Source: Amoebophrya sp. A120 (lineage: Eukaryota > Protista > Dinoflagellata). From it: a DNA stretch of 64,000 bases. This document shows, piece by piece, positions 1 through 64,000 of this stretch (positions are counted from its first letter, which is position 1; every line of letters starts with the position of its first letter). The translations under genes and the position numbers were made by a program. The stretch spans positions 11,138,634-11,202,633 of the forward strand of contig CAJINV010000002.1 in assembly GCA_905178155.1 (NCBI GenBank), given 5' to 3'. Under the pieces are notes generated by a model. The model had not been told where the DNA came from and searched no databases. It was given only the letters and a program-made list of their open reading frames with translations.

Positions 1-520
1 CGTGGTAGTTCCCGTCGTTGTGCGACCGCGAGGACCCCGCCCGCATTGGGCGCGCGCCCGAGGCGGCAAGCCTTAGGCCCAACAGCGCAAAGGCAAAGCG
101 CGGCAGCGGGCGGGCCCCAGTGGACGGGGGAAGGAAGCAGGAGAACAGCCCGCGCCATGCGCGGCGCCTGCGCGCGACGCCCCGGCCGCGCGTGTGCTGT
201 GTGAGCGGCCCGCCCGTGCCGCCTGCCGGTGCGCCGGCCCTGCCCCTGCGCGCCTTCATGCTCTCCCGTCCATCTCCCGCGCGCAGCCTTGCAGGACAGG
301 GGCGCGCTCCTGGGGGCCCTGCCGCGCGTGAAGGTAGAGGACGGGCGCCGGGGCGGGGCATTCATTTTTTTCCAGGCGCTTGGGCCCACCACCCTCCCTC
401 CGCACCCCCCGGACAACTATGGCTCCCCACGCGCTGGCCCGCACGCAATCTGTTCCGCTCCCGCCTTCCCTCGCGCGCAGCCAGCCCCCAAGACAGAAAC
501 GGCGGACGGTGGCGCCCTCC

Positions 521-1289
521 NNNNNNNNNNNNNNNNNNNNNNNNNNNNNNNNNNNNNNNNNNNNNNNNNNNNNNNNNNNNNNNNNNNNNNNNNNNNNNNN
601 NNNNNNNNNNNNNNNNNNNNNNNNNNNNNNNNNNNNNNNNNNNNNNNNNNNNNNNNNNNNNNNNNNNNNNNNNNNNNNNNNNNNNNNNNNNNNNNNNNNN
701 NNNNNNNNNNNNNNNNNNNNNNNNNNNNNNNNNNNNNNNNNNNNNNNNNNNNNNNNNNNNNNNNNNNNNNNNNNNNNNNNNNNNNNNNNNNNNNNNNNNN
801 NNNNNNNNNNNNNNNNNNNNNNNNNNNNNNNNNNNNNNNNNNNNNNNNNNNNNNNNNNNNNNNNNNNNNNNNNNNNNNNNNNNNNNNNNNNNNNNNNNNN
901 NNNNNNNNNNNNNNNNNNNNNNNNNNNNNNNNNNNNNNNNNNNNNNNNNNNNNNNNNNNNNNNNNNNNNNNNNNNNNNNNNNNNNNNNNNNNNNNNNNNN
1001 NNNNNNNNNNNNNNNNNNNNNNNNNNNNNNNNNNNNNNNNNNNNNNNNNNNNNNNNNNNNNNNNNNNNNNNNNNNNNNNNNNNNNNNNNNNNNNNNNNNN
1101 NNNNNNNNNNNNNNNNNNNNNNNNNNNNNNNNNNNNNNNNNNNNNNNNNNNNNNNNNNNNNNNNNNNNNNNNNNNNNNNNNNNNNNNNNNNNNNNNNNNN
1201 NNNNNNNNNNNNNNNNNNNNNNNNNNNNNNNNNNNNNNNNNNNNNNNNNNNNNNNNNNNNNNNNNNNNNNNNNNNNNNNNNNNNNNNNN
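521..1289. other. Assembly gap (N run)
   Basis: Continuous Ns; ORFs spanning it are artefacts. Confidence 0.99.
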
Positions 1290-1850
1290 AAATATTTCGG
1301 CTTGCGAAGTATTTTGGCTTGCGAAGTTTTTATTTTGGCTTGCAAAATATTCCGACTTGCGAAATAATTCGACTGGTGAAATTTTTTGGCTTGCGAAATC
1401 TTTTGCGTTGCAAAATATTTCGAGTTGCGAAATATCTTGAGTCGCGAAATGTTTTGCGTTGCAGAGTTTTTTTTCGCTTTGGGAAATATTTGAAGTGGCA
1501 AAACGTTTTGCGTTCTTGCAAAATAGTCGGGAGCTCGGCGATGGGAATTGGGCGACGAAGGTTGGCAATCCAGCGATGGGAGTTGGGAGCCCGTGCGTTC
1601 TGCTCTCCCCGTGCCCTCCGCCTTCAGAGCTGCAAAAACGGGGGAAGCGGTTTCTTCGGGGGGTTGTTGCGAAATATTTTCTGGTCAGAATATTTTCCGA
1701 GGGTTGAGAAATATTCTGAGTTGCAAAATATTCCGACTTCCAAAATATTTCGACTTGCAAAATATTTCGAGTTGCGAAATATTTTGCGTTGCAGAGTATT
1801 TTGATTCGCAAAATGTTGCGAGTTGCAAAATATTTCGCGTTGCAAAATAG
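1290..1850. repeat. Degenerate tandem satellite, ~17-bp unit TTGC(G/A)AAATATTTCGAG with palindromic core GAAATATTTC
   Basis: Many imperfect copies of GC(G/A)AAATATTT and CGA(G/C)TTGC, interrupted at ~1525-1660. Confidence 0.85.
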
Positions 1851-2005
1851 TTGGGCGATGGGCATTGGGCGATGAAAGTTGGGAGCTGGGCGATGGGGTT
1901 TGGGAAGTGGGCGACGGGAGTTGGGGGCTAATCGATGGGGGTGGTGGCGAGTTTGGCGGTGGGATTTGCGAATTGGGCGATGGGATTTGGGCGGTGGGCG
2001 GTTAG
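1848..2005. repeat. G-rich short tandem repeat (TGGGCGATGGG-like, ~14-bp unit)
   Basis: Repeated GGGCGA(T/C)GGG; related copies at ~1528-1590. Confidence 0.75.
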
Positions 2006-3592
2006 CGATTTCGCAAGTCGCGGAATTTTTGGGAAGTTTGAAAATTGTAGAAAAATTTTCGGCGTGGATGATTTTCCTCCCCGTCGCAAAGTTTTAACTC
2101 ACACCGCTCAGCAATAGGAGTTATAGTACTTAGATTGCTGCTAGAGGCAGGGCACTGGAGCCCATGCGAAAAGTTGCACCTCGTGGTCTCAGAAGCATGT
2201 TGCTCGCGCTTTCAACTTCAACACCCAAGTACTACAACTTCACAACTTGTTCTGGATGTGGGGTAGGAGCTACATTTCAATGTGCTGTTCGGAATAATTT
2301 TTAAGTGATACTGATACGCACCAAGTAAGGGAAAACGAAAAGCAAAAGTCCAGTATTTGACACCGAAGAACTGAAATGCACCACATGTCATATTTCTTGG
2401 ATTTGTTTGTGTGAGGACTCTGGTACGAGAACAGTGTCGCTTCCAGGCTGTTACTGGGTGCTTTTGTTTGAACCAAACAACCTACTTGCGGAATGGAAAG
2501 GACCGCGGAACTGGCGAGGGAGTAGAGTTTGAAGATCTGTTGCTCTGGTATATCATGAGAGGCGAAGGGATCATATTCATAGGAATGACGATGAGAGCGA
2601 GAACCGGATGTCCAGGCGCTGGACCCACAGGCTTAATTTGTATGACTCTGACTCTTGGACTTGGAGCCAAAGATGAAGATAATAATAGGGACGATCATCA
2701 ATATCAAAAGTACGCGGACACGTGGACCCCTTGATCGCTGTTGTGGTGGATGCAGAGAGTACTTACTACGTTTGAGCCACATAGAAAGGGGATGCCGCAC
2801 CCTCATCATGTATCAATCTAGTAGTCGCGTGCCCCACCCCTATCGCCCTGTGTAATTAATAGGCAGAGCTGTTGCAGATGCAGCTGTGCTCCTCTTCCCC
2901 TTGTCTAGCGAGCCACATGAGAAGAGCCCACCGCGGCCCCCACACCCCATACTTACAAACATAGATGAAACATAAAGTAGCGTCGTGAAATGTAAGTGGT
3001 ACTACTACATTCAGATTCACATGTGGGACTAAACTGCCTGTCCTGCACCCTTCTCCGGGGCGAAGGCCCGAGGAGCCGAAAGAATTGAGCTGCTTGATAT
3101 CAAACTAATTATCCTTGGCGAAATGCCTTACTTTGCGTCCGCTATCGGGAAGGTATTTGTTGGCCTGAGTTTATCCTTTCCGAACACGTTCCCCGCCGAC
3201 ATTTGATGTCGTTGTCCTCCGCCGAATGACGTCCCACAATCAATTGATTTCTTGGCATTGGTACAAATTCTGGGCAAAAGGCACCTGCTTAGTTTGGCTG
3301 GGTGTGTTTGTCATGAGCATGATCTTCTAAACCCCATGGCCATAGGAAACAGGCCTTTCAATATGCGACGAAGCGACCGAATCTTGGTTACATTGCGGAC
3401 ACAGATAGATGTTTCCTGCGCCGGGAACAAGTTGTATAGCGCCGGAGCTTCAATGCATGCAGTCACACTTATTGTTTGGCGCTTTTCTACTTCTACTTAT
3501 GGGCAATCCGCAGAGCTTTGTATTTTGATTTTCTTTGTCTTCCTCTTCGCGTCAAAAAGACAGCATCCTTGATGCGTTGATGTCGTTGTGTC

Positions 3593-4976
3593 GTGGACGT
3601 TTTCACTAAGGAAGGATATATTTATCACGCTCCGCGCACTTTTGCGATTAATGATGTGGCTGGCGGGAAACGCATCAAGTCCGAACAGCGCCGGGAGGAG
3701 GTTTCTGTGCGGTTCGACGCTACCATGTCGCGTGTGGAAAACGCGAACGAGCCGGATAACCCGGGCGACTACATGGACGAGCCTTTACGTCTTGACCTGA
3801 CGCAACCACGAACGGCCGACGCGGAGACGGGGCCGTCTGGGACAGACGAGTACTCGGATGAAATCGATGACGATAATATTGACACGTTACGCGTTTTGCC
3901 CTTGACAGCTAATACGGGCGACGTGGAGCAGGAGGCTGGCGCGGCTGAATTACCCGGCCGGCACCACTCGTACCTGCAGATGGACGAAGTTGTCACTGCA
4001 AGTAGCAAGCAGAAGCAGGGGAAACGCAGGGAGAAACCCAGATCGGTGCTGCAGCTGTTCGAGCGTCTGCAAAAGCAGAAGCCAAACATCGGAGGTCAAT
4101 TTGGTCATCAGCCTCAGTCACAGTAACATGAGAACATTAAGGACCTTGGACGCGACCGGGCCTTGCTGGTCCAATGGCATGTGGCCAAGGGAGGTAGGTC
4201 TCGCCCTTGCGCAATTTCTGGGCTTCGTGTGATGCACTGCGGGGCGTGCACCTGAAGAAGAACCCAGAGCACCACACGGAGGACAAACCTTCCGCATTCG
4301 CATATATTGTGTGTGATGCAAACAAAATCTTTCATCTCGGTGCGGGGGCCAACAAGCGCCCGAAAGTCGTTTCGAAATCGTCGAGAGAAAACACGCACGC
4401 CCTCAAGTTCTCCCGGCACCAGCAATACTGCTGGCATGCCGCCGAGAGCGACGAGTGTGATGCGGGGCCGCGTCGCAGCCGCGCCTGGTTTTCGCTGACA
4501 TGTGCCGCTGCCGAGCTGGGCGCGAAGCATGACAAAGCAAAGCTCCTCCTTGGTTGCACTTGTCCTGAACATCTGGACGGCCCCCCTCCTGTGTGCCGCT
4601 TCTTGGAGAATAAGTACTTAGCGGAAGCCAACTCGCTGCGCAGGCGAGAGGGGATCTGCATGTCTTGCGGAGCCTGTATCTGCAGGTGCAGGGCCAGGGG
4701 CGCATGGGCGCCGGCTTGTACGCGCCAACTGCTATCCCCGGTCACGTGCCGCCCGGCCAGCTGGACGTATCTCCCCGGCCGCGTCGACTTTCCTTGCATC
4801 ACGATGTTGACAACGAACGCGGCTGCGTTTTCGCGCATGCAGTGCAAAAAACCCATGGGCATGTTCCACCTTTTGTGAAATGTAAGAACGATGAGGATTG
4901 TCTCGTGTACCACACGGCGTATCAAGAGGAACCGCGCACATGCACATACCCCACAAACCTTGAACGCATCGTGTAA
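3593..4976 (+). pseudogene. Disrupted Cys/His-rich gene with a frameshifted SWIM-like zinc finger, possibly transposon-derived
   Basis: ORF 3593-4126 stays open in frame past the TAA. The frame then shifts into ORF 4207-4878 (GCTCPEH...EGIC) and again at ~4660 into HVLRSLYL, which rebuilds a CxC-x(n)-CxH-VL pattern. Confidence 0.45.
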
Positions 4977-5439
4977 AAATAAAAGCCGTGGGTATTTGCT
5001 TTTTCTGCAAAACCGGAAAAATTAGAAGAATTTTAGACGCCGGGACCGCCCGGGCGTTTTCCGCATGAACCGCAGGGGACCAGCGCCACCACTTTTCGGG
5101 CGAGGATGTTATTCAGTGGAGCGCGCAAGGACAATGATTCGCGGTGTGGTCTCTGTGTGCTTTTTATTTTGCAATAGTTAGGCTACAACTGATGAGGAAA
5201 GACACAGAACTAATTCCCGCGGACACATATGCATATGAAAGAGTGAATGAATGGTAATAGGCTACAGCTTGTTCTTGCCGAGTAGTCCGCGATCTCGTGC
5301 CGGCTCAGTCATGCATCTTGCCGGAGCTCGTTAAGGCGCGCGCGCGCCTTCACCACGAAGCCCAACCAAGTCGGGCACGAGCGTAATTAGCAAGCAAATG
5401 GGGCGCGCCCTCCCGGTTGGGGCCTAGCAGAAATAGCAT

Positions 5440-5620
5440 CCACATGCCGGCTTGCGCGTGGGGGTTGTCAGATGGTGTGCGTTTTCCCCGGAGAAGCCCG
5501 ACCGAATGCCATGCCAAGAAGAAGGAAGCAGCACCCACATGCCGGCTTGGGAGGTGTCGGATGGTGTGTGCTCTCTCCGGAGGAGGCCCGCCGACCGAAT
5601 GCCATGCCAAGGAGAAGAAC
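5440..5620. repeat. ~90-bp tandem duplication
   Basis: CCACATGCCGGCTTG...GATGGTGTG...CCGACCGAATGCCATGCCAAG occurs twice (~5440-5525 and ~5534-5618). Confidence 0.85.
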
Positions 5621-6089
5621 CGCGGAAGCGGCGCCTTTGGTTCTCTCTGCGCGGCGGCAGGCCCGCGCCATTTTGCCTGGCGGCCGAGGGTGCCAGAGTG
5701 CGTGCCTTGGCCGCGGTTGGTTCGCGTCCTCTGCACAAAGTCCAGGCGCTTCGTGGGCCGCGCAACCCTCCCCGACGGGCCCAGGAAACAGGGCGAGGTG
5801 CCCCCGGCTCCTCTGATTGTCGGAGCGCCCGTTCCTGTTTCTGTGGGGCCACGCCATGTTTCGCCTTTGCGAGCCCAGAAGGCCTACAGGCTTTTGGCGC
5901 GATACTGATTACCCCGCCACACAACCGCGCGCGATATTTACAAGCCTCGGGGCGAGCCCTGCTGGGCTCGCCTGGGCTTGCGATTCTCGGTTGCGACCGG
6001 TCTGCCAGTGGTTGGGTAAGGAGCTGCACGGAGGCAGGGAGAGGGGGCCCGGAGGCAGTCTGGACACGCTCGCGCGCCGGAATTGCCCT

Positions 6090-6885
6090 GGCTGCCCCGC
6101 GCTAGCCGGCTGCCGTTTGCCCCGCCCGCGCCCTCAGGGTAGCCAGCCCGCCGGCTGCCGCTAGTCTGACTGTGGGCTGCAGCTACCCGCCCGGCTACGG
6201 TTGCCTAGCCTTCGGGCTGCCGCTTGCCTGCGGGCTGCCTGGCGCTGCCCTGCCGGCTCCCGCTAGGTACACTGCCGGCCGCCGCTAGCCTGCCCGCCGG
6301 GCCGCCTGCCGTTAGCCTGTGTGCCGACAGCCGCTAGCCTGCCGGCAGACGCTACCTAGCCCGCCGGCCGCCGCTAGCCTGCGGGCCCGCCTCAGCTATC
6401 CTGCGGGCTGCAGCCACCCAGCAGGGTATGGCTAGCCCGCCGGCCGCTAGCCAGCGGGCAACCAATTGTTACCCTGCCGGCAGCCGCTACCCTGGTGGCC
6501 GCCGCCACCGCCGCGGGCCTGTGTGCCGGCTGCCGCCATCGACCCTGTGTGCTAGCCTTCCGGCTGCGTGCCGCTACCCTGCCGGGGGCCGTTTGCCACC
6601 CTGCCGCTGGTGCCGCTAGCCGGCCGCTAGCCCCGCGCTGGCCTGGCGGGCCTGCCGGCTGCCGCAGGCCGGACGGCTCGCGGTCGCCGGCCCAGCGCCC
6701 CCGCTCGTTGTCGCCGGCCAGCCTGTGTGCCCGCCGGCTGCCGCTAGCCTGCGTGCCCCATGGTTCGTTGCCGCTAGCCCGCGCGCCCGCAGGCTGCCGC
6801 TAGCGATAGGTAGCTTGCTCGGCCGCGGGCCGGCCGCCGCTACCGGGCGGGCAGGCCGGCTGCCGCTAGCCAGGCGGGCAGCCTT
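6090..6885. repeat. GC-rich degenerate repeat array built on GCCGCTAGCC / GCCGGCTGCC
   Basis: Numerous copies of GCCGCTAGCC and CCGGCTGCCG. Confidence 0.85.
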
Positions 6886-8624
6886 CGCAGAGCCCTACAG
6901 CAAGTAGTGCGCTGCGCCCTCTCTCCGGGCGAAATCGCATGGGCCTCCCTAAAGGGTCGCGCGCCGTACAAACCTCCCGAGAGATGATCACCTTAAGAAT
7001 GCCCGTAAAGACGCCCCGTAAAAAGGATTTCCCCTGAAAGGGGTCGCTTCAAAATTTTTCGCCGTATGTAAATCTCGATGTTATGCATGGGCCCGGTTTG
7101 CTGGCCTGCAAATAGTCGCGCCGCCCGGCGCACACAGGAAACAAAACGCAGCATGCCGCCGGCGAAAAAATGTATGAACCCCCCCTGCCATCAGCGATTC
7201 CGCGCCCCTTCTTCTTTTAGGGAGCTTTGAGAGGGGAACTCTTAAGGCAGATTCTTAAGGAGTCTTATCGGATAAGCCTCCTTATTCTTATGGATAGCAT
7301 TAATATCCATAAAGAATATGTAAAAGTAAGGGCAGTGTAGTGATTGAGCTCACCGCGCGGCTCTATCCAGGACTTGCTTGCCATGAACGGCCAGCAGTTG
7401 AAGAGCTTACACACGGGACGTTCTTTCGCCTGAAAAAAAAGCCAGCGCGCACGCCTGTTTAGTTTTGCTGCCAACACATTGCCGGGGGGTTCTATCGGTC
7501 GCCGTTTGATAGAATGACGCAGGCAGGAGGGCCGGCGAAAGGGGCGCCCTTCTGAGGCGTTCGCCGCGTGGTATTCTGGCGATTCGGGGCGCCCAAAGGC
7601 GCGCCGCAAAAAAGGGCTCGCAAAATTGGGACGGCCAAACCGCGCGACATTGCCGAGGTTTTGGAATATTTTTGGCGAGCGTAGTACCGGCCGCGCCTTC
7701 GTCTGTTCCCCCGCTCATATCTCAGCCTGAGAAGCTTCTGAAAAAGTGCGGCCTTGGAAAATGGCAGCGAACACAAAAACGCAAAAGCGCGCCAGTTTCA
7801 TGAAGCCAATCGCGACCAATCGCTATGCTAAAGGCCCGATTTTTTATGTAGGTGACCTGCCTTCGTTGTATGTAGAAAGAACCGAAATAAAATAAAAGCT
7901 GCGGCGCTTTTCTTCTTGAAGTGCCTGCCACCCCATGCAGTGCAGCCAACGTTATCCACGAGGGCACGTCGGCCCCGCAAAAAGCAACAGCGCGGCCTGC
8001 CTGTGGTCAGGTGGGGGAAGTGGAACGCAGAAAAACGGCAGCGACCGCACCATCCCCGCCCCGGCGGCTGCGTTTGGCATCAGGCGCGGGGGCATCTTGC
8101 CGGACACAAAAAGCATAGAAGTGTTGCTTTTTGAGCCCAGCAGCCGCAACGCCCCTCGGCAGCGCATCGACAAGCCGCTATCGTCGGCAATAGGTTGGCT
8201 ATCCGCCTGTGCCTGAAGCTGCACGAGAAAGCACAAGTAGCTAGCGCGCGACAGTCCGCCATCAGGCACGCTGCCAGCATCGCCACGATTGCGATCATGC
8301 AGCCCTCCACATCGCGGCGGCCTCTAGATGAAGCCGGCCCGTCGCCCTGGCCGGAAATCGTATACATTTTTACCCCGTCAATACCGTCCGCCGCAGTTGA
8401 TCAAGAACAAGAATTCACGTAAAGACGAACAGGGCGCACCCCACGTTTACGCACTTGCCTTGCCGCCGCAAAAGTTTAGATTTTTTCGTGAGGTTCCCCT
8501 TTCTTGCATTGGGATTTGGCTGCTCGGTAGTCGTTGTTTGGTCCAATTGCAATTCTAGTAAAGGCACAGAGCCCGGATTGCGCAAGGGAGCTTCGTCTCG
8601 ATACAACTGCCGACACTGGAAGAT

Positions 8625-9551
8625 TTGGAGTCGCACCAGGGGATGAAAGGACATCCCTCTAGCCACCACCACGCTTCGGGGAAGACATCATTTGCGGAAG
8701 CCTTATTATCTGGGGTTGAGACAACTGCTACAATGTCTAGTTGGCGCCTTAGTTCTGTCAAGACAACAGCTCCAGAAAAGACAACCACCACAACTACTAC
8801 TACAACTCCCGCTTCTACTTGGTTTTCTCGCATGCTTGGTGGACATGGTGATGCAGAAGCTTCAGTCGAAGACGAAGACGCAGATGTAGATGAAGTTGTT
8901 GAAGATATCAAAGCGCAAATAGTACTGGCAACCAGCGGGAATGATGTTCGTGACAACAGGCCCGCTCGCTCCTGCCTTTTAAGCTGGAAACATAGCCACG
9001 GTGACACCGAACCTGACCACATTCTCAACCACTGCAACAGTAACGAGGGCCCCCTCGTGTGTGTTTTTATTTTACCGGAAAACGAGCACCCAGAATGGGC
9101 TTACCGTGTGCAAGCGACTTACAATAAATGCAGCATGCACCCTTCTGTTCTTCATGGCGCGAGCCCCCTTCTGTTCTTCAACGCAGGGTCCGGTCGATTT
9201 TTCCAACTCTCAACTTCGAAGGATGAGGATGGCTGTGATGTCGGCAACGTCCCCGGCGCTCTGTTCAACGACCAAACATGGGTCAGCCAAACCGACTTTC
9301 CGTACTCGATGCGCCGAAGCGTTTTTTGTCATAATGAGAATGTACTCCGTGAGCCGGAGCACAAGGGTGTGGCTGAGTACCGATTTCTTCCCTTCCAGCA
9401 TGATCTGGGGAAGACTTTTCTCGATTGCAATGAGATCCGCCAAGACGTGGTGAGTGTCTTCCATTATCAATGCTCACACTTCAGAGAGGCGTCTCACACT
9501 CACTCTCATGCTGACCAAATCAGAATGTGCGGGCCGCAACTAAAACCATAA
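8625..9551 (+). CDS. Hypothetical protein with Thr-rich linker and weak TLDc-like segment
   Basis: 308-codon ORF (first ATG 8643); LLSWKHSHGD...HCNSNEGPLVCVF loosely resembles the TLDc pattern LLY..S.DG...FH..CD.KGPT. Confidence 0.4.
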   Translation: MESHQGMKGHPSSHHHASGKTSFAEALLSGVETTATMSSWRLSSVKTTAPEKTTTTTTTTTPASTWFSRMLGGHGDAEASVEDEDADVDEVVEDIKAQIVLATSGNDVRDNRPARSCLLSWKHSHGDTEPDHILNHCNSNEGPLVCVFILPENEHPEWAYRVQATYNKCSMHPSVLHGASPLLFFNAGSGRFFQLSTSKDEDGCDVGNVPGALFNDQTWVSQTDFPYSMRRSVFCHNENVLREPEHKGVAEYRFLPFQHDLGKTFLDCNEIRQDVVSVFHYQCSHFREASHTHSHADQIRMCGPQLKP

Positions 9552-9725
9552 CCAACTCCATAGCGCTAGGGAGTTGGTGGAACTGCAAGAAACTACAAAA
9601 TGCACTTCGTACTCGCTTTTATTTTTACAGATAGTTATGAAATACAAATAGCAGCGGGGTAGTCACTGTAAGTATGCGCATGCAGCGCAACAGCGCATAG
9701 TATATATAATTATATTTTTTTGTAT

Positions 9726-12700
9726 GGGATCGGATTTTTTCGGAACTATGTAAACTGAGAACGGAACCGACAGGCACTACACCGGGGGGGGGTTGTCTTC
9801 AATTTTTGTTCGTTTCGTTTTGTTTTTTTGCTTCCCGTGGGGTTTCTGTTTTTTTTTGTTTTTCTGCTTTCGGTTTCGGTTTCTTCTTCTCTTTTTTCTT
9901 TTTCTCCCTTGATCCAAAATGTTCCTTCTATCTCCCTAGAGGGGACAAAAGTCGTGGGATTGGCGCCCGTTCCACGGCTTTCGCTCCGTCGAGCTGGCTC
10001 CGCCCCCGTAAAAAATCTTCTCCGCCTCCGCAAAGTCTGACTGCTTCGCCTCCGCAAAGTCTGCTCGCCCCCTCCGCCTCCGTAAGGTCTGCTGCGCAGG
10101 GCTTAGCGTCTCAAGCTGCGCAGCCCCTCGGCGATGCCTATTCTGCATGAAAAAAATCGCCAACAGCAGGCATCTTTTGCAACTCAGGCGAGACAGAATC
10201 TTGCGTGACCCAACACGAGCGCCATACATTCCACGTCTGCCAGCACCAGAACTATCTGGAGCGCATAAATAGCCCGGGCGTTTTTCATGCAGCTTAGGCA
10301 TGATAGAGTTAGGGATGTCATAGAATCTGTCACGCTAGGTGCTGCGTCCAGGCCTCGTGGGCCATGGGAAACCTGCGTGACAAGGTTTGCAATCTGCCAG
10401 CCCCAGACAAATTTTCGACGCATAGCGATGCGCGACGTAATGAACCAAAGACGAAGCCTCACCGGGGCAAAAGCGCACGCAGTTTCTCCGCGTCTCCATT
10501 CGCGCCCCTCCGCAAACAACAGCAAACCTTGTCACCCTGCGCCGCCCTATCGCTTCGCTTTTTTTTTTGCAGGCCCCCTTTGCCGCACCTGCCGGGCGCG
10601 CGCAGCCAGCTCGTCTTGTCTGGTTGGATGCCATTCCTTCGCACCAGGAGCCACCTACTGGCGCGCCTGTCGGGGCTTCTCCGGGCGTTCTTCGTTCCCA
10701 TTCCCGCACCTGTTCACGGCTTCGAGCTCCGTTCCCAGTCTCGCCTTTTTAAGAAAACGCGAGAGCATGCGGGGAAGGATCCACAGTCCGCCTCCCAGTT
10801 AGTTTAGACAGCTCCAAACAAAGCCACGCCCTTTCTTTAATATTAATCCGCTTGCAGTTTGACGCTGACCGCGTCGATGAGTCCCTCGCACTCGCTTATC
10901 CGGACTAACTTTTGCGCTTAGTTACAGCGAACAGCTTAGGAGCTCTTCGCAGCAAGCGAAAACCTGGGCTGTTGGCTGAAGCTTTTCGCCCTGGCGCAAC
11001 CGATGACGGAGCTTGATGCTTGGGCTTTTGTGGAATTTTCCAAACAGAGAACTTTTGAAAAAGTAAGGAAATGTCCGGCGGAGGGGCGTCGCACGCCGAT
11101 GGGAGCACTTGGCGACTAGCGCAAGACCTCTCAGTGGGTCCGTGTCATCTTCAGGAAATTGGAGTAAATCAACCGACCTAATACGGGGCCCCATGTAGAA
11201 AAAACGGCGGCCAGCGCCTTTCTGTACGCAAAAGCGACGACGTGGCCACATGTGGAAAAATAGAAAACACCCCGCCAAGCCCCGCGCCACGCCCCCCGCC
11301 ACTACACCCCCCGCCACACCCCCGCGCCTGTCAGCTTGGCCCTTTTGGCGGAGGTTGTGGGATTGGTTTGGAGGAACTTGGAAAAGTCTGGAGCTAACCT
11401 CTTGACTGGTAGGCGACACATAAAAACTATCCCACTGCCGGCGGCCAAATGAAAACTATTTCACTTCGCCAATGACAGCCGTGCACCGTGTACAATGTGA
11501 AAGCGTTTACGAGTGTGCGCTTCCATCGTGGAACCCGCGTCGAGTTGCACAATCCTCCCGCGTCCCGCTCTATTTTGCTATCATGGCATAGATATCTCTC
11601 GCACTCGACAAAACGCTGCTCGAGCAGGCAGAGTGGCGCTGTTTTCGCGAGCGATTTCTGAGGTCGGGGGCTGGTTCGACGAGCGGGCAACGGGCAAAAA
11701 AATGCTTCGGCTACGGTTTTGGGCGATAGGAGTCATGGACTTGAAGTAGTGCGGGTAGTGCGCCTGGATCCGATTTCGTGAGCGAATCGCAGTAGCCGAA
11801 GAAACACGTAGTCCGTTTGCGCAATGAATGCGCTCGCGCTGATTGTGCCCGCAAGAGCCCTCGCGTTCCTGAATTTTGGTCCCGCCCTCCTCTCCCTGCG
11901 AGTTGGTGTCTTTGCAAATTGCAAGTCCCTTTTTTCCTTCTTTCGGAACGGTGGCAGCGCAAAAAAAGCGCTTCGCCCGCCCGCGTGTTATTCTCGTCTC
12001 ATCTTCGTCGTGCTATTGCGATTCAATCTCGTTCCGTCTCCCGGCCTCCTTCCTCAGTTTGTCGAGTGCGAGAGATATGATCTGCCAACTTGGCAAATCA
12101 TATCTCTCGCATTCGACCAAACGTGTTCGAGCAGGCAAATGGCCGCTGTTTTCGAGAACGGTCTCGGAAGTTGGGGGCTGGTTCGACGTGCGGGCAACGG
12201 GCAAAATGCTTCGGCTACGGTTTTGGGCGATAGGAGTTTTCCCTTTCGCATGCTCGTCGCTGCGCTTTGCGTGACGAGTTCCAATGACCCATGACCAGAC
12301 ATATTTGCGCAGCGCAATCGCTGCGCCGAATCCATTGCGCGCAGCTAATAGGTCTGATTCTGGAAGACAGGGAATGTATGGCGCGCGTGGTGGGCCACGC
12401 AAAAATCTGTCTCACCTCATTGCAAAAGATGCGCGCCTGCTACTCGTAATTTTCCTCATGCAGAATAGGCATCGCCGAGGGGGGGCTGCAGAGCTTGGCT
12501 GTGACGCAAAGCCCTGCGCAGTAGACTTTCCGGAGCAGGCGGAGAAGACTTTGCGGAGCAGGCGGGGCAGATTTTGCGGAGGCGGAGAAGACTTGACGGG
12601 GGCGGAGCTCGATGGAGCGGAAACCGTGCAACGGGCGCAAGCCCCGCAATTTTTGTTCCCCTTAGAAAGAAAGAGAAAGATGAGAAGAGGGCACTTTTTG

Positions 12701-12890
12701 GATCGAGAGAGAAAAAGGAAAGCGAGGAGAAAAAAACGAAACCGAAGAGAACGAAAGCAGAAAAACCAAAAAAAACAACACCAGAAAGAAATAACAAAAC
12801 GAAACGAACAGAAACTGAGGACGGATCGCGCCGGTGTAGTGCCTGCCGGTTCCGTTCTCAGTTTACATAGTTCCGAAAAAATCCGATCCC
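9726..12890. mobile_element. Non-autonomous foldback DNA transposon with long TIRs and 3-bp TAT target duplication
   Basis: GGGATCGGATTTTTTCGGAACTATGTAAACTGAGAACGGAACC... at 9726 is mirrored at 12890 (~60 bp with 1 mismatch; imperfect similarity to ~10265/12340). TAT flanks both ends (9723-9725, 12891-12893). No transposase ORF recognised. Confidence 0.85.
11585..12240. repeat. Internal ~145-bp direct repeat and ~60-bp hairpin inside the foldback element
   Basis: ATATCTCTCGCA(C/T)TCGAC...GCTACGGTTTTGGGCGATAGGAGT at ~11590-11735 and ~12100-12238; hairpin GTCGAGTGCGAGAGATATGAT...ATCATATCTCTCGCATTCGAC at 12061-12117. Confidence 0.85.
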
Positions 12891-12934
12891 TATTTGAGAC
12901 GTTTATGGATGAAATTTTTCTTCGTGAGAGTCTA

Positions 12935-13110
12935 AATCTATGGGGGAAGCGAAGAGACGAGGAAGGGGACAATTGATGTTTTGGCCTCTGGAGGGGAGGG
13001 CTCGCTTTGGCTGGGCCTTTTTACAGCAAAGAACCATACTGCTAATCTATTGGGAAAGAGAAGAGACGAGGAAAGGGACAAATGACATTTTGGCTTCTGG
13101 AGGAGAGGTT
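12935..13110. repeat. ~65-bp direct repeat pair
   Basis: AATCTAT.GGG.AAG.GAAGAGACGAGGAA.GGGACAA...TTTTGGC.TCTGGAGG.GAGG at ~12935 and ~13044. Confidence 0.75.
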
Positions 13111-14917
13111 TTTGGTTAAATCTTTTTCCAGCAAACGAAGCCCCTTGAGTGTTATCGTTTGGCTTTATTCTTTAAAAAAATTTTACAAAAGACAAACTTT
13201 ACAACCGACCTGGGACCCAGTTGTCCTCAATGACGCGCAGCTCTTTATCGAAAAAGTGAAGAAATGCTTGAAGTCTCGGCGGCATGCAAAAGCATCCGAC
13301 TTTTTTGAGTCTAATAGGAAAGAGAAATGGTGTTGAGATATCTAATAATTGAAATTCAAACTGAGATGAATAAAATCAAATGACTAATATCAATAAGACC
13401 AAAAAACATCAAACCCAAAAAAATCAAATAATAACTAGAAAAGTAAGCGCCTTATCCGCAGGGATATATTTTTAAGGAGCGAGTGGCATCGTCCTTCTGT
13501 GCCATCTATTGTTCATATTGATACTCATGTTCGTGAGTGGATATTCGTTGAAACGCAATCAAGAATTAATGGGGCCTCGAGACGAGGGGCCCTGGTTTCT
13601 GGACCATGGCCATGGCGAGCCTGATGACCCTAGTGGGCCTCGCCCCTTTATCTACAAAGCACGTCACCATACAAAAAGATAACGACAAAATGACAGCGGA
13701 CTCGGGTCCTTGATCAATTTCAACTGCGCTCACTCACGAAAACCTTATACGTCCTCCGAAGATACGAAATCAAAACGGGTCCGAAATGCGAGGGCGAAAT
13801 GCGATCGAATGCGTGTTATCATTCGTGGATCTTCATTTCGATAGACAATAAATTGAAAGGAAGATGATGACTAACTAATTCGTGATATTGAAACATATGC
13901 TACTTAGAAATCTTGTTTGCATAAGAATGATGTTGTTGTTGGTTTTCCAACATATTCCTACACACTAACAGGCAGAGGCACACCATGTCACTATAGGTCT
14001 ATGTAGTTCGTCGAGCTCGTGTGGTATTTCCTGTCCGTCCATCCAAGCATCAAATTTGTAGACCAATGCCAATCTCATGAAACAGAAATTGAATTCCTAA
14101 TCCTAACTTCTTCAAAAACCTCGTCAACGCCATTGTGATTTCCTTCGATGATCACTATCTTTAGTGTGAGTGTCGCTGTACGTGTAGCACAGCGCTGGGA
14201 GCTTGAGTATTTTTAACGAGAAGACAACATGCGATCGTCTTCGTGACTAGCAGTTGAAGTTGTGCCCTCTTCATCTTCTTCTTTTTTAATTATTTTCCTC
14301 ATGCGCTGTCCTCTTTTCACCCATTCTAGAAAAACAAAGAAATTCATCAAATCCTGTCATGTGAAGGACGAGGCACTTCGGGAGTGACGAGGCAGTTTCA
14401 GCAACCGGGGAGGCAGATTCCATCATCCCGACTGCACGACTAATTCCAGCACAGCTCCCGATTATATTGTTCTACTCGGGCTCGCACGACAACCTGACGC
14501 CAATCGACAGTAAAAATGCGCTGCTACTAGATAATGGTGGCGGCCTTTTCGTGTAGGTGGTTGTCTAACCTCCTAGACAGCAAGAGCCACGCGCGTGTTC
14601 ACATCGCGGCTGAAGACCAAGATGCAGACCTCCAGCCATCATCGGTCTGCGGCGGGGTCCCGCCGAGGGTGCCAGCTGTTGCGCGGCGGCAGGCACTCGG
14701 AGAAGGAAAAGCGCAGGAATCACCGCCGCCTGGTAAAAGCCGGGAAACGGCAGGCCGCAGAACGTACCGACTGATTTTTTTCCTTCAAATAGTTTCAGAA
14801 ACGATGGATGCAATGTGCTCTTCTGTTGACTTCAAGTCTGTATTTGACGTTGACGAAAACAAATCTGAATATGAATAAGCAGGGGCCAGCTACAGCTTCG
14901 TCTTCCCAGCATCATGT

Positions 14918-17900
14918 GTGTTGAAATTTACTCTGAAATTGACAGGCACGGCAGACCGGAGCGACGACAGTGATGAAGGTGTTGCTGCGGCAACTGCCGG
15001 AGCCACAACGACTGCCAGCGCCGCAGGCGCAACCGCGACACAAGTATTTACTGACCCCACGACCAGCATCCCAATTTCCTCCAGCTCTTCATTTTTCCGC
15101 GACCCTTTTGGAAATAGAAGCAACGCCGCACCAACGCCGGGAACCCTCGTCCATTTGCCTCTCTCATCTTCTACCCCGCAGCGTTGTCGGGATTTTCTTG
15201 GCCAGCCGGGGACAAGCAGTTCATGGAACGGCATCCAGGAAGGTCACGCGAGCAATATCATCCGCGGTGAAGATGATTTTTCTCATGATTTCAACCGTCG
15301 TCCGAGTTCCAGCAACAGCACCAATATTTCGACACGACCCCCAAGACCACCTGATCAGCTGTTCGGAAGTACGGCCGCAGCGGGTCTCTACCTCCTATCT
15401 CCCGACTCGAATGGGCGCAGCCCACCCACAAGGGAGCGGTCGCAGGACTCTGTCGACGAGACAGAGTACGGAGACTGCCACAGTACCGGCGTTACCCCTG
15501 CTTGGAAAAACAAGAGCAAGGCGCCACCCTGCAGCCCGTGCTGCGTTAACAGCGAAGATGGAAGTAGGAATAGCATCAACAATTTCACGGCGCTCCTGGC
15601 CGGTCGCGCTGCCTCCAGCGCAGCTGGCTCGTTCTGGACAAGTACGACTGCAGCAGCACCGACTGGGATGAATTACACCGAAAACAACAACTTGGCCAGA
15701 AACGCGACGAACTATGTTGCCAGCGCTCTGCATAACCAAGCAGCAACATCTGCATCAATAGGATCGATATTGTCTGAAGATGGCGGCCACGTGGCAACGA
15801 GCATTTCTACACCGGCGGGAGCGCTTGAAGCCAATGCATTGAAGCGCGAAGCCGTTCGCGCTGGTCATGCCGGGCCCGGCCATGCTACGGCGCCGCATTT
15901 TTCAGGGATCGTCGGGCACTCGACGTTTTTCCAGGCAGTCGGCGCAAAAACGCGTGAAAGTCGGCGAACCGCCACTGCAGTTCATCTGGCCGCTTCCCCA
16001 GCCACATCCTTCGCCCCGTCTGCGTCGCCTACAGAGACGCAATTTTCGCAGAGCCCAAGACCGAGTTTCGAGGACACTGCGGCTACAAGCGCTCCCTCAT
16101 CCGTTCAGGCGAAGCCGCACCTACGTACTGCTTTGCAGACATCAACAGATCATGAGCTTGTTGACGAGTTTAAGTTTTCAATTTCAACATCGTTGCCGAG
16201 CACGAGCAAAATGAAAAGAAATGAAGAGGAGCCCATGAATGCGGCCGCAACCGACAAGGACCCTGTGGTCGGAAGTACCTCGACGACGTCAACGGCAGTA
16301 CTAGGCCCTCGGCGAGACAACATTGCGGCGATCGCAGGTGGACTATGTAACGCAGCAAGACGCGAAGGGGCTGCAAATTTCACCGGGGGACATCAAAATG
16401 CTGGGCCTGCTGACAGTCTGGTCAGCATCTGCCAAAATAATGATGATAGAAGGGATACTCAATCTATATGTAGTGCAGCTGGTTCACAACCTGCTTCATC
16501 GGAAGACACGTTCGAACCGGAATTTAGAAAAGACGACGTCGAAGGAGAAGGCAGGAGGTGGGTCGATGAACGAACGCCCTGCAAGGATTCTCAACTCGCT
16601 TCCGCATCCACACCTACGCAATCCAAATTAACAGCAGGAAATGGAGCAAGGACAGACACGAAAAGTGTCGCTCGATCTGATTTGAATGCTTTCTCTCCGA
16701 CTGCAGTATCTACGGGCAGCCCGCCTGCTTCTTCGCCTGGGGCCGCGCCAACATCCACCGATGAATCAGTGACCGCGCAGCCAACAAGTGTCCGGCGCCC
16801 GAAATATTCATGGTCATTCCCGAAGCCTGACCTATCCGAACCGTTGCTAGACCCGGTTGCGGAGGTGCATCGGCGGCTGCCGTTTCTGCCGAAGTATGAC
16901 TTAAATAAGCCACCGCAGCTCCCCTATTGTCCACGCACGGCCCGAACTGACGAACTGGATCGCCGCATGTACGCGATGCTAGCCGAGGACGAAGAGAAGG
17001 AGCGCCAGTCGGCGCTGCGAAGACGAGAAGCAGAACAAGCGAGACTAAAGCACGCAGAAGCACAGCTGACGGAGGAAAGTCAACCTTTGGAACAAGAACC
17101 TTGTGGTCATTACTCGGCAGCTCGAGCAGCTGTAGCAGCACCTTACCCTCTGGCCCCCCGCGACGACGACGTCAGTGAGGAGCTGTCTTGCTCCGGCACG
17201 CCACTGAATTCCCCGGAGCGGCGACCCGTGCAGATGCCCCCTCGAACGCCCACCGGAGACAGGGAAGTGACTGCACCCCGTACAGCACCTGCTCCGTCGA
17301 CAATCGGGAAAAATAGACCGCCGTCTGCTTATGAGGAGGCGATGGCAGCACCGCGAACGCTGAACGCCTCACTCGGAGAGACGATGCGTCAAGCGCTACG
17401 GAGAAAGATCGCCCAACAGGCCAGCCTCCGCCGCAAGCGCACGGCCGGAACAATCACCGCCGAGGAGGCGGAGGCGCAGGAAGACCCCGTTTTTAACCGA
17501 GCGTACGCGAACCAGCTGCGGCGTCACGGCCGTACTGCTGCGCTGCTCCGCGAACGGCAGGAAAAGCGACAGCGTGAGAGGTTTGGTGTGCGGGCCGACC
17601 AAATTCCTGAGGAGCAACCCCACGAGATCCCGCAGTCTTCGGATGGAGATGAAAGCAGGCCTTGCGCAGCTCCTAAGACGAGGAGTGACAAAACTGGTTT
17701 TGCTTCTTGCGGCGCGAGGACGTCAACATCCGCAGTGACTTCGACGACGGAAGTGGAGCCGCTTCCGTCCTTACCGAGCAGGTCTGCGGCTGTACAGAAA
17801 ACAGGTGGTGCTGGGCCGGCTACGTCGTGCAAGACCTCAACACCGGCAGGATTCTGCCGACCAGAGAAAGCGACTGTAGAGGCTTGTTCTGGTTCATCAG

Positions 17901-20900
17901 GTTCTGCGAGTCGGTCCAGGTCCCAGATGGTTAACACGGAGAAGCAGGAAAACGGTAACCCGAACAAAAAGCAAGTTGCGGCAACGTCAGAAGCTTTCTT
18001 GACAAGCAGCGTTGCAGCCTCTACAGCCACGACTTCTGGTACTGGTGCCAGAAAACCTTTCTGCAATAGTCAGCCGCACTCGCGGACAGTCTCCGCCGCC
18101 CCGAGTCGAGCAGGTAGTCCTCAATTCGGACCCATCGCCGTCGCTCCATTGATACAGCAGACCACCCCCACCTTTTCGCCCCAAACAAGACCCGGACATG
18201 ACGACTCTGCCCCGACGCGAACTCTATCCGGGTTGACTACCGCGTCCACCTCTTCTTCGAGTTGCAGTAGCGACAGCACGACCGCTCACCATCCCAAAGA
18301 TCCGCCCCCGTCGAGATGCGCTACTGTGCTAGCCGGTGCATTGCCGACGAATGGAAATCTTGCTGTGGAAACGTATTCCAGCCCAAGCACAAATAACAGC
18401 ACATCGCACACTCAAGAATGGCAGCCAAACAAGCGCGCACCTTTTTCCCCGAAGAAGTACGGTCATGACTCCAAGGACAATATTCGCCGTGCGGGTAGAA
18501 GGGTTCCAGTGCCGTCCTCCGGTGGTGCTACCACGGGAAGTGGCACCGCAACTTCTGCTGCTGCTTGTCCTTCCAACATCAAGAAGCCGACTATCATCGT
18601 TAATTCCGACGGAGCGACAAGCTGCTCCATTCTGCAGCACCTGCAATTCTGCAGTTCCAGCGACGAAGAGGAGGAAGATGAAGTCGAACGGGAGGCAGAC
18701 CCGGAGTCGGATCCAGTTGAAGCGCAACAGCCACCTCCTGCACCGTCGCAAATAGAGCGGGAAACAAGAACTACTGCGAATGTAGACAGCGCGAGTCGAC
18801 GTGTTGCCCCAGCAAAGGCGAGGACCGGCACCCTGCCGTCCGACTCTTTTCTCGAGGAGCTTCCGCACTACTGGTATGAGATCGGCGAGGGCGGAAGGAC
18901 GATCTGGCGGCCCGCGCCACTGCACGCGAATGGCGCGCCGATACTAGAGTTCGGCCAGCACGCGACCCGCCCATCACTGCTCCGTGAGATCATTCCAGAT
19001 TTCGAGCTCGTGTCCACCTCAAATACGGATGCAGGAGCTGGAGCAAAGATGTTGAACATTGTTCATCAACAGGCTGAACAAGTAGAGCTCCACGAACAAC
19101 CGCCACCTCAGCTGACCGATCCGGTGGTGAACGTTCTAGATGAAAATGACGATGACCGCGAGATGATAAACAACAACGACGGCCCGCTGCCGCGCCCGCC
19201 CAGCAGTCCCAGCGGCAGAGGAACCACCAGTAACGGAGAAGGATGTGAGATCGCAGCTGATTCGTTGGGAGGTCCCGCGGCCGCCGAACCGGCGCCGCCG
19301 TCGTTTGCCGCCGTGGCAGCGAAAAATCGTGCCGCATACGGGCCGAAGCGGGGGCGCACGAAGAAGAAACCGAAGCAAAACATGATGGGGCCGCAGCAGA
19401 AGGACACGCTCCGCGCGAATTTGGCCGAGAAGCAATGCGAGGGATTTCTAAAAAGCATCAAGGCCAAGAAGGAGGCGGGCGAAAGCATCGACGGCTTCAA
19501 GCTGGCCGATGAGGTTCGCCGGATCTGCGAGTCGGCAAGGCTGCGGCAGGAAACGGAGCGTCAGCTGATCAAGCGCATCCTGCCGATGGCCAAAACCGTT
19601 TGCGCGCCCAGCCCGGCTTTGTTCGAGCTGGAAACGCGGGCGCGGCCAACCTCGCGCCGAGAGTCGGGGGACTGGACAAGTGCGATCGTTGGCGGAGCTG
19701 CGACCACCAGCTTGATGTCTTCCAGCAACACCGGGAATCTCATCATGGTGCCACAGTGTGCTCTTACTACTTTGCAGCCTAGCAGTGGTCGAACCTCGGG
19801 ATCGCTGTCTCGCACCGGCAGCTCCGGCACCACCACGCTGCAGCAACAATCACTGCTGGCTTCCCGGGCCGGAGCTCCTGTTCCAGCCACCGGACGCCGC
19901 ACAGCATCGACATCGCTGTGCCCGACTTTGGCCCACGAAAACAACGCGCAGCAGCTGGCGCAGCTTCACGCCAGCTTAGACCAGCACCAACACGACGAGA
20001 AAGGACCAATGGACCCGTTTAAGCTGCAGACCGCGTTGCAGAAGCTGGTGGAGCAAGACGAAATCTACTGGCGGTCCTGGGGGCGTGACTTGGACGAACA
20101 CGATCGGAAACACGAGACAGTGCCTGGCCACGAAAGACCGGGAACGGAGAGGACAACCAGCTGGCCCCGAAATAACTGGATGAGCGACGAACAAGAAGAT
20201 GAAAAAGGCACTGGTAATCGAGGACTTGAAGCTACCGAGGAGCAAACAACCGCAGCACCAGCGGCGCAAGGAGAAGGACCCGAGGAAGTACTCCAATGCT
20301 CCGAGGTCGCAGGCAAGGCAGATGACGAGGAGGACGACCAAGAGCAAAACCTTCCTCAAACCAGGAAGGACAACGACGACGGTACTAGGGCGCTTTGTAG
20401 AGAAGTGCCAGAGCTGCAGCGGGTCGATGCGCTCCAATCTGCCACTACCATTGCAGAAGCACGTGCTGCGAGAGCGGGGTCAGACATCGAGGCAGAGGTA
20501 GAGATCATAGGAAATTTAGCTCAGCCTGTAGTTTGCGATCTGGTACGGGAAGGAGCTCAGCTTGATGAAGCTGAAGAAGGCGTAAAAGAAGGCAGCCTAC
20601 AGCCGAAGCAAGACTACGCAAGAACCCCGTCGCGACAGGAGGCTGGGCCGAAACTACCCGGGAAGACGAAGAGTGTCATGGGGGGCCTCCTAGCGGAGCG
20701 TCTGGTTCTTAGCTCCCTGCAGCCCGGCAACGAGCAGGCGGATCGAGCACTAGAGGCTCAAAAACGTGAGCACGACGAAATGACAGCGAACAACGAAGAG
20801 ATCACGTTGTTCTTTGAAACGGAAGAAAGTCTAGCTTCGAAGACGAGCAGCGTACGGAGCAACGCGAGCGCCATCGTGGAAGAGCAACCGGAAGCCTCAC

Positions 20901-23900
20901 CTATTGTCACTGGAAGTCTGGCCGTTGTTGACTACACGGATTCAAGTGCTGTTTCGAACGCGGCGGCGGACGTACGTCAAAGTGAAGCTGGGAAGAAGAA
21001 GAAAAGTGCCACTTCTACTCCTACTGTTCGGGAACAAGATGCAGCCGTTCTTGACGCACCCAAACGAACGACCGCGCTGTCTCGGGGGAAAGCCAAAGTG
21101 AAAAACCAAAGCGAGGCCCCCGAGACGGGAGCAATTTCAAAAAGCGCGCAAGACCGACAACTTTCCCCAGACGCAACCGTGCTCGCCGTGGCGCAGCAAC
21201 AGCTGGAAAAAATGGACCAGTCCCTACGACTATTTGATGACCTGCCCACAAAGCGCGGACGAGAACCAGCTTCGTCGCATGTTGGTCATGAAGCAGATGG
21301 CTCGCTATTGAGCATGGGTCGTCAAGCAGGTAGTAGAAGCCCAACACCTACAGGAGTTGCAGGGACAACTACATCAACAACATCGGCAGCATCAAATACA
21401 GCAAATGGCCAGGTGCAGGAATCTACCGCATCTTCACCTACATCAACAACGATGAGCCATGTTCCGGGAGCTGCTCCTACTGCTTCTACTACGGCAGCTT
21501 CGCAACAACCACCAGCTGCAACGAGCAGTCCAGATGACGGCCAGATTGCTTCGGAGCAACTAGAGAAATTTCCTGAAGCTGAACCAGAAGAAGACGAGGA
21601 GTCCGAGGTAGATTCAGAGACGGACATGAGCGATTGCTCCGAGGACGACTCCTACCCGATGCATCGGCTGCGGCTTCCGGACTGGATGGAGCGGGCCGCG
21701 TGGACCCTGGACCTGCGCGTGCCCTCGCTGCCGGGCACGCAACCCGGGTCGCCGAACCCGGACGCGAAGACGTCGCCACAAGTGTGGGGTCTGCAGCCGA
21801 ACCTGTTCCAGGAGCTGAACGCCAGCCCAGCACTTACCTTCTCCTCCTCGTGTTCCACGTCTCCGCGACACAGCGGTTTTGCACAGGAACCGGCAGGAGC
21901 GGCCGGAAGCCTGACCGGACCTCCAGGGCCCCATTCTGGGAATGCGAAGTCACCACTGGCTCCGCCTCGCGGCTTTCGCGTGTCTTCCTTCACCAGCGAC
22001 ATCACGGCGTACAGCAGCGACGACGAAGAGTTTCCGTCTCTAGCCAGTGCAAAGGACAAAGACGTGAAAACGCAGCACCACAGTAGAACGAATGCTGCCG
22101 GTGGAACTACTACAACAAGTGGCGCACCAGCCTCTACAGGCACGTCTGCGACGTCGAGCAGAGGATCGAATAACTCGTCTGCAGGCCCTGCTTCCTCCGG
22201 TCCCAAGGAGAAAATGCGGATCAGCTTGACGTCGCCCAACGCAAATGCGGCTGCGGCGAACACCTTTTTGCAACTCCTACCCCAGGCGGGTCGCACGTCG
22301 TCCGCATCGACGGCTGCAAACCGGCACCGGGCCTCCTCCTCCAGCACGGCGGGCACCGCCACGCCCATTCTGGGTCCATCCGCGCATCAGCAAGGGGCAA
22401 TGTCAAAGCAGTGCTCTCCCCGCCCCTCCGTTGGTCCAGCTGGGCTGCCTAGTAGCGCGACGTCAAGCCGCAAAAACAGCGCCACAGTGGACGTCGTCCT
22501 CAACATGGGCCTGGGCTTGGGCGAAATCGGCCGCGGAATTCTAAAAAATCCGCATCACGTCGGGACAGGCGCCGCTCCTTGTTCGGCGTCCCTTGACCCT
22601 GCGACCACAGCGGTACAACTTGGGGGCACAGGTAAGAATTTCTCCGGTGTCCTCGCATGTGCTAGTGCTCCTCCTGCTGCTTCGTCTTCCTCCCGGAGTG
22701 CCCCGGTACATCCGGTACAACGTCAAGCTGCACCTAGTACTGGATGCGGAAAAAATGGTTCGACAGGTGCAACATCAACAAGGGGCGCATCGGCATACAG
22801 CTCCAGCACTGACGCACTGCCTGCTTGCGGGAACCATACCAATGATAATGGCCCACATACCACGCCAGCAAATAAGCTTCTATGGGGAAACAAGGCACAG
22901 TCAGGAACTGCAGGGGTCACTACAGCAGCTGGAACTAATTCTGCGACCCGCTCCACTAGCAACAGTAGCTCAACACAACTCTCCGCCGCGTGTTCGACAC
23001 CTCCTCCTCCACTCTCGCAACCGACCACACTCAACACTTCGTCCCGCGGACGGGCAGGAGCGAGCGCAACTTCTCTCAATGCCACTGGTGCCCCCGCATT
23101 GAACGCCTCAGCGACCACATTGAGCAGCACCAGCAGCAACCCGAGCTCCGGCAACACCAGCCCCCGAAGTGTGACGCGTGCGAGTTCCCGCGCAAGTTCG
23201 GTAGACAGCACGGCCTCCATCTCCGAAGGAGGAACGACCGGAGCCCGCCCTTCGGGAAGTCGCGGAAAGCTGCTTCCGTGGGGGCGCTTGCACTTGCGAA
23301 AGGAGCGCACGCAATCAGACTGCAGCACCGCAGAAACGGACGACTCTTTGATTGCAGCGGGGCCGGACGACTCGAACTCGTCGAGCAAAACCATACCATC
23401 GAGCAATGCGGACGAACAGACGACGAATGCGAACCAGTTGAGGTTTACAGGTTCAGGCACATCGTCTTCTGGCACTACCTCGCGCTCGGCCCGTTCTTCG
23501 GGAGGCAAAGGAGTGGGAGGGCCAGCAGCCACCTCGTTATCCTCATCGTCCTCAACCTCAAGTGCTTCAGCTGGACCCGGTGAAGCAGCTGCAGCCGCTA
23601 CGAAATCCACGGGAGGTGCTGGGGCGGCGTGGTCGTCAACAACGCCGGCGCACCATTCGGGAACTAACACCACGGAGCCAGCCATTGGTATTGGCAAGCA
23701 AGAACCACCGCCAGCGCCGCTTACCTGGGCGCAGCGCATGTTGATTAACAAGACCGCGGGAGCTTCTACTACGACCAAGACCACCTCTATTGCTTCTTCA
23801 TCATCTGCTAGCCATGCCCGACCGACGCATACAGGCAAGTCAGGACCACCAGCGTGCGCTCTGGCGCCCGGAGCGGCTTCCGCAAGCCATCCGGTTTCGA

Positions 23901-25182
23901 CGCCCCCGGCAATGTCGGGCTCCTCGTCTTCCATTCCAAAGGCGTCTACTGCCTCGCGACCACCACCTGCGCCGATAATCGAGAGCATTTCGGCTGTCGG
24001 AGTTGGCACGCTACCTACCACACCGTCGGCCGCCCCAGCAGCTTCAAGCGCTGTACCTACCGATGGGACTCGTTGTGTGCAGCAAGGCGTGCCCTCCGCC
24101 GTGATTGACGCAGGCGCGGCCCGCACTGCAGTTTCGCTTTCGCCAGTGCTGTCTGCAAGCGGCCCGAAGCCACTTGCGCCGGTTGGAACTCCGGGGGCGC
24201 GTGTCGGGCACGGAAGTTCACGTGGTGTAGCCAGTGTCTCTGGGCAATCACCTGCGCCACCTGGGACAATGTCATCGATAAAAGGTTGCACCAGCAGTGG
24301 AAATGGTTGTGTCGCTGAAAAACGAGGACCCGCTGCACTTGGATTTTCGCCGCTGCCATCGACGGCCACAGTCACGACCAGCAGCAAACCCGGCGTGCGC
24401 CCCGCGAGTCACTACGGAGCCCCAGACGCTGCAAAGCAGCAACGGTTTCTTCCGCCACAGCACCCGAGGAAACGCCGCAAGGTCTGCATGCGTTTGCCGA
24501 CGATTCCCACCCGCGCCGAGCTGGACACGGTTCTCTGGAAGGCGCTCGAAAACGCGCGTCTCAACAGCCTGCGCACCACTGGTGCAGGGCCTGCGCTTGG
24601 TCTTGCAGCAGGAACCAGCAACGTGGCAGGTGGAGGCTCTGGAAATCTTGCAGCGCCGACCGTTCACAACAGGGTGGGTGGGAAGAGCAGCGGCAGCGGT
24701 GCAGGGCATGGTAGGGGGATCCGTTTTTCTACAAAAACGGAGGTGCGCTTCCACGACGACGACTGGCCTCCGTACGACTCATTTTGTTTCTCTTTCTCTT
24801 TGTTTCCTTAAAATGCATATAGAAAAAAGCAACAGATTCAGATTATTTTTGAGTTACCGGCAGGCACTAGATGAAATTTTTGAGTTTACCGGCAGTGCTA
24901 TTTCGTCCACCGTGATGATATTTTGATGTTTCATCTTCCAGATTGGTGCAGCTGCCTGTCATGATCCACCACTTCATCATTGACTATGGCTCTTCAATGT
25001 CATCTACAATCTTACAACGAACTACCTACAGGGACAAATTTGTGCTCCAGACGGGCATCGGGAGTAAAGAGTTTGATGGACAAAGTCAACACCGTGCGCT
25101 ACACAACTCCGAACCAAAGCGGGTCCTCGACCAGCGGGCATTGTTTCAGCTGGCCATCAGCATGAGTGTCAAACGAAGCTGA
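14918..25182 (+). CDS. Giant Ser/Thr/Ala/Pro-rich, probably disordered protein (>3,300 aa); start uncertain
   Basis: Uninterrupted 3297-codon ORF. A GT-AG intron at 24772-24941 joins it in frame to ORF 24943-25182. No recognisable domain apart from short charged helices and C-terminal GIRFSTKTEVRF. Confidence 0.7.
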
Positions 25183-27412
25183 TTTTTGGTCATGCTCCTT
25201 CGTGGAACGACAACGATGTGGAGGCCCGCACAAGCGAGATGCAGCGGCTAGCTCAAGGCCGAGCCGCACGGTGGAGCTACGACTTGTCATTTTTGGTAGA
25301 GTGTGCTACTTCTGATGAATAACCCAGACGAATGAATGTTGGCGTCCACTTCTTTTTTGCGAAATCTTTTGCGCTCGACCCTGGTACATCGTGAGTGCCC
25401 GACCCCCGACGAAAAACAGGATGAAAAAATATGTGAGTGATGAAGTAAAAACTCAATCAAAGTTCTAGGTAGTTCTTCTCAAAAACAAAAGATAAAGCTT
25501 TTAACCATGACAAATCGAAATCGAAAACCAACGGAAGAAAAGTGAAATATTAGCGCTTCCTCATCTACGACTTGAACTTACAGTTATGTATACATCTTCG
25601 CACTTTTCTGCCTCTATCCCTATGATCTCAGCAAACGACAAAAGACCTCGTATTTCAGAAAATGAATCCGCTATGTATGCTGTCGACAAGAAGAGTAACT
25701 ACCACGACGTGCAAAAAATCAAGTGACGCACGATCCAGTTGCCGCAGATACTTAGCTTTCCCGCTCCGCGCGGGCGACGAAAGGTTCGGCTTGCAAAAAC
25801 GGAAAAGTATCTGTTCTGTGCATGGATTACCGATGAAGTAACCAGCTGTCTTACCTACCTTGGATAATTTCTCTCGTCTTTAACTCGCAGTTGTAGTTCT
25901 TTCGTAATTCTCATCGTAAGAAAGTATGCGAGCAAGTGAATCGTAGATGAAGTGAGGTGATTCCGATTCGAGTTCAAGTAAAACCAGTTGACCTGCTAGT
26001 CACTATTTATAAACCCGGTCGTGTGTAGTTGGTGTTGCTTTTTGATTCTGCAGAACGTATCTTTTCCTTTTTCGTTCTTCTGTCAAGTTGATGACAAGGA
26101 TAGCAACGTATCTCGAAAAACCAGAACTTTCTGTTGGTGGTTCTTGTCCATCCGAGGCCTTCCGTTTCTTCAGGCACTAACTCGATTGGCTGGCCAACAC
26201 GGCTTGAACACAAGAATCAGCAAAGGCGAGGGAAAAGAAACAGGCGGTAGCACAGAGTCGTGCTGCCAGTGTTGGGGGCTGTAGGCTGCTCAGGAATATG
26301 AGTCATTGATCATGTGAGACGTGCAGCAGTCCAAGCTTTGTTATGTTCTATCTTCGCTTTTTGATATCTCATGGACGACGCTCCGAAGCGGAATCAAAGC
26401 AAGCAGGCGTCCCAGCAGGGACACCATGCACTTGCGATCCGGAATGATATTGGGGTCACTCTGCTCGAAATAAATTCACTCGATAAAGTGAGTTTATCTT
26501 GACGTCTGACGTACTGGGACTACGAACGAACCAAGAAAGATGGATGGAGATCGTAATCTGCAGGTAGCAGGACTATGGCGTGCCAAATCTCGCTCGGACT
26601 TGTTGATCTGACTCCTACGGTTGTTTACTCATTTTTGCCTTTTTAACTATTTTGTAGTCACTAACAGCACATAGTCAACTCCTCACGCAACTCGCACACA
26701 TCACGATCACACTAGTTGAAAGGCGCTTTACACAGCAGCTTTCGTTTCTTGAAGATTTCCACAAGTTTGATGAATCATTTTCTGCGCCTACCCCAGAGCA
26801 AAATATTTTTCAGTGTAGATGAAGCCAGTACGTAGCTATCAGAATTCGTCCTTGTGGTATATTACTAGTTGCGAGGAGGGGGTGGGAAAGGGATAATGTC
26901 GGGAGCCTACTATCCGGTAAACATGCTTGCTTTTGCCGTCCTTTTGACGTGGAGGCCGATAGCAACGTGGTCTTTTGGTTTTCCCGGAGTGGAGGTATCC
27001 CCGTGCGCGAGAACCCTGAGACTCCCCTTTCACTTCTTCATCTGTCCCGCACCATAATTCTGGGTAGAAGAAATTTGAAGGAATGCTTTTCCTTCTGCAA
27101 AAGTAGCGCTATTCACATGAAATAAAAAAAATTATATCATGAGTGGCTGCGAGTGCGACACCCATTGGACTCATTCTTATGCATGTCCGGTGCTGCTCCG
27201 TCCTTCTGTTTACATCAAATACATAGTACGCAACCACTTGTTACGTCCTTTGGCAACGGAAACACGAAGACCTCTGTACGTAGCTGGTCGTTTGATTTGT
27301 AAAGATGCACGCGCTGGGTCGTGGCAGATGAAGAAGAACAGGGGGAAGTCGAACAAGATTTGTCGAGGTATAGGCCGCGGCGCTTTTCATCAATACCAAC
27401 ACGGTTCGTGCA

Positions 27413-30400
27413 GTGGACAGCACCAACGCAGCGTCCAATGTCATCTCGACCGGCGAATCCGAAGTCAGGCAAGAACGTGCGTCCTCGGCAACTGCAAAAC
27501 GCGTTGCATCGCGGTCGTCCACTTCCGTCGCTTCGAGCCTGCTACAGGAGGAGGCCAGTCCCCTGCTACAAACTTTGACGGTCGCTGGATTGTTCAGCGA
27601 AGCACTCGGCTGCCGCGCAGATTTGGACGCTGACGATTGCAATCGCCGGACTCGAGCGCAGCTCCCGTCCGTCTGTCGTGCTTTTTCCCGGATGGACAAA
27701 AAGGTGTGCGACCAGCTCCTTCCAACAAAGGATGCGTTCTTTGGTGCGGAAGCAGGAGGTCGTCTACTTGAAGAGTTGGTGCATAAACATCGTTTCGAAA
27801 GTAATACGGATCATCTTGATCAAGTCCAACTTGTACGTGCTACTCTGTGCCGCATGCTGCCGAGTATTCCTTGCAGTTGCTGGAAATCGCTGTTGCGTCG
27901 CGAAAGAGGTGTTGCGTTTTCCTCGCGGTCGCCTTTCCGACAGCAGTTCGTGGAAGATCAGCTGACACGAGAGCAGGGTGAAGCTCTAGACGCACGAGAT
28001 CGAGATCGAGATGAAAGCTCTCACGGCCACGAGGCAGGAGCGTCCACGTCGATGCTGAGTGTTGGTACTGACTTGTTGGCACCACAGGCAGGAGCACAGC
28101 ACTCAGCTGCAAACCGGGGCAACACAATAAACGGCACCGCTTCATCTGGTTTGGGGTTCTTGCAAGAAGGGGAAAGCGGAACGGCCAAAGGAGCAGGAGG
28201 AAGCGGAAACGTTGTGGCGTCCTCTTCTAGTAGTCGCAGCGGTAGGAGCGCAGCACCGGCTCTAACGACTTTCCGTCGCTACTGTCGGTATCACGATCGA
28301 AGTGGGCGCTTCGCAGACACGTCCTGTGGCTTCTTCGTCGACCTGTTCATTGCGACCGAGAGCGAGGAAGAAAAATCATTTCGCCGAAATATTAAAAACA
28401 AAAACGAAACGATGACACCCCAATCTGTCGCAGTGCTACTGGCACACCTGAACGCGCATAGACGAAACCTGTTGCGACAGCACGAGGAGACTGGGTGCTG
28501 TGTCGGGAAAGACACCAACCACCAGCGCTATCGTGTGGCCCGACAGGTACTGGACGATTCCTGTCCACCAGGTAGGACTGCGGACGATGGAGCAGCAGAA
28601 AGTGGCCGCGGTTTTCCCGCTAGTGCCCGTAGTACCAGCAACGCAGCTGGTGTCCCACGCAGTCCGCACAACATCAACAGAGAACGACCGAGCAGGAATA
28701 CTGAAGACCGGAGCACAGAGCTAGATGTAGAAGGCGATCGCTTCTCTTCGCTTACCCTCTGCGGCACGAGGGAGGAAGCACGACAGAGGTTCTTTACAGA
28801 TATCGAAAAGAAAAATCCCCCCTCCCCATATCAAAACGGAATTTCTGATGCTGGATTTGTGTACACAAATCAGCTTTGTATTGCAGGAAGGCACTGCGGC
28901 CAGATCCCCATGCTAGGTAGGGGCGTTTGGGTCTAGTTGTTCAGCATTGCAAACGGCTCCCCTTCAGGCCCGACAGCATGACAAATCGCCACCATGCTAG
29001 GATGGAAGCTTCTGCCCTTGTCTTCTGGCAAGGCACATGTCTGTGATTTGTGACCTGAAATCAGCAACGCAAATTTTCGGAAGCATACCTTTTCCATATG
29101 GGGAGGGGGAGTTTTTCCTTTCGATAACAGATTCCTGTTGTTCGAAGTTGTTGAAGAAAGAACTCCTCGCGCTTGAACATGTTCCTGTTTCTGGAAATCT
29201 TCGAAACGTACCTCTTACGCCTTCACCTTCTCGGCTGCAACCACATCGCCGGGCTTTGCGGAGGTCGGGAGAGTCAAATGCAAATTATGGTGGTCCTCCA
29301 CCTTGCAAGAGAAAGAGGAAAGGGACAAAAAGACAAACAGTAGGGGCCGTAGATGCACATGCACTTGAGTGGGATGCTGCAGAAGCGCTCGGGCATCAAA
29401 AGCAGCATCGGAGCGACGTGAATCCTGGTGGCCCATGCAGCTCTCCCTTCCATGCAGTTAGTGTGCGCCGCGCCAACAAAGATAAAGAACATGATGAACA
29501 TGAGAAATCCAAAAACTCCTCGTACGACTTCCGGCCGTTGCAGAAGTCGCACGACATGCCAGAGAAATCATCATCCCTGCGACGTATTTTCAGTCGAAGG
29601 CCGGTGTGGGTGGCAGGAGCAAGCAGTGGCTCGAGTGATCCACCAACTGCCGTCCATATTCTAGACGGCAGTGTCAGTGCCGCCCATGACTCTAGACGAC
29701 GTGCTGCAGGTAGTTCTCTGGATTCTGGGCAGGGAGATGAAAACTTCATCTACGCGGCGGGTGCAAAAAGTACTGCAAGCGAAAAAGAGGTTCTTCGCGC
29801 GTGGTGTGTCGAATTTCTGTCCGAGTCTGCAATTTTGAAAATGGCGCCGTGTGGGCGTTCTTCTGTGGATGAAGATGAATGGATTCCCATTTTGGAAAAA
29901 ACGCTTTCTGATGGGAGCCTGGAGCGTTTGTGGCCTACCGACGCGGAAGATGTCACGTCGCCATTTTTACGTGTCGACGTGCGGGACGTCCTCGACGAGG
30001 GAGGAGAGTTTCAGGACGAGGATGGGACTTTCGCAACCGAAACCATCGAAGCAGAAGTGGAAGATGCTGTTGCTGGTGGCCCGTCCTCGCGAGCGATTAG
30101 TGATGTTGATGGCGTCCACGGGTCAGGAAGTCATTTTTTATTTGCCCTGCGAGACTCGACCTCGAGCAATCCCCTGCTTTCGTGGATTCTGGCTTTCCGT
30201 GAAATGTCAACAGAGCACTTCGTGAGACTGATGGTGCGAATCGGCGGCCTTCTCACACAGGCCTGCTGCAGAGCGCTTGACGGTGGAAGCGGTTCGAGTA
30301 GTGTAGCTATGCTTTCTCTAGAAGTACATGGCCGAGGCGATGCAGGAGGTGGAGGAGGAGTACAGCGCTCCGACGCAGTAGATGACCAGGCCGACGATAC

Positions 30401-32690
30401 TAGGCCGCATTCGCATTTCGCCCGATCCCGCGACAGAGTCGATGGAAGCGAGCATTTGCCTGCAGATGCTGGGCGCGCAGACGAAGGGATGAGCACCGAG
30501 GTGGACGAGGAAAGGGCCGATGTGGAGCTGCTCGCGGAGGTCCTTCGCAAGTTGGAACTCGGCAGCTTTATCGCGGCTCCGTGTTCGTCGCCGTTTCTCG
30601 CGCAGGAGGCCTGTCTGCTGGTGAATCGCGAGCGCGACCGGAGCGGCGCGCAGACCCCGATGGAAACTTTCGTCGCAGGCCCCATCTTTGCCCTCGACGA
30701 GCCAACTTGTTCGGTCGGCAGGAGAGGGATGCCAACATCAGCGAACGAATCCTCGTGCAAAACAACTACAAGAAGAGCAGGTAGCGGAGATAATCGAAGG
30801 CGACAAGTCCTCGCCAACATTGACCTCAACGAGAGCGACGCTTTTTTTCACTTCGATGGGAGGCGAGACGAGGACTCTACAAGCGAAAGCGCAACGACAA
30901 CGTCAGAGGATGTTTTCTCTTCCGACTCGGAATCAAGTGCCGGCGGTCTCAGTTCAGAATCCGGTGAATTCAGAAGTTCACCAGAAGAAAATGGAGCAAG
31001 AAGGAACGCGCTCACTTCCCCACAGCCGAAGCGATTGCTTCACCTAAATCGCCAGAAGCCTTGGTCGAAGGCGTTCCAGCGTCAACGAGCGGAGCAGCGC
31101 CACCAAGCTCGCTTGCGTCTAGAGACCGAGTTGAGAGTACCTCCTGCCCGGCCCCACGGCCTTGCCCGTGAGGTGGAAGCAGAATCTGAATCCGCAGACA
31201 TCGAACGAGGTCGCGGCTCTGCAAGAACACGACGTCGTCTTCGACCATCATCCTCTGTCGCGGAGCTGGACTCGTTTTTTGGCACAGTGCGGTGGCTCGA
31301 CACGCCACCCGCTTGCGGTTCGGAGACCATACACGTACTTTTGAAACAACTGAACAAGAAGAGTAGACGTAAACGGCGCACTCGGACGAACAGGAACAAA
31401 AATTATAAGGCCGCCGGCGCCTTTGGCAGCGAAAGCGAAACAGGCGAGGGAAGCGGAAGCCGCGAAACCGCATCTGCAGATTGTCCTCGTCCACACTGCA
31501 CTGCATTTGCATGCAACGCACTCGGCGGAGAAGGACAGGTCCAAGAACAACCTGAATCGGAATCCTACGAGAAACAACTGAAAAGCCTGCGCTCGCGGTT
31601 TGCGGACGCGACAACGCGCCGCACGCGCACGCGCGGGAGTTACAACACGGTTGCGATTCTACAGCAATGCTTTCCCTTCGAGTTGCGCCGAGGGAACAGG
31701 TACTGGAAAGAAGGTCAGCTGGAGATGTATAATGCCGAGCGATCAAATTGTCCTGTCGCCAACTCGAATTCCACCCCGCAACTGGACGTGGACGGACATG
31801 ATAGCGCTTGCGCTGCCAAAGTGCTACAAAAATCTATGATCGAAAACGAAAACAAAAAGAAGGAGCAACAGGAAGAAACCGATCGCAACGGATTGCGGAG
31901 AGAAAACCTGGATGAGCTCGCTCACGACTTTGACACTGTTTTGGCAAAGGCGTTGAACCACCAGCCCAGCAGCTATGTGCGATGCATGCTGCCGGGATGC
32001 TCGGCCTGCTTTTCCAGCTACGAAAAAGTGCGAAAACACATGGAGACCTGCTGCACCGACCGCCACTGCAATCCCGAGGAAATCTACCGTCTCCGCGTGG
32101 CCGACACTACCGTGAAAATGCAGGATGGTCATATAACTCCTCCTGGTTCTACTGCCAGTGTGCATCGCGGGACGGGTGGCGCTGCTGCACCTCAGGATCA
32201 AACTCAAATTCGCCCCCGGGAGAATTCCGAGACGAGGACCTCGGCGTCATTATCTTGTGCAGCTGTTACATCACCTACTCAATCTCATCCCATCTTAAAA
32301 CGCGGCAGACAGAGCAGGGAAAAGCATCAAAGTGTGCGGCGTTGGCCGCCTGTTTGTACACAGGCCTGCAGCAAGATTGCAAATGTGCTTCGGCGGCAGC
32401 ATCTTCTGGAACCTTCGTTGACCTCCGGCGCAGAAGATGTAGGCGAAGAACAGGGAGATAATTACGCTTGTCCGGTTCCCGGGTGTCTGGCGGCGTTTCC
32501 CACTCGCGACGCGACACTTTCACACTCAAAAGATTGTATCTTTTTGGCAGGACGAGGTGGAGGCCCTCCCGGATTGCCAGCAAAAGGTGTTCCTCTGCTG
32601 TTGCGCTTTGTCTTTCGGGATGACGAGGAAATCACTGAAGCTCGGAGGTCTCTGATGCTTCGTAGTTGCACCTCGGATCGGAAGATGTAA
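27413..32690 (+). CDS. Large low-complexity protein with two C2HC/C2H2-like zinc fingers; two ORFs joined by a non-canonical intron; 5' end unresolved
   Basis: Removing 331 nt (28801-29131) joins ORF 27413 to ORF 29037 as ...RFFTD-SCCSKLL...; fingers CMLPGCSACFSSYEKVRKHMETC and CPVPGCLAAFPTRDATLSHSKDC. Confidence 0.7.
28801..29126. mobile_element. Introner-like TIR element (non-canonical intron), TSD ACAGA
   Basis: ACAGA|TATCGAAAAG...CTTTCGATA|ACAGA; TIRs match at 28/31; frame restored on removal. Confidence 0.9.
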
Positions 32691-34229
32691 GGACGACTAC
32701 TTCTACTTGATTTTGATATCCCTGGCTTTTGTTCTTCCGTTTTTTTTCTTTATTTTAGATCTTGATATCGGAGCTTTTCATCGTTTTCCTTCATAAACAA
32801 AATCAAAAAGCAGGCGACGGCCAAGATGGTAGTTGATTGCATCTCCTGTTGAATCGTGTCACCTTTTCCTTTCGCCAAGTGCCGCATGGCGCATGCACAC
32901 CGAAAGCACCAAACACGCAAGTAGAGGTGTTATTCAGGTATACTATAATGTACGATCCCGCTTTTTTGATATACTCATCACATCTACTAGAGCTGTCTCG
33001 TAGTGCTCGCCGGTTTGTTGTTGGGGCTTTATTGAGTTTTGAAGCACATAAAGATATGCGTATGCGTTGAGTTGTCTCACCACTGAGTGTCTGACTAAAG
33101 ACAAAGATCAATATCAAGGAGCCAAGCATTGGATCCTTTGTTTCTCTGTTTGCCACAGGAACCTTGTTTCAGCCGCATTTTTGGTTCGTTATCGGCCAGG
33201 TCTTTGAAGACGATTTATAGAAGATAATACAACGAGAGTAAAGACGAGAAAGCAAAACCAAAAGAAACTCAAAAGTTGAAAAAAAAGTTGAATATGGGAA
33301 ATTGGAATTGCGTACACGGGGCTGCGGCTTGTGCAGCAGTTTTAGCTTCCAAACCGTTTGTCTTTCGGTTGACATGTCGAAGATTGTGAAAATGATCGCT
33401 AGTAATTAGTGTTCCACCAGCTGCAGGTGGATGATGTGCCGCTGGCTCCCTTCCTGTTCGAAACGTGGCTAGACCAAGTACAACCATCAAAAGATTCATT
33501 GGCCGTTCAGCCTAGGGTATGTTGTTGGCGACAAATAACAGCTTCCGAGAGAACGATTCGAGGTCAGGAGCATTCCACCTTCTTCTATCAGGGGGGGCGG
33601 ACAAGGTCATCGTTAGCCGCCTCTACTAGCATATAGTACGCGTGGTCAAGTTTTAGCTCATGAATAGCTCCGGCTGCACTCCTAAAGTTCTGGAACGCCA
33701 CCCTCGCAGCCAAGCCAAGCCAAGGCTTCTTATTTCCTGATTCTCCTGCTTTCGTCTTGTCATCATCTATTACTATTTCCCCTTCGTTTTGCCGTCTAGT
33801 TTGTTCGTTGTGCTTGTGTGTTAGCACCAAATGGCGTCAAAAAGTTGTATGGCCAGATGAAGAAGAAATGACTGTCTTTGAATTTCTTGCTGTTATGCCC
33901 CATATTATTGACAATCCCTCTCACAACAATCAAAGGACAACATGAAGATGTGTATATACAGTATTGTATACTAAGTAGCCTGGAGTATTGTCACTGGAGT
34001 AGTCCTGGTCCTGCAGATGGGGGAGGGAGATTGCTTGCCGCAACTGTGAAAATACCGTGGAGCAAGAACGAATCTTCTGCTTTGCCGTGCTAGGTCTCAC
34101 ACACACGCCACCGCTCGTCGAGAGCTAGGGCTAGGGGCGGTCTAAGTAGGTAGAAGACTCCGAATTTTTGGCAAGAAAGACCGAAAAGAGATTCGGACTT
34201 CTACGTGCATCGGCATCGGGACTCACGAT

Positions 34230-37200
34230 ATGGACCTCCTGGACGACCTCTATGGTCGCGCAGGTGCGACCGGTGGCGCCGCGGCTGCTGATCACGATGA
34301 CTACAACCCATATTTAGACCACAACGATAACCCCTATGCGGGGGGTGGAGCCGCAGCTGCCCTGCCACGATACGACGAGAACCCGCTTCCGGCCTCAAAT
34401 CCATACCAGCAGCAAGGAGACGCGCTCGACGCAAATTATGGCTCCACGGCGCTACCGGATTACATGACCGGTGACGGTCACGCTGGCGGACACCACCCGG
34501 GCCAGGATACAGCCCCTGGCCACCATCTGGCCAACGACAACGTGCTCGAAGCCATCCAGAGTCACCGCATCACCTCTTCTGCTTCCTCGCCCAGCGCCGC
34601 CGCCGCGGCGGCTCGGCCACCACCGGCAGCCAATTCCATAGAGGAAACGCCGATTCAGCCGCGGGCGCCGGCCGCAATCACGATTCCGTTCACATCGAAC
34701 ACGAACAGCGGTTATGGAGGTAGCTCCTCGTCAACGGCGAACCTAAACCCTAAACCCAACGCGGACTCGACGAAGTCGTCCAGCGGGCCGAGCAGCAGCA
34801 CCGCCACCAGCGGTAAAAACGTGGTGAAGCGACCGTTTTTAAAGAGAGGCGCACGAAACCCTGTGAGCACCGAGAAGGATTTTTTGTCAAAAGCCTCCAC
34901 CCAGCGCGAAGAAAAGACGCCCGGCAAGCAGCGTCCGCCCGCAGCGAACGTCACGCCCGTGCGCTCGGCGCCCAATGATGGCACGCGAGACAGCAGTCGT
35001 CGAAGCAACGCCGTCGCGTCGGATCGCGATTTATTTGAAACCGCTTCAACTTCGCGAGACGCCGACGCTGGTGGGGGAGGTCCTTCCACAACTGGAAGTG
35101 TCGGAACTAGGAACCGCTCGAGTGGTTCGAACGCAAATGCAACACTGTCGGGTAAGAAGTCAAATTGTTTGCATTGCATCGGTTCGTTGTTTGAGGACGT
35201 GGCACTAGTGATGAGATGTAAGTAGTGCCATGATCATGAAGAAGATGACTGCAATTTCAATGATGCAAACCGACAGCCCCACGAGAGACCGCAAAAACGC
35301 TAGCGAGCAAAAAGTTTTTTGCCGAGCGGTACGGAAACAACAAGAAGCCGCAGCCCGGGGGCCTGAAGCTGGATTCGGCGGAGCTAGGAGGCGAGTCGTC
35401 GTCGGCCAGCGAAGGGGGAAACCAATACTCCTCAATTCGAATCGTCGACCGTGAGGCCCATGCTTCCGAACTTCCGGATCCGGTTCAGCTCTTTTTTGGA
35501 CGACATCTTGTCCTTTGTATAGTACTTATACTTACAACGGATCATGGCATGACGTCACAGAATAGAAAGTGCGAATTCTCATAAATATGAGTGACAAGAA
35601 AATTAAGATTATGGACAAGTGCGAGCAATTACAATGTCGGCAGATAAAGCCACTGCGAGCAATTGATTGACAATCATCTAAAAGTAGCATAATACCCAAC
35701 AGGCTCAGAGTGACCTTCCTTCGGTGGAAGAGCAGGACGGCGAGTTCGATGCCGAGGAAGATCTTCGAGGCGATTTTGACGAAGATGACGAACCGCCCGT
35801 GTCCTCATTTGTGAAAAAGCACTTCTACAGCAAAAACAAACCCCCAGGGGCGCATCAAAAGCCGAGTGGCAAGGGCGCGGCGACATCTGCTTCTTCAACC
35901 TCGGGAGTATACTCGAATGCCGCGACCCTTTCTGGAGCTGCCCTGGGCGTTTCCGCGTCTTCTGTCTCACCGGGGGCAGACCACGGCTTCGAAGACCACG
36001 TAGTCAACTACGTGGTCGAGAAGAAGCAAGGCGGCGCTGCCGGTAGTGCGCTGGCGGCCGCCGCTGCGTTCGAGAATGAAGTCAACGCCTCCTCCGCCGC
36101 GGCCGACACGCAAACGCGGGAGGACTTAGCGCGTAAGCTGAAGATGCTGGACGCGCAGATCGATCGGTAACAAGAAATGACAAACCGTACATAATTATCG
36201 ATCTCGCTATGAACATCAATATGAAAGTTCCTTAAAGATGAGGCAGGAGATGATGGCTGCGACAAGCTGAGAGCTCTTATTGGGTGCATGATTTGGTAAA
36301 TTTCAGGTTCAAGCGCGAGAACGAGCAATGCAAGAAGCTGCGAATGGACCGGGAGCACGCGCTCAGGCAGGTTGAGCACGAGCGCAAGAAGCTTCGCGAA
36401 GAGGTCGAGCAAGAGTATGGCCTTCTCAGTTTTTCACATCACTCAAAAGCTACACTTTTCCGCTCGTGTAATTCATTGTCATGCATACGCAGTACCAGTA
36501 CGACCTCCAAGGGGAGCAAACTGTGAGCAAACCCAAAGCCGCGAATGACAGACGTACAGCAACAGCTGCCCAGGGGAACGCTTGCGCTTGCATCTATTAA
36601 TTTAGCAAGAGTTCGTCCAGGGAGACACAGCGCCACGATGCTCAACATTCGCTTTCACGCCTTGCTTCCTTTGCAGGATATACAAAAAAAGTTTGGCAGT
36701 ACTTGGGGCGTGTGACGGCTCGGAAGGTCATAAAGAGCGCGCTGCCATGGTGGCAGAAATTGATGAAGAACGAGAAAAGATGCGCAAGGAAAGGAATCGC
36801 ATCCATCAGGAAAGTACGCATCGCAAAAGTTGTGTCACAAGAAGAACAACACGAACACCAGCGAGCGCTGCATGTTGAGGACAAGAACTTTCCATAAGTT
36901 CTAGGGTACGCACTACACAACCAAGACCATGTTCTCTATCGGGAACGAAATCGACATATTGAATTCCGAACCATAAATGTTAATTGTAGGTGAGCATAGA
37001 GAACAAGTACAAGAATTCCAGGATCCCGCGTCTCGTGTGTACATCGTGAAATTAAAGTGAAATTCTTGCGCAACACTTTTTCACTGGATAAGGAGGGAGA
37101 AGCACCGACAGCAGGTCCAAAGCAGCAAAGCGGATGTGGCAACCAACGAGCAACTGACGAAACAATATGGAGAGTCAGTTATGAGGGTTCTTTCATCACA

Positions 37201-39260
37201 GAAGACACACCAAAGCGCTCAAAGGATTTGGAGTTCTTTAGACGAAAAAGGAAAAGAAAAAACGTGTACGCAAAGGAGCGACTGGCTTCATCTCTCTGTC
37301 TCTTTCAAGAAAACTCTGCAGCAGGCAGTGCGTATTTCTTCTGTTTTGAAAAAATCTTGCTTGCACCTCGCATATGCAACTCAAGGACCTGAAAGAGGAA
37401 ACATCGCAGAAAGAAGCAAGGTAGATGTGGTTACTCGGCAGCGACACCTCATGTGTGGCTGTTGCTTGTGATTCTCTTTTTCCGATGGAATCATGCTGCT
37501 GTATATGTATTGACAAGAGGATGATCATAGTGATTTTCAGGGAACCAGCATGACGCAGCGACAATTGGTAGTGTGCAACTTCTTTGATAAGTAAATTATT
37601 TGTCTTCTTGAAGTCAATCTTCCCTCTTAGGTTCCGCCGCACAATTGAGCGACTCCAGCGACAAAACGACGAACTTCTGAAGAAGAATTCCGAGCTTCAG
37701 GATGACTTGAGCTGGATGAATCGGCAAGCGGAAAAATACGCCGCCAACGCTGGTGGTGGAGGCAGCTCTCCTCCCGAGCGAACTGTACAGTTTGACTTGA
37801 TCATCGTAATTGAGATCTTTTCAAGATGAAAATAAACACAATTCGATTTTCGTGATACAGATATCCCAAAGCAAAGAAAGCAAAAAAGGCCTCGACAATC
37901 TATGTTCCAATCATTCAAAGGTCACGCCTGCGTCCGCTGGAGCGCCAGCAGCCGCGTCCGCGGCCACTGTAGCGCAAAACAGCCCAGCCTTGAGTTCTAC
38001 CGCTGGTCACATGCCTGTTTCGCTGGACCACCAGTCTCACCACGGAGGGACCCCGCAACTCGTGCCAAGCAGCGCGAACAGTACCCCAATGCATCACCAG
38101 CCGGCGCTCACTGCGTCGGCGCAGCACCAGCAGCACAGAACGCTGTCCGCCAACGCGCTGACCCGCCCGGCGCCGCTGCTGGGCTCCAGCGGTATTTTCC
38201 AGCCCGGGATGCGAACCAGCGGCACGAGCGGGCTGGTGCAGCACCAACCAAGCGCAGGACCCGCGAGTGGTGCGGTGGGCAGTCTCGGCCTCAGTGTTGG
38301 CTTAAACTCCTCCTCTACCGCCGCGCTTTTGAATCCCAGTGCCGGGGTCATGCAGATTGGTGGACCAGCATCTACAAAAGTGGGCGCGACCATGACAAGT
38401 TCCTCGGCGGCCACGTCGGGCTCTTTTCACATGCTGAACACCCGCGCAAATCATGCAGTAGCGACGGCTTCTTCAAACTTCGCTCCGCTTCCGTCAAACG
38501 GGACGACGCCTTCTGCATCGAAGACACTGAGCGCGGGCCTGAAGCCAACGGCGGCGGGAGCAAATGCCGGGGAGATGGGCATAAGTCAGGACCTAGCTAC
38601 AGAAATCCTGAAATCGCTACCGGTAATCGACGATAACGTGAAAGATCCCCACGAAATACCCACCGAAAAGATATCTCCAGACGGCCGCGTTGAGCGTATG
38701 TTCCGAGACGGGCGGCGGGAAATTCAGTATTGTTAGTTTCTGATGAAAATGAAATTTGAAATTATTTTTGGGATTCAGATAGGCATAGGAGAAGGAGGAC
38801 CACAAAATTTACATCTTCTGCTTTGGTTTACGCTGATGTCAGTTGTTTTTTTTTGTGAATCATGTTCATGTTCATGATCATGTCCCGCCTGCGCACGAGC
38901 ACGACACCGCTGTGAGGGCCATCCATTTGAAGAAATATACACAGGTTCACGAACGGGCTGAAGAAGGTTTTGTGGCCCGACGCGCGGTGCACTGTTCTAT
39001 TCACGAACGGGGACACGAAGCATTGTCTCGCAGACGGTACCGTGATTTACCGGTACTCCGAGACCGCCGCAACGCAAACCACCTTTTCCACCGGCATCGA
39101 AGTCTTTCAATTCGCCTCCGGGCAAATCGAGAGGCACTTTCCCACCGGGGAGAAAGAAATCAAGTTCGCAAACGGCACGACGAAAAAAATATACGCCGAC
39201 CTGCGCGAAGAAATCCGCTTCCCCGACGGAGTGGTGAAACACGTTGCGCCGAAGAAGTAG
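34230..39260 (+). CDS. CENPJ: SAS-4 / CENPJ (CPAP) centriole protein, about 10 exons
   Basis: N-terminal KRPFLKRG motif (34827-34850), central coiled coil (IDRFKRENE...KEARFRRTIERL) and C-terminal TCP10/G-box repeats (FTNGDTK...DGTVIYRY...QTTFSTGIEVFQFASGQIERHFPTGEKEIKFANGT). Exons approx 34230-35151, 35277-35482, 35703-36166, 36307-36415, 36738-36814, 37096-37165, 37380-37420, 37631-37784, 37921-38726, 38945-39260. Confidence 0.88.
36416..36732. mobile_element. Introner-like TIR element in SAS-4, TSD AAGAG
   Basis: AAGAG|TATGGCCTTC...GAAGGTCATA|AAGAG; removing 322 nt gives EQE-RAAMVAE; adjacent GT/AG pairs (321 or 323 nt) are out of frame. Confidence 0.85.
36815..37090. mobile_element. Introner-like TIR element in SAS-4, degenerate TSD GAAAG/AGGAG
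   Basis: Left end TACGCATCGCAAAAGTTGTGTCACAAGAA vs right end (reverse complement) TATCCAGTGAAAAAGTGTTGCGCAAGAA; removing 281 nt gives HQE-REKHRQQ. Confidence 0.72.
37166..37374. mobile_element. Introner-like TIR element in SAS-4, degenerate TSD AACAA/TGCAA
   Basis: TATGGAGAG...CTCGCATA with inverted TTTCA..ACAGAAGA block; removing 214 nt gives LTKQ-LKDLKEETSQKEAR. Confidence 0.75.
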
Positions 39261-40799
39261 TAGAATGGGAGCCTTTGCCTTTCTTCTCTGGCTGGTGCAG
39301 GCAAGTCCTCATTTTCTTCGACATCTGTTGCAGGTCAGCAGTTGTTTCCGGTGCCGCACAACCGCGACGGCGAATTGTGGTCTGCACAACTTCGACACTA
39401 TTCCGATTGCTCCTGCTACAGATGCTGATATAGCTACTCTGCGCAGTCGGAAGTATTTTGCTCACCCTTAGAAAATCAATACTCCACTCGAATCCCATCT
39501 GCGATTTACTTCAGGGTTTTTGTGCGGGTGAATTTGAATTTAATTTTGTGTGCATGTGCTATAATCTACATCTATTTTTGGCACAACGGAACGTGGACAT
39601 GATTCCGTCGCTCTTTTTTGTAAAAAGGGAAGTTCATGTACATGTTGCTGATCATGCAGACTAGATGTAGACGATGAAATTGATCATGAACTTTGGCGTT
39701 GCGCCTTGGTGCAGTCGCCCTCGCAGCCCAGTGTTTCAATACTCCCGCTCCCCGTGTTTCAACACAGTGGGTCAAAGTACCCCGGGATGAAAGGTCCATG
39801 CAAGGGAGGTTTTGGTATAAGCATGGAATTGGAAACCAGAATTTCATGATGTACCAGAAAACGTAAACGACTGATTTAAATATGCGTTCGAAAGCGATTT
39901 GTGGATTTATTTTTGCAATGTAAAGCTTGAAATAGCATTACAGCATGTGATGAAAAAGGACAGAAATTTATTATCTATGCTTCGATTACGATGCATTGTG
40001 CATCAGCATCTGCTTTGATACGCTGCGCTTCAGTGCCGCATTGTGGAAAAGCGCGGTATTACACGGTGACGCCATCCTTCTGTTTTCGGCATGTATCCAG
40101 ATGCAGGCGCTCCCTCCACTCCTACCGCTACCCATGCTAGTATTTCGTACTAACCACAAAGAAATGAACGTGACGTGGCTTCTGCAGGACCCTACTATCT
40201 ATGTCTATCACAGTATGGAGAGTGATCTTTCGAGCGCGAGAGCCGATACTGATAGATAGATACTTCAATAACGTGTGAGATGTTGTATGTGGTGCAGAGA
40301 AATCTAGTATGTGGTGAAGTACTTTTTGACCTTTTTCTTGAACCGGCCTGCCAGAATTAAAGATTTGCTTCGTAGTTTTCCATTTGCTCCTTCCTGTGAT
40401 GGTACTTTGTTTCCCGGGTAAAGCATGGCTTTACAAAGTAGTTGTGAGAGAATTACGAAGTGGGCTCCTTGTTCGTCGCAGCCAGAAGCAAGTCGAAGAC
40501 CACGGAAGTGGGCTCCAGGTCCTCCATCTCAATTATGAGGTGATTGTCATTCGTTGCAGCTACACGAACACGACCACTGGAACCGCCAATAAATAAATGT
40601 ATGCCCGGGCAGTAGCAGGCTAGCGAGCCTGTGAGTCTAGGCTGAGGCTGGACGGGCGATATTTTATACATGTCCGAGCCTCGCCCTTTTCCGGTAGCCA
40701 GGACAAGATGTTTGTGAGGGTGAACCTCTTCCCGGTCTGGGTTGAAGTTTATTTCCTTTCTCTCTTATCCTCAGGGAGTAACGCCCCTGCCGATGGTAG

Positions 40800-41265
40800 T
40801 AAGTCTGGTCCATCCGCCTCAGGAAAGTGTCTTTTATCCGCTTGTCGGAAAGTCTGGTCCATCCGCCTCAGGAAAGTTTTTTCATCCGCTTGTCGGAAAG
40901 TCTGGTCCATCCGCCTCAGGAAAGTGTTTTTATCCGCTTGTCGGAAAGTCTGGTCTCATCCGCTTGGCGGAAAGTTTGGCGATCCGATTGGCGGAAAGTT
41001 TGGTCTCATCCGCTTGTCGGAAAGTTTGGTCTCATCCGCTTTGCGGAGAGTTTGGTTATCCGCTTGTCGGAAAGTCTGGTCAAATCCGCTTTGCGGGAAG
41101 TTTGGTTTATCCGCTTGGCGGAAAGTTTGGTCGCATCCGCATGTCGGAAAGTCTGGTCTCATTCCGCTTGGCGGAAAGTTTGATCTCATCCGCTCGGCGG
41201 AAAGTTTAGCCCAATCCGCTTTGCGGACAGTTTTGGGCATCTCTGGTTTATCCGTTGTGCGGACA
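40800..41265. repeat. Tandem minisatellite, ~24-26-bp unit ATCCGCTTG(T/G)CGGAAAGT(C/T)TGGT with hairpin core
   Basis: Roughly 19 adjacent imperfect copies of TCCGC...CGGAAAGT. Confidence 0.9.
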
Positions 41266-41859
41266 ATGTTGGCAGCCCTGATTGTATTCTCGTTGACGTT
41301 GGCGATAGCAGCGAGAGTACGGAATCATGCGGTCTCGCCTTGCTTTGGGAAGGAGGGTCGTTTGGCACTGGCGGTTCGAACCCGTTACCCTTGCGAACTT
41401 TTTCCGTCCCAAGCCAAGGCCCTTGGCTTTCTTTGGTGGTTTGTCCTTCGATCCTCTGATCCCATTGCAACGCGAGGCCGCAAGGCTATCGGTTTTCGTC
41501 CGCTCGAAGCTTTCCACTTCGGGTACATGCCACTGGTCGGTCCGTCGTCATCGCTACGCCTTCGTCTATGGGGCGCACCGGTTTCCCAAATTCATCGTCT
41601 GGCCGCAGGCGTCGCGCCGGGTTCTTTGGGCTGCTTCGGCGTACCGGCCTCCGCCGGTGGGGTAGGTGCTTCCAGGGCGCCTCCTCGTGCGACGCAGTGG
41701 GAGATGCTCCCATCGAGCGATCATCCATAGGGTGATCCTTCCGCGGTGACTGAATAAAATAAGCATGGTCTGACAGCACGGTTTGTGAGCAAAACCAAAA
41801 GCAAGAGCCAAACTCGTGATCGTGATCGATACTGAGGAAAAAAAACGACAAATCTTTCC

Positions 41860-44800
41860 ATGGGATCATCCAAGGTGACGAAGCATCCGCTTGAGGCGGC
41901 CGCCAGCCTGCAGGATTTGAAGAAGAAGAGCAAGTTGCTCAGTATCCGGTTTCAGGCCCCAGAGCTCGATCTAGATGTCGGCGTTGCGGTGCGCTTAGGA
42001 ACCTCGACGGGCAGCAGCCTGGGGAGTAGCTGTAGCTCCTCGTCGGAGAATTTTACCGCTGTCCCCTGCATGGCGGCAGATCTGATAACTAATGCCACGA
42101 ATACACTACACGAGTATTTCCCCAGTCACTCTTCTGCCCACGGGGAGGACCGAGTGACCGTGTACGCGAAAAGGCCGCACCGGAGCGAGCTGCGGGTCCG
42201 GGCGAGGGGCAGCTTTCAAGACGGGGGGAGCTCCAGCTCCACTTTTCCCGCTACGAGGTTGTACGACGAGGCAGGCGACGAAGAGGAGGAGGACGGGGCA
42301 GGCGCAGAAACCTATGCCCGGTCCGTCCGGCACTTGATTTCAAAACTTGAAGAGTCCCGGAAAGTTGCCGCTCTCAAAGACGCGTAATACAAACATTGAA
42401 GTGCATTCATTTTCCGTTGTGATGATCATTTGGCTCATCATCGTTCTTGTTGTGCGTCAGATCCTATGTAGAATCGGCTGATATGATTATAAACGCGGAA
42501 AGTCAAACACAAAATGAAAAAGAAACACAGTTGTGCCGTATCGCGAAATATCAAATTCTAGGTATGTGGAGGTCGTGGCCGAGAAGTACACCGAGGCAGT
42601 GAAAAAGTTGACCAATTTTCGCCAAGAAGCGCTAAAAGAAATCGCAAATTTACGCAACCAGCTCGCGATGGCCCGGAAAGATGGGACGACGTACCAGCAC
42701 AGAAGCGTAACCTTTCTTGACGACGCCGAGATCGAAAAGTATCGGTTTCTAGTTTTTGTCTACTTGATGTTACGTTTTTCTATTTGATTGTCGTACTGCA
42801 GAGATCGTGCTAGCCTCAGCCGCAGACCAAGTGTCACTGTGTATCGTTGCTTGTATTGAGGTTGAACTTCTGCTCCGGTTGGCGTCTGGCTCGCGTTAAC
42901 AGTACCAAGTGCATAACGTACTTCTGCATCGTTCTACTCTTTTCGCTTGCCGCTTATTTGTTGCAACAAAAATCGATCAGTAAGTACGGAGTCCCGGGCT
43001 GGCAGACCATTGTTGACCAAGCAATCGCACGCTGGGAGGGCGAGCAGTCTATGATACCGAAAAAAGGTGGTTGCACAAAAAACGCGTTTCATTTATTTTT
43101 GTTTGAAAGTAGGGCTGGTGAACCTAAGCAACCGAGGACCTCTACTACGCAGCAAGAGTTAAACTTGTAGTTTTTGTAGATCGACGGTATTAATCAATAG
43201 AAATGTAGCACAAGGGATTGTTACTGCTTGTGATTGTAGTGGTCAAGTATGAAATACCAATGCAAATGCGTACTGAACAGTACTAGAGTAAGTTGGAGTG
43301 GCAAGTCGAATTGATCGAAAGGCTACATCACCATTAATATGTCGCGCGACGTTACTAGTACTAGTTTGCACCCACCGACCGTTTTATTGCATACTGGTAA
43401 AGGAGTTTGCGTTCTCGAAGCTGTTGAAACCACAGACGGAAAACGAGAAGAAACTCCAATTGGTCACCAGCACAACAACTGGCACGGGACCCGCGCCCCC
43501 TCCCGCAAGAATTAGCAATGACAAGGACTTTCACGTGCATCGCAATCCGAATATGATTCTGGATTCCGCCACAGAAGTGCAAAAGGTGCAGGAAATGCAG
43601 CAGGGAGAGTACTTCGAGTACCACAAAATCGTGTCAAAGCCCGAGCCGGAGCCGCCGCTCCCGCTGTTTTTGCCGTCGCCCAAGCGCAACCGCGCAAACG
43701 CGATCTGCGACCTGGAATCGCTGGAAAAGCAGCGGAGGCATTCGGTGCACGCCGCGGATCTGCCGAAGCCGAGCGCTTTCGGGGACATGCGCGTCGAAGA
43801 GACGGAAGGAGACGTAGAAAAGAAGAAAACGGAAACAACGCGGACGAGCGGACTCAACCTAGTGTCGTCGACGACAACGACGTATCAGCGTTCTTTTTTT
43901 TATTTGTGACTTGTTTTCATTTTTTTGTCACTGACTCATGCTCATCACTGCTCTTCCTTTGTTTTTGAGATACGGGCGGCTGAAGAGCCTCAAGCGATCC
44001 AACAGATTGAGTTAATGAATGAAGAAGCCTGAGCGAGATATGTTAATGTTTGATGAACCTAATTTGAAAACTGAATTACTTGAAACATCAGGCAGCCATC
44101 CACGCGCGCGACGAGTGGGGCGCGCACTCCTGTCAGGCACACCACGTTTCTTATGGCGAGAAAAATTATACAATTTAGCATTGCTTTTTCTCCATCGCGA
44201 GCCGCCACTCTTGCTTCGATATGCATTTGGATTTGCAACACCCTCGTCTTGTCAGATCCTTGTCTCCAGCTGGTCATTTATTTCACTGCAAGTAGTTCTT
44301 GTAAATTAAAATTTGAGACGAGTGGCATCAAAAACCGTAGCAGAGATCGCATGCTGAAAATTACGGTGATACTGTTTACCGGTGGGAGCCCGCCGCGGTC
44401 GCCAGCTTCAAGTGTCGCCTCTGTCCCGCTGTTCGAACGGATGGTAAAGAAAATGATCGTAGCTATAGTGAGGTTATCCAGTGCAAAAGTATCGTACTCG
44501 TATAAATCCTCCCCGATTTTGATCCATGATAAAACTTAGAAGCTGGTGGGAAGTTGTTGAGAAGTAGGTGGATAAGTGGGTGAGAAGTCCGCGGCGAAGT
44601 TGGTTTGGAAGCCGGTGAGAGGTGGCCGGGTGTGTTGGCGTCGCCATCGCCTCGGCCGAGTGGCGTGGCACGTCACTCCACCGCCGCGAGTTCTACCGCC
44701 TTCGCTGCCTGCAGCTGCAGCTGCAAGGGCTGGAAGGAGAGTTTGCGCTGCAGATAAATAGACAGACGCCCAGTGTCATTGTTTCCATTCATCTGCGGCG

Positions 44801-46858
44801 CAGTTCGACCAGTTGGCATCACGGCACCATGCGCGAAGACTTAGAGAAGATGTATCAAAAGGCGCATCTGTGATGGCTGCACGCAAAGACGCAAGCACCA
44901 CAGACGAAATAAAGCTGCGCGCGACGTTGTGGAGCCGGGGCTGGACGCCGCAGGAGCTAACTAATCCATTAATGAGCTAGCTAATTGCTTAGTTAACTCA
45001 TTAACCTCGCCAGCGCCCTTGCTTTTCTTTCGGATAAAAACGCAGCTTCGCGTGACACCTACACAAAGTAAAGCCTTTTTTTCTCCGCAGCTTTTCAACA
45101 AGTTTTCCTCAAGTTCTCAACAACTTCTCAACAACTTCTCGGACAAGATATAAATCAAATTCTTTAACTTCGCAGACGCCCTTGCTTTTCTTGTGGTAAA
45201 AAACGCAAGTTTGCGTGTATCCTACACAGTTTGCGGCGTTTTTTGCTCTGCAGCTTCTCAACAACTTCTCAACAACTTCTCGACCAACATATCTAAGATA
45301 TTTGGCGAGAAGTTGCTGAGAAGTTGTCGTGAAATTCATTTCCTAGAGAATGCTCTGCTTTTCCCAAAAGACCATTCTTTAAGAGTTGTCTTTTGGGAAA
45401 AGCTAGAGAAGGCTTTGGGCTTCTAAGAGTCTTAGAAGCCCAAAGCCTTTCTGCAAAAGCAGGCTTTGGAGCTCCCACAGCGCTCACATTTGCGCGGAGG
45501 CGCGACCAAAGTAAGTATGCACAGCCAAACTGATTCGCGACTGCGCACGCGGCCACGAATCGAGATCCGGCAAACTCGTGAGACACCAGCCAAAGGCTGG
45601 TAGAGAATTTGGCGCGCCTAAAGTAAGCTCAAATCCGTGCCAACTCCCCGAACAAACCCACCCGCCGACTCCCGCCAACTTCTCAACAGCTGGGAAGTTG
45701 GTGAAAAGATTGGGGAGAAGATGGTGAGAAGTTGGCGGGAAGTTGGTTGGAAGTACGTGAGAAGTTGCCGAGATGTTTTATGCATAACAGAGCGAGATTT
45801 ATACGAGTGCGATACTTTTGCACAGGATAGAGGTTCTCGTTCTCTCTTCGACCTCTCAAAAATAAAAGTCAAACAAGTTCTGTTGAACAATTTCAATCTC
45901 TTCTTCACTGCTTGGCCATCTTGCTGTAGCAGCTCTGCATGATCGTCACTCGTAATCATACTGGTTGTACGTACAAGGATTCGCCTTCTAGCAGTTTGAT
46001 TTATCATTATTTGGTTCCTGGACGTGGTCGCGCTGATGTCATGTGCGAGCCTCTCCTACACACAGTCGAGTCCACCAGCCTTATGCGAGGAACTGGAGGT
46101 CAAGGGTCTTACTCATACTGCAACACCAATATCACAGTCAACCACTGGGAGCTTCGAAGACGGGCTTTCCTCGTCCTCCGATGCGCGGTTTTCGAACCAG
46201 CCAGGATCCTGCACCAGTACGGTATCGACGTGGTCTTTCTCGACTAATGAAACCAGAGCCTCGCCGGTAGAGCAGCACTTGATCACATTTGATACCGGGA
46301 AAGCGCTCGGAAACGCAGCGATAAATCGCGGACGTACCAAACAGAAATTGCAGAACCTGCAGGTGGCCGCTTCTAGGACCTGGAAAACTAGAGAGCCACG
46401 CTTCGCGGATGCTAGTATAAATGTTGCTTTGATACTAGAAATACTAAATACAGACTCAAACGGGCTCGCTGGCCGCCGTATCGATCTTCAGCTGTACTCT
46501 TTTGCGACTCAGCATGACTGCCTACGGTCACTCGCACGCGACCCCCGGCGCACTTCGTTCGTTAACATTTCTCGAAATTCAAATCGATACGAGAGCCGTT
46601 CTGTCAGCAGTATCATCACACTCGAACAAGCCCAAGCGGCCCCCATCCCCAATGATCATGGTTCGTTCTCGCCCAACTACAGACCGACTGGCACAGGAAT
46701 TTCAGAAGAACGTGTCCCAATTCGAGAACGAGCCGCCGTTGCCGGTAAGGAAGAAAAAACAGAAGCCGGAGGGGACCGCCTTTTACCCAGCGGTATTGGG
46801 CCACCTGAAGCCAACCGGAAGGAGAAAATCCCTCCCCCTGCGAAGCCTGAACAAATAA
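41860..46858 (+). CDS. Hypothetical multi-exon gene with short coiled coil; 3' exon structure unresolved
   Basis: Exon-like ORFs at 41860-42383, 42562-42738, ~42981-43049, ~43399-43881, ~44380-44442 (PLFERM then GTAAAG) and ~46590-46858; first intron GT-AG. Confidence 0.45.
43050..43393. mobile_element. Degenerate introner-like TIR element
   Basis: TATG...CATA ends with inverted GGTGG(T/G)TGCA block; flanks CAGTC/CTGGT; removing 349 nt restores frame into KEFAFSKLLKP. Confidence 0.5.
44475..45829. mobile_element. 1.35-kb non-autonomous TIR transposon, 5-bp TSD GAGGT, probably intronic
   Basis: GAGGT|TATCCAGTGCAAAAGTATCGTACTCGTATAAATC ... GATTTATACGAGTGCGATACTTTTGCACAGGATA|GAGGT (32/34 TIR match); many internal GAGAAGTT/AACTTCTC motifs; internal direct repeat ~45001 vs ~45164. 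Confidence 0.92.
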
Positions 46859-48399
46859 CGAGACGATAGCGACGGAAAAGGAAATACTTGGTAAAATACA
46901 AACCGTTGGATAATATCAGCATTTCCATTTCGATTTCTTTCGCAACTAGCCTCAGGCATAATCACACCTGGTGGAGGCAACCCGTAAGTATCAATCAGAC
47001 GCTCTGCATATGCATATCATTGCGGTGCAAGTTCTTCTTTCCTGCTTGAAAGCGAAAGGTGATGCGGTACTAGCTCGTCTGAATGTATGATTATTTCTCG
47101 GTCAAGAATTTGTTCTCCTTCTCATTGAGTCTTCTAAAGCCAATACGAGCGTGTTGTCACCGAACTCGGAAAACGATCGCGTACAGACAACAATTTCTTT
47201 GCCGAGGGCACTGCAAAAAGTTTCGAGTAAATAGTGAATTTGCCGCCCCGGATGAAAGACATCTGAGCAACTTTGTAGAAGCCGTGTACTATGTCTCCGC
47301 TTCAACTTCGGTGAAGCGTTGGCGTCTACATCGCATTCTACGCCGATTTAAAAACCTTTGAAATGTAACACGCTCCCTCTTGTACGTATAGTCGAAAAAC
47401 GAATGTATAATTATGCTTCATTACCTACTGCTACTTGAAGAACTTGCCATCTTTTACTCCTAGCCTCTGTCTCTCGTTTTCGCCATCAACCATATCATCA
47501 ACATCGCAGCAATTCTAGTTCATTTGTTGGCTCTTGCACCCCCACTGCTACAAAATATGGGTGGTGAGCAGAGCAGTGCTATGCAAAAGCAAATGCATCG
47601 TAGCATCACAAAAAATACCAAATTTTGCCTTCGCCATTGCCACAAAGAAAAGCAAGAAAAACATTCGCGACGTAAACGCTGATTGAGAACGATACGAGGA
47701 CATCATTTTCTTGTGAACGATTGAGCCCGAAGATACTGATAGCTCGCCGATGAAGTTTCCAAAACGATAAAGTTAGAGACGCAAAAGGAAAAGCCGACGC
47801 GGAAAAAAAAAGCAGGAAAGCCAGATTCTCGCCAGCCACAGTTTGCGTCTAGGCGCTCTTGGTTGTCAGATGAGGTCGGGGGCGGTTCCTAAAGTAGTGT
47901 TACTTTACAACAGCCACATCACATTCATAGGCTCCATGCGGGCTTGCTCAGGCGGTGCAGCCATTACACCCACTTTTTGTTTTTAGACTCGCCCTCGCAT
48001 CGGCATTAGTCGCGTCCTGCCTTAGCCTTGTGCATACTGCTTCACTTTGATTCGGATTTTGTCAGTCCCCCGCGGCGTTTGTAGTGCACTGACTCGCTGA
48101 CTCGTCGCTCATCGTGATTTGATATTATCCAGCTCCAGGTAACTCTCTGCTACTCGCTATTCCTATTCCTCATCGCCATCGTCGTCGCAAAGAATCGCAT
48201 CGCAGTATCATCGATGGCCTTGTGCTCTTCCATTCGAATTCGTGCTATGAAAGGTCCTCACCTCTTTCCGATTGTAAGTGTCGCACAGAAGTTACATTTT
48301 TTGGTTTTTGTGGAAGAGGTAGGAGGTCGGTCCTGTCGGTATGGATTTATTGCATTTGTTGTGTTGTGTTTGTGAACATCAAGAGGAAGAGCCGAAAGG

Positions 48400-51300
48400 A
48401 TGAAGCCAACCAAATCGAGTCCCCCTGGACTGCCGTCGGAGCCTGCTTCTTCATCGTCGCGTGGAGCTGCCTTGATGTCCGCGCTGGACATTATGCATTC
48501 CGACGGAAAAGAACATAGCCGGCACGATGAGAAGTTGTCCTTGTCTCGTAGTGCGACTAGCGCTAGCGCTGCAACCACAAGCAAGCCGACCACAGCCCAA
48601 CTGGAGCGCGAAATTTCTGCGAACCAAGAGAGCCTGTATCGCGCACGGATTGCGGGGCCGCTGCGAGCCGACCTTCGTGTGAAGGAGGCGCAGCTAAAGC
48701 ACGTTACTAAGCAGCTGCAAAATGTGCTGAAGGAGCATGAGGATCTCGTTTTCGAGAAAAAGTTCCTGCATGAAAAGTACCACCTGCAGGGGGCTGAGGC
48801 TCGGGAGGCCATTACGAGCTTGCAGCGCAAGAACAAAAGACTCACAGAGCGGGCAAACGGAACAAGTAGCGGTGGAGTTGTGGGCGGACCGGCTGCCGCT
48901 CCGAGTGGAGCAAGAACCACTCCAGACGTCGCTCTTGGTGTTAGCCCACCCTCACCAAATTCTCCAGGAAGGCGGGGTCGAGTCACGTTTCCCACCGCCT
49001 CCGGCCGCGGACCCGCGGGAGCTCGTGGTCTGGGGTCGCACACGGCGAGATCTGCGTCTTTTTCCACGACTACGACGACCACCCGACCAACAGGTCAGGC
49101 ATCTTCATCTCGAGTAAATTTCCGACCCCGCAGCGCGTCCCACGGAGGGACGACCGCTCTAGGAGCTGCAGGCTATAACGATGCCGACAACTTCCTCGAC
49201 GACGATTATGACACTTTTGACGAGGAACAAGCCAATTACGCCGGCACGCAAGAACTACATTTCGGAGGCCAGCATTCGCAACTTCAGGCGGCGACCACGA
49301 GCCCCGGAAGAAGTGGGGGATCCGGATCCTTTCCTGCCGGAAAAGCGGTGCTCAACACGGGCCAGCGGCAGAAACCGAACTGGAGCCGCACCCATCTGCT
49401 GAACCAGCAGCAGATGGCGAAGATGCAGGATGAGTTCAAACAGCTTCTGGCGACGCACGAGCACTACGTCTCGATTTTCACGGATTTGCTGCGGAAAAAG
49501 GATTTTTTGGTGGACAAGATCCAGACGGATTCCTCTCAAGCGCTGCAGCGGATCCAGGAGGACGAAAACGCAAAGCGGATGCGGCTGGAACGGATTTTAC
49601 GGAGCTGTCAGGATTGAAATTAACAAAGTTGAAAGAATTTGTGATGCGTAAAATCTATACCAGTTGGACACACAGTTTCCAATCGGCAAATGACAAATTT
49701 TCCTGGCCTCTGAAGCAAGTCTGTCATGCTGTTTAGGACAAGATGGCTCAGCCATTGGCTGCTCCCTGTCATGCTAGTCAGCTGCCCAATTCTTGACCCT
49801 TGTCAGCACTAGAATCCGCCTCCCTTGCGCCTTCTGCAATAGAGTCAGTCTTTGTGTCGCATTTTATGCATGACAAAGCGTATATTTGTGTTTCAACTTT
49901 GTCGATTTCGAACCTGACACATCCATAGATTTTGGAAGAGGAAAAGCGGCTCATCGAGGCCGAGTGCAGCGCCTTTCTGGCCCAGCGGGAAGTGGAGTGG
50001 GAGGAGGAAAAAAAGCAGATCGACGTGCGCGTCAAGGCTTGGGAGAATGAGGTTGCCCAACTGAAAAAGAAGCTGCAGAACGACCGCGAAGCGCACGTGC
50101 TGGAGGTAGAGCACTGGAAACGGAAACACAGCTACTACAAAGACCGGTTTGGAGAGGCCGAACAGGAGCTGAAAGAACAACTGGACACGGCAAAAAAAGC
50201 GGAGCAGATCGCCGCATCCAAAACCGCGGGCATTGAGGTATAAGTACTTTTCATCTTCATGGTCATCCGATTTCAACAACGACGTTCATACTCAAAGCAC
50301 AGTCGATAGAAGGGTGATATGCACGTTCTTCGTTCTGCATTATTTCATCACGCCGCCTGGAAAAGTTGTGTGCGTTCTTCATTGGATGTGGAGATTGTGA
50401 GCTGAGTTTTTTCTTCCTCGTTTCGCAGGCGAAGTGTCACCAGATCGAGGAGAAGTTACGGCGTGAGCACGGCGAGAAGTTGACTGAAGCCGTGGCGAAA
50501 GAGGCGAAGCGCCAGGACTTGCGGCTCGAGAACGCGCTGTCCGCACTGAAGATCGAGCATGAATCCGAAAAGGTCGATCGCCAGGCGCTGATGGACCGGG
50601 ACAAGCAACAGGCGCTCCGGGAGCTGGACCTGGCCAAAAACATGGAAGCGCAGGAACTCTTGCACCAGAAGGAGGAAGCGACGCAAAAAATGCTCACAGA
50701 CAAGGAGCACGAGCTGGCAGCGGCCAAAACGCAAATCAAAAAGGAGTTCGCGGACAACCTGCAGCAGGCACGCAGGGAGTGGGAAGAAAATCGAAGGAAA
50801 GCCGAGGAGGAAGAAAGAAAGAGGTAAAGACGATTCTTTTGCTGATGCTCATACAACATGTCGCGATAGACAACATGGAGTGCCGTTTAGTAGATTCTTT
50901 TGCGAAAGGAAGATAAAGAACGCAAGCGACATCATCATGCAGTTTTATTTTGTACGAGTGAAAAACTTTGATTTTTTCAAGAAAGTAGTTCTCGTTCTTG
51001 TTTGTTGTGGTAGGTCAGAAGAAGTGGCGCGCATGAAGACGCGGGAGCAGCATTTGGCCATCCAGGAACTAACGGCGCACCACGAACTCGCAATGGCGAC
51101 TGCGCATGGAGACTTGATTGAGAAGGCAGAGACAGCTCGCCGGGAAAAAGACGAAGAGGAGCGGAAGCGCCGGGACTTGGAGCGGCAAAAAGAGGAGAGT
51201 GAGTTCACGCTGCAGAAGCAGATCAAGGAACTGCAACGCCGCCTCAATCTGTGGGTCCACGGCTACGCCAGCGTGAAGCACCTCAAGGTAGCGCAAGAAG

Positions 51301-51655
51301 CCTTCCGACGGGCCTTAACGAGTGATCCAACGCTAAGACGATTGCCATCATTGACGGAGCGCTATGACGAACAGTCCTTCACAGAGAAGGTTAATCGAGA
51401 GCTGTAGAAATGAGCTTGGAATAAACCTCCTCGCCGTCCAGATGATTGCTTTCGTCGTGGTGTAGGTGTGAAATACGATCTTTCTTGCTGTTTGAGATGT
51501 TGTTTCAGATGGAAAGGTCGAGGCACGACTTCGCACGCAGTGTGTTTGCACAAGGACGAAGGAACACAAATCTCGCCCGAGTCCAAGACGAAGACCAAGA
51601 GGTTCAGGTGTCGTTCTGGAGCAGTTATTCTTTACAGTTTTCCCACAAAGAGTAA
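48400..51655 (+). CDS. Coiled-coil protein (multi-exon); 3' end uncertain
   Basis: Exons approx 48400-49597, 49933-50237, 50429-50823, 51014-51287 and possibly 51509-51655; GT-AG introns 50238-50428 and 50824-51013; E/K/R/Q-rich heptads. Confidence 0.7.
49598..49927. mobile_element. Introner-like TIR element, TSD GATTT
   Basis: GATTT|TACGGAGCTGTCAGGATTGAAATTAACAAAGTTGAAA ... TTTCAACTTTGTCGATTTCGAACCTGACACATCCATA|GATTT (30/37 TIR match); removing 335 nt gives RLERIL-EEEKRL. Confidence 0.88.
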
Positions 51656-52200
51656 GTCACTTTGTCATTGATCAGCTTCATGATGTTAAGTCAAGGAGAT
51701 CCCTCGAAGGCAAAAAATTTAAAGATTTAGGCGGCTCCTGTGTCTCCACATTTTCCACCGTCACTACAGTAAAATTTGGTTCCGCGCAGTGTCGGCAGAG
51801 CAAATCCAAATCTCCCCTTCTGAGAACACGATCTTGATCCTCAACTAAAAACGATCCAGGGATGTGGTAGCGATCACGTCTTTCGTGATGAGAAGTGAAA
51901 TTTTGTCCGACACGAAATCGCCGTTCCATCTTTCTGATTCAAAATTTAGATCCGCTTTTCATCGCTTGCGCAGATCACAAAAACAAGACCAACGAGGACT
52001 CGTGGTGGCGCAAGACGCAAAGCGTGTTTAGGGAACGAAGTAGTCTGATGTTTCAGGATTTCATGGGAAAAAGCATTTCTGTGCTCTGATAAACAGGAAC
52101 TAGCGATTTGCTGTACTTGCACTTTGGTTGCAAGCACTTTGCACTTGGAATTTCTCTTCCTTACTGAGTCGTCGTTCTTTTGCGACAAAAACCTGGCAAG

Positions 52201-55200
52201 ATGGCGGAGACCTTCGCATTCAACGCTGATATTCAGCAGTTGATGTCCTTAATCATCAACACCTTTTACTCCAACAAGGAGATCTTCCTGCGTGAGTTGA
52301 TTTCCAACGCTTCCGATGCGCTGGATAAGATCCGCTACGAGTCCATCACGGACCCGGAGAAGATTGAGTCCCAGCCGAACTTCTTCATCAAGATCATTCC
52401 GGACAAGACCAACTCCACGCTGACCATCGAAGACTCCGGGATTGGTATGACCAAGAACGAGCTGGTCAACAACTTGGGTACGCTTTTGCGCTTCACCTTT
52501 TTTTTACTTCCTGCGCGTTTGCCTGGAGCTCGTGATTGTCGCTTCAAGCGACTTGTTTTCAGATTCTTTAAATTGCCTATGACTGCTGGACCTCAAGCAT
52601 CAGGCGAAGATTGTGATTTTGTCGTTTGTTTTTTGTTGTATGTGCCCTCATCAAGGAAGCCATTGTGTAACTATTTAATTTACAACCACAGGTACGATCG
52701 CGAAGTCCGGAACCAAGGCCTTTATGGAGGCTATGTCCGCTGGTGGCGATGTTTCCATGATCGGTCAGTTCGGCGTGGGTTTCTACTCCGCCTACCTGGT
52801 TGCCGACAAGGTGCAAGTCGTTTCCCGCAACAACGACGATGAACAGTACATCTGGGAATCCGCGGCCGGTGGGTCCTTTACCGTGGTCAAGGACACCGAG
52901 CAGGTGTTCGGTGAAGTCAAGCGCGGAACCAAGATCGTCTGCCACCTAAAGGAGGACATGACGGAGTTCCTGGAGGAGCGCCGCCTGAAGGACCTGGTCA
53001 AGAAGCACTCCGAGTTCATCGGATTCCCGATCGAGCTGTACATCGAGAAGTCCGAGGAGAAGGAGGTATAAATTGTGTCGCGTTTTTCTTTTTTTGCGGC
53101 AAGTTTCAGCTACAGGAGTGAAAATGTTTGCTAGCCAAATCGATCTGAGAAGCCAGTCTGGCAGTCAGCAGGGAAAATATCAATCCGTAAAAATTGTAAA
53201 TAGGTCACGGACTCCGAGGATGAGGAGGAAGAGAAGAAAGAGGACGAGGAGAAGGAAGGTGACGAGCCGAAGGTCGAGGAAGTGGACGAGGAGAAGGAGA
53301 AAGAGGAGAAGGCCAAGAAGACCAAGAAGGTCAAGCAAATCTCCCACGAGTGGGAACAGCTGAACAAGACCAAGCCGATCTGGATGCGCAAGCCGGATGA
53401 GGTCACCAACGAGGACTACGCTGCCTTCTACAAGGGCCTGTCCAACGATTGGGAGGATCATTTGGCCGTACAATTTTTAGTTTATTGATTCACGTGATTT
53501 GAGTCGTGAACGAGACAGTCAGTAATCGTAAAGTGGGCAGTGATATCGATGATTTCTCTCGCGATGCTCATCTTCCCCACGTCTCCTTTGTTCACGTGGA
53601 GACGCGGGTCCTATGCCATCGCTACACCAAAATGGATGTTTCTTCCATGCAAGAGATTCTGAGATTTCGGTGAATCTCTTGTCCATATGGCTTCCGACAT
53701 TTCTTTTGCTACGTATGTGTACTCGTATGGAAACTACCGTGGCTGAAGACGCCTGCGCCATCTACAGATCGTGTAGTAACAAGTCGGCTCGTCTGTGTCG
53801 CTCCACTAAGTATTGATTCGAAGGAGCACCACCTCGAAATGCAACACGATAAGTACTTCTTTGTTGTTTGCAGTTCTCCAAAACTTGACTTTATTGTTTG
53901 CAGTTCTTGCACAGTCAGTGTGAATGTCCGATAATTCCAACATGAACAGGTCAAGCACTTCTCTGTCGAGGGGCAGTTGGAGTTCAAGGCATTGCTGTTC
54001 GTCCCGCGCCGGGCTCCGTTCGACATGTTCGAACAGAAGAAGAAGCGCAACAACATCAAGCTGTACGTGCGCCGTGTCTTCATTATGGACGACTGCGAGG
54101 ACATCATCCCGGAGTGGTTGTCCTTCGTCAAGGGTGTCGTCGACTCTGAGGATTTGCCGTTGAACATTTCTCGTGAGACCCTGCAGCAGAACAAGATCCT
54201 GCGCGTCATCAAGAAGAACTTGGTCAAGAAGTGCCTGGAAATGTTCGCCGAAATCGCGGAGAACAACGAAGACTACAAAAAGTTCTACGAGCAGTTCTCC
54301 AAGAACTTGAAGCTCGGTATCCACGAGGACTCCACCAACCGCAACAAGGTCGCGGAGCTGATGCGTTACCAAACCTCCAAATCCGGCGATGACCTCATCT
54401 CCCTGAAGGAATACGTCGACCGCATGAAGGAAGGCCAAGAAGACATTTACTACATCACTGGCGAATGCGTCGCGGCCGTGGACGCGTCTCCGTTCATCGA
54501 GACCTTGAAGAAGAAGGGCCTTGAGGTAATCTATAGCCTTTTCTTCTCTGTGTTTGGCGCTTCAAATGCATGTGTGATACTAAAAAAAAAGAGCAAACGA
54601 AGATGGAAGAACCATTACCATCGGTAGCGAATTTGGCTTAGCGATTGGTGATCCTGCTGTAGTATTTTGATGACCCACTAACTTCTTAGTCATCCTACGG
54701 TGAAACTCTACTCTCAGGTGTTGTACATGGTTGACCCAATCGACGAGTACTGCGTCCAGCAGTTGAAGGAATTCGACGGTAAGAAGTTGAAGTCAGTCAC
54801 CAAGGAGGGCTTGGACCTGGAGGACGAGGACGAGAAGAAGAAGTTGGAGGAGCAGAAGGCTTCCTTCGAATCCCTCTGCAAGCTGATCAAGGAGGTGCTC
54901 GGCGACAAGGTCGAGAAGGTGATGGTCTCCAACCGCGTCAGCGAGTCTCCGTGCGTGCTGGTCACTTCCGAGTACGGCTGGTCCGCCAACATGGAACGTA
55001 TCATGAAGGCCCAGGCGCTCCGCGATTCGAGCATGACCTCCTACATGGTCAGCAAGAAGACCATGGAGTTGAACCCGAACCACGCGATCATGAAGGAACT
55101 TCTCGCGAAGGCCACCGCCGACAAGGGTGACAAGACGGTGAAGGACTTGGTCTGGTTGCTCTTCGACACGTCCCTCCTGACGTCCGGCTTCAACCTCGAC

Positions 55201-55353
55201 GAGCCGACCCAGTTCGCTGGTCGCATTCACCGCATGATCAAGCTCGGCCTGTCTTTGGACGATGACGAGGATGAGGCGGATGAGGACTTGCCGCCGCTGG
55301 AGGAGGTCGAGGGAGCCGACGCAGAGGCTTCCAAGATGGAAGAGGTCGATTAA
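52201..55353 (+). CDS. HSP90: Cytosolic heat shock protein 90, 5 exons
   Basis: [68 protein letters not shown] and C-terminal MEEVD. Exons 52201-52477, 52692-53065, 53204-53467, 53950-54525, 54718-55353; all four introns GT-AG. Confidence 0.99.
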
Positions 55354-56513
55354 GCGCACATAACGGGGGTGCTTTGCGAACTCGAGTCTTGAAATGTCAG
55401 GTGTTTCACGAATGGTTCTTTATGCTCCCAGATTAGGGTTGCAAGCACGGAGTTACGTTTTGGGTTGCGATAGATTGCTGATCTTGCCATTGCCGCGCCG
55501 TGAAAATGAATTGCAAGTCGTCTGATTTGGTGACACAAAGTAGAATGAACCGACAATGCACAAATAGCGGGAACAAGACGTCGTGGACTTCTACGTTCGT
55601 ATGAGGCTGACCTTTCCGCCGGCAATGTCTCCCTCTGTGATGCGCACGTTGTGGTCCTCTTTGCAAGATTTCGATTGTTACGTATTTCTGAAGATGCCCT
55701 AGATTTTCAACTAACTCTATTTAGATGAAGACAACTTCAACTACTTCCTTTGAAAGCCGCCGCACACTAGATTCCTCTGCCTGCAGACAGTTGGCCCGCC
55801 GATTTATTGGCATGCGAGAGGTCGTTCTTTTGGTTCAATGGTTGTGCAACTTCACTTCTTGGAGCCAAATTTCTCAACTTCACAAACCAACTTGCAATGT
55901 ACCTTTTACGAAACACGAAGGAAAAAAAGTAGATATTATGTGAGAGCAGGACGCAGTGGAAGTGGTAGCTCCATAACCATACCGCCGCTCCCGCGAGTGC
56001 CTGCTATTCCTGTCCTGTCATCTTTATTGTGACCGTGTTCTTCGTCCAGAGAAATGAGAGTCCCAACACGTGTAGGTCGAAGTGCTTGAGAAGCAAGTGT
56101 GGTAGTAGAAGTCACTTTCCGTGTGGGCATCAGCTGCTGTAGTTCATCGCAGACATGAATGGTGTGAAGGAAGATTGAGCGGGAGCTGCACCACTATCTC
56201 TTCGATCTACTTTATCCGATTCCAATAGCGAGTAGATTCAGTCTTTCCTGCTGGTATACATCTCTGTCAGTCTCGGTCCGTCTGTCGTCGCCACTACTTC
56301 TTCCACGACTCGAATATGTAAGGATGGCCCGCCTGGAAAACCGTTCGCTTTCTCGCGGGCCCTACGTACCGTTTCGCTTTCTCGCGGGAACCCCGTCGTG
56401 ACGCGGGACCTCAGCCTTCGCGCGGCCTGCTTCGTGGGGTTCCAACGTCGAGAGCGGCCGCAAGTGCTTCCCAAGAACAGGCACCCAGCTGTAGAACGGT
56501 ACCAAGGGTTGCA

Positions 56514-59500
56514 ATGGTAGCGACCTCGAAGTCGAACATGACTCCGCGATCCGGAAAGGTGTCGTTGTTGACCGGCGATTCGCACACCATTACCGGCGTG
56601 GATATTTCTATTTTGAACCCCCCAGGGCCAGGGGGCGGCTCCGGTGGAGAAGCGGAACGCACCGACAAGCTTAGCGCAGTGTCTTCGACCGCGAATCCCG
56701 ATTTCCCTAACTCGAGCGGCTGGAGCGACGGTCTACAGGGACGCGTGGGTAGCCAGAGCCACCAGCATACTATACCTATGCGGGAGCATCAGAAGATCTT
56801 GCTAGGCCGTGACATCGTAGTTCGCGCTGGAACCGCTGCTGAGCGTCGACATTTTGGAGCGATCTTTGGCGAGCATTGTGATGGAGGAATCATCGATAAT
56901 TGTGCGACAATCTGGTGCGCAGCCTGCGGGCGGGTGTGGTCGCGGGATGTTGTGCGGGAGCCGACGGCAAGCTTATTGCATCCTCGGTACGCTTCGGAGA
57001 GCGCGAACCTCTTCGATGGCCTGGGGAAGCCCGTGCAGGAGAAACTCAATCATCTCGCAGGCGCCTTTCTGACGAAGCCGCAGATCATAGGGAGAAGCCC
57101 CTTCGCGCCTGCCACAGAAGAGGCACAATGTCTCGCTGACGCCAGGGCCCTGTTCGTCACCGTGGTAAACCCGCTCGGTCTCCTTGTGCCTTTGGCCTGC
57201 GTCAACCGCTTTGCACCCGCCGTGACGCCGGCGCTTGCAGGAAACACCTCGCCGCGGTCCTCGAGTTGGTTTCGCGGTTATACGTCAAGACCATGCCGCT
57301 GCCCCTGTGGCGTCTTTGTCGGGTGGCAGTTGGAGGAAGAGCCGCCGCGGCACGAAGGCGCCTCGTCGAAGACCGATAGCGAATCTGGTCTTCAGACATC
57401 ATCAACAGGAAACGCAAGGTCCAATCTGTGGGAACAGGTTTCGCGTCCATTGGTATTTCGGACGACAGGCGAGGAAAGCTATGCGCTTCTCAGCAGCGGT
57501 GTGGGACCGTCGAAGAAGTATGGAGAAGCCGAATGCCGCATGTATGCAGCTGGTAGTTTTCCGAATGCGCCTATTGGCACGAAAGTTGTCGCGGGGTCGT
57601 GGTCAGGAACAACTCCTGCCTCCTTGGCGTTGACGCAATCCATACTGCAGTCTGTTGCGGTGGAGCGTAGCGAGCAGCGAACATTGTCTAATGTTGCCGA
57701 AACATCCTCTAGTGCTGATCCTTTATCTTTGCAGACGAAGTCGAAGGCGCTACCTGCAAGCAACGCAGCTGCGGCGTTTCCTTGCAGTCTGGGGCAAGCG
57801 CGGCAAGGCACAGCGGCACAGCAGATCCTGAAACAGGCACCGCAGGTCACGAGTGGTGGAGTCACGGAATCAACAACGGAAAACCGAAAAAACGAAGCTA
57901 CGCTCGCAAATCAAGATGCGGCAGACGCTGTCAATGTGATGGAGAGTGGCAACGTTTTGCAGTACGCAGGCCGCAGTGCGGACAAATTGCCCCCCTCCAG
58001 TGCTAAACGACCCATGCGGCGGCCCCCGCCGCTGTTGCTCCATGCTGACAGCGGAGAAGAGCAGTCGCCGAGCTCCGTTGGTGCAAGTGCGCCAGCCGAT
58101 ATGGATACAACCTCCACCGTCGATGCGAAAACACACGTCGGCGGACTTCCTTGCGTTCTGCTGCAAAGTGAAAGTATTGATCGACGACCTCATCGTGCTG
58201 TCAGCGAAAACAAGGCGACAAAAGCGCAGGTCGTCGCAGATACGGAGGAGACAACTAGAAGACTCGGAGTGTTAGCCAGCGGAGTCGAGTACAACGGAGC
58301 CAAAGGAGGTACTGAAGAAACTGCGGCTCCAAACGGTTCCTGTACAACCCCATTGGTTCCGAAGATTAAACCAGACACGGAAGAAGTCGAGCGAGCAGCC
58401 CCAGGAACTCCGACATCGAAGACGAAGCCGAAGAACGCTAACGGTAATGCAGCAGCTAGAGCTGCGCCAGCTCCATCGTTGTCATCGCGTGCGCGTCCGC
58501 GCGCTCGCCCAACAAGTGGCATCCGGCGCCAGATGCAGCGCGTGCTGGCAGCCGGCGCGATTGATGTCGGGGTAGCGCCCTCGTCGATAACAGCGGCTCA
58601 CAACACTAGCACAGGTCCTAGTAATTCTGCGACCGCAAACGGATCTGCACCTGCCCGGCACACGCAACACAATCGGGCCGTCTCTACTTCGAGTGCAGCT
58701 GTTAACGAAGGAGCCTCCAATGCGAAAAAGACGAAGTCAGCAAATAACGCTGCGCTCGAAGCAACTGCAACTAGTTCAGTTCTATCGACTTCGGCGTCTG
58801 ACATTCGCACCAAGTTGCGGACGCTGCTCTTCGCAGGAGCGCCGCCCGACGGTCGCCTGCCGAACGAACCTAATGGCCCTCCCTTGGCCCCGCAGCAACC
58901 GGCAATTGGGCGTGGACAGAACGTAGAGGGTGACAGGAACCGCGACATGACAGGTAAAGAGAAGCTGTGGGATCCAGGCTGCGTGAGATCACCGGAAAGG
59001 TCAACATTAGGAACTAAAGTAGCGACATGCTCTGCGCAAATCGCTGCTTCATCATTCAGTGGAGTGACATCAAGTTGTGAAGCCACATTTCAAGAAAGCC
59101 ATGACTGTACTACGCTGCCTTCGGAAGTGGTGCCTCCACCGATGAACCCCATCGCTTCTACTTCTGGAGCCCCGTCAGCGTGGCTCGGCAAGGAACCTTC
59201 GGTCCAAGATTTGCATCTCTTCAACGTTGCGCCCCCCACTGGAAGATCGATGCCGGTATCTGCAAGAGATCACAAAGTAGGAGGCCGCACTCCCAGCAGT
59301 GCCATCGGAGATTCGGGTGCTGTGCTTTTCCTAAACAAGACGCGGCGCTCCTCCGCTCTCATGCAAAGCCCGACGCCCGGCGCCTTCGGGACCACGAAGA
59401 CGAATGTCAAAGCGTTTCCTTCTTCTAGTGCCTCATCCTCTACTTCGTCCGCGCGTCTAACGAGGCGCTACACGACTGGTGGAAGCCATCTGTATCAGAG

Positions 59501-61376
59501 ACAAGTGACAATGCAAATGGTTCTTGTGGTGCTTGATCAGAAGGTAGAGGTAGTACAGTTGACACTGATTCTTGTAAAATCTCACCGTCGATGTCGAACT
59601 CGAAAGGGAACGCGAACGGTCTGATAGTCTTACTGTATTGCTACTTCACGGGTCTTGGGCGAGGCCTTGTAGCACCACGAGCACGAATTGCGTAGAAGAG
59701 TGTGATCATGCATTTCATTCGTCCTCCTGGTATACTTGGCTATCCTCCCCCGCTTTCGGCACTCCGACCACCAGATCCAAGCTGGAGCGCAGCGCCGCCC
59801 TTGCCACTAGTTGCGGCTCACCCGGCGAGAAAAAGAGCGACCACATGCGGCTTGAGCTCGCGCAGTACGATCTGCACGCGACGACCAAGGCAACAGCGAA
59901 CGCGAGAGCGGGAGCGGGAGCGCCCTGTTTTATGTCGCAGCGAGTAACAACAACATCTCCTCTCACTCCGGGTCGCGGCGGAGCCGTGAAGAATGACAAT
60001 GAAGATGAGTCAACGGAAACCACAAATAATCCTGACGAAAGCGTCAGCATCTTGACGACAGCTGGGTGCGTCCTAGCAGAGACCGAAAGATGCATCGCAG
60101 ACACGGAAAAGTGCATCGCTGACATCGAGTTTACTTTCTCTGCGCCTAGTGAACAGGGTACGCCTGCGACTTCCTACCTTTTTGCTGCATCTGCAAATTC
60201 ATCTGCGGCCGCACAAATGCTTGCGCCGAAGCAGCGGGAAGCAGGCACACATGAGGTATGATGTGCCGGTGGAGCATATTAATGTTGCTATGGTATTGGT
60301 TTAGGTCTAGAAGATGATGATGAAAATAAAGTCCTCTACTAGTCATCTTCGCGAATAACTCCGACGTAATTTCGCAATTTCCGTAGAAGCAGTTACAACA
60401 GTCATAAAGATCTACTTTCTCCGCTCAGTTGTCCTGCCATCGTTTTTCACAGGACAACCGCACATCAAAGGAGCGACCACCACCTGCATCTTCTACGCCT
60501 ACCAGCCCTCCTGTGGCTGCGCAGCACCATCCACGAGGACGGACAAGCCAGTGCGATCATGCCACGGACGAGCGTAGTTTTCTTGCACGGGCGTCCTTGC
60601 ACATGCTGCAGCATCACGCATCAAGCTCGGGCGACAAGGACAACGAGGTTCTTGGGAAAAAAACGCGTCATGTGAAGGCACCCACGTCGTCCTCCTTGTC
60701 AGAAGTAGACGCAAACGGAGTTCGGGCGCAGCAAGATAAAGGAGAAGCTTCTATCGCTTGGCAGCGGGGCAATTCCCGCTGCTCTCCGTCATCATCACCC
60801 AAGTCGTTCTTGGGAGGCCAGCTTCTGCAAAACGAAAGCAAGAACAACAACGACGGGACAGCGGCAGGGTCACGCTCACGTAACGCCCCGAGTAGCAGGT
60901 CTTCTCCCGGTTCTTGTGCACCTCTCCTGGCAGCGGTATCACAGTTGAAGAAAAGCTACGGGCTTTCCGCCGGTCTGAAGGCTGGCGTGGCTACTCCGGC
61001 TTCTGCGAAGAAAACCACGCGCCCACACGATAGTGTTGATGCAAAGAGCAGACCTTCCTCGACCACGGGGGAAGACGTAGTTCAGGCTCTGTGGCAGCCG
61101 CCGGCACTACCTGCCACCCTCTCGTCCGAACGCCCACGGGTACACGAAAGTCCTCTAGTAGTTCAAAGCGCTGCCAGCAAAAATGGCGTCGCAGGAAGCT
61201 ACTTGTCGATGATCGCAAATTCGAAGCGTCGGTACATGCCGTCAAAGCAGAACGGTCGCGGCTCCGGAAATTCTGCAGGAATAGGCGCGGATGGATACGA
61301 GAAGAGGAAGGGAAAGGGTATTACGGCAACGATGGAACGGACCCGGCACACTAATACACAAATGTCAAAAGAATAA
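56514..61376 (+). CDS. Large low-complexity protein with N-terminal cereblon CULT/Yippee-like Zn domain
   Basis: IWCAACG...VVNPLG...SSWFRGYTSRPCRCPCGVFVGWQL; in-frame introns ~59492-59627 and ~60256-60452 join ORFs 56514, 59638 and 60429. Confidence 0.65.
59493..59626. mobile_element. Possible old introner now bounded by GT-AG
   Basis: ATCTG|TATCAGA...TCTGATA|GTCTT; both 139-nt TSD-type removal and 136-nt GT-AG splicing keep the frame. Confidence 0.45.
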
Positions 61377-62369
61377 GGAGCTCAGCTGGCGAACCCCACG
61401 GAGTCAACTAAGTATGTATTTCTAGTGCGAGTGCGGCGCTGCCTTTTTGTTTTTGCGAAAAAAAAAAACTATTGCAGCTATAGACTTCGTCGAACAACAA
61501 CAAGTCACGACCACTCCATCTTTTTATGTCTGAAAGTTTATTTTCAAAAGCATAGCCCCACAAGTGACAGAAAATCAATAACGTACATCAAAAACAATGA
61601 AACTAGAAGAGACAAACTACGTCGAAATGCACTTTCCGTCGTGCAAAACGATCGGAGAACAAGAGAAGTCAAAATCAAAGAGTGCATTCACTTTAGAGTA
61701 AAGGAACAAAAAGAAAACAAGAGGAATACACAGCAACTCCAAAACCAAAGCCAACTCATGCTTGCGATGAAGTCAGATTGCACACGGATTGGCAGTTCTT
61801 GTTCTTCGTGTTCCTATGCTTGAAAAATACGCACCAGTCCTTATGCGCTAGTTGCGAAATGGATAAAAGGCCGCTATTTTCGTAAGCCGACCTATTCCGA
61901 GAATTTGTACGATCTTAATCTTATGCTGGGCATGTCATGAATGTATCTTTAACGCGAAGTTCAAGTTTAAAGTATTGCTTCGTCGCTTGATGTTTTCTGG
62001 TTGCGGTATGCATTCTGAATGGTTCGTCTCAGTCCTCGTTGGTGTTGGCCGAGCAGCTCCAGGTCGTGTTGCTCAATATACGTTTGCCTCTTGCCGACAC
62101 CGAGCTGTGCCTTTTGTGCTTGAATTGTTCTACTTCATTTAAAAGCGCCAACGGTCAGCATTGCATTGCTCGAGTTCTTTTAATTCGCTTCTCCTTCTAA
62201 GTACGGTTGTTCTACCTAGTAGCAGCAGCAGGTGTAGGAGTAGGTCAGCTTCACGACCAAGAGCACAGATCTTTCACCAGGAACTCGTTGTTCTGCTTCT
62301 GTTACTCTCAATCTCTTTGTCTCAGTAGTTCCCTCGTGTGCTCGACACAACTCAAGCAACGACCAGAAG

Positions 62370-64000
62370 ATGGCTCCCGCTGTTTCCACCATGCTGTCCC
62401 GCAGTAAGCGAGGCTTGTTTTCTGCAGCGTTGCTCGCCGGAGCGACCACAGCTGCTCCGGTCAAGAAAATGACGGCGGTGATCAAAATTCTGGAGGACAT
62501 GCGGGACGAGATCGAACACGACCAAGCCGAGGACGAAAAATCGTATAGAATTTATTGTCCTCGTGGTCCCGTCGGTCATGTGCGGAGCTCCTTCCTGGTG
62601 CAAAAACAAAAAGTTCAAGTTGTACAAAACTCTGAAGCCGAATTCGATTGATTTTGTTGCTGACACGCAGCAAATACATAGTTGAATAATTATGGCTTCT
62701 CGAGCGCCACATGAAACAAACGACCTAGGTACGCCAAGATGGAGTGTTGGTGCAAGAAGAACGACATGACCTTGTCGGAAGCCCAGGCCGCGGCGCAGGC
62801 GGAGTTGGAGCGGTTGCGCGCGAGCGTGACGGCCAACACGGCCGAGGCCGCGGCGCTGGCGACCGAGTTGGAGGGAATGGAAAAGGAGCTGAAGCAGGCG
62901 CGCGAGTCGCTGGACGAGCTGATCACGATGAACACGAAGCAGGTCGAGGAATATCCAGGAAAAAACACCCATCCACATCCAATTTGTGACGCAAAACACA
63001 TATCGATATCAAATCACTTCGTGTGTTTGTAATGCAAAAAATGGATGTGGATTGGTTTTTTTCTGTGCATAAGGAAGATGGGAAGACCGTAGCCGAGTAC
63101 ACGGAGTCCATTACCGCCCTCGCCAACGCCCTCACCGTTATCCACAGTAAATTGCCCGTACACGTACCAATGCAGTCCCAGTCTCTGCATGACAAAACTT
63201 GCCTTCAATCCTAGTCTAGCATGACAAGTTGGACACTGCAAGTTAGCGAAATTTGTCATGCATTTTGTACATGTGCGGGAAATTTACATTGCATATCCGT
63301 TCTGAACAAGCACCAGCCGGGGCTGACGCAGAAAAAGGTGGTCTTGGAGCTGCGCAAGCACGTGTCGGCGCACAGCGACATGCTGGACGCGCTGCTCGAG
63401 CCCAGCCAGCGCCGGGAGCTGAACGCCTTCCTGCAACAGGACACCCGGCAGAACCAGAAGCAGAACCCGACCAGCCCGGCCTACTCCAGCCAGTCCGGGC
63501 AGATTTTCGGGATCCTCGCCCAGATGAAGGAGGAATTCGAGTCTGATTTGGCCACCCTGAAGGAGAAGGTGGCCTCAGACAAGGTCACCTACAACAAGCT
63601 GAAAAAATCCAAGGAGGAGGGCATCGCCGACCTGGAGAAGGGCATCACCTCGAAAACCAGCCGCAAGGCGGACGCCAAGCAGGAGGCGGCCGACGCCAAG
63701 CAGCAGATCGCGGACATCGAAAAGACGATGGCAGCCGATCTGGAATTTCTCGCGGAGGTGAAAAAAGTGTGTCCGAAATCCTCCGAAGAGTTTGCGAAGC
63801 GCACGGAGGACCGACACATGGAGTCGCAGGCTATCGACAAGGCGGTCGAGATTCTGGGCAGCGACGAGAACCGCGACTTGTTCGACAAAACCGTGGAAAA
63901 GGCGCCGGCGCTCGCCTTTCTGCAGACGGGCATGATGAAAAATTCCAAGGAGGTGGCGAGCAAAGTGGTGCAGAATCTGGTATTTCCATGTATGAACAAA
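62370..64000 (+). CDS. Dinoflagellate-type coiled-coil protein with N-terminal hydrophobic leader (partial, runs off the window)
   Basis: Motifs VIKILEDMRDEIEHDQAEDEKSYAKMECWCKKN, ALTVLNKH, YSSQSGQIFGILAQMKEEFESDL and AFLQ. GT-AG intron 62543-62728 plus two TIR-type introns. Confidence 0.8.
62952..63071. mobile_element. Introner-like TIR element, TSD AGGAA
   Basis: AGGAA|TATCCAGGAAAAAACACCCATCCACATCCA ... TGGATGTGGATTGGTTTTTTTCTGTGCATA|AGGAA; removing 125 nt gives KQVEE-DGKTVAEY; can be written as GA-AG intron 62949-63073. Confidence 0.85.
63139..63295. mobile_element. Introner-like TIR element, TSD ACCGT/TCCGT
   Basis: TATCCACAGTAAATTGCCCGTACACGTAC ... GTACATGTGCGGGAAATTTACATTGCATA; contains an in-frame stop; removing 162 nt gives ALTV-LNKH. 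Confidence 0.88.

Follow-up and report, generated by a model that had tools for sequence, protein, structure and literature searches.

Seven transcript joints of Amoebophrya sp. A120 introner introns fit a single cut register, one base upstream and four bases downstream of a TAY...ATA element

Introner-derived introns in a 64,000-nucleotide stretch of the Amoebophrya sp. A120 genome (contig CAJINV010000002.1; hereafter the window) appear to share one cut register. Only -1/+4, in which an intron N-TAY...ATA-NNNN begins one base upstream of the element and ends four bases downstream of it, fits all seven RNA joints (the permitted registers intersect at {-1}). It is highly probable that this register is fixed for A120 introners; the single 5-nt offset put forward in an earlier sequence-based reading of this DNA (the original prediction) needs correcting to 1 nt on the upstream side and 4 nt on the downstream side. 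The rule does not extend to every family, since one A120 introner family is a Mutator with an 8–9 bp duplication. As for the machinery, we lean towards removal by the host U2-type spliceosome, in which the +1, -2, and -1 positions would be relaxed.

The products of two genes in the window are 100% identical to annotated Amoebophrya sp. A120 proteins, and four of the inserts are already missing from the annotated public proteins P0001 and P0002. The predicted link to Amoebophrya introners held, with the same organism and the same TAT-starting inverted repeats, and it is nearly certain that the inserts are introns of the published A120 introner type. The accessible text of PMC7789003 describes 29,850 introner copies in A120 as RNA-supported, hairpin-forming inverted repeats that start with TAT, followed by variable bases and an A-run. 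Direct repeats of 3–5 nt are reported at their borders, with a 5-bp example in the legend of Fig. S19. Most A120 introns are non-canonical in that account, the borders are called “unknown”, and the removal mechanism is left open. The elements, TAT start, hairpin, and direct repeats are accordingly not new, and the original prediction overrated its novelty. What differs here is that one register fits all joints, including those of old copies without recognisable repeats. In the parts of the literature covered, -1/+4 was not found stated, and Fig. 3 and the logos of Figs. S19–S25 of PMC7789003 may show part of it.

All eight predicted inserts are present. They start with TAT (six) or TAC (two), all end with ATA, and their interiors are mutually unrelated (best E 0.016); the 5-bp flanks are perfect in four and match at 4/5, 3/5, 2/5, and 2/5 positions in the rest. 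All of the introner introns described below lie on the plus strand. The intron at 28800..29130 (element 28801-29126, ACAGA duplication) belongs to a ~320-bp repeat family as a young copy, and its basis is an annotated protein only, P0001, which crosses the junction as predicted; the joints listed include none for this insert, where cover is low. Three introns are supported by exon length and the annotated protein P0002: 36415..36736 (element 36416-36732, AAGAG), located in a SAS-4-like gene with a Pfam Tcp10_C match and supported by a 452-nt exon sum in X4 record 6 and a P0002 peptide; 36814..37094 (element 36815-37090, TAC start, GAAAG/AGGAG), where P0002 permits registers -3 to 0 only and excludes the mirror register -4/+1; and 37165..37378 (element 37166-37374, AACAA/TGCAA). 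A guessed last intron of the SAS-4-like gene was rejected as out of frame with P0002, which leaves the elements unaffected. The remaining four are seen as joints in assembled contigs: 43049..43397 (element 43050-43393, CAGTC/CTGGT; joint 43048 to 43398, both=0, in X1 and X4 and absent from X5), 49597..49931 (element 49598-49927, TAC start, GATTT; joint 49592 to 49928 in 4/4 runs), 62951..63075 (element 62952-63071, AGGAA; joint 62946 to 63072 in X4), and 63138..63299 (element 63139-63295, ACCGT/TCCGT; joint 63134 to 63297 in X4).

Probable-RNA contigs revealed three further such introns with decayed repeats, bringing the window to 11. The intron at 40599..41760 (1157-bp TAT..ATA element 40600-41756, AAATG/AAATA) is in the likely 5' leader of the gene at 41860; its joint, 40594 to 41757, comes from X4 only and permits registers -5 to -1. 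The intron at 44151..44375 (decayed TAT..ATA element 44152-44371, flanks TTTCT/CTGTT) has a joint in X1 and X4, 44150 to 44376, that permits -1 to +2. The intron at 59492..59738 (decayed TAT..ATA element 59493-59734, flanks ATCTG/CTTGG) has a joint, 59491 to 59739, in X4 (depth 3, side 29) that permits -1 or 0. Its removal opens a 1536-aa frame, and a protein search with this gene gave no match. An additional 1355-bp TAT..ATA element with a perfect GAGGT duplication (44475..45829, no strand assigned) is nested in the canonical intron 44444-46137, and its longest internal stop-free frame is 111 aa. TAY/ATA ends are found in 12/12 window elements and a perfect 5-bp duplication in 5/12, being decayed in old copies. 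A candidate at 11593-12077 was dropped: its duplication matches at 1/5 positions, and it belongs to a local repeat.

Once each element is deleted together with 5 nt, the five genes all have open frames, as predicted. The frame alone fits +2, +5, and +8 equally, so that +5 is fixed by the RNA joints (7/7 of those listed), which bear out precise removal of the inserts from transcripts. Among the joints listed, probable-RNA contigs drop the element plus 5 nt directly at no fewer than four of the eight predicted inserts (at least 4/8). Runs X1–X4 are RNA by guess, represent two samples of one study, and are possibly not independent of public annotation; the joints at 49598, 59493, 62952, and 63139 are without a DNA control. 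The concern that nearby GT/GC-AG sites might be used instead was not realised, since no GT/GC-AG register yields the same mRNA in any of the 11 introns, and the seven joints in probable-RNA contigs represent non-GT-AG removal.

The mismatched repeat pair at 43050 served, as had been proposed, to read the exact cut, which is -1/+4. This is the one junction with an exact register; 40600 gives ≤-1 while 44152 and 59493 give ≥-1, and the joints at 40600 and 59493 each come from a single contig. The three introns found from RNA only all have TAY/ATA at -1/+4 (chance about 1e-9). In the joint-fitting register, T at +2 and A at +3 occur in 11/11 introns. This constitutes a shared boundary with +1, -2, and -1 free, and the original claim of no common boundary is wrong. 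The +1/-1 pairs are unconstrained (A/G, G/A, C/G, T/T, and others), and the idea that A is favoured at -2 did not hold (2/11 in the window; duplication centre A/T in 8/26). TAY and ATA are invariant even in copies whose duplication and long stem are eroded, and a matching duplication is not needed for removal in the -1/+4 register. For strain A25, every top border listed opens with TT, and the repeats open with TTA (PMC7789003 section 11, Table S4), which would again put U+2/A+3 at the donor as in A120.

These A120 introners are non-autonomous DNA transposons with TA ends, and their insertion duplicates 5 bp. The 28801 element has 33 family loci, 27 of which carry perfect 5-bp duplications; frame tests on these loci are suggestive only. 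Genomic repetition was found for this family and for the 44475 ends, while elements 36416, 36815, 37166, and 43050 are at background DNA depth, like the singletons described in PMC7789003. Terminal inverted repeats (TIRs), a duplication of fixed length and variable sequence, and no coding capacity correspond to a MITE of Ginger-like type. A 368-aa frame in the 40600 element had no Pfam match, the 44475 end had 0 matches in a viral-contig scan, and an Rfam search gave 0 matches. In Dataset S2 of PMC12130899 (Gozashti et al. 2025), where A120 introner families are mostly TIR DNA elements and fam38 is labelled “5-bp TSD, TA/TA termini” and Ginger-like, the -1/+4 rule is latent in three of the 58 A120 rows. 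Families fam56, 74, and 160, three of the five that have coordinates and an automatically called 5-bp duplication, splice at element start-1/end+4. Other rows have 2–6 bp duplications and mixed registers, and in the parts of that paper covered the rule was not found stated and the splicing mechanism is not taken up.

The imperfect inverted repeats were confirmed as a strong end duplex in 7/12 elements (z ≤ -3.5); those of 36815, 37166, and 43050 do not exceed what shuffled ends give (duplex z -0.5, -0.8, and -1.4). A stringent scan (TAY..RTA, TIR score ≥14, TSD ≥4/5) gave five matches in the window and none in each of 30 shuffles; four are among the eight predicted inserts and the fifth is the 44475 element. 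A loose TIR+TSD scan of the window was dominated by chance matches. Recognition by a terminal stem plus a 5-nt offset rather than by sequence is not supported as originally worded. End-to-end pairing is predicted by folding in young elements, and for 4/11 introns (36815, 40600, 44152, and 59493) the predicted probability of in-register TAT:ATA pairing is 0.00. TIR positions 4–9 of 24 family copies show no excess pairing (76/144 pairs vs 80.3 ± 4.0 shuffled). A structure-guided, non-spliceosomal system is a possible rival and not the favourite.

Under the favoured spliceosomal reading, the terminal TA of the element would supply U+2/A+3 of a GUA-like donor, and the far ATA would set the acceptor four bases downstream, its first A (-7) being a possible branch point. 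The symmetric ends would make the element spliceable in either orientation, and the long hairpin would chiefly be left over from transposition, perhaps helping the two ends to meet. A 1+4 cut would leave a single copy of the target and hence an unaltered protein. Of the 17 canonical donors in the window, 16 read GTA, with T/A/C at +4 and G at +5 in only 2/17, and the donors of the 11 introner introns read N-T-A-Y. Among the six registers that remove 5 nt (-5 to 0), the one used places TA at +2/+3, which we read as donor likeness; as TA is its own complement, the resemblance to GUA may be fortuitous. Of the GU...AG termini of a U2-type intron, only U+2 (and A+3) is kept. The standard second splicing step docks G+1 with G-1 and A-2, and the free +1/-1 pairs thus count against a spliceosome. 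No branch-box consensus precedes ATA in the introner introns, and the 17 canonical introns have no fixed branch A (-7 A in 5/17, -8 A in 8/17). The seven strong end duplexes count against a minor role of the stem, and folding may miss protein-stabilised pairing. A120 retains 83/89 spliceosomal proteins with U1 snRNA undetected, and a canonical-intron Amoebophrya has U1 (PMC12005148). A precedent is Fritillaria borealis, in which TIR/TSD transposon-derived introns form the majority class and are reportedly removed by a U2-type spliceosome, as far as described in PMC11282704 and bioRxiv 10.1101/2025.08.15.670264. Its borders are AG-AC/AG-AT, the U1 5' end is conserved, and U2AF is duplicated, unlike the free borders and undetected U1 of A120.

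It is very improbable that there is no single register, with sites varying round the hairpin (PMC7789003 Fig. 3) and frame selection keeping +5, or that the joints are DNA empty sites. Six of the seven joints can be slid across 2–7 registers and the published tables are heterogeneous, with AN as common at 3' ends as NT is at 5' ends. However, sliding in perfect duplications reproduces this heterogeneity (0.655/0.691 vs 0.688/0.679), the 40600 joint lies outside coding frame and is still +5, and a second joint set held no alternative joints among those listed. The AN and NT excess may be explained by sliding, or a true mirror register may occur genome-wide; NT starts in Table S4 were dropped as proof of -1 because sliding gives both excesses alike. 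As for empty sites, the DNA-like run X5 contains none of the joints at 40600, 43050, and 44152, and its contigs run through five elements.

We regard as unlikely a Euglena-like excision, the structure-guided idea of the original prediction with its offsets corrected, in which a nuclease and ligase would read the paired TAT:ATA base and cut at 1-nt and 4-nt overhangs. The free +1, -2, and -1 positions, the complementary end triplets invariant in 24/24 family copies, and the strong terminal stems predicted for young elements would suit it, as would the fixed spacers and required pairing of the Euglena signature 5'-N3-CDG ... CH'G-N5-6 before R (PMC12501133). As described there, Euglena introns likewise have free terminal dinucleotides, complementary triplets at fixed cut distances, a longer 3' spacer, slidable borders, and a probable MITE origin; pairing is experimentally required and circular products are reported. 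For A120, the second joint set lists no back-joined joints, although contigs would not reveal circles. The A120 introns do not carry that signature: the triplets are TAY/ATA with spacers of 1 and 4 nt (N1-TAY ... ATA-N4), instead of CAG/CTG with 3 and 5–6 nt and a purine exon start. Moreover, in-register pairing is predicted to be absent in the RNA-shown 40600, 44152, and 59493; the predicted stem of 59493 stops 2 nt earlier, although it is the last ATA that sets the cut position; the TAC/ATA mismatch of two introns is tolerated; and the register puts TA exactly on donor +2/+3. It is correspondingly doubtful that a second machine, convergent with that of Euglena and measuring 1 + 4 nt from a TA-ended stem, removes most A120 introns (and those of A25, if N-TA...TA-NNNN applies). 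Still less probable is a hybrid in which catalysis is spliceosomal and the terminal stem replaces U1/U2AF, picking and juxtaposing both sites. The undetected U1, the strong stems of young elements, and the donor-like U+2/A+3 favour this hybrid, whereas old elements without a predicted in-register stem keep the same splice register and TIR positions 4–9 lack excess pairing.

The 1+4 cut would explain how genes can be filled by a transposon with proteins unchanged, and the fixed N-TAY...ATA-NNNN code tells experimenters where a branch or circle junction should lie. It would also permit the re-annotation of tens of thousands of slid intron borders. If the spliceosome is responsible, it can dispense with terminal G's and an AG, features regarded as all but universal; a U1-less spliceosome with no requirement for G+1 or an AG acceptor would, if true, be nearly as striking as a second machine.

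All eight inserts of the original prediction were confirmed at their coordinates (28801–29126, 36416–36732, 36815–37090, 37166–37374, 43050–43393, 49598–49927, 62952–63071, and 63139–63295; elements are named by start position). Six start with TAT and two with TAC, and all end with ATA. The flanking 5-bp repeats are perfect in four and imperfect in the rest, as had been noted. The proposed terminal inverted repeats (TIRs) did not hold throughout: the end duplexes of 36815, 37166, and 43050 were no better than those of shuffles. In the window, a strict scan (TIR score of at least 14, duplication of at least 4/5) detected five elements; 30 shuffles yielded none. Four of the five are among the predicted inserts, the remaining four of which did not pass these thresholds, and the fifth, 44475–45829, is new. 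This young 1355-bp element lies 31 nt within a canonical intron, has long inverted repeats internally, and shares its ends with DNA contigs of other interiors. Its removal would leave 334 nt, and it may be an intron inside an intron. Deletion of the element plus 5 nt left the frame open in all five genes, as predicted, but deletions of +2 and mostly +8 also did so, and RNA was therefore required to fix the cut.

We guess that the contigs of four runs (X1–X4) represent RNA, from two samples of one study; GT-AG introns are joined in these runs but not in the DNA-like run X5. Contig junctions skipping exactly the element plus 5 nt were observed at 43050 (X1 and X4), 49598 (all four runs), and 62952 and 63139 (X4). 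In the SAS-4-like gene, an X4 contig has 452 nt between 36165 and 37921, as predicted if 36416, 36815, and 37166 are each removed with 5 additional nt. Among the joints listed, none was at 28801. No joint appeared in X5, whose contigs read straight through five elements; this comparison covers only the first joint set, which includes 43050 but not 49598, 62952, or 63139. RNA also revealed three further introns (40600–41756, 44152–44371, and 59493–59734), all TAT...ATA with 5 additional nt removed. The flanks match at only 2/5 in two of them, and the probability of finding such motifs at RNA-found borders by chance is ~1e-9. The retained form of 44152–44371 is in frame without a stop (685 aa vs. 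610 aa spliced), and it is still removed in both RNA runs. The removed element 40600–41756, likely in a 5' leader, contains imperfect repeats in tandem as well as a 368-aa frame that matched nothing in Pfam; since X1 contigs extend into its ends, an unspliced form may exist too.

Two exon queries returned one protein match each, 100% identical and named Amoebophrya sp. A120. One protein (P0001) agrees with the predicted spliced product over 1435 residues spanning the 28801 junction, and the other (P0002), a SAS-4-like Tcp10_C protein, agrees across the 36416, 36815, and 37166 junctions. Thus, four inserts are already handled as introns in public annotation. Elsewhere in the window, an Hsp90 gene (52200–55353) has only GT-AG introns, three with joints, in agreement with a published remark on fewer introners (intron-forming transposon elements) in core genes (text of PMC7789003); its four letter differences in X4 possibly stem from paralogues. 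A 3310-aa stop-free frame (14879–24811) has no Pfam match, and three further regions are repetitive: ~17-nt palindromic units in tandem (1290–1850), a block of GC-rich repeats (6000–6900), and inverted and direct duplications (9700–12900).

The intron-start offsets from TAY compatible with each RNA joint are -1 (43050), -5 to -1 (40600), -1 to +2 (44152), -1 and 0 (59493), -5 to +1 (49598), -5 to 0 (62952), and -4 to +1 (63139). The only offset common to all seven is -1, giving the intron as N-TAY...ATA-NNNN. P0002 narrows 36815 to -3 to 0, ruling out the mirror register (-4/+1) there. This fixed register is very probably correct; our confidence stops short of certainty because the joint is exact at only one junction and two joints are known from single contigs. 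At -1/+4, all 11 introns have T+2, A+3, Y+4, A-7, T-6, and A-5, while +1, -2, and -1 are free. An equivalent GT/GC-AG register was present in 0 of 11, bearing out their predicted non-canonical nature. Of 17 canonical host donors, 14 shown by RNA and 3 inferred, 16 are GTA and only two carry G at +5.

The 29-nt end motif of 28801 matched 33 loci in a metagenome collection, and every one of these carries the same assembly prefix. At 27 loci (26 distinct) it belongs to TAT...ATA elements, mostly ~320 bp, with perfect 5-bp duplications of variable sequence; of the other six, two match at 4/5, one at 3/5, two are unresolved, and one is without an element start. Only 4 of the 26 copies permit a GY...AG reading in either orientation, and open frames suggest that the elements sit in genes in both orientations. 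X5 depth (summed depth, not copy number) is hundreds to thousands of times background at the 28801 and 44475 ends and equals background at 36416, 36815, 37166, and 43050. This is a MITE-like family whose young members are repeated and old members unique. The flanks of L007, L013, and L033 contain sequence like that of element 63139, of the end of 44475, and of positions 10280–10417 in the window, placing several element families close together within genes.

Recognition through the terminal stem, as originally proposed, was not upheld: the terminal triplets, placed at fixed distances, are the signal that lasts, rather than the duplication or a long stem. Strong end duplexes do occur in 7 of 12 elements vs. 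1 of 17 canonical introns that reaches z -3.0. In 24 of the 26 family copies (two out-of-register copies dropped), TIR positions 1–3 and 10–12 are invariant, and positions 4–9 pair in 76 of 144 cells vs. 80.3 ± 4.0 with shuffled partners (genomic copies, kinship ignored). A stem-guided spliceosome is accordingly improbable. Non-spliceosomal excision as in Euglena, where a paired triplet is required with spacers of 3 and 5–6 nt (text of PMC12501133), is somewhat less doubtful but still unlikely; whole-intron folding predicted zero in-register TAT:ATA pairing for 36815, 40600, 44152, and 59493, three of which are RNA-shown.

Removal by the U2-type spliceosome is the most likely reading, at slightly better than even chances. 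N|UAY would serve it as a donor lacking G+1, and the acceptor would be chosen four bases 3' of AUA, with A-7 possibly the branch point. Standard second-step docking conflicts with free +1, -1, and -2, no branch box was found in the introner introns, and TA is its own complement, all of which count against this reading. In its favor, six registers remove a net 5 nt and the used one sets TA at +2/+3. According to the text of PMC7789003, introner borders in another strain (A25) start with TT inside TTA repeats, and A120 keeps 83 of 89 spliceosomal proteins with U1 snRNA not detected, which also favor the spliceosome; U1 is present in a canonical-intron Amoebophrya (text of PMC12005148). Fritillaria provides a precedent for U2-type removal of non-canonical introns (text of PMC11282704).

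The inserts are real introner introns of an already-known class. The text of PMC7789003 describes TAT-starting A120 repeats with 3–5 nt direct repeats, a 5-bp example, and 29,850 copies, and calls the introner borders "variable" or "unknown". In Dataset S2 of PMC12130899 (58 of 58 A120 rows covered), fam38 is annotated "5-bp TSD, TA/TA termini". Of the five families given an automated 5-bp call, three have coordinates at -1/+4. The -1/+4 rule does not extend to every family, since one in A120 is a Mutator with an 8–9 bp duplication (PMC12130899, same portion). In the largest family (9716 copies) there are 6681 NT starts and 6598 AN ends (PMC12130899, likewise). Sliding borders in perfect duplications toward aligner motifs gave 0.655/0.691 (NT starts/AN ends) vs. 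the observed 0.688/0.679; since sliding reproduces the excess, the rule can be neither established nor rejected from the published tables. A fixed register was not found stated in the searched passages, figure logos aside, of open-access papers on Amoebophrya, dinoflagellates, or Syndiniales. The addition made here is a precise, testable cut rule, which narrows the question of mechanism to specific experiments.

Follow-up and report, generated by a model that had tools for sequence, protein, structure and literature searches.

Three decayed transposon-like introns in the SAS-4 gene of Amoebophrya sp. A120 and the position at which they are cut from its RNA

How are three inverted-repeat elements removed from a conserved centriole gene, and where is the RNA cut when the short direct repeats around two of them are no longer identical? 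The question is raised by SAS-4 of the marine parasite Amoebophrya sp. A120, which lies in a 64,000-nucleotide stretch of DNA that was analysed whole (the window) and carries the three elements, called E1, E2 and E3, within about 1 kb (table 1). A preliminary description made from the sequence alone had placed three inserts at positions 36411–37379 between small exons, and that span indeed coincides exactly with the stretch bounded by the left repeat of E1 and the right repeat of E3; the exons are 77, 70 and 41–43 nt long and stand beside six GT-AG introns, as described. Reading the sequence again also returned the same TSD identities (5/5, 2/5 and 3/5 for E1, E2 and E3) and the same TAY and ATA element ends.

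Table 1. Features of the SAS-4 locus (positions are those of the window).
Feature	Position	Strand	Remarks
SAS-4/CPAP-family transcription unit	33872..39974	+	extent of transcript-contig cover, not true transcript ends: 33933–39974 (run X1), 33872–39967 (run X3)
SAS-4 coding span	34230..39260	+	1054 aa from 3165 nt in 10 exons; same protein as A120 P0002 (GSA120T00020352001.1)
GT-AG intron 1, 125 nt	35152..35276	+	skipped in transcript contigs
GT-AG intron 2, 220 nt	35483..35702	+	skipped in transcript contigs
GT-AG intron 3, 140 nt	36167..36306	+	skipped in transcript contigs
Left 5-nt direct repeat of E1, AAGAG	36411..36415	+	
E1, 317-nt non-canonical intron core	36416..36732	+	TAT..ATA; strong terminal stem
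Right direct repeat of E1, AAGAG	36733..36737	+	5/5 match
77-nt exon	36738..36814	+	length assumes a cut directly before TAY; last 5 nt (36810–36814) are the left repeat of E2, GAAAG
E2, 276-nt non-canonical intron core	36815..37090	+	TAC..ATA; inverted repeat decayed, no terminal stem predicted
Right direct repeat of E2, AGGAG	37091..37095	+	2/5 match; positions 1–3 differ and are absent from the mRNA
70-nt exon	37096..37165	+	last 5 nt (37161–37165) are the left repeat of E3, AACAA
E3, 209-nt non-canonical intron core	37166..37374	+	TAT..ATA; neither GT or GC at the start nor AG at the end in any register that the RNA allows
Right direct repeat of E3, TGCAA	37375..37379	+	3/5 match; positions 1–2 differ and are absent from the mRNA
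41-nt exon	37380..37420	+	becomes 42 or 43 nt with a cut 1 or 2 nt to the left
GT-AG intron 7, 210 nt	37421..37630	+	skipped in transcript contigs
GT-AG intron 8, 136 nt	37785..37920	+	skipped in transcript contigs
GT-AG intron 9, 218 nt	38727..38944	+	within the Tcp10_C/G-box coding region
Last coding exon	38945..39260	+	holds most of the Tcp10_C (G-box) domain

The spliced reading frame is intact through the Tcp10_C domain, as had been claimed, and its product is the deposited A120 protein. With the SAS-4/CPAP/CENPJ proteins it shares the C-terminal G-box (Pfam PF07202, 86.2 bits against a cut-off of 36) and a central charged, proline-free segment (residues 505–630 are 40–62% E/K/R/Q with no P or G, a likeness of composition only); this is the putative coiled-coil region, whose coding sequence the three elements split. 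The protein matches the CPAP structures PDB 4bxp, 4ld1 and 4mpz with an E value of 7e-30, and clusters of Tcp10_C and CPAP are among the Atlas leads below 0.9. The N-terminal tubulin-binding PN2-3 domain had no match in the Pfam or PDB searches; a small basic stretch around residue 200 we take to resemble it. Retention of any one of E1–E3 would truncate the protein at 603, 613 or 706 aa, ahead of Tcp10_C. The spliced protein aligns without gaps to the A25 orthologue over residues 515–665 (110 of 151 identical), an alignment that had been proposed as a check. The objection that a second copy might exist finds no sign in its favour, there being a single A120 protein among 11 Tcp10_C hits.

It is RNA joints and not repeats that prove E1–E3, because in a blind window-wide scan for TAY..RTA pairs, which gave 181 candidates, they score 28, 20 and 28, not above chance pairs (four further elements, candidates from the scan alone, stand clear at scores of at least 42). 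The transcript contigs of two runs from one sample, in both of which the same result was obtained, join 36410 to 36733, 36812 to 37094 and 37162 to 37377. The lengths skipped (322, 281 and 214 nt) are in each case the element plus 5, and no extra letters lie between the exons (record positions 2074–2184 comprise 69 + 42 nt). The same contigs skip the six GT-AG introns, leaving none of the nine introns, and in each run all nine joints fall on one contig of uniform depth. These are assembled contigs, and the records of the runs bear no RNA label; we judge the runs to be cDNA because the six GT-AG introns are missing from them. The share of 31-mers expected for the spliced form is 0.60, and 0.60–0.61 was measured in all four putative RNA runs. 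Accurate removal of the inserts, coexistence of two intron classes in one transcript and the predicted cDNA junctions, all of them claims of the preliminary description, thus agree with the contigs.

Mismatches between left and right repeats are confined to positions 1–3, and wherever the two copies differ (E2 and E3) the mRNA carries the left one, which at both places encodes the same residues as the A25 orthologue. Positions 4–5 match in all three elements here and in seven of seven in the window (p about 0.02–0.04), a pattern made up of six mismatches in three elements, one of which has no RNA test. The suggestion that TSD identity is dispensable therefore applies to positions 1–3 and fails for positions 4–5. 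Since the left copy is kept where the repeats are mismatched and positions 4–5 always match, the cut is bounded: it lies 0–2 nt before TAY at the 5' side and 3–5 nt after ATA at the 3' side. Registers 3–5 are compatible with all three elements.

None of the 13 RNA-compatible registers of E1–E3 is GT-AG, and none is GC-AG or AT-AC. In E1 and E2 a GT start falls on register 4 and an AG end on register 5, never in the same register, E3 has neither, and registers that start with AG finish with AA, AG or GG; the three elements share no terminal dinucleotide at any register. A U2-type identity was accordingly rejected, no register pairing a GT or GC start with an AG end, and so was a U12-type one, there being no AT-AC register (minor snRNAs are reported absent in A120). 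At register 4 the elements start GTATGG, GTACGC and ATATGG, and five of the six canonical donors in SAS-4 start GTA. The nine commonest non-canonical classes of A120 all start with NT and the nine of A25 with TT (Table S4), and in seven large A120 families (1994 copies; a sum over 21 of 58 family rows that leaves out 14 rows with <96 copies) GT and AT make up 44.6% of the starts and AG and AC 46.6% of the ends. We rejected these published tables as proof of register 4; they probably reflect aligner preference, since the two proportions are nearly equal yet belong to different registers. The ATA end was also considered as a branch site and dropped, only E1 fitting the yUnAy pattern by eye.

The ends of the elements are complementary beyond what composition gives: as much end-anchored complementarity as in E1, E2 and E3 arose in 0, 1 and 3 shuffles out of 1000, and as much as in the six GT-AG introns in 19–1000 out of 1000. 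The earlier statement that the stem is retained nevertheless fits the elements unequally. E1 has an 11-bp terminal stem that includes wobble; the inverted repeats of E2 and E3 are degraded, if still better than those of shuffled sequence, with a stem predicted for E3 in a context-dependent way and a predicted probability of at most 0.05 for the terminal pairs of E2. Because no stem is predicted for E2, measurement of a hairpin cannot be the whole cut rule. An exact-repeat search did not report the terminal repeats of E1–E3 as such, but only one internal arm pair of E3. The 5' end of E2 is predicted to pair with the 3' end of E3 at -25.7 against -22.2 with its own 3' end, and no exon-skipped form arising from such cross-pairing is listed among the contigs, which drop rare forms.

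E1–E3 are likely to be aged MITE-type transposon insertions. Like MITEs and other non-autonomous TIR elements they are short (209–317 nt, too short for a transposase) and are removed as element plus 5; the literature is divided on a cognate autonomous transposase for such elements. The introner elements, or non-canonical introns, described from the same strain and including the same deposited gene (Farhat et al. 2021, PMC7789003) resemble them in the TAT-type start, the terminal inverted repeats and the 3–5 nt direct repeats at the boundaries; E1–E3 are close to the 240-nt mean length of that class, and in both cases GT-AG introns occur in the same gene. Roughly 65% of the introns of A120 belong to the non-canonical kind, and a coding sequence as long as that of SAS-4 would be expected to hold 2.92 of them; it has three. 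Measured against the published definition, an inverted repeat of 8–20 nt is present in E1 and degenerate in E2 and E3, and the 3–5 nt direct repeat is 5 in E1, 3 in E3 and only 2 in E2. As for the motif of TAT, seven variable bases and at least three A, E1 and E3 have TAT without the A run and E2 starts TAC with an A run at the expected place. We see no difference in kind; E1–E3 are decayed, and no further copy of at least 95% identity was found in the DNA run, where the locus is one unbroken contig at a flat depth of 43; they are introners in the strict sense, members of a repeated family, only putatively. A comparison of each with the window gave no match, the best E being 0.13, and there is no internal similarity among them or to the four other window elements. 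The TIR-DNA introner families of A120 (Gozashti et al. 2025, PMC12130899) are likewise TIR elements whose annotated ends are mostly non-canonical; up to tens of such introns occur per gene, and a 5-nt TSD was found by manual inspection for family 19. An orthologous empty site was sought in metagenomes, where one locus of 81 candidates was found, covering the last exon only.

We propose, with confidence that is evenly balanced for the proposal as a whole, that E1–E3 are non-canonical introns of this A120 class, likely MITE-type, that they are removed together with one 5-nt repeat length and that the parasite's own relaxed spliceosome is the likely agent. A small TIR element would have entered at a staggered cut of 5 bp, so that 5 nt were duplicated, and RNA processing then takes out the element plus 5 nt, which restores the frame and, in the contigs, leaves the left copy in place where the copies differ; these two steps we regard as almost certain. 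The first bases of the right copy would thereby have become intronic and drifted, and the last two stayed matched, probably because the cut wobbles by 1–2 bases and matching gives the same mRNA at every register. In the last and weakest step the 5' cut would fall 1 nt before TAY, so that the element provides U+2 and A+3 as in GTA donors, and the 3' cut would be set by the pairing of the ends or by ATA and not by AG.

The spliceosomal part of this explanation stands at about an even chance. Spliceosome chemistry normally requires matched terminal bases, and their lack in E3 counts against it. On the other side, A120 has retained 83 of 89 spliceosomal proteins as well as U2, U4, U5 and U6, whereas its U1 snRNA was not found (PMC7789003); U1 is present in an Amoebophrya with canonical introns (PMC12005148), and that it is missing only in the two invaded strains suggests an altered spliceosome. 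Fritillaria borealis (PMC13326754; PMC11282704), where introns derived from MITEs, as those of A120 probably are, lack GT-AG ends and are removed in the presence of a near-complete spliceosome, shows that the spliceosome is able to adapt to such introns, although it prefers AG-AC and AG-AT ends and keeps U1, and E1–E3 have no common terminal dinucleotide.

That last property would suit a separate, non-spliceosomal cut-and-ligate machinery reading the TAY/ATA pair and the spacer lengths, as proposed for the nonconventional introns of Euglena, a lineage unrelated to Amoebophrya; we consider this a serious possibility, if somewhat short of an even one. Those introns also have paired ends and slidable direct repeats and coexist with GT-AG introns (PMC12501133; PMC11282704). 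The motif pair and the donor spacer are critical there and the acceptor spacer tolerates some change, and the spacers of 3 and 5 nt differ in the same direction as those found here (PMC12501133). Euglenid nonconventional introns are released as circles without lariats (PMC11282704). They carry CAG near the 5' end and CTG at -8 (PMC12501133), which are absent from the ends of E1–E3, where TAY and ATA stand instead. The layout of direct and inverted repeats moreover continues into 15% of the canonical introns of A120 (PMC7789003), whereas hybrids are rare in Euglena (PMC12501133), and the missing U1 also argues for an altered spliceosome rather than a separate machinery.

Self-splicing by a ribozyme, or action on the RNA by an element's own mobility enzyme, would account for the precise, sequence-independent removal of a structured insert, but is improbable for elements of this size that have no common core and, as noted, no internal similarity, and that gave no Rfam matches at E up to 1 in 30000–44000. 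It is still less probable that the joints are template-switch artefacts and the gene broken or silent. A hairpin with direct repeats is the classic set-up for skips by reverse transcriptase, and the joints are seen in cDNA-derived contigs only; against this, all three skips restore the gap-free match to the A25 orthologue, all nine joints lie together at uniform depth, E2 offers an overlap of just 2 nt and no predicted stem, and no other A120 Tcp10_C protein is among the hits. Excision from DNA in the expressing stage, as with ciliate internal eliminated sequences, which are also TA-bounded like the TAY ends here, is the least probable of all, since in the one DNA run examined none of the nine joints occurs and the locus-spanning contig is flat in depth, and since the product has neither TA end but a 5-nt repeat, instead of a retained TA.

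The intron class, the mixed genes and the deposited SAS-4 model are already known (PMC7789003), and the locus in itself is an unremarkable case of a peculiarity already described; its worth lies in its use as a test case. The mismatched repeats of E2 and E3 bound the cut, a border that Farhat et al. (PMC7789003) did not fix. The 1-kb cassette, in which a GT-AG intron stands on either side of three non-canonical ones and the gene is conserved, makes a handy substrate for the study of lariats, circles and order of removal. Tentatively, and with more doubt than belief, we suggest that decayed TSDs record a splice rule of A120, by which the cut would always fall about 1 base before TAY and about 4 after ATA, the TA of the element replacing U+2/A+3 with no need for a terminal G or AG, and selection holding just the final two bases of the duplication identical as a buffer against wobble. 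If this is true, the register would be fixed across the genome by the tens of thousands of existing junctions that have RNA support and mismatched repeats, and these would define a way of spliceosomal splicing that does without U1 and AG.

The + strand of the window carries a gene for SAS-4/CPAP, whose last exon matches both Pfam Tcp10_C and the CPAP/Sas-4 G-box structures. Of the 83 candidates in a search with this exon, 11 proteins were retained, the best being a 1054-aa protein (100% identity) assigned by its source to Amoebophrya sp. A120, followed by proteins of strains A25 and AT5; the window therefore belongs to A120. A related last exon (86% identity) lies at 1–510 of metagenome contig L001, where the preceding intron ends elsewhere in the G-box region than A120 intron 9. 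Three inserts with TAY...ATA ends, E1, E2 and E3 (table below), all within 36411–37379, interrupt the putative coiled-coil region. Sequencing runs were mapped over window positions 33500–40000. In both of the presumed cDNA runs tested (one sample; cDNA is presumed from the absence of the six GT-AG introns), a single 4.2-kb contig covers SAS-4 and carries nine joints, of which six are GT-AG and three are non-canonical. The latter skip 322, 281 and 214 nt, in each case the element plus 5 nt, and the contig record coordinates leave zero letters between joined pieces. None of the nine joints occurs in the one DNA run, where one contig spans the locus at a flat depth of 43. The spliced model retains a 31-mer share of 0.60, and the share is 0.60–0.61 in all four presumed cDNA runs (two of them beyond those used for the joints). 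The inserts and flank identities of the preliminary description are thus borne out, as are its two intron classes in one transcript and its tiny exons of ~77, ~70 and ~41 nt (77, 70 and 41–43 nt here; the median A120 exon is 265 nt, PMC7789003 Table 1).

The reading frame, said to be intact through the TCP10 domain, proves to be so: the spliced ORF is 1054 aa, the same as the deposited A120 model, although the independence of joints and model is not assured. Independent support for the junctions comes from the A25 orthologue, which aligns without gaps over residues 515–665 (110/151 identical) and spans all three. With E1, E2 or E3 left in, the protein would stop at 603, 613 or 706 aa, respectively, upstream of the G-box. 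RNA contigs match the exons with no other letters, the DNA run has no further contig over these exons, and a single Tcp10_C protein of A120 is among the 11 retained, so there is no sign of a silent locus accompanied by a second SAS-4 copy, within the sensitivity of contig mapping and protein search. Reverse-transcription artefact and DNA elimination are both unlikely explanations of the joints.

E1–E3 are real, RNA-supported inserts of an already known kind; Farhat et al. 2021 (PMC7789003) describe exactly this class, mixed-type genes included. They belong to the A120 non-canonical intron class, and their membership in a repeated introner family is putative; we found no internal similarity among the three. 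A120 has 1.42 introns per kb, 65% non-canonical (PMC7789003), and the SAS-4 CDS holds 3 non-canonical introns where 2.92 are expected. Their crowding into 147 coding nt (p 0.006, uniform placement) is weakened by the post hoc choice of one gene out of about 26,000 and by reports of genes with tens of introners (PMC12130899). The three insertion points (36411–37165) fall where the purine content of the CDS is highest, possibly through target preference or an exon-enhancer effect.

TAY...ATA elements in the window
Element	Position	Strand	Description	5-nt flanks
E1	36416–36732	+	TAT start, ATA end	5/5
E2	36815–37090	+	TAC start, ATA end	2/5
E3	37166–37374	+	TAT start, ATA end	3/5
Further	28801–29126		interrupts + strand frame	5/5
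Further	49598–49927		interrupts + strand frame	5/5
Further	62952–63071		interrupts + strand frame	5/5
Further	63139–63295		interrupts + strand frame	4/5, mismatch at position 1

The four further candidate elements, predicted from the genomic sequence, share the build of E1–E3 but look younger, with strong terminal repeats (scores 44–60) and no internal relatedness among them. The seven elements all end in ATA, and two begin with TAC, giving a C-A mismatch; recognition of the 3' ATA may depend on its sequence and not on pairing. When elements were shuffled 1000 times with terminal triplets fixed and end-anchored complementarity was scored, 0, 1 and 3 shuffles reached the observed values for E1, E2 and E3, versus 19, 1000, 250, 1000, 19 and 339 for the six GT-AG introns; on the other hand, in a blind window-wide scan E1–E3 (scores 28, 20 and 28) do not stand out among 181 candidate pairs. 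The claim that the stem is retained holds in part. Folding predicts the terminal stem of E1 in every context and that of E3 for the element alone (it is lost with 30-nt flanks), but not that of E2 (terminal pair probabilities ≤0.05; 0 expected pairs in 1-kb context).

Elsewhere in the window, a short high-copy repeat upstream of SAS-4 (33634–33703; peak depth of DNA contigs about 880 vs 43) recurs in other transcript contigs and has no Rfam match. A tandem array of 24/48-nt units (40783–41230) is part of an open frame of 368 aa on the + strand that has no Pfam match, and stop-free frames of 3310 aa (14879–24811) and 1229 aa (29001–32690) have none at E 0.01. An AT-rich 17-nt tandem repeat (1–1850) adjoins a 769-nt N gap (521–1289). 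By inspection every intron of the HSP90 gene (about 52200–55350) looks GT-AG, which agrees with the scarcity of introners reported for core genes.

Cut positions (registers) 3, 4 and 5 within the flanking repeat are compatible with all of E1–E3, placing the 5' cut 0–2 nt upstream of TAY and the 3' cut 3–5 nt downstream of ATA. GT-AG, GC-AG or AT-AC occurs at 0 of the 13 RNA-compatible registers, and E3 has no GT, GC or final AG at any of its own. From anatomy and literature, a TIR transposon would have inserted with a 5-bp duplication. For removal we favour, at about an even chance, a relaxed spliceosome: A120 keeps 83/89 spliceosomal proteins and U2, U4, U5 and U6, with U1 snRNA not found (PMC7789003), while U1 is present in an Amoebophrya with canonical introns (PMC12005148); the DR/IR layout is common to 15% of A120 canonical introns (PMC7789003); a cut 1 base before TAY gives U+2/A+3, as in five of the six canonical SAS-4 donors; and Fritillaria is a precedent for a spliceosome adapted to non-canonical introns (PMC13326754; review PMC11282704). 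The leading intron classes of Table S4 (PMC7789003), all starting NT in A120 and TT in A25, also fit, but weakly, since AG+AC ends are as frequent as GT+AT starts (46.6% vs 44.6% in 7 introner families with at least 96 copies, among 21 of 58 A120 rows; PMC12130899), which suggests aligner preference. The main rival, a separate Euglena-like machinery modelled on nonconventional introns (PMC12501133; PMC11282704), is a lesser though appreciable possibility, and self-splicing is unlikely. Our search, largely of papers outside subscription, found none that establishes the cut register in A120 or how these introns are removed.

At all five mismatched positions of E2 and E3 the left repeat copy is kept in the mRNA, and it encodes the residues present in A25. 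Mismatches in E1–E3 affect 5/9 of positions 1–3 and 0/6 of positions 4–5 (Fisher p 0.042); across the seven elements the counts are 6/21 and 0/14 (p 0.033; within-element permutation, p 0.018). Identity of the two repeat copies, which earlier appeared dispensable, is thus broken only at positions 1–3, with no mismatch at 4–5 in any element. One copy of every position is intronic and free to drift at any fixed cut, so lasting identity at 4–5 suggests constraint there, in small numbers and a pattern noticed post hoc. Such constraint fits the account in PMC7789003 of the commonest A120 repeat, four bases adjoining the 5' IR that recur ≤2 bases from the 3' IR, and the asymmetry may already be visible in its figures S19–S25. 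What SAS-4 usefully adds is a limit on where the cut can fall, with a hint that the final two bases of the duplication matter, and together these make a genome-wide test straightforward.

Follow-up and report, generated by a model that had tools for sequence, protein, structure and literature searches.

A stretch of 64,000 nt from Amoebophrya sp. A120 (hereafter the window) carries a non-coding DNA transposon of 1,355 bp (44475–45829, ends TATCC...GGATA) that lies within a canonical intron and probably owes its insertion to a cut-and-paste enzyme encoded at some other place in the genome. Non-canonical, transposon-like introns number in the tens of thousands in Amoebophrya-type genomes, and the first genome paper argued against a transposase as the driver of their spread. 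The element shares its whole TIR with a family of short MITEs, of which at least one interrupts a conserved coding sequence, and its termini resemble those of non-canonical introns in the same window.

Structure of the element and its place in the host gene

The features of the element and of the intron around it are the following, with the basis of each in brackets:

44443..46136, + strand: host intron, canonical GT..AG, 1694 nt, holding the whole element (RNA-like contig joints)
44470..44474: left copy of the TSD, GAGGT, the same as 45830–45834 (read from sequence)
44475..44508, + strand: left TIR, 34 nt, first bases TATCCAGTGCAAAAGT, common to the ends of the ~150-bp MITE consensus (repeat search)
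44545..44588, + strand: left subterminal array of 11-bp units GGTGAGAAGTG, 3.9 copies (repeat search)
44995..45284: internal duplication, 127 nt per copy, 75% similarity between the two (repeat search)
45357..45449: two internal palindromes, 45357–45403 and 45409–45449 (repeat search)
45694..45767, + strand: right subterminal array of 11-bp units GAAGTTGGTGA, 6.6 copies (same orientation as the left array)
45796..45829, - strand: right TIR, 34 nt (repeat search)
45830..45834: right copy of the TSD, GAGGT (read from sequence)

Both TIR arms have the form TATCC(A/T)GTGCAAAA; they are complementary at 32 of 34 positions (94%) and are spaced 1287 nt apart. The sequence and the repeat search thus agree with the preliminary description on the TIRs, the perfect GAGGT TSD, and the TATCC...GGATA ends. 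The two subterminal 11-bp arrays stand in direct, not inverted, orientation, which is not the usual layout of binding sites, and the internal duplication holds 11-bp arrays in opposite orientation (45091–45140 and 45254–45281). An Rfam search of the element returned nothing at gathering score, and the palindrome region gave only sub-threshold, miRNA-like hairpin matches.

The element had been described as free-standing, but contigs of all four RNA-like runs (X3–X6) join 44442 directly to 46137, which places it inside a canonical intron. The exons joined in this way keep one open frame, as part of an expressed coding gene on the plus strand. The element starts 28 nt behind the 5' splice site, and the intron without the element and one TSD copy measures 334 nt. 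Under the preferred reading, the insertion would be harmless because the spliceosome would remove the host intron passively, with the element inside.

A short-element family and the non-canonical introns of the window

The 34-nt TIR is present in full in the consensus of the ~150-bp MITE family, and the TIRs are all that these MITEs share with the 1.35-kb element. In public contigs, at least 151 stretches contain the TIR 20-mer exactly; judging by the shared MITE sequence, these contigs probably belong to the organism of the window. Among the matches listed there are 183 distinct short copies (median length 150 bp), whose TSDs agree at five of five positions in 133 copies, at four in 38, at three in 6, at two in 4, and at one in 2. 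The TSD sequences differ between unrelated sites, and the 133 perfect ones show no target motif. The family thus has the characters of non-autonomous TIR transposons, as its many copies sit at unrelated sites and are flanked by TSDs that differ in sequence but are constant in length.

The number of copies looks very different for the 1.35-kb unit. Depth bins of the DNA run X1 at its two ends reach 7350 and 15198, against ~24–33 in unique bins; X1 contigs join the left TIR to the right TIR (44495–44507 to 45797–45810), and 14 DNA contigs run on past 45829 with unlike flanks. The DNA contigs of the interior have about twice the unique depth, which is no proof that the whole unit moved more than once, and 608 kb of MITE-bearing loci contain neither a relative of the interior nor a longer copy. 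The TIR is therefore repeated, whereas the unit itself was seen once, and the evidence for many copies belongs to the MITE family that shares its TIR. No empty site of the element was seen among the 15 of 34 joints listed.

One MITE copy (L002, TSD TCTGG) splits a conserved FtsH-like ORF. Both exon ends align at residues 33/34 of chain 2r62_A, so cutting out the element plus 5 nt leaves no gap, and the protein is colinear only with this removal. We examined the reading phase across MITE copies after removing element plus 5 nt. With 150-nt flanks (165 testable copies), the correct phase alone was open in 25 cases, against 10 and 8 for the other two (binomial p = 7e-4); no phase was open in 56 of the 165 and more than one in 66, which leaves most copies without a verdict. 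With 210-nt flanks (112 testable copies) the counts were 17 against 6 and 6.

The window holds five non-canonical introns backed by RNA joints and three predicted introners:

36411..36732, + strand: non-canonical intron, 322 nt; element 36416–36732 (317 nt) plus 5 nt, perfect TSD AAGAG (RNA joint 36410>36733, 5 letters fit either side)
36813..37093, + strand: non-canonical intron of a SAS-4-like gene, 281 nt; TAT...ATA-type element 36815–37090 (276 nt) plus 5 nt (joint 36812>37094 in X3 and X5)
37163..37376, + strand: non-canonical intron, 214 nt; element 37166–37374 (209 nt) plus 5 nt (RNA joint 37162>37377)
43049..43397, + strand: non-canonical intron of the host gene, 349 nt; element 43050–43393 (344 nt) with 1 nt to its left and 4 nt to its right (joint 43048>43398 in X3–X6)
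44151..44375, + strand: non-canonical intron of the host gene, 225 nt; element 44152–44371 (220 nt) plus 5 nt (joint 44150>44376 in X3–X6)
28801..29126, + strand: predicted introner, 326 nt, from a different high-copy TAT...ATA family (TIR 13/14, perfect TSD ACAGA)
62952..63071, + strand: predicted introner, 120 nt, TSD AGGAA, start TATCCA (frame open with element plus 5 nt removed)
63139..63295, + strand: predicted introner, 157 nt, TSD 4/5, start TATCCA (sequence, and frame after removal)

Each of the five RNA-backed introns (214–349 nt) is exactly 5 nt longer than the TAT...ATA element that it contains, and one register, with 1 nt ahead of the element and 4 nt behind it, suits them all. At 43048>43398 no letter fits either side, so the cut can be placed without ambiguity. 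The uniformity of the five differs from the border repeats of varying length and position described for A120 in PMC7789003. For the predicted introner at 28801..29126, removal of the element plus 5 nt leaves one frame open over 480 nt, which removal of plus 4 or plus 6 does not; its DNA depth bin is 21398, against ~24–33 in unique bins.

The TIR 16-mer TATCCAGTGCAAAAGT is enriched in the window: it occurs four times at up to three mismatches, against a mean of 0.42 in shuffled sequences, and none of 100 shuffles reached four. These occurrences are the two TIR arms, position 22041 (three mismatches), and 37075–37090 (minus strand, one mismatch). The last is the exact 3' end of the SAS-4 intron element, so the 15/16 match reported earlier is confirmed; at its left end (36815), that element agrees with the 16-mer in 12/16 positions. 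The TATCCA starts noted before at 62952 and 63139 were likewise found in the sequence. The ORF downstream of the SAS-4 intron has a weak Tcp10_C match.

The proposed mobilising enzyme

The preliminary description proposed the element as a candidate parent of the introners, which would require it to encode an enzyme. It contains no open frame above 111 aa, and the eight longest frames match no Pfam family at E values up to 0.01. Hence, the element cannot be the enzyme-encoding parent, and a role as an autonomous transposon is rejected; lacking an internal transposase gene, it is a non-autonomous transposon. A search for a transposase or integrase beside MITE copies found no such domain in 194 ORFs of at least 200 aa (~512 kb next to MITE copies), nor in 12 long ORFs of the window.

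The common TIR, the 5-bp TSDs, the split FtsH-like ORF, and the introns of element plus 5 nt together argue for a shared mobilising enzyme. Of the earlier proposal that one system moves both the element and the introners, the common TIR/TSD class (34-nt TIR, 5-bp TSDs) stands, and the common enzyme can reasonably be inferred from these sequence features. A single trans-acting enzyme would recognise the shared terminal ~16–34 nt and make a 5-bp staggered cut in the target, and would thereby mobilise the MITE introners and the 1.35-kb element alike. The 11-bp subterminal arrays may be its binding sites.

Several known classes can be compared with these features. Transib elements have a 5-bp TSD and CAC... 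termini; the TSD length fits the 1.35-kb element, but its termini are TAT rather than CAC. The hAT elements have an 8-bp TSD, although a 5-bp "hAT5" subgroup exists. The 8-bp hAT class does not fit, as the TSD is 5 bp long in 171 of the 183 listed MITE copies when at least four of five positions are required to match.

It is possible, if doubtful, that the enzyme is a retroviral-integrase-like transposase of the Ginger type. Such 5-bp TSDs are typical of integrase-type enzymes, but Transib is another 5-bp class. Ginger1 and Ginger2/Tdd are described in PMC2836005 (Bao, Kapitonov and Jurka 2010) as TIR elements with short TSDs and TGTNR termini. The TSDs in that source are for the most part 4 bp long and favour certain targets (CCGG, or an RTATAY context), and those of TDD-4 and TDD-5, which belong to the Ginger2 group, measure 5 bp. 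The Ginger transposase resembles a Gypsy integrase and has both a DDE domain and an H2C2 zinc finger. The 1.35-kb element resembles them in its TIRs and short TSD, with the precedent of TDD-4/TDD-5 for 5 bp. A supplementary table labels the A120 family fam38 as "Ginger, 5-bp TSD, TA/TA Termini" (Gozashti et al. 2025, PMC12130899), a label that the element fits in its 5-bp TSD and TA...TA termini and that coincides with the integrase-type enzyme suggested in the preliminary description. In the same text, ORFs homologous to Copia/Gypsy are described as lying between TIRs, and fam38 is said to hold such ORFs, whereas the 1.35-kb element has none. Against a Ginger-type enzyme, the termini here are TATCC instead of the TGTNR given in PMC2836005, the 133 perfect TSDs show no target motif, and an integrase domain was found in none of the 194 ORFs beside MITE copies. 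Moreover, for Polarella, the table in PMC12130899 names PIF-Harbinger, "possibly NuwaI", as the source of 5-bp TSDs. The size of another A120 family in that source, fam17, resembles that of the 148–150-bp MITE family.

A bolder proposal, which we consider improbable, is that the TA...TA elements with 5-bp TSDs would be moved by a DDE/integrase-like transposase of a superfamily still to be defined and that the RNA machinery which removes the MITE copies would measure from the TIR base, with cuts 1 nt ahead of the element and 4 nt behind it that mirror the 5-nt DNA stagger. If this were true, the 1.35-kb element would be the best available handle on the binding sites of the enzyme.

Other readings of the element and its relation to known introners

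The 1.35-kb element might itself be an introner, excised with 5 nt by hairpin-dependent non-canonical splicing before or alongside the host intron. Its termini and 5-bp repeat are the same as those of the RNA-backed non-canonical introns, and its ends are predicted to form the strongest terminal duplex of the nine elements tested (-52.5 kcal/mol, compared with -12.6 on average after shuffling). However, the sole joint across the element in the RNA-like contigs of the four runs is the canonical 44442>46137. None is listed at the element's own borders, in contigs that drop rare forms, and excision at these borders would leave no trace in the mature mRNA because the host intron is removed anyway. 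As the element does not appear as a non-canonical intron with borders of its own, this reading is unlikely.

Slightly less probable still is an origin of the element by internal deletion from an autonomous parent that also gave rise to the MITEs, the 11-bp arrays being leftover enzyme-binding sites. The 34-nt TIR common to the MITE consensus, the arrays of 11-bp units adjoining both ends, and a length far above that of the 150-bp MITEs are consistent with such an origin; on the other hand, the element bears no trace of coding sequence, the MITEs share only its TIR, and the 608 kb of MITE-bearing loci hold no longer relative. That two separate MITE insertions bracket 1.3 kb of ordinary intron DNA is barely credible: MITE copies are dense (several per 10 kb in some loci), but the same GAGGT stands on both outer flanks (a chance of 1 in 1024 for unrelated insertions), only two 16-mer matches occur in 44400–45900 and hence no inner partner TIR, and the interior is built from its own 11-bp arrays and duplications.

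The transposon reading agrees in part with what has been published on A120 introners. PMC7789003 describes non-canonical introns of ~240 nt on average, with inverted repeats of 8–20 nt (TAT, 7 variable nt, then at least three A) and direct repeats of 3–5 nt at their borders. It gives the elements as devoid of an internal transposase gene (PMC7789003; Farhat et al. 2021), and its authors, who report that A120 has no DNA transposase, argue that the spread was not driven by such an enzyme. The termini of the 1.35-kb element (TATCCAGTGCAAAA) fit the TAT-7 nt-AAA motif, and inverted ends are again combined with a direct repeat, here the 5-nt GAGGT. It departs from these introners in its 34-nt TIRs and its length of 1,355 bp, and in being a passenger in a canonical GT-AG intron rather than an intron itself.

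Comparable elements occur in other lineages. The nonconventional introns of euglenids and the MITE-derived introns of Fritillaria, as presented in PMC11282704, bear TIRs and are flanked by TSDs like the elements here, and are cut from RNA at non-canonical borders with the message restored. They differ in lineage, termini, and TSD lengths, and removal at the element's own borders is a property of theirs. The introners of Micromonas pusilla and Aureococcus anophagefferens are likewise miniature transposons with TIRs whose insertion gives rise to an intron, with canonical splice sites drawn partly from a 3-nt TSD (PMC11282704). In contrast, the MITE family here has non-canonical borders and shows no preference for either orientation with respect to the host ORF (12 same, 9 opposite).

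Family type, TA termini, and 5-bp TSD have all been published before, so this is not a new kind of system; the locus contributes one real, ordinary member to a system known from Amoebophrya-type parasites. A single TIR family takes two forms, copies of ~150 bp that interrupt coding sequence and a larger non-coding element in an ordinary intron, and two such forms with a clean 5-bp TSD are what classical cut-and-paste insertion at the DNA level predicts. The strict rule of element plus 5 nt, which holds in every RNA-backed case, provides a simple rule for annotation and constrains models of excision.

The element and its host intron

The outline of the 1,355-bp element as a terminal-inverted-repeat (TIR) transposon was correctly drawn in the preliminary description, including its arms, its target-site duplication (TSD) and its termini. 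An inverted-repeat search recovers two arms of 34 nt that are 94% complementary, with 1287 nt between them. The sequence GAGGT directly abuts both arms on the outer side, and the element reads TATCC...GGATA from end to end.

Terminal repeats of the element
44475-44508: left arm, 34 nt
45796-45829: right arm, 34 nt

Both arms fit exactly the published introner motif of A120 (TAT, seven variable bases, then AAA). When up to three mismatches are allowed, the terminal 16-mer has 4 matches in the window, against a mean of 0.42 in shuffled sequences, and none of 100 shuffles reaches 4. Its best match outside the arms (37075-37090, minus strand, one mismatch) is exactly the 3' end of the SAS-4-like intron element, which agrees with the terminus match reported earlier; the left end of that intron element matches the 16-mer at 12/16 positions. 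The elements at 62952 and 63139 do begin with TATCCA, as had been stated.

To place the element relative to genes we used contigs from several sequencing runs. X1 was taken as DNA of the same organism by its behaviour, with a unique depth of ~24-33. X3-X6, none of which is recorded as RNA, were presumed to be RNA since introns present in X1 are missing from their contigs. A raw-read RNA run with the same species label (X9) contributed no reads. In each of these four RNA-like runs, one contig skips from 44442 to 46137, omitting 1694 nt with GT..AG ends, and the eight exons of this contig (41699-47881) keep a single open frame across every joint. The element, 28 nt downstream of the 5' splice site, therefore lies inside a canonical intron of a plus-strand coding gene, and its earlier characterisation as free-standing was wrong. 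Among the joints listed for the RNA-like contigs, none coincides with the element's own borders; since contigs drop rare forms, the element might still be excised independently. Separately, no empty-site joint is found among 15 of 34 contig joints. A single X4 contig (depth 10.1) has a joint inside the element (45280>45513), which suggests that a relative or variant lacking 232 nt may be transcribed.

The interior of the element is largely describable in terms of repeats.

Interior components of the element
Arrays of an 11-bp unit beside both ends, in the same orientation; internal 11-bp arrays in the opposite one
A 127-nt internal duplication
Two palindromes

None of its stop-free frames exceeds 111 aa, the eight longest have no Pfam match at E values up to 0.01, and Rfam returns only miRNA-like hairpins below threshold. 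The element is non-autonomous, and its proposed role as parent of the introners is not borne out by an interior with such short frames and no Pfam match.

A MITE family with the same terminal repeat

The summed X1 depth in the two bins that hold the TIRs is 7350 and 15198, and X1 contigs of the element's interior have a depth of 45-58, about twice the unique value. Some X1 contigs bridge the left TIR to the right one (44495-44507 > 45797-45810), and 14 run past 45829 into unlike flanks. An exact scan of public metagenome contigs for a 20-mer of the TIR gave at least 151 stretches, all in one accession series, of which 149 loci were retrieved (608 kb in total). Within them are 183 distinct short elements (hereafter MITEs), whose median length is 150 bp; most are flanked by a perfect 5-bp repeat.

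Match between the 5-bp flanks of the MITE copies
5/5: 133 copies
4/5: 38 copies
3/5: 6 copies
2/5: 4 copies
1/5: 2 copies

The 133 perfect TSDs show no target-site motif. The MITE consensus and the window element have the whole 34-nt TIR in common and nothing further; the element's interior has no match in the 608 kb of public loci, and blastn finds no further copy of the element elsewhere in the window. Contigs of X1 and of the RNA-like runs have loose ends, behind 44502-44507 and before 45797-45802, that look like the MITE interior, and from this resemblance in sequence we infer that the public contigs come from the same organism or one closely related to it. Two of the loci (L001:1239-3069 and L015:1-1857) are 91% alike over 1.9 kb, and the MITE in each has the TSD TCTTC. 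Both may have inherited the insertion, either through duplication of the locus or as haplotypes.

Some MITEs interrupt genes. At locus L002, an FtsH-like AAA protease is encoded on the minus strand in two ORFs, between which lies a 149-bp copy with the TSD TCTGG. The end of the upstream ORF and the start of the downstream one both align at residues 33/34 of chain 2r62_A, and taking out the element plus 5 nt leaves one frame through the junction. Across the family, each of the three phases was checked for an open frame through the junction once the element had been taken out.

Phase test across the MITE family (copies per outcome)
150-nt flanks, 165 testable: only element + 5 nt open, 25; only wrong phase 1, 10; only wrong phase 2, 8; more than one open, 66; none open, 56; binomial p = 7e-4
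210-nt flanks, 112 testable: only element + 5 nt open, 17; only wrong phase 1, 6; only wrong phase 2, 6; more than one open, 15; none open, 68; binomial p = 0.0045

These counts show that a fraction of the MITE copies lies within coding sequence and requires removal together with exactly one copy of the TSD. Relative to the strand of the host ORF, 12 copies have the same orientation and 9 the opposite one, and thus there is no orientation bias.

Non-canonical introns and other features of the window

Five non-canonical introns of the window are backed by joints in the RNA-like contigs.

RNA-backed non-canonical introns (joint, intron)
36410>36733, intron 36411-36732
36812>37094, intron 36813-37093
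37162>37377, intron 37163-37376
43048>43398, intron 43049-43397
44150>44376, intron 44151-44375

In all five, the intron is exactly 5 nt longer than the TAT...ATA element it contains. The 5-nt repeat is perfect in one of them (AAGAG) and decayed in the other four, where the arithmetic still holds. Only the joint 43048>43398 is positionally unambiguous; its cuts fall 1 nt upstream and 4 nt downstream of the TAT...ATA element. This -1/+4 register would also suit the remaining four joints, in what is a small sample (n=5). The terminal 40-nt duplexes of the elements 36815-37090, 43050-43393, and 44152-44371 have energies of -13.5 to -15.3 kcal/mol, inside the range of shuffled controls, and hence strong end-pairing may be dispensable for the removal of these three introns.

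Three further TAT...ATA elements, which are predicted introners (28801-29126, 62952-63071, and 63139-63295), regain an open frame on removal of the element plus 5 nt. For 28801-29126, removing 4 or 6 additional nucleotides leaves the frame closed, and only the element plus 5 restores it. A generic scan for TAT...ATA pairs at 11/14 matches was noisy: it gave 23 pairs, of which only 4 have a TSD of at least 4/5, against 3 of 214 AAA-ended control pairs.

The predicted introner at 28801-29126 belongs to another TAT...ATA family, whose copy number is very high (X1 depth bin 21398). It has a perfect TSD (ACAGA), is placed between two long ORFs, and has a 74% relative in locus L062. Two further inverted-repeat units were observed, and removal of neither restores an open frame.

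Other features of the window
10377-10535: 159-bp inverted-repeat unit, perfect 12-nt TIR starting GTGACA, TSD CCTGC
11593-12077: 485-bp inverted-repeat unit, perfect 14-nt TAT-type TIR, without TSD
521-1289: assembly gap of 769 N
14879-24811: single open frame of 3,310 codons, no Pfam domain
29001-32690 and 56322-59624: long ORFs, likewise without Pfam match
40800-41230: tandem array of a ~40-bp unit, DNA depth 230-400 against ~27 for unique sequence, with a spurious 368-aa open frame

The region 40452-41779 was considered as a transposable-element gene and rejected, as it is a tandem repeat of the ~40-bp unit.

Search for the enzyme and published families

We searched with Pfam for the enzyme that mobilises these elements. 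No transposase or integrase domain was found in the 121 + 73 ORFs of at least 200 aa from ~512 kb of non-redundant loci, and these 194 ORFs match host-type domains only. The 12 long ORFs of the window and eight frames of the element gave no transposase or integrase either, and the loci have no repeat of more than 2 kb in common. Pairing ends by identical TSD yielded one longer candidate (L061:476-2934), of 2459 bp, with the perfect TSD TTCCT and TIRs of a sister subfamily, the AAAAGTGTCTGG... type. The 415-aa ORF inside it has no Pfam relative and no usable match in the protein atlas. The candidate may be an element that carries a gene, or its ends may be paired by chance; since the probability of such a pairing is estimated at ~0.2 over all lonely ends, we simply note it here.

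Elements of this type have been described in print. According to Farhat et al. 2021 (PMC7789003), non-canonical introns account for more than 60% of introns in Amoebophrya A120 and average ~240 nt, A120 introner elements carry inverted repeats of 8-20 nt and direct repeats of 3-5 nt, and a DNA transposase was not found in A120. Gozashti et al. 2025 (PMC12130899) give 58 introner families in A120, many labelled "TIR DNA / Unknown" (e.g., fam17, with a 149-bp consensus). The label of fam38 is "Ginger, 5-bp TSD, TA/TA Termini", and its ORFs show homology to Copia/Gypsy; the supplements searched contain no match to the element's TIR. In Ginger proper the termini are TGTNR and most TSDs are 4 bp long; those of TDD-4 and TDD-5 measure 5 bp (PMC2836005). 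A full-text literature search found no later paper tying these elements to a defined transposase. The DDE/integrase-type enzyme suggested in the preliminary description is a plausible candidate.

Overall, the element is a real TIR transposon, non-autonomous and fairly young in appearance, and it belongs to the A120-type class with TA...TA termini and 5-bp TSDs that is already in the literature. It rides passively in a canonical intron, and the link to introners drawn in the preliminary description holds, as its TIR is common to an abundant MITE-introner family.
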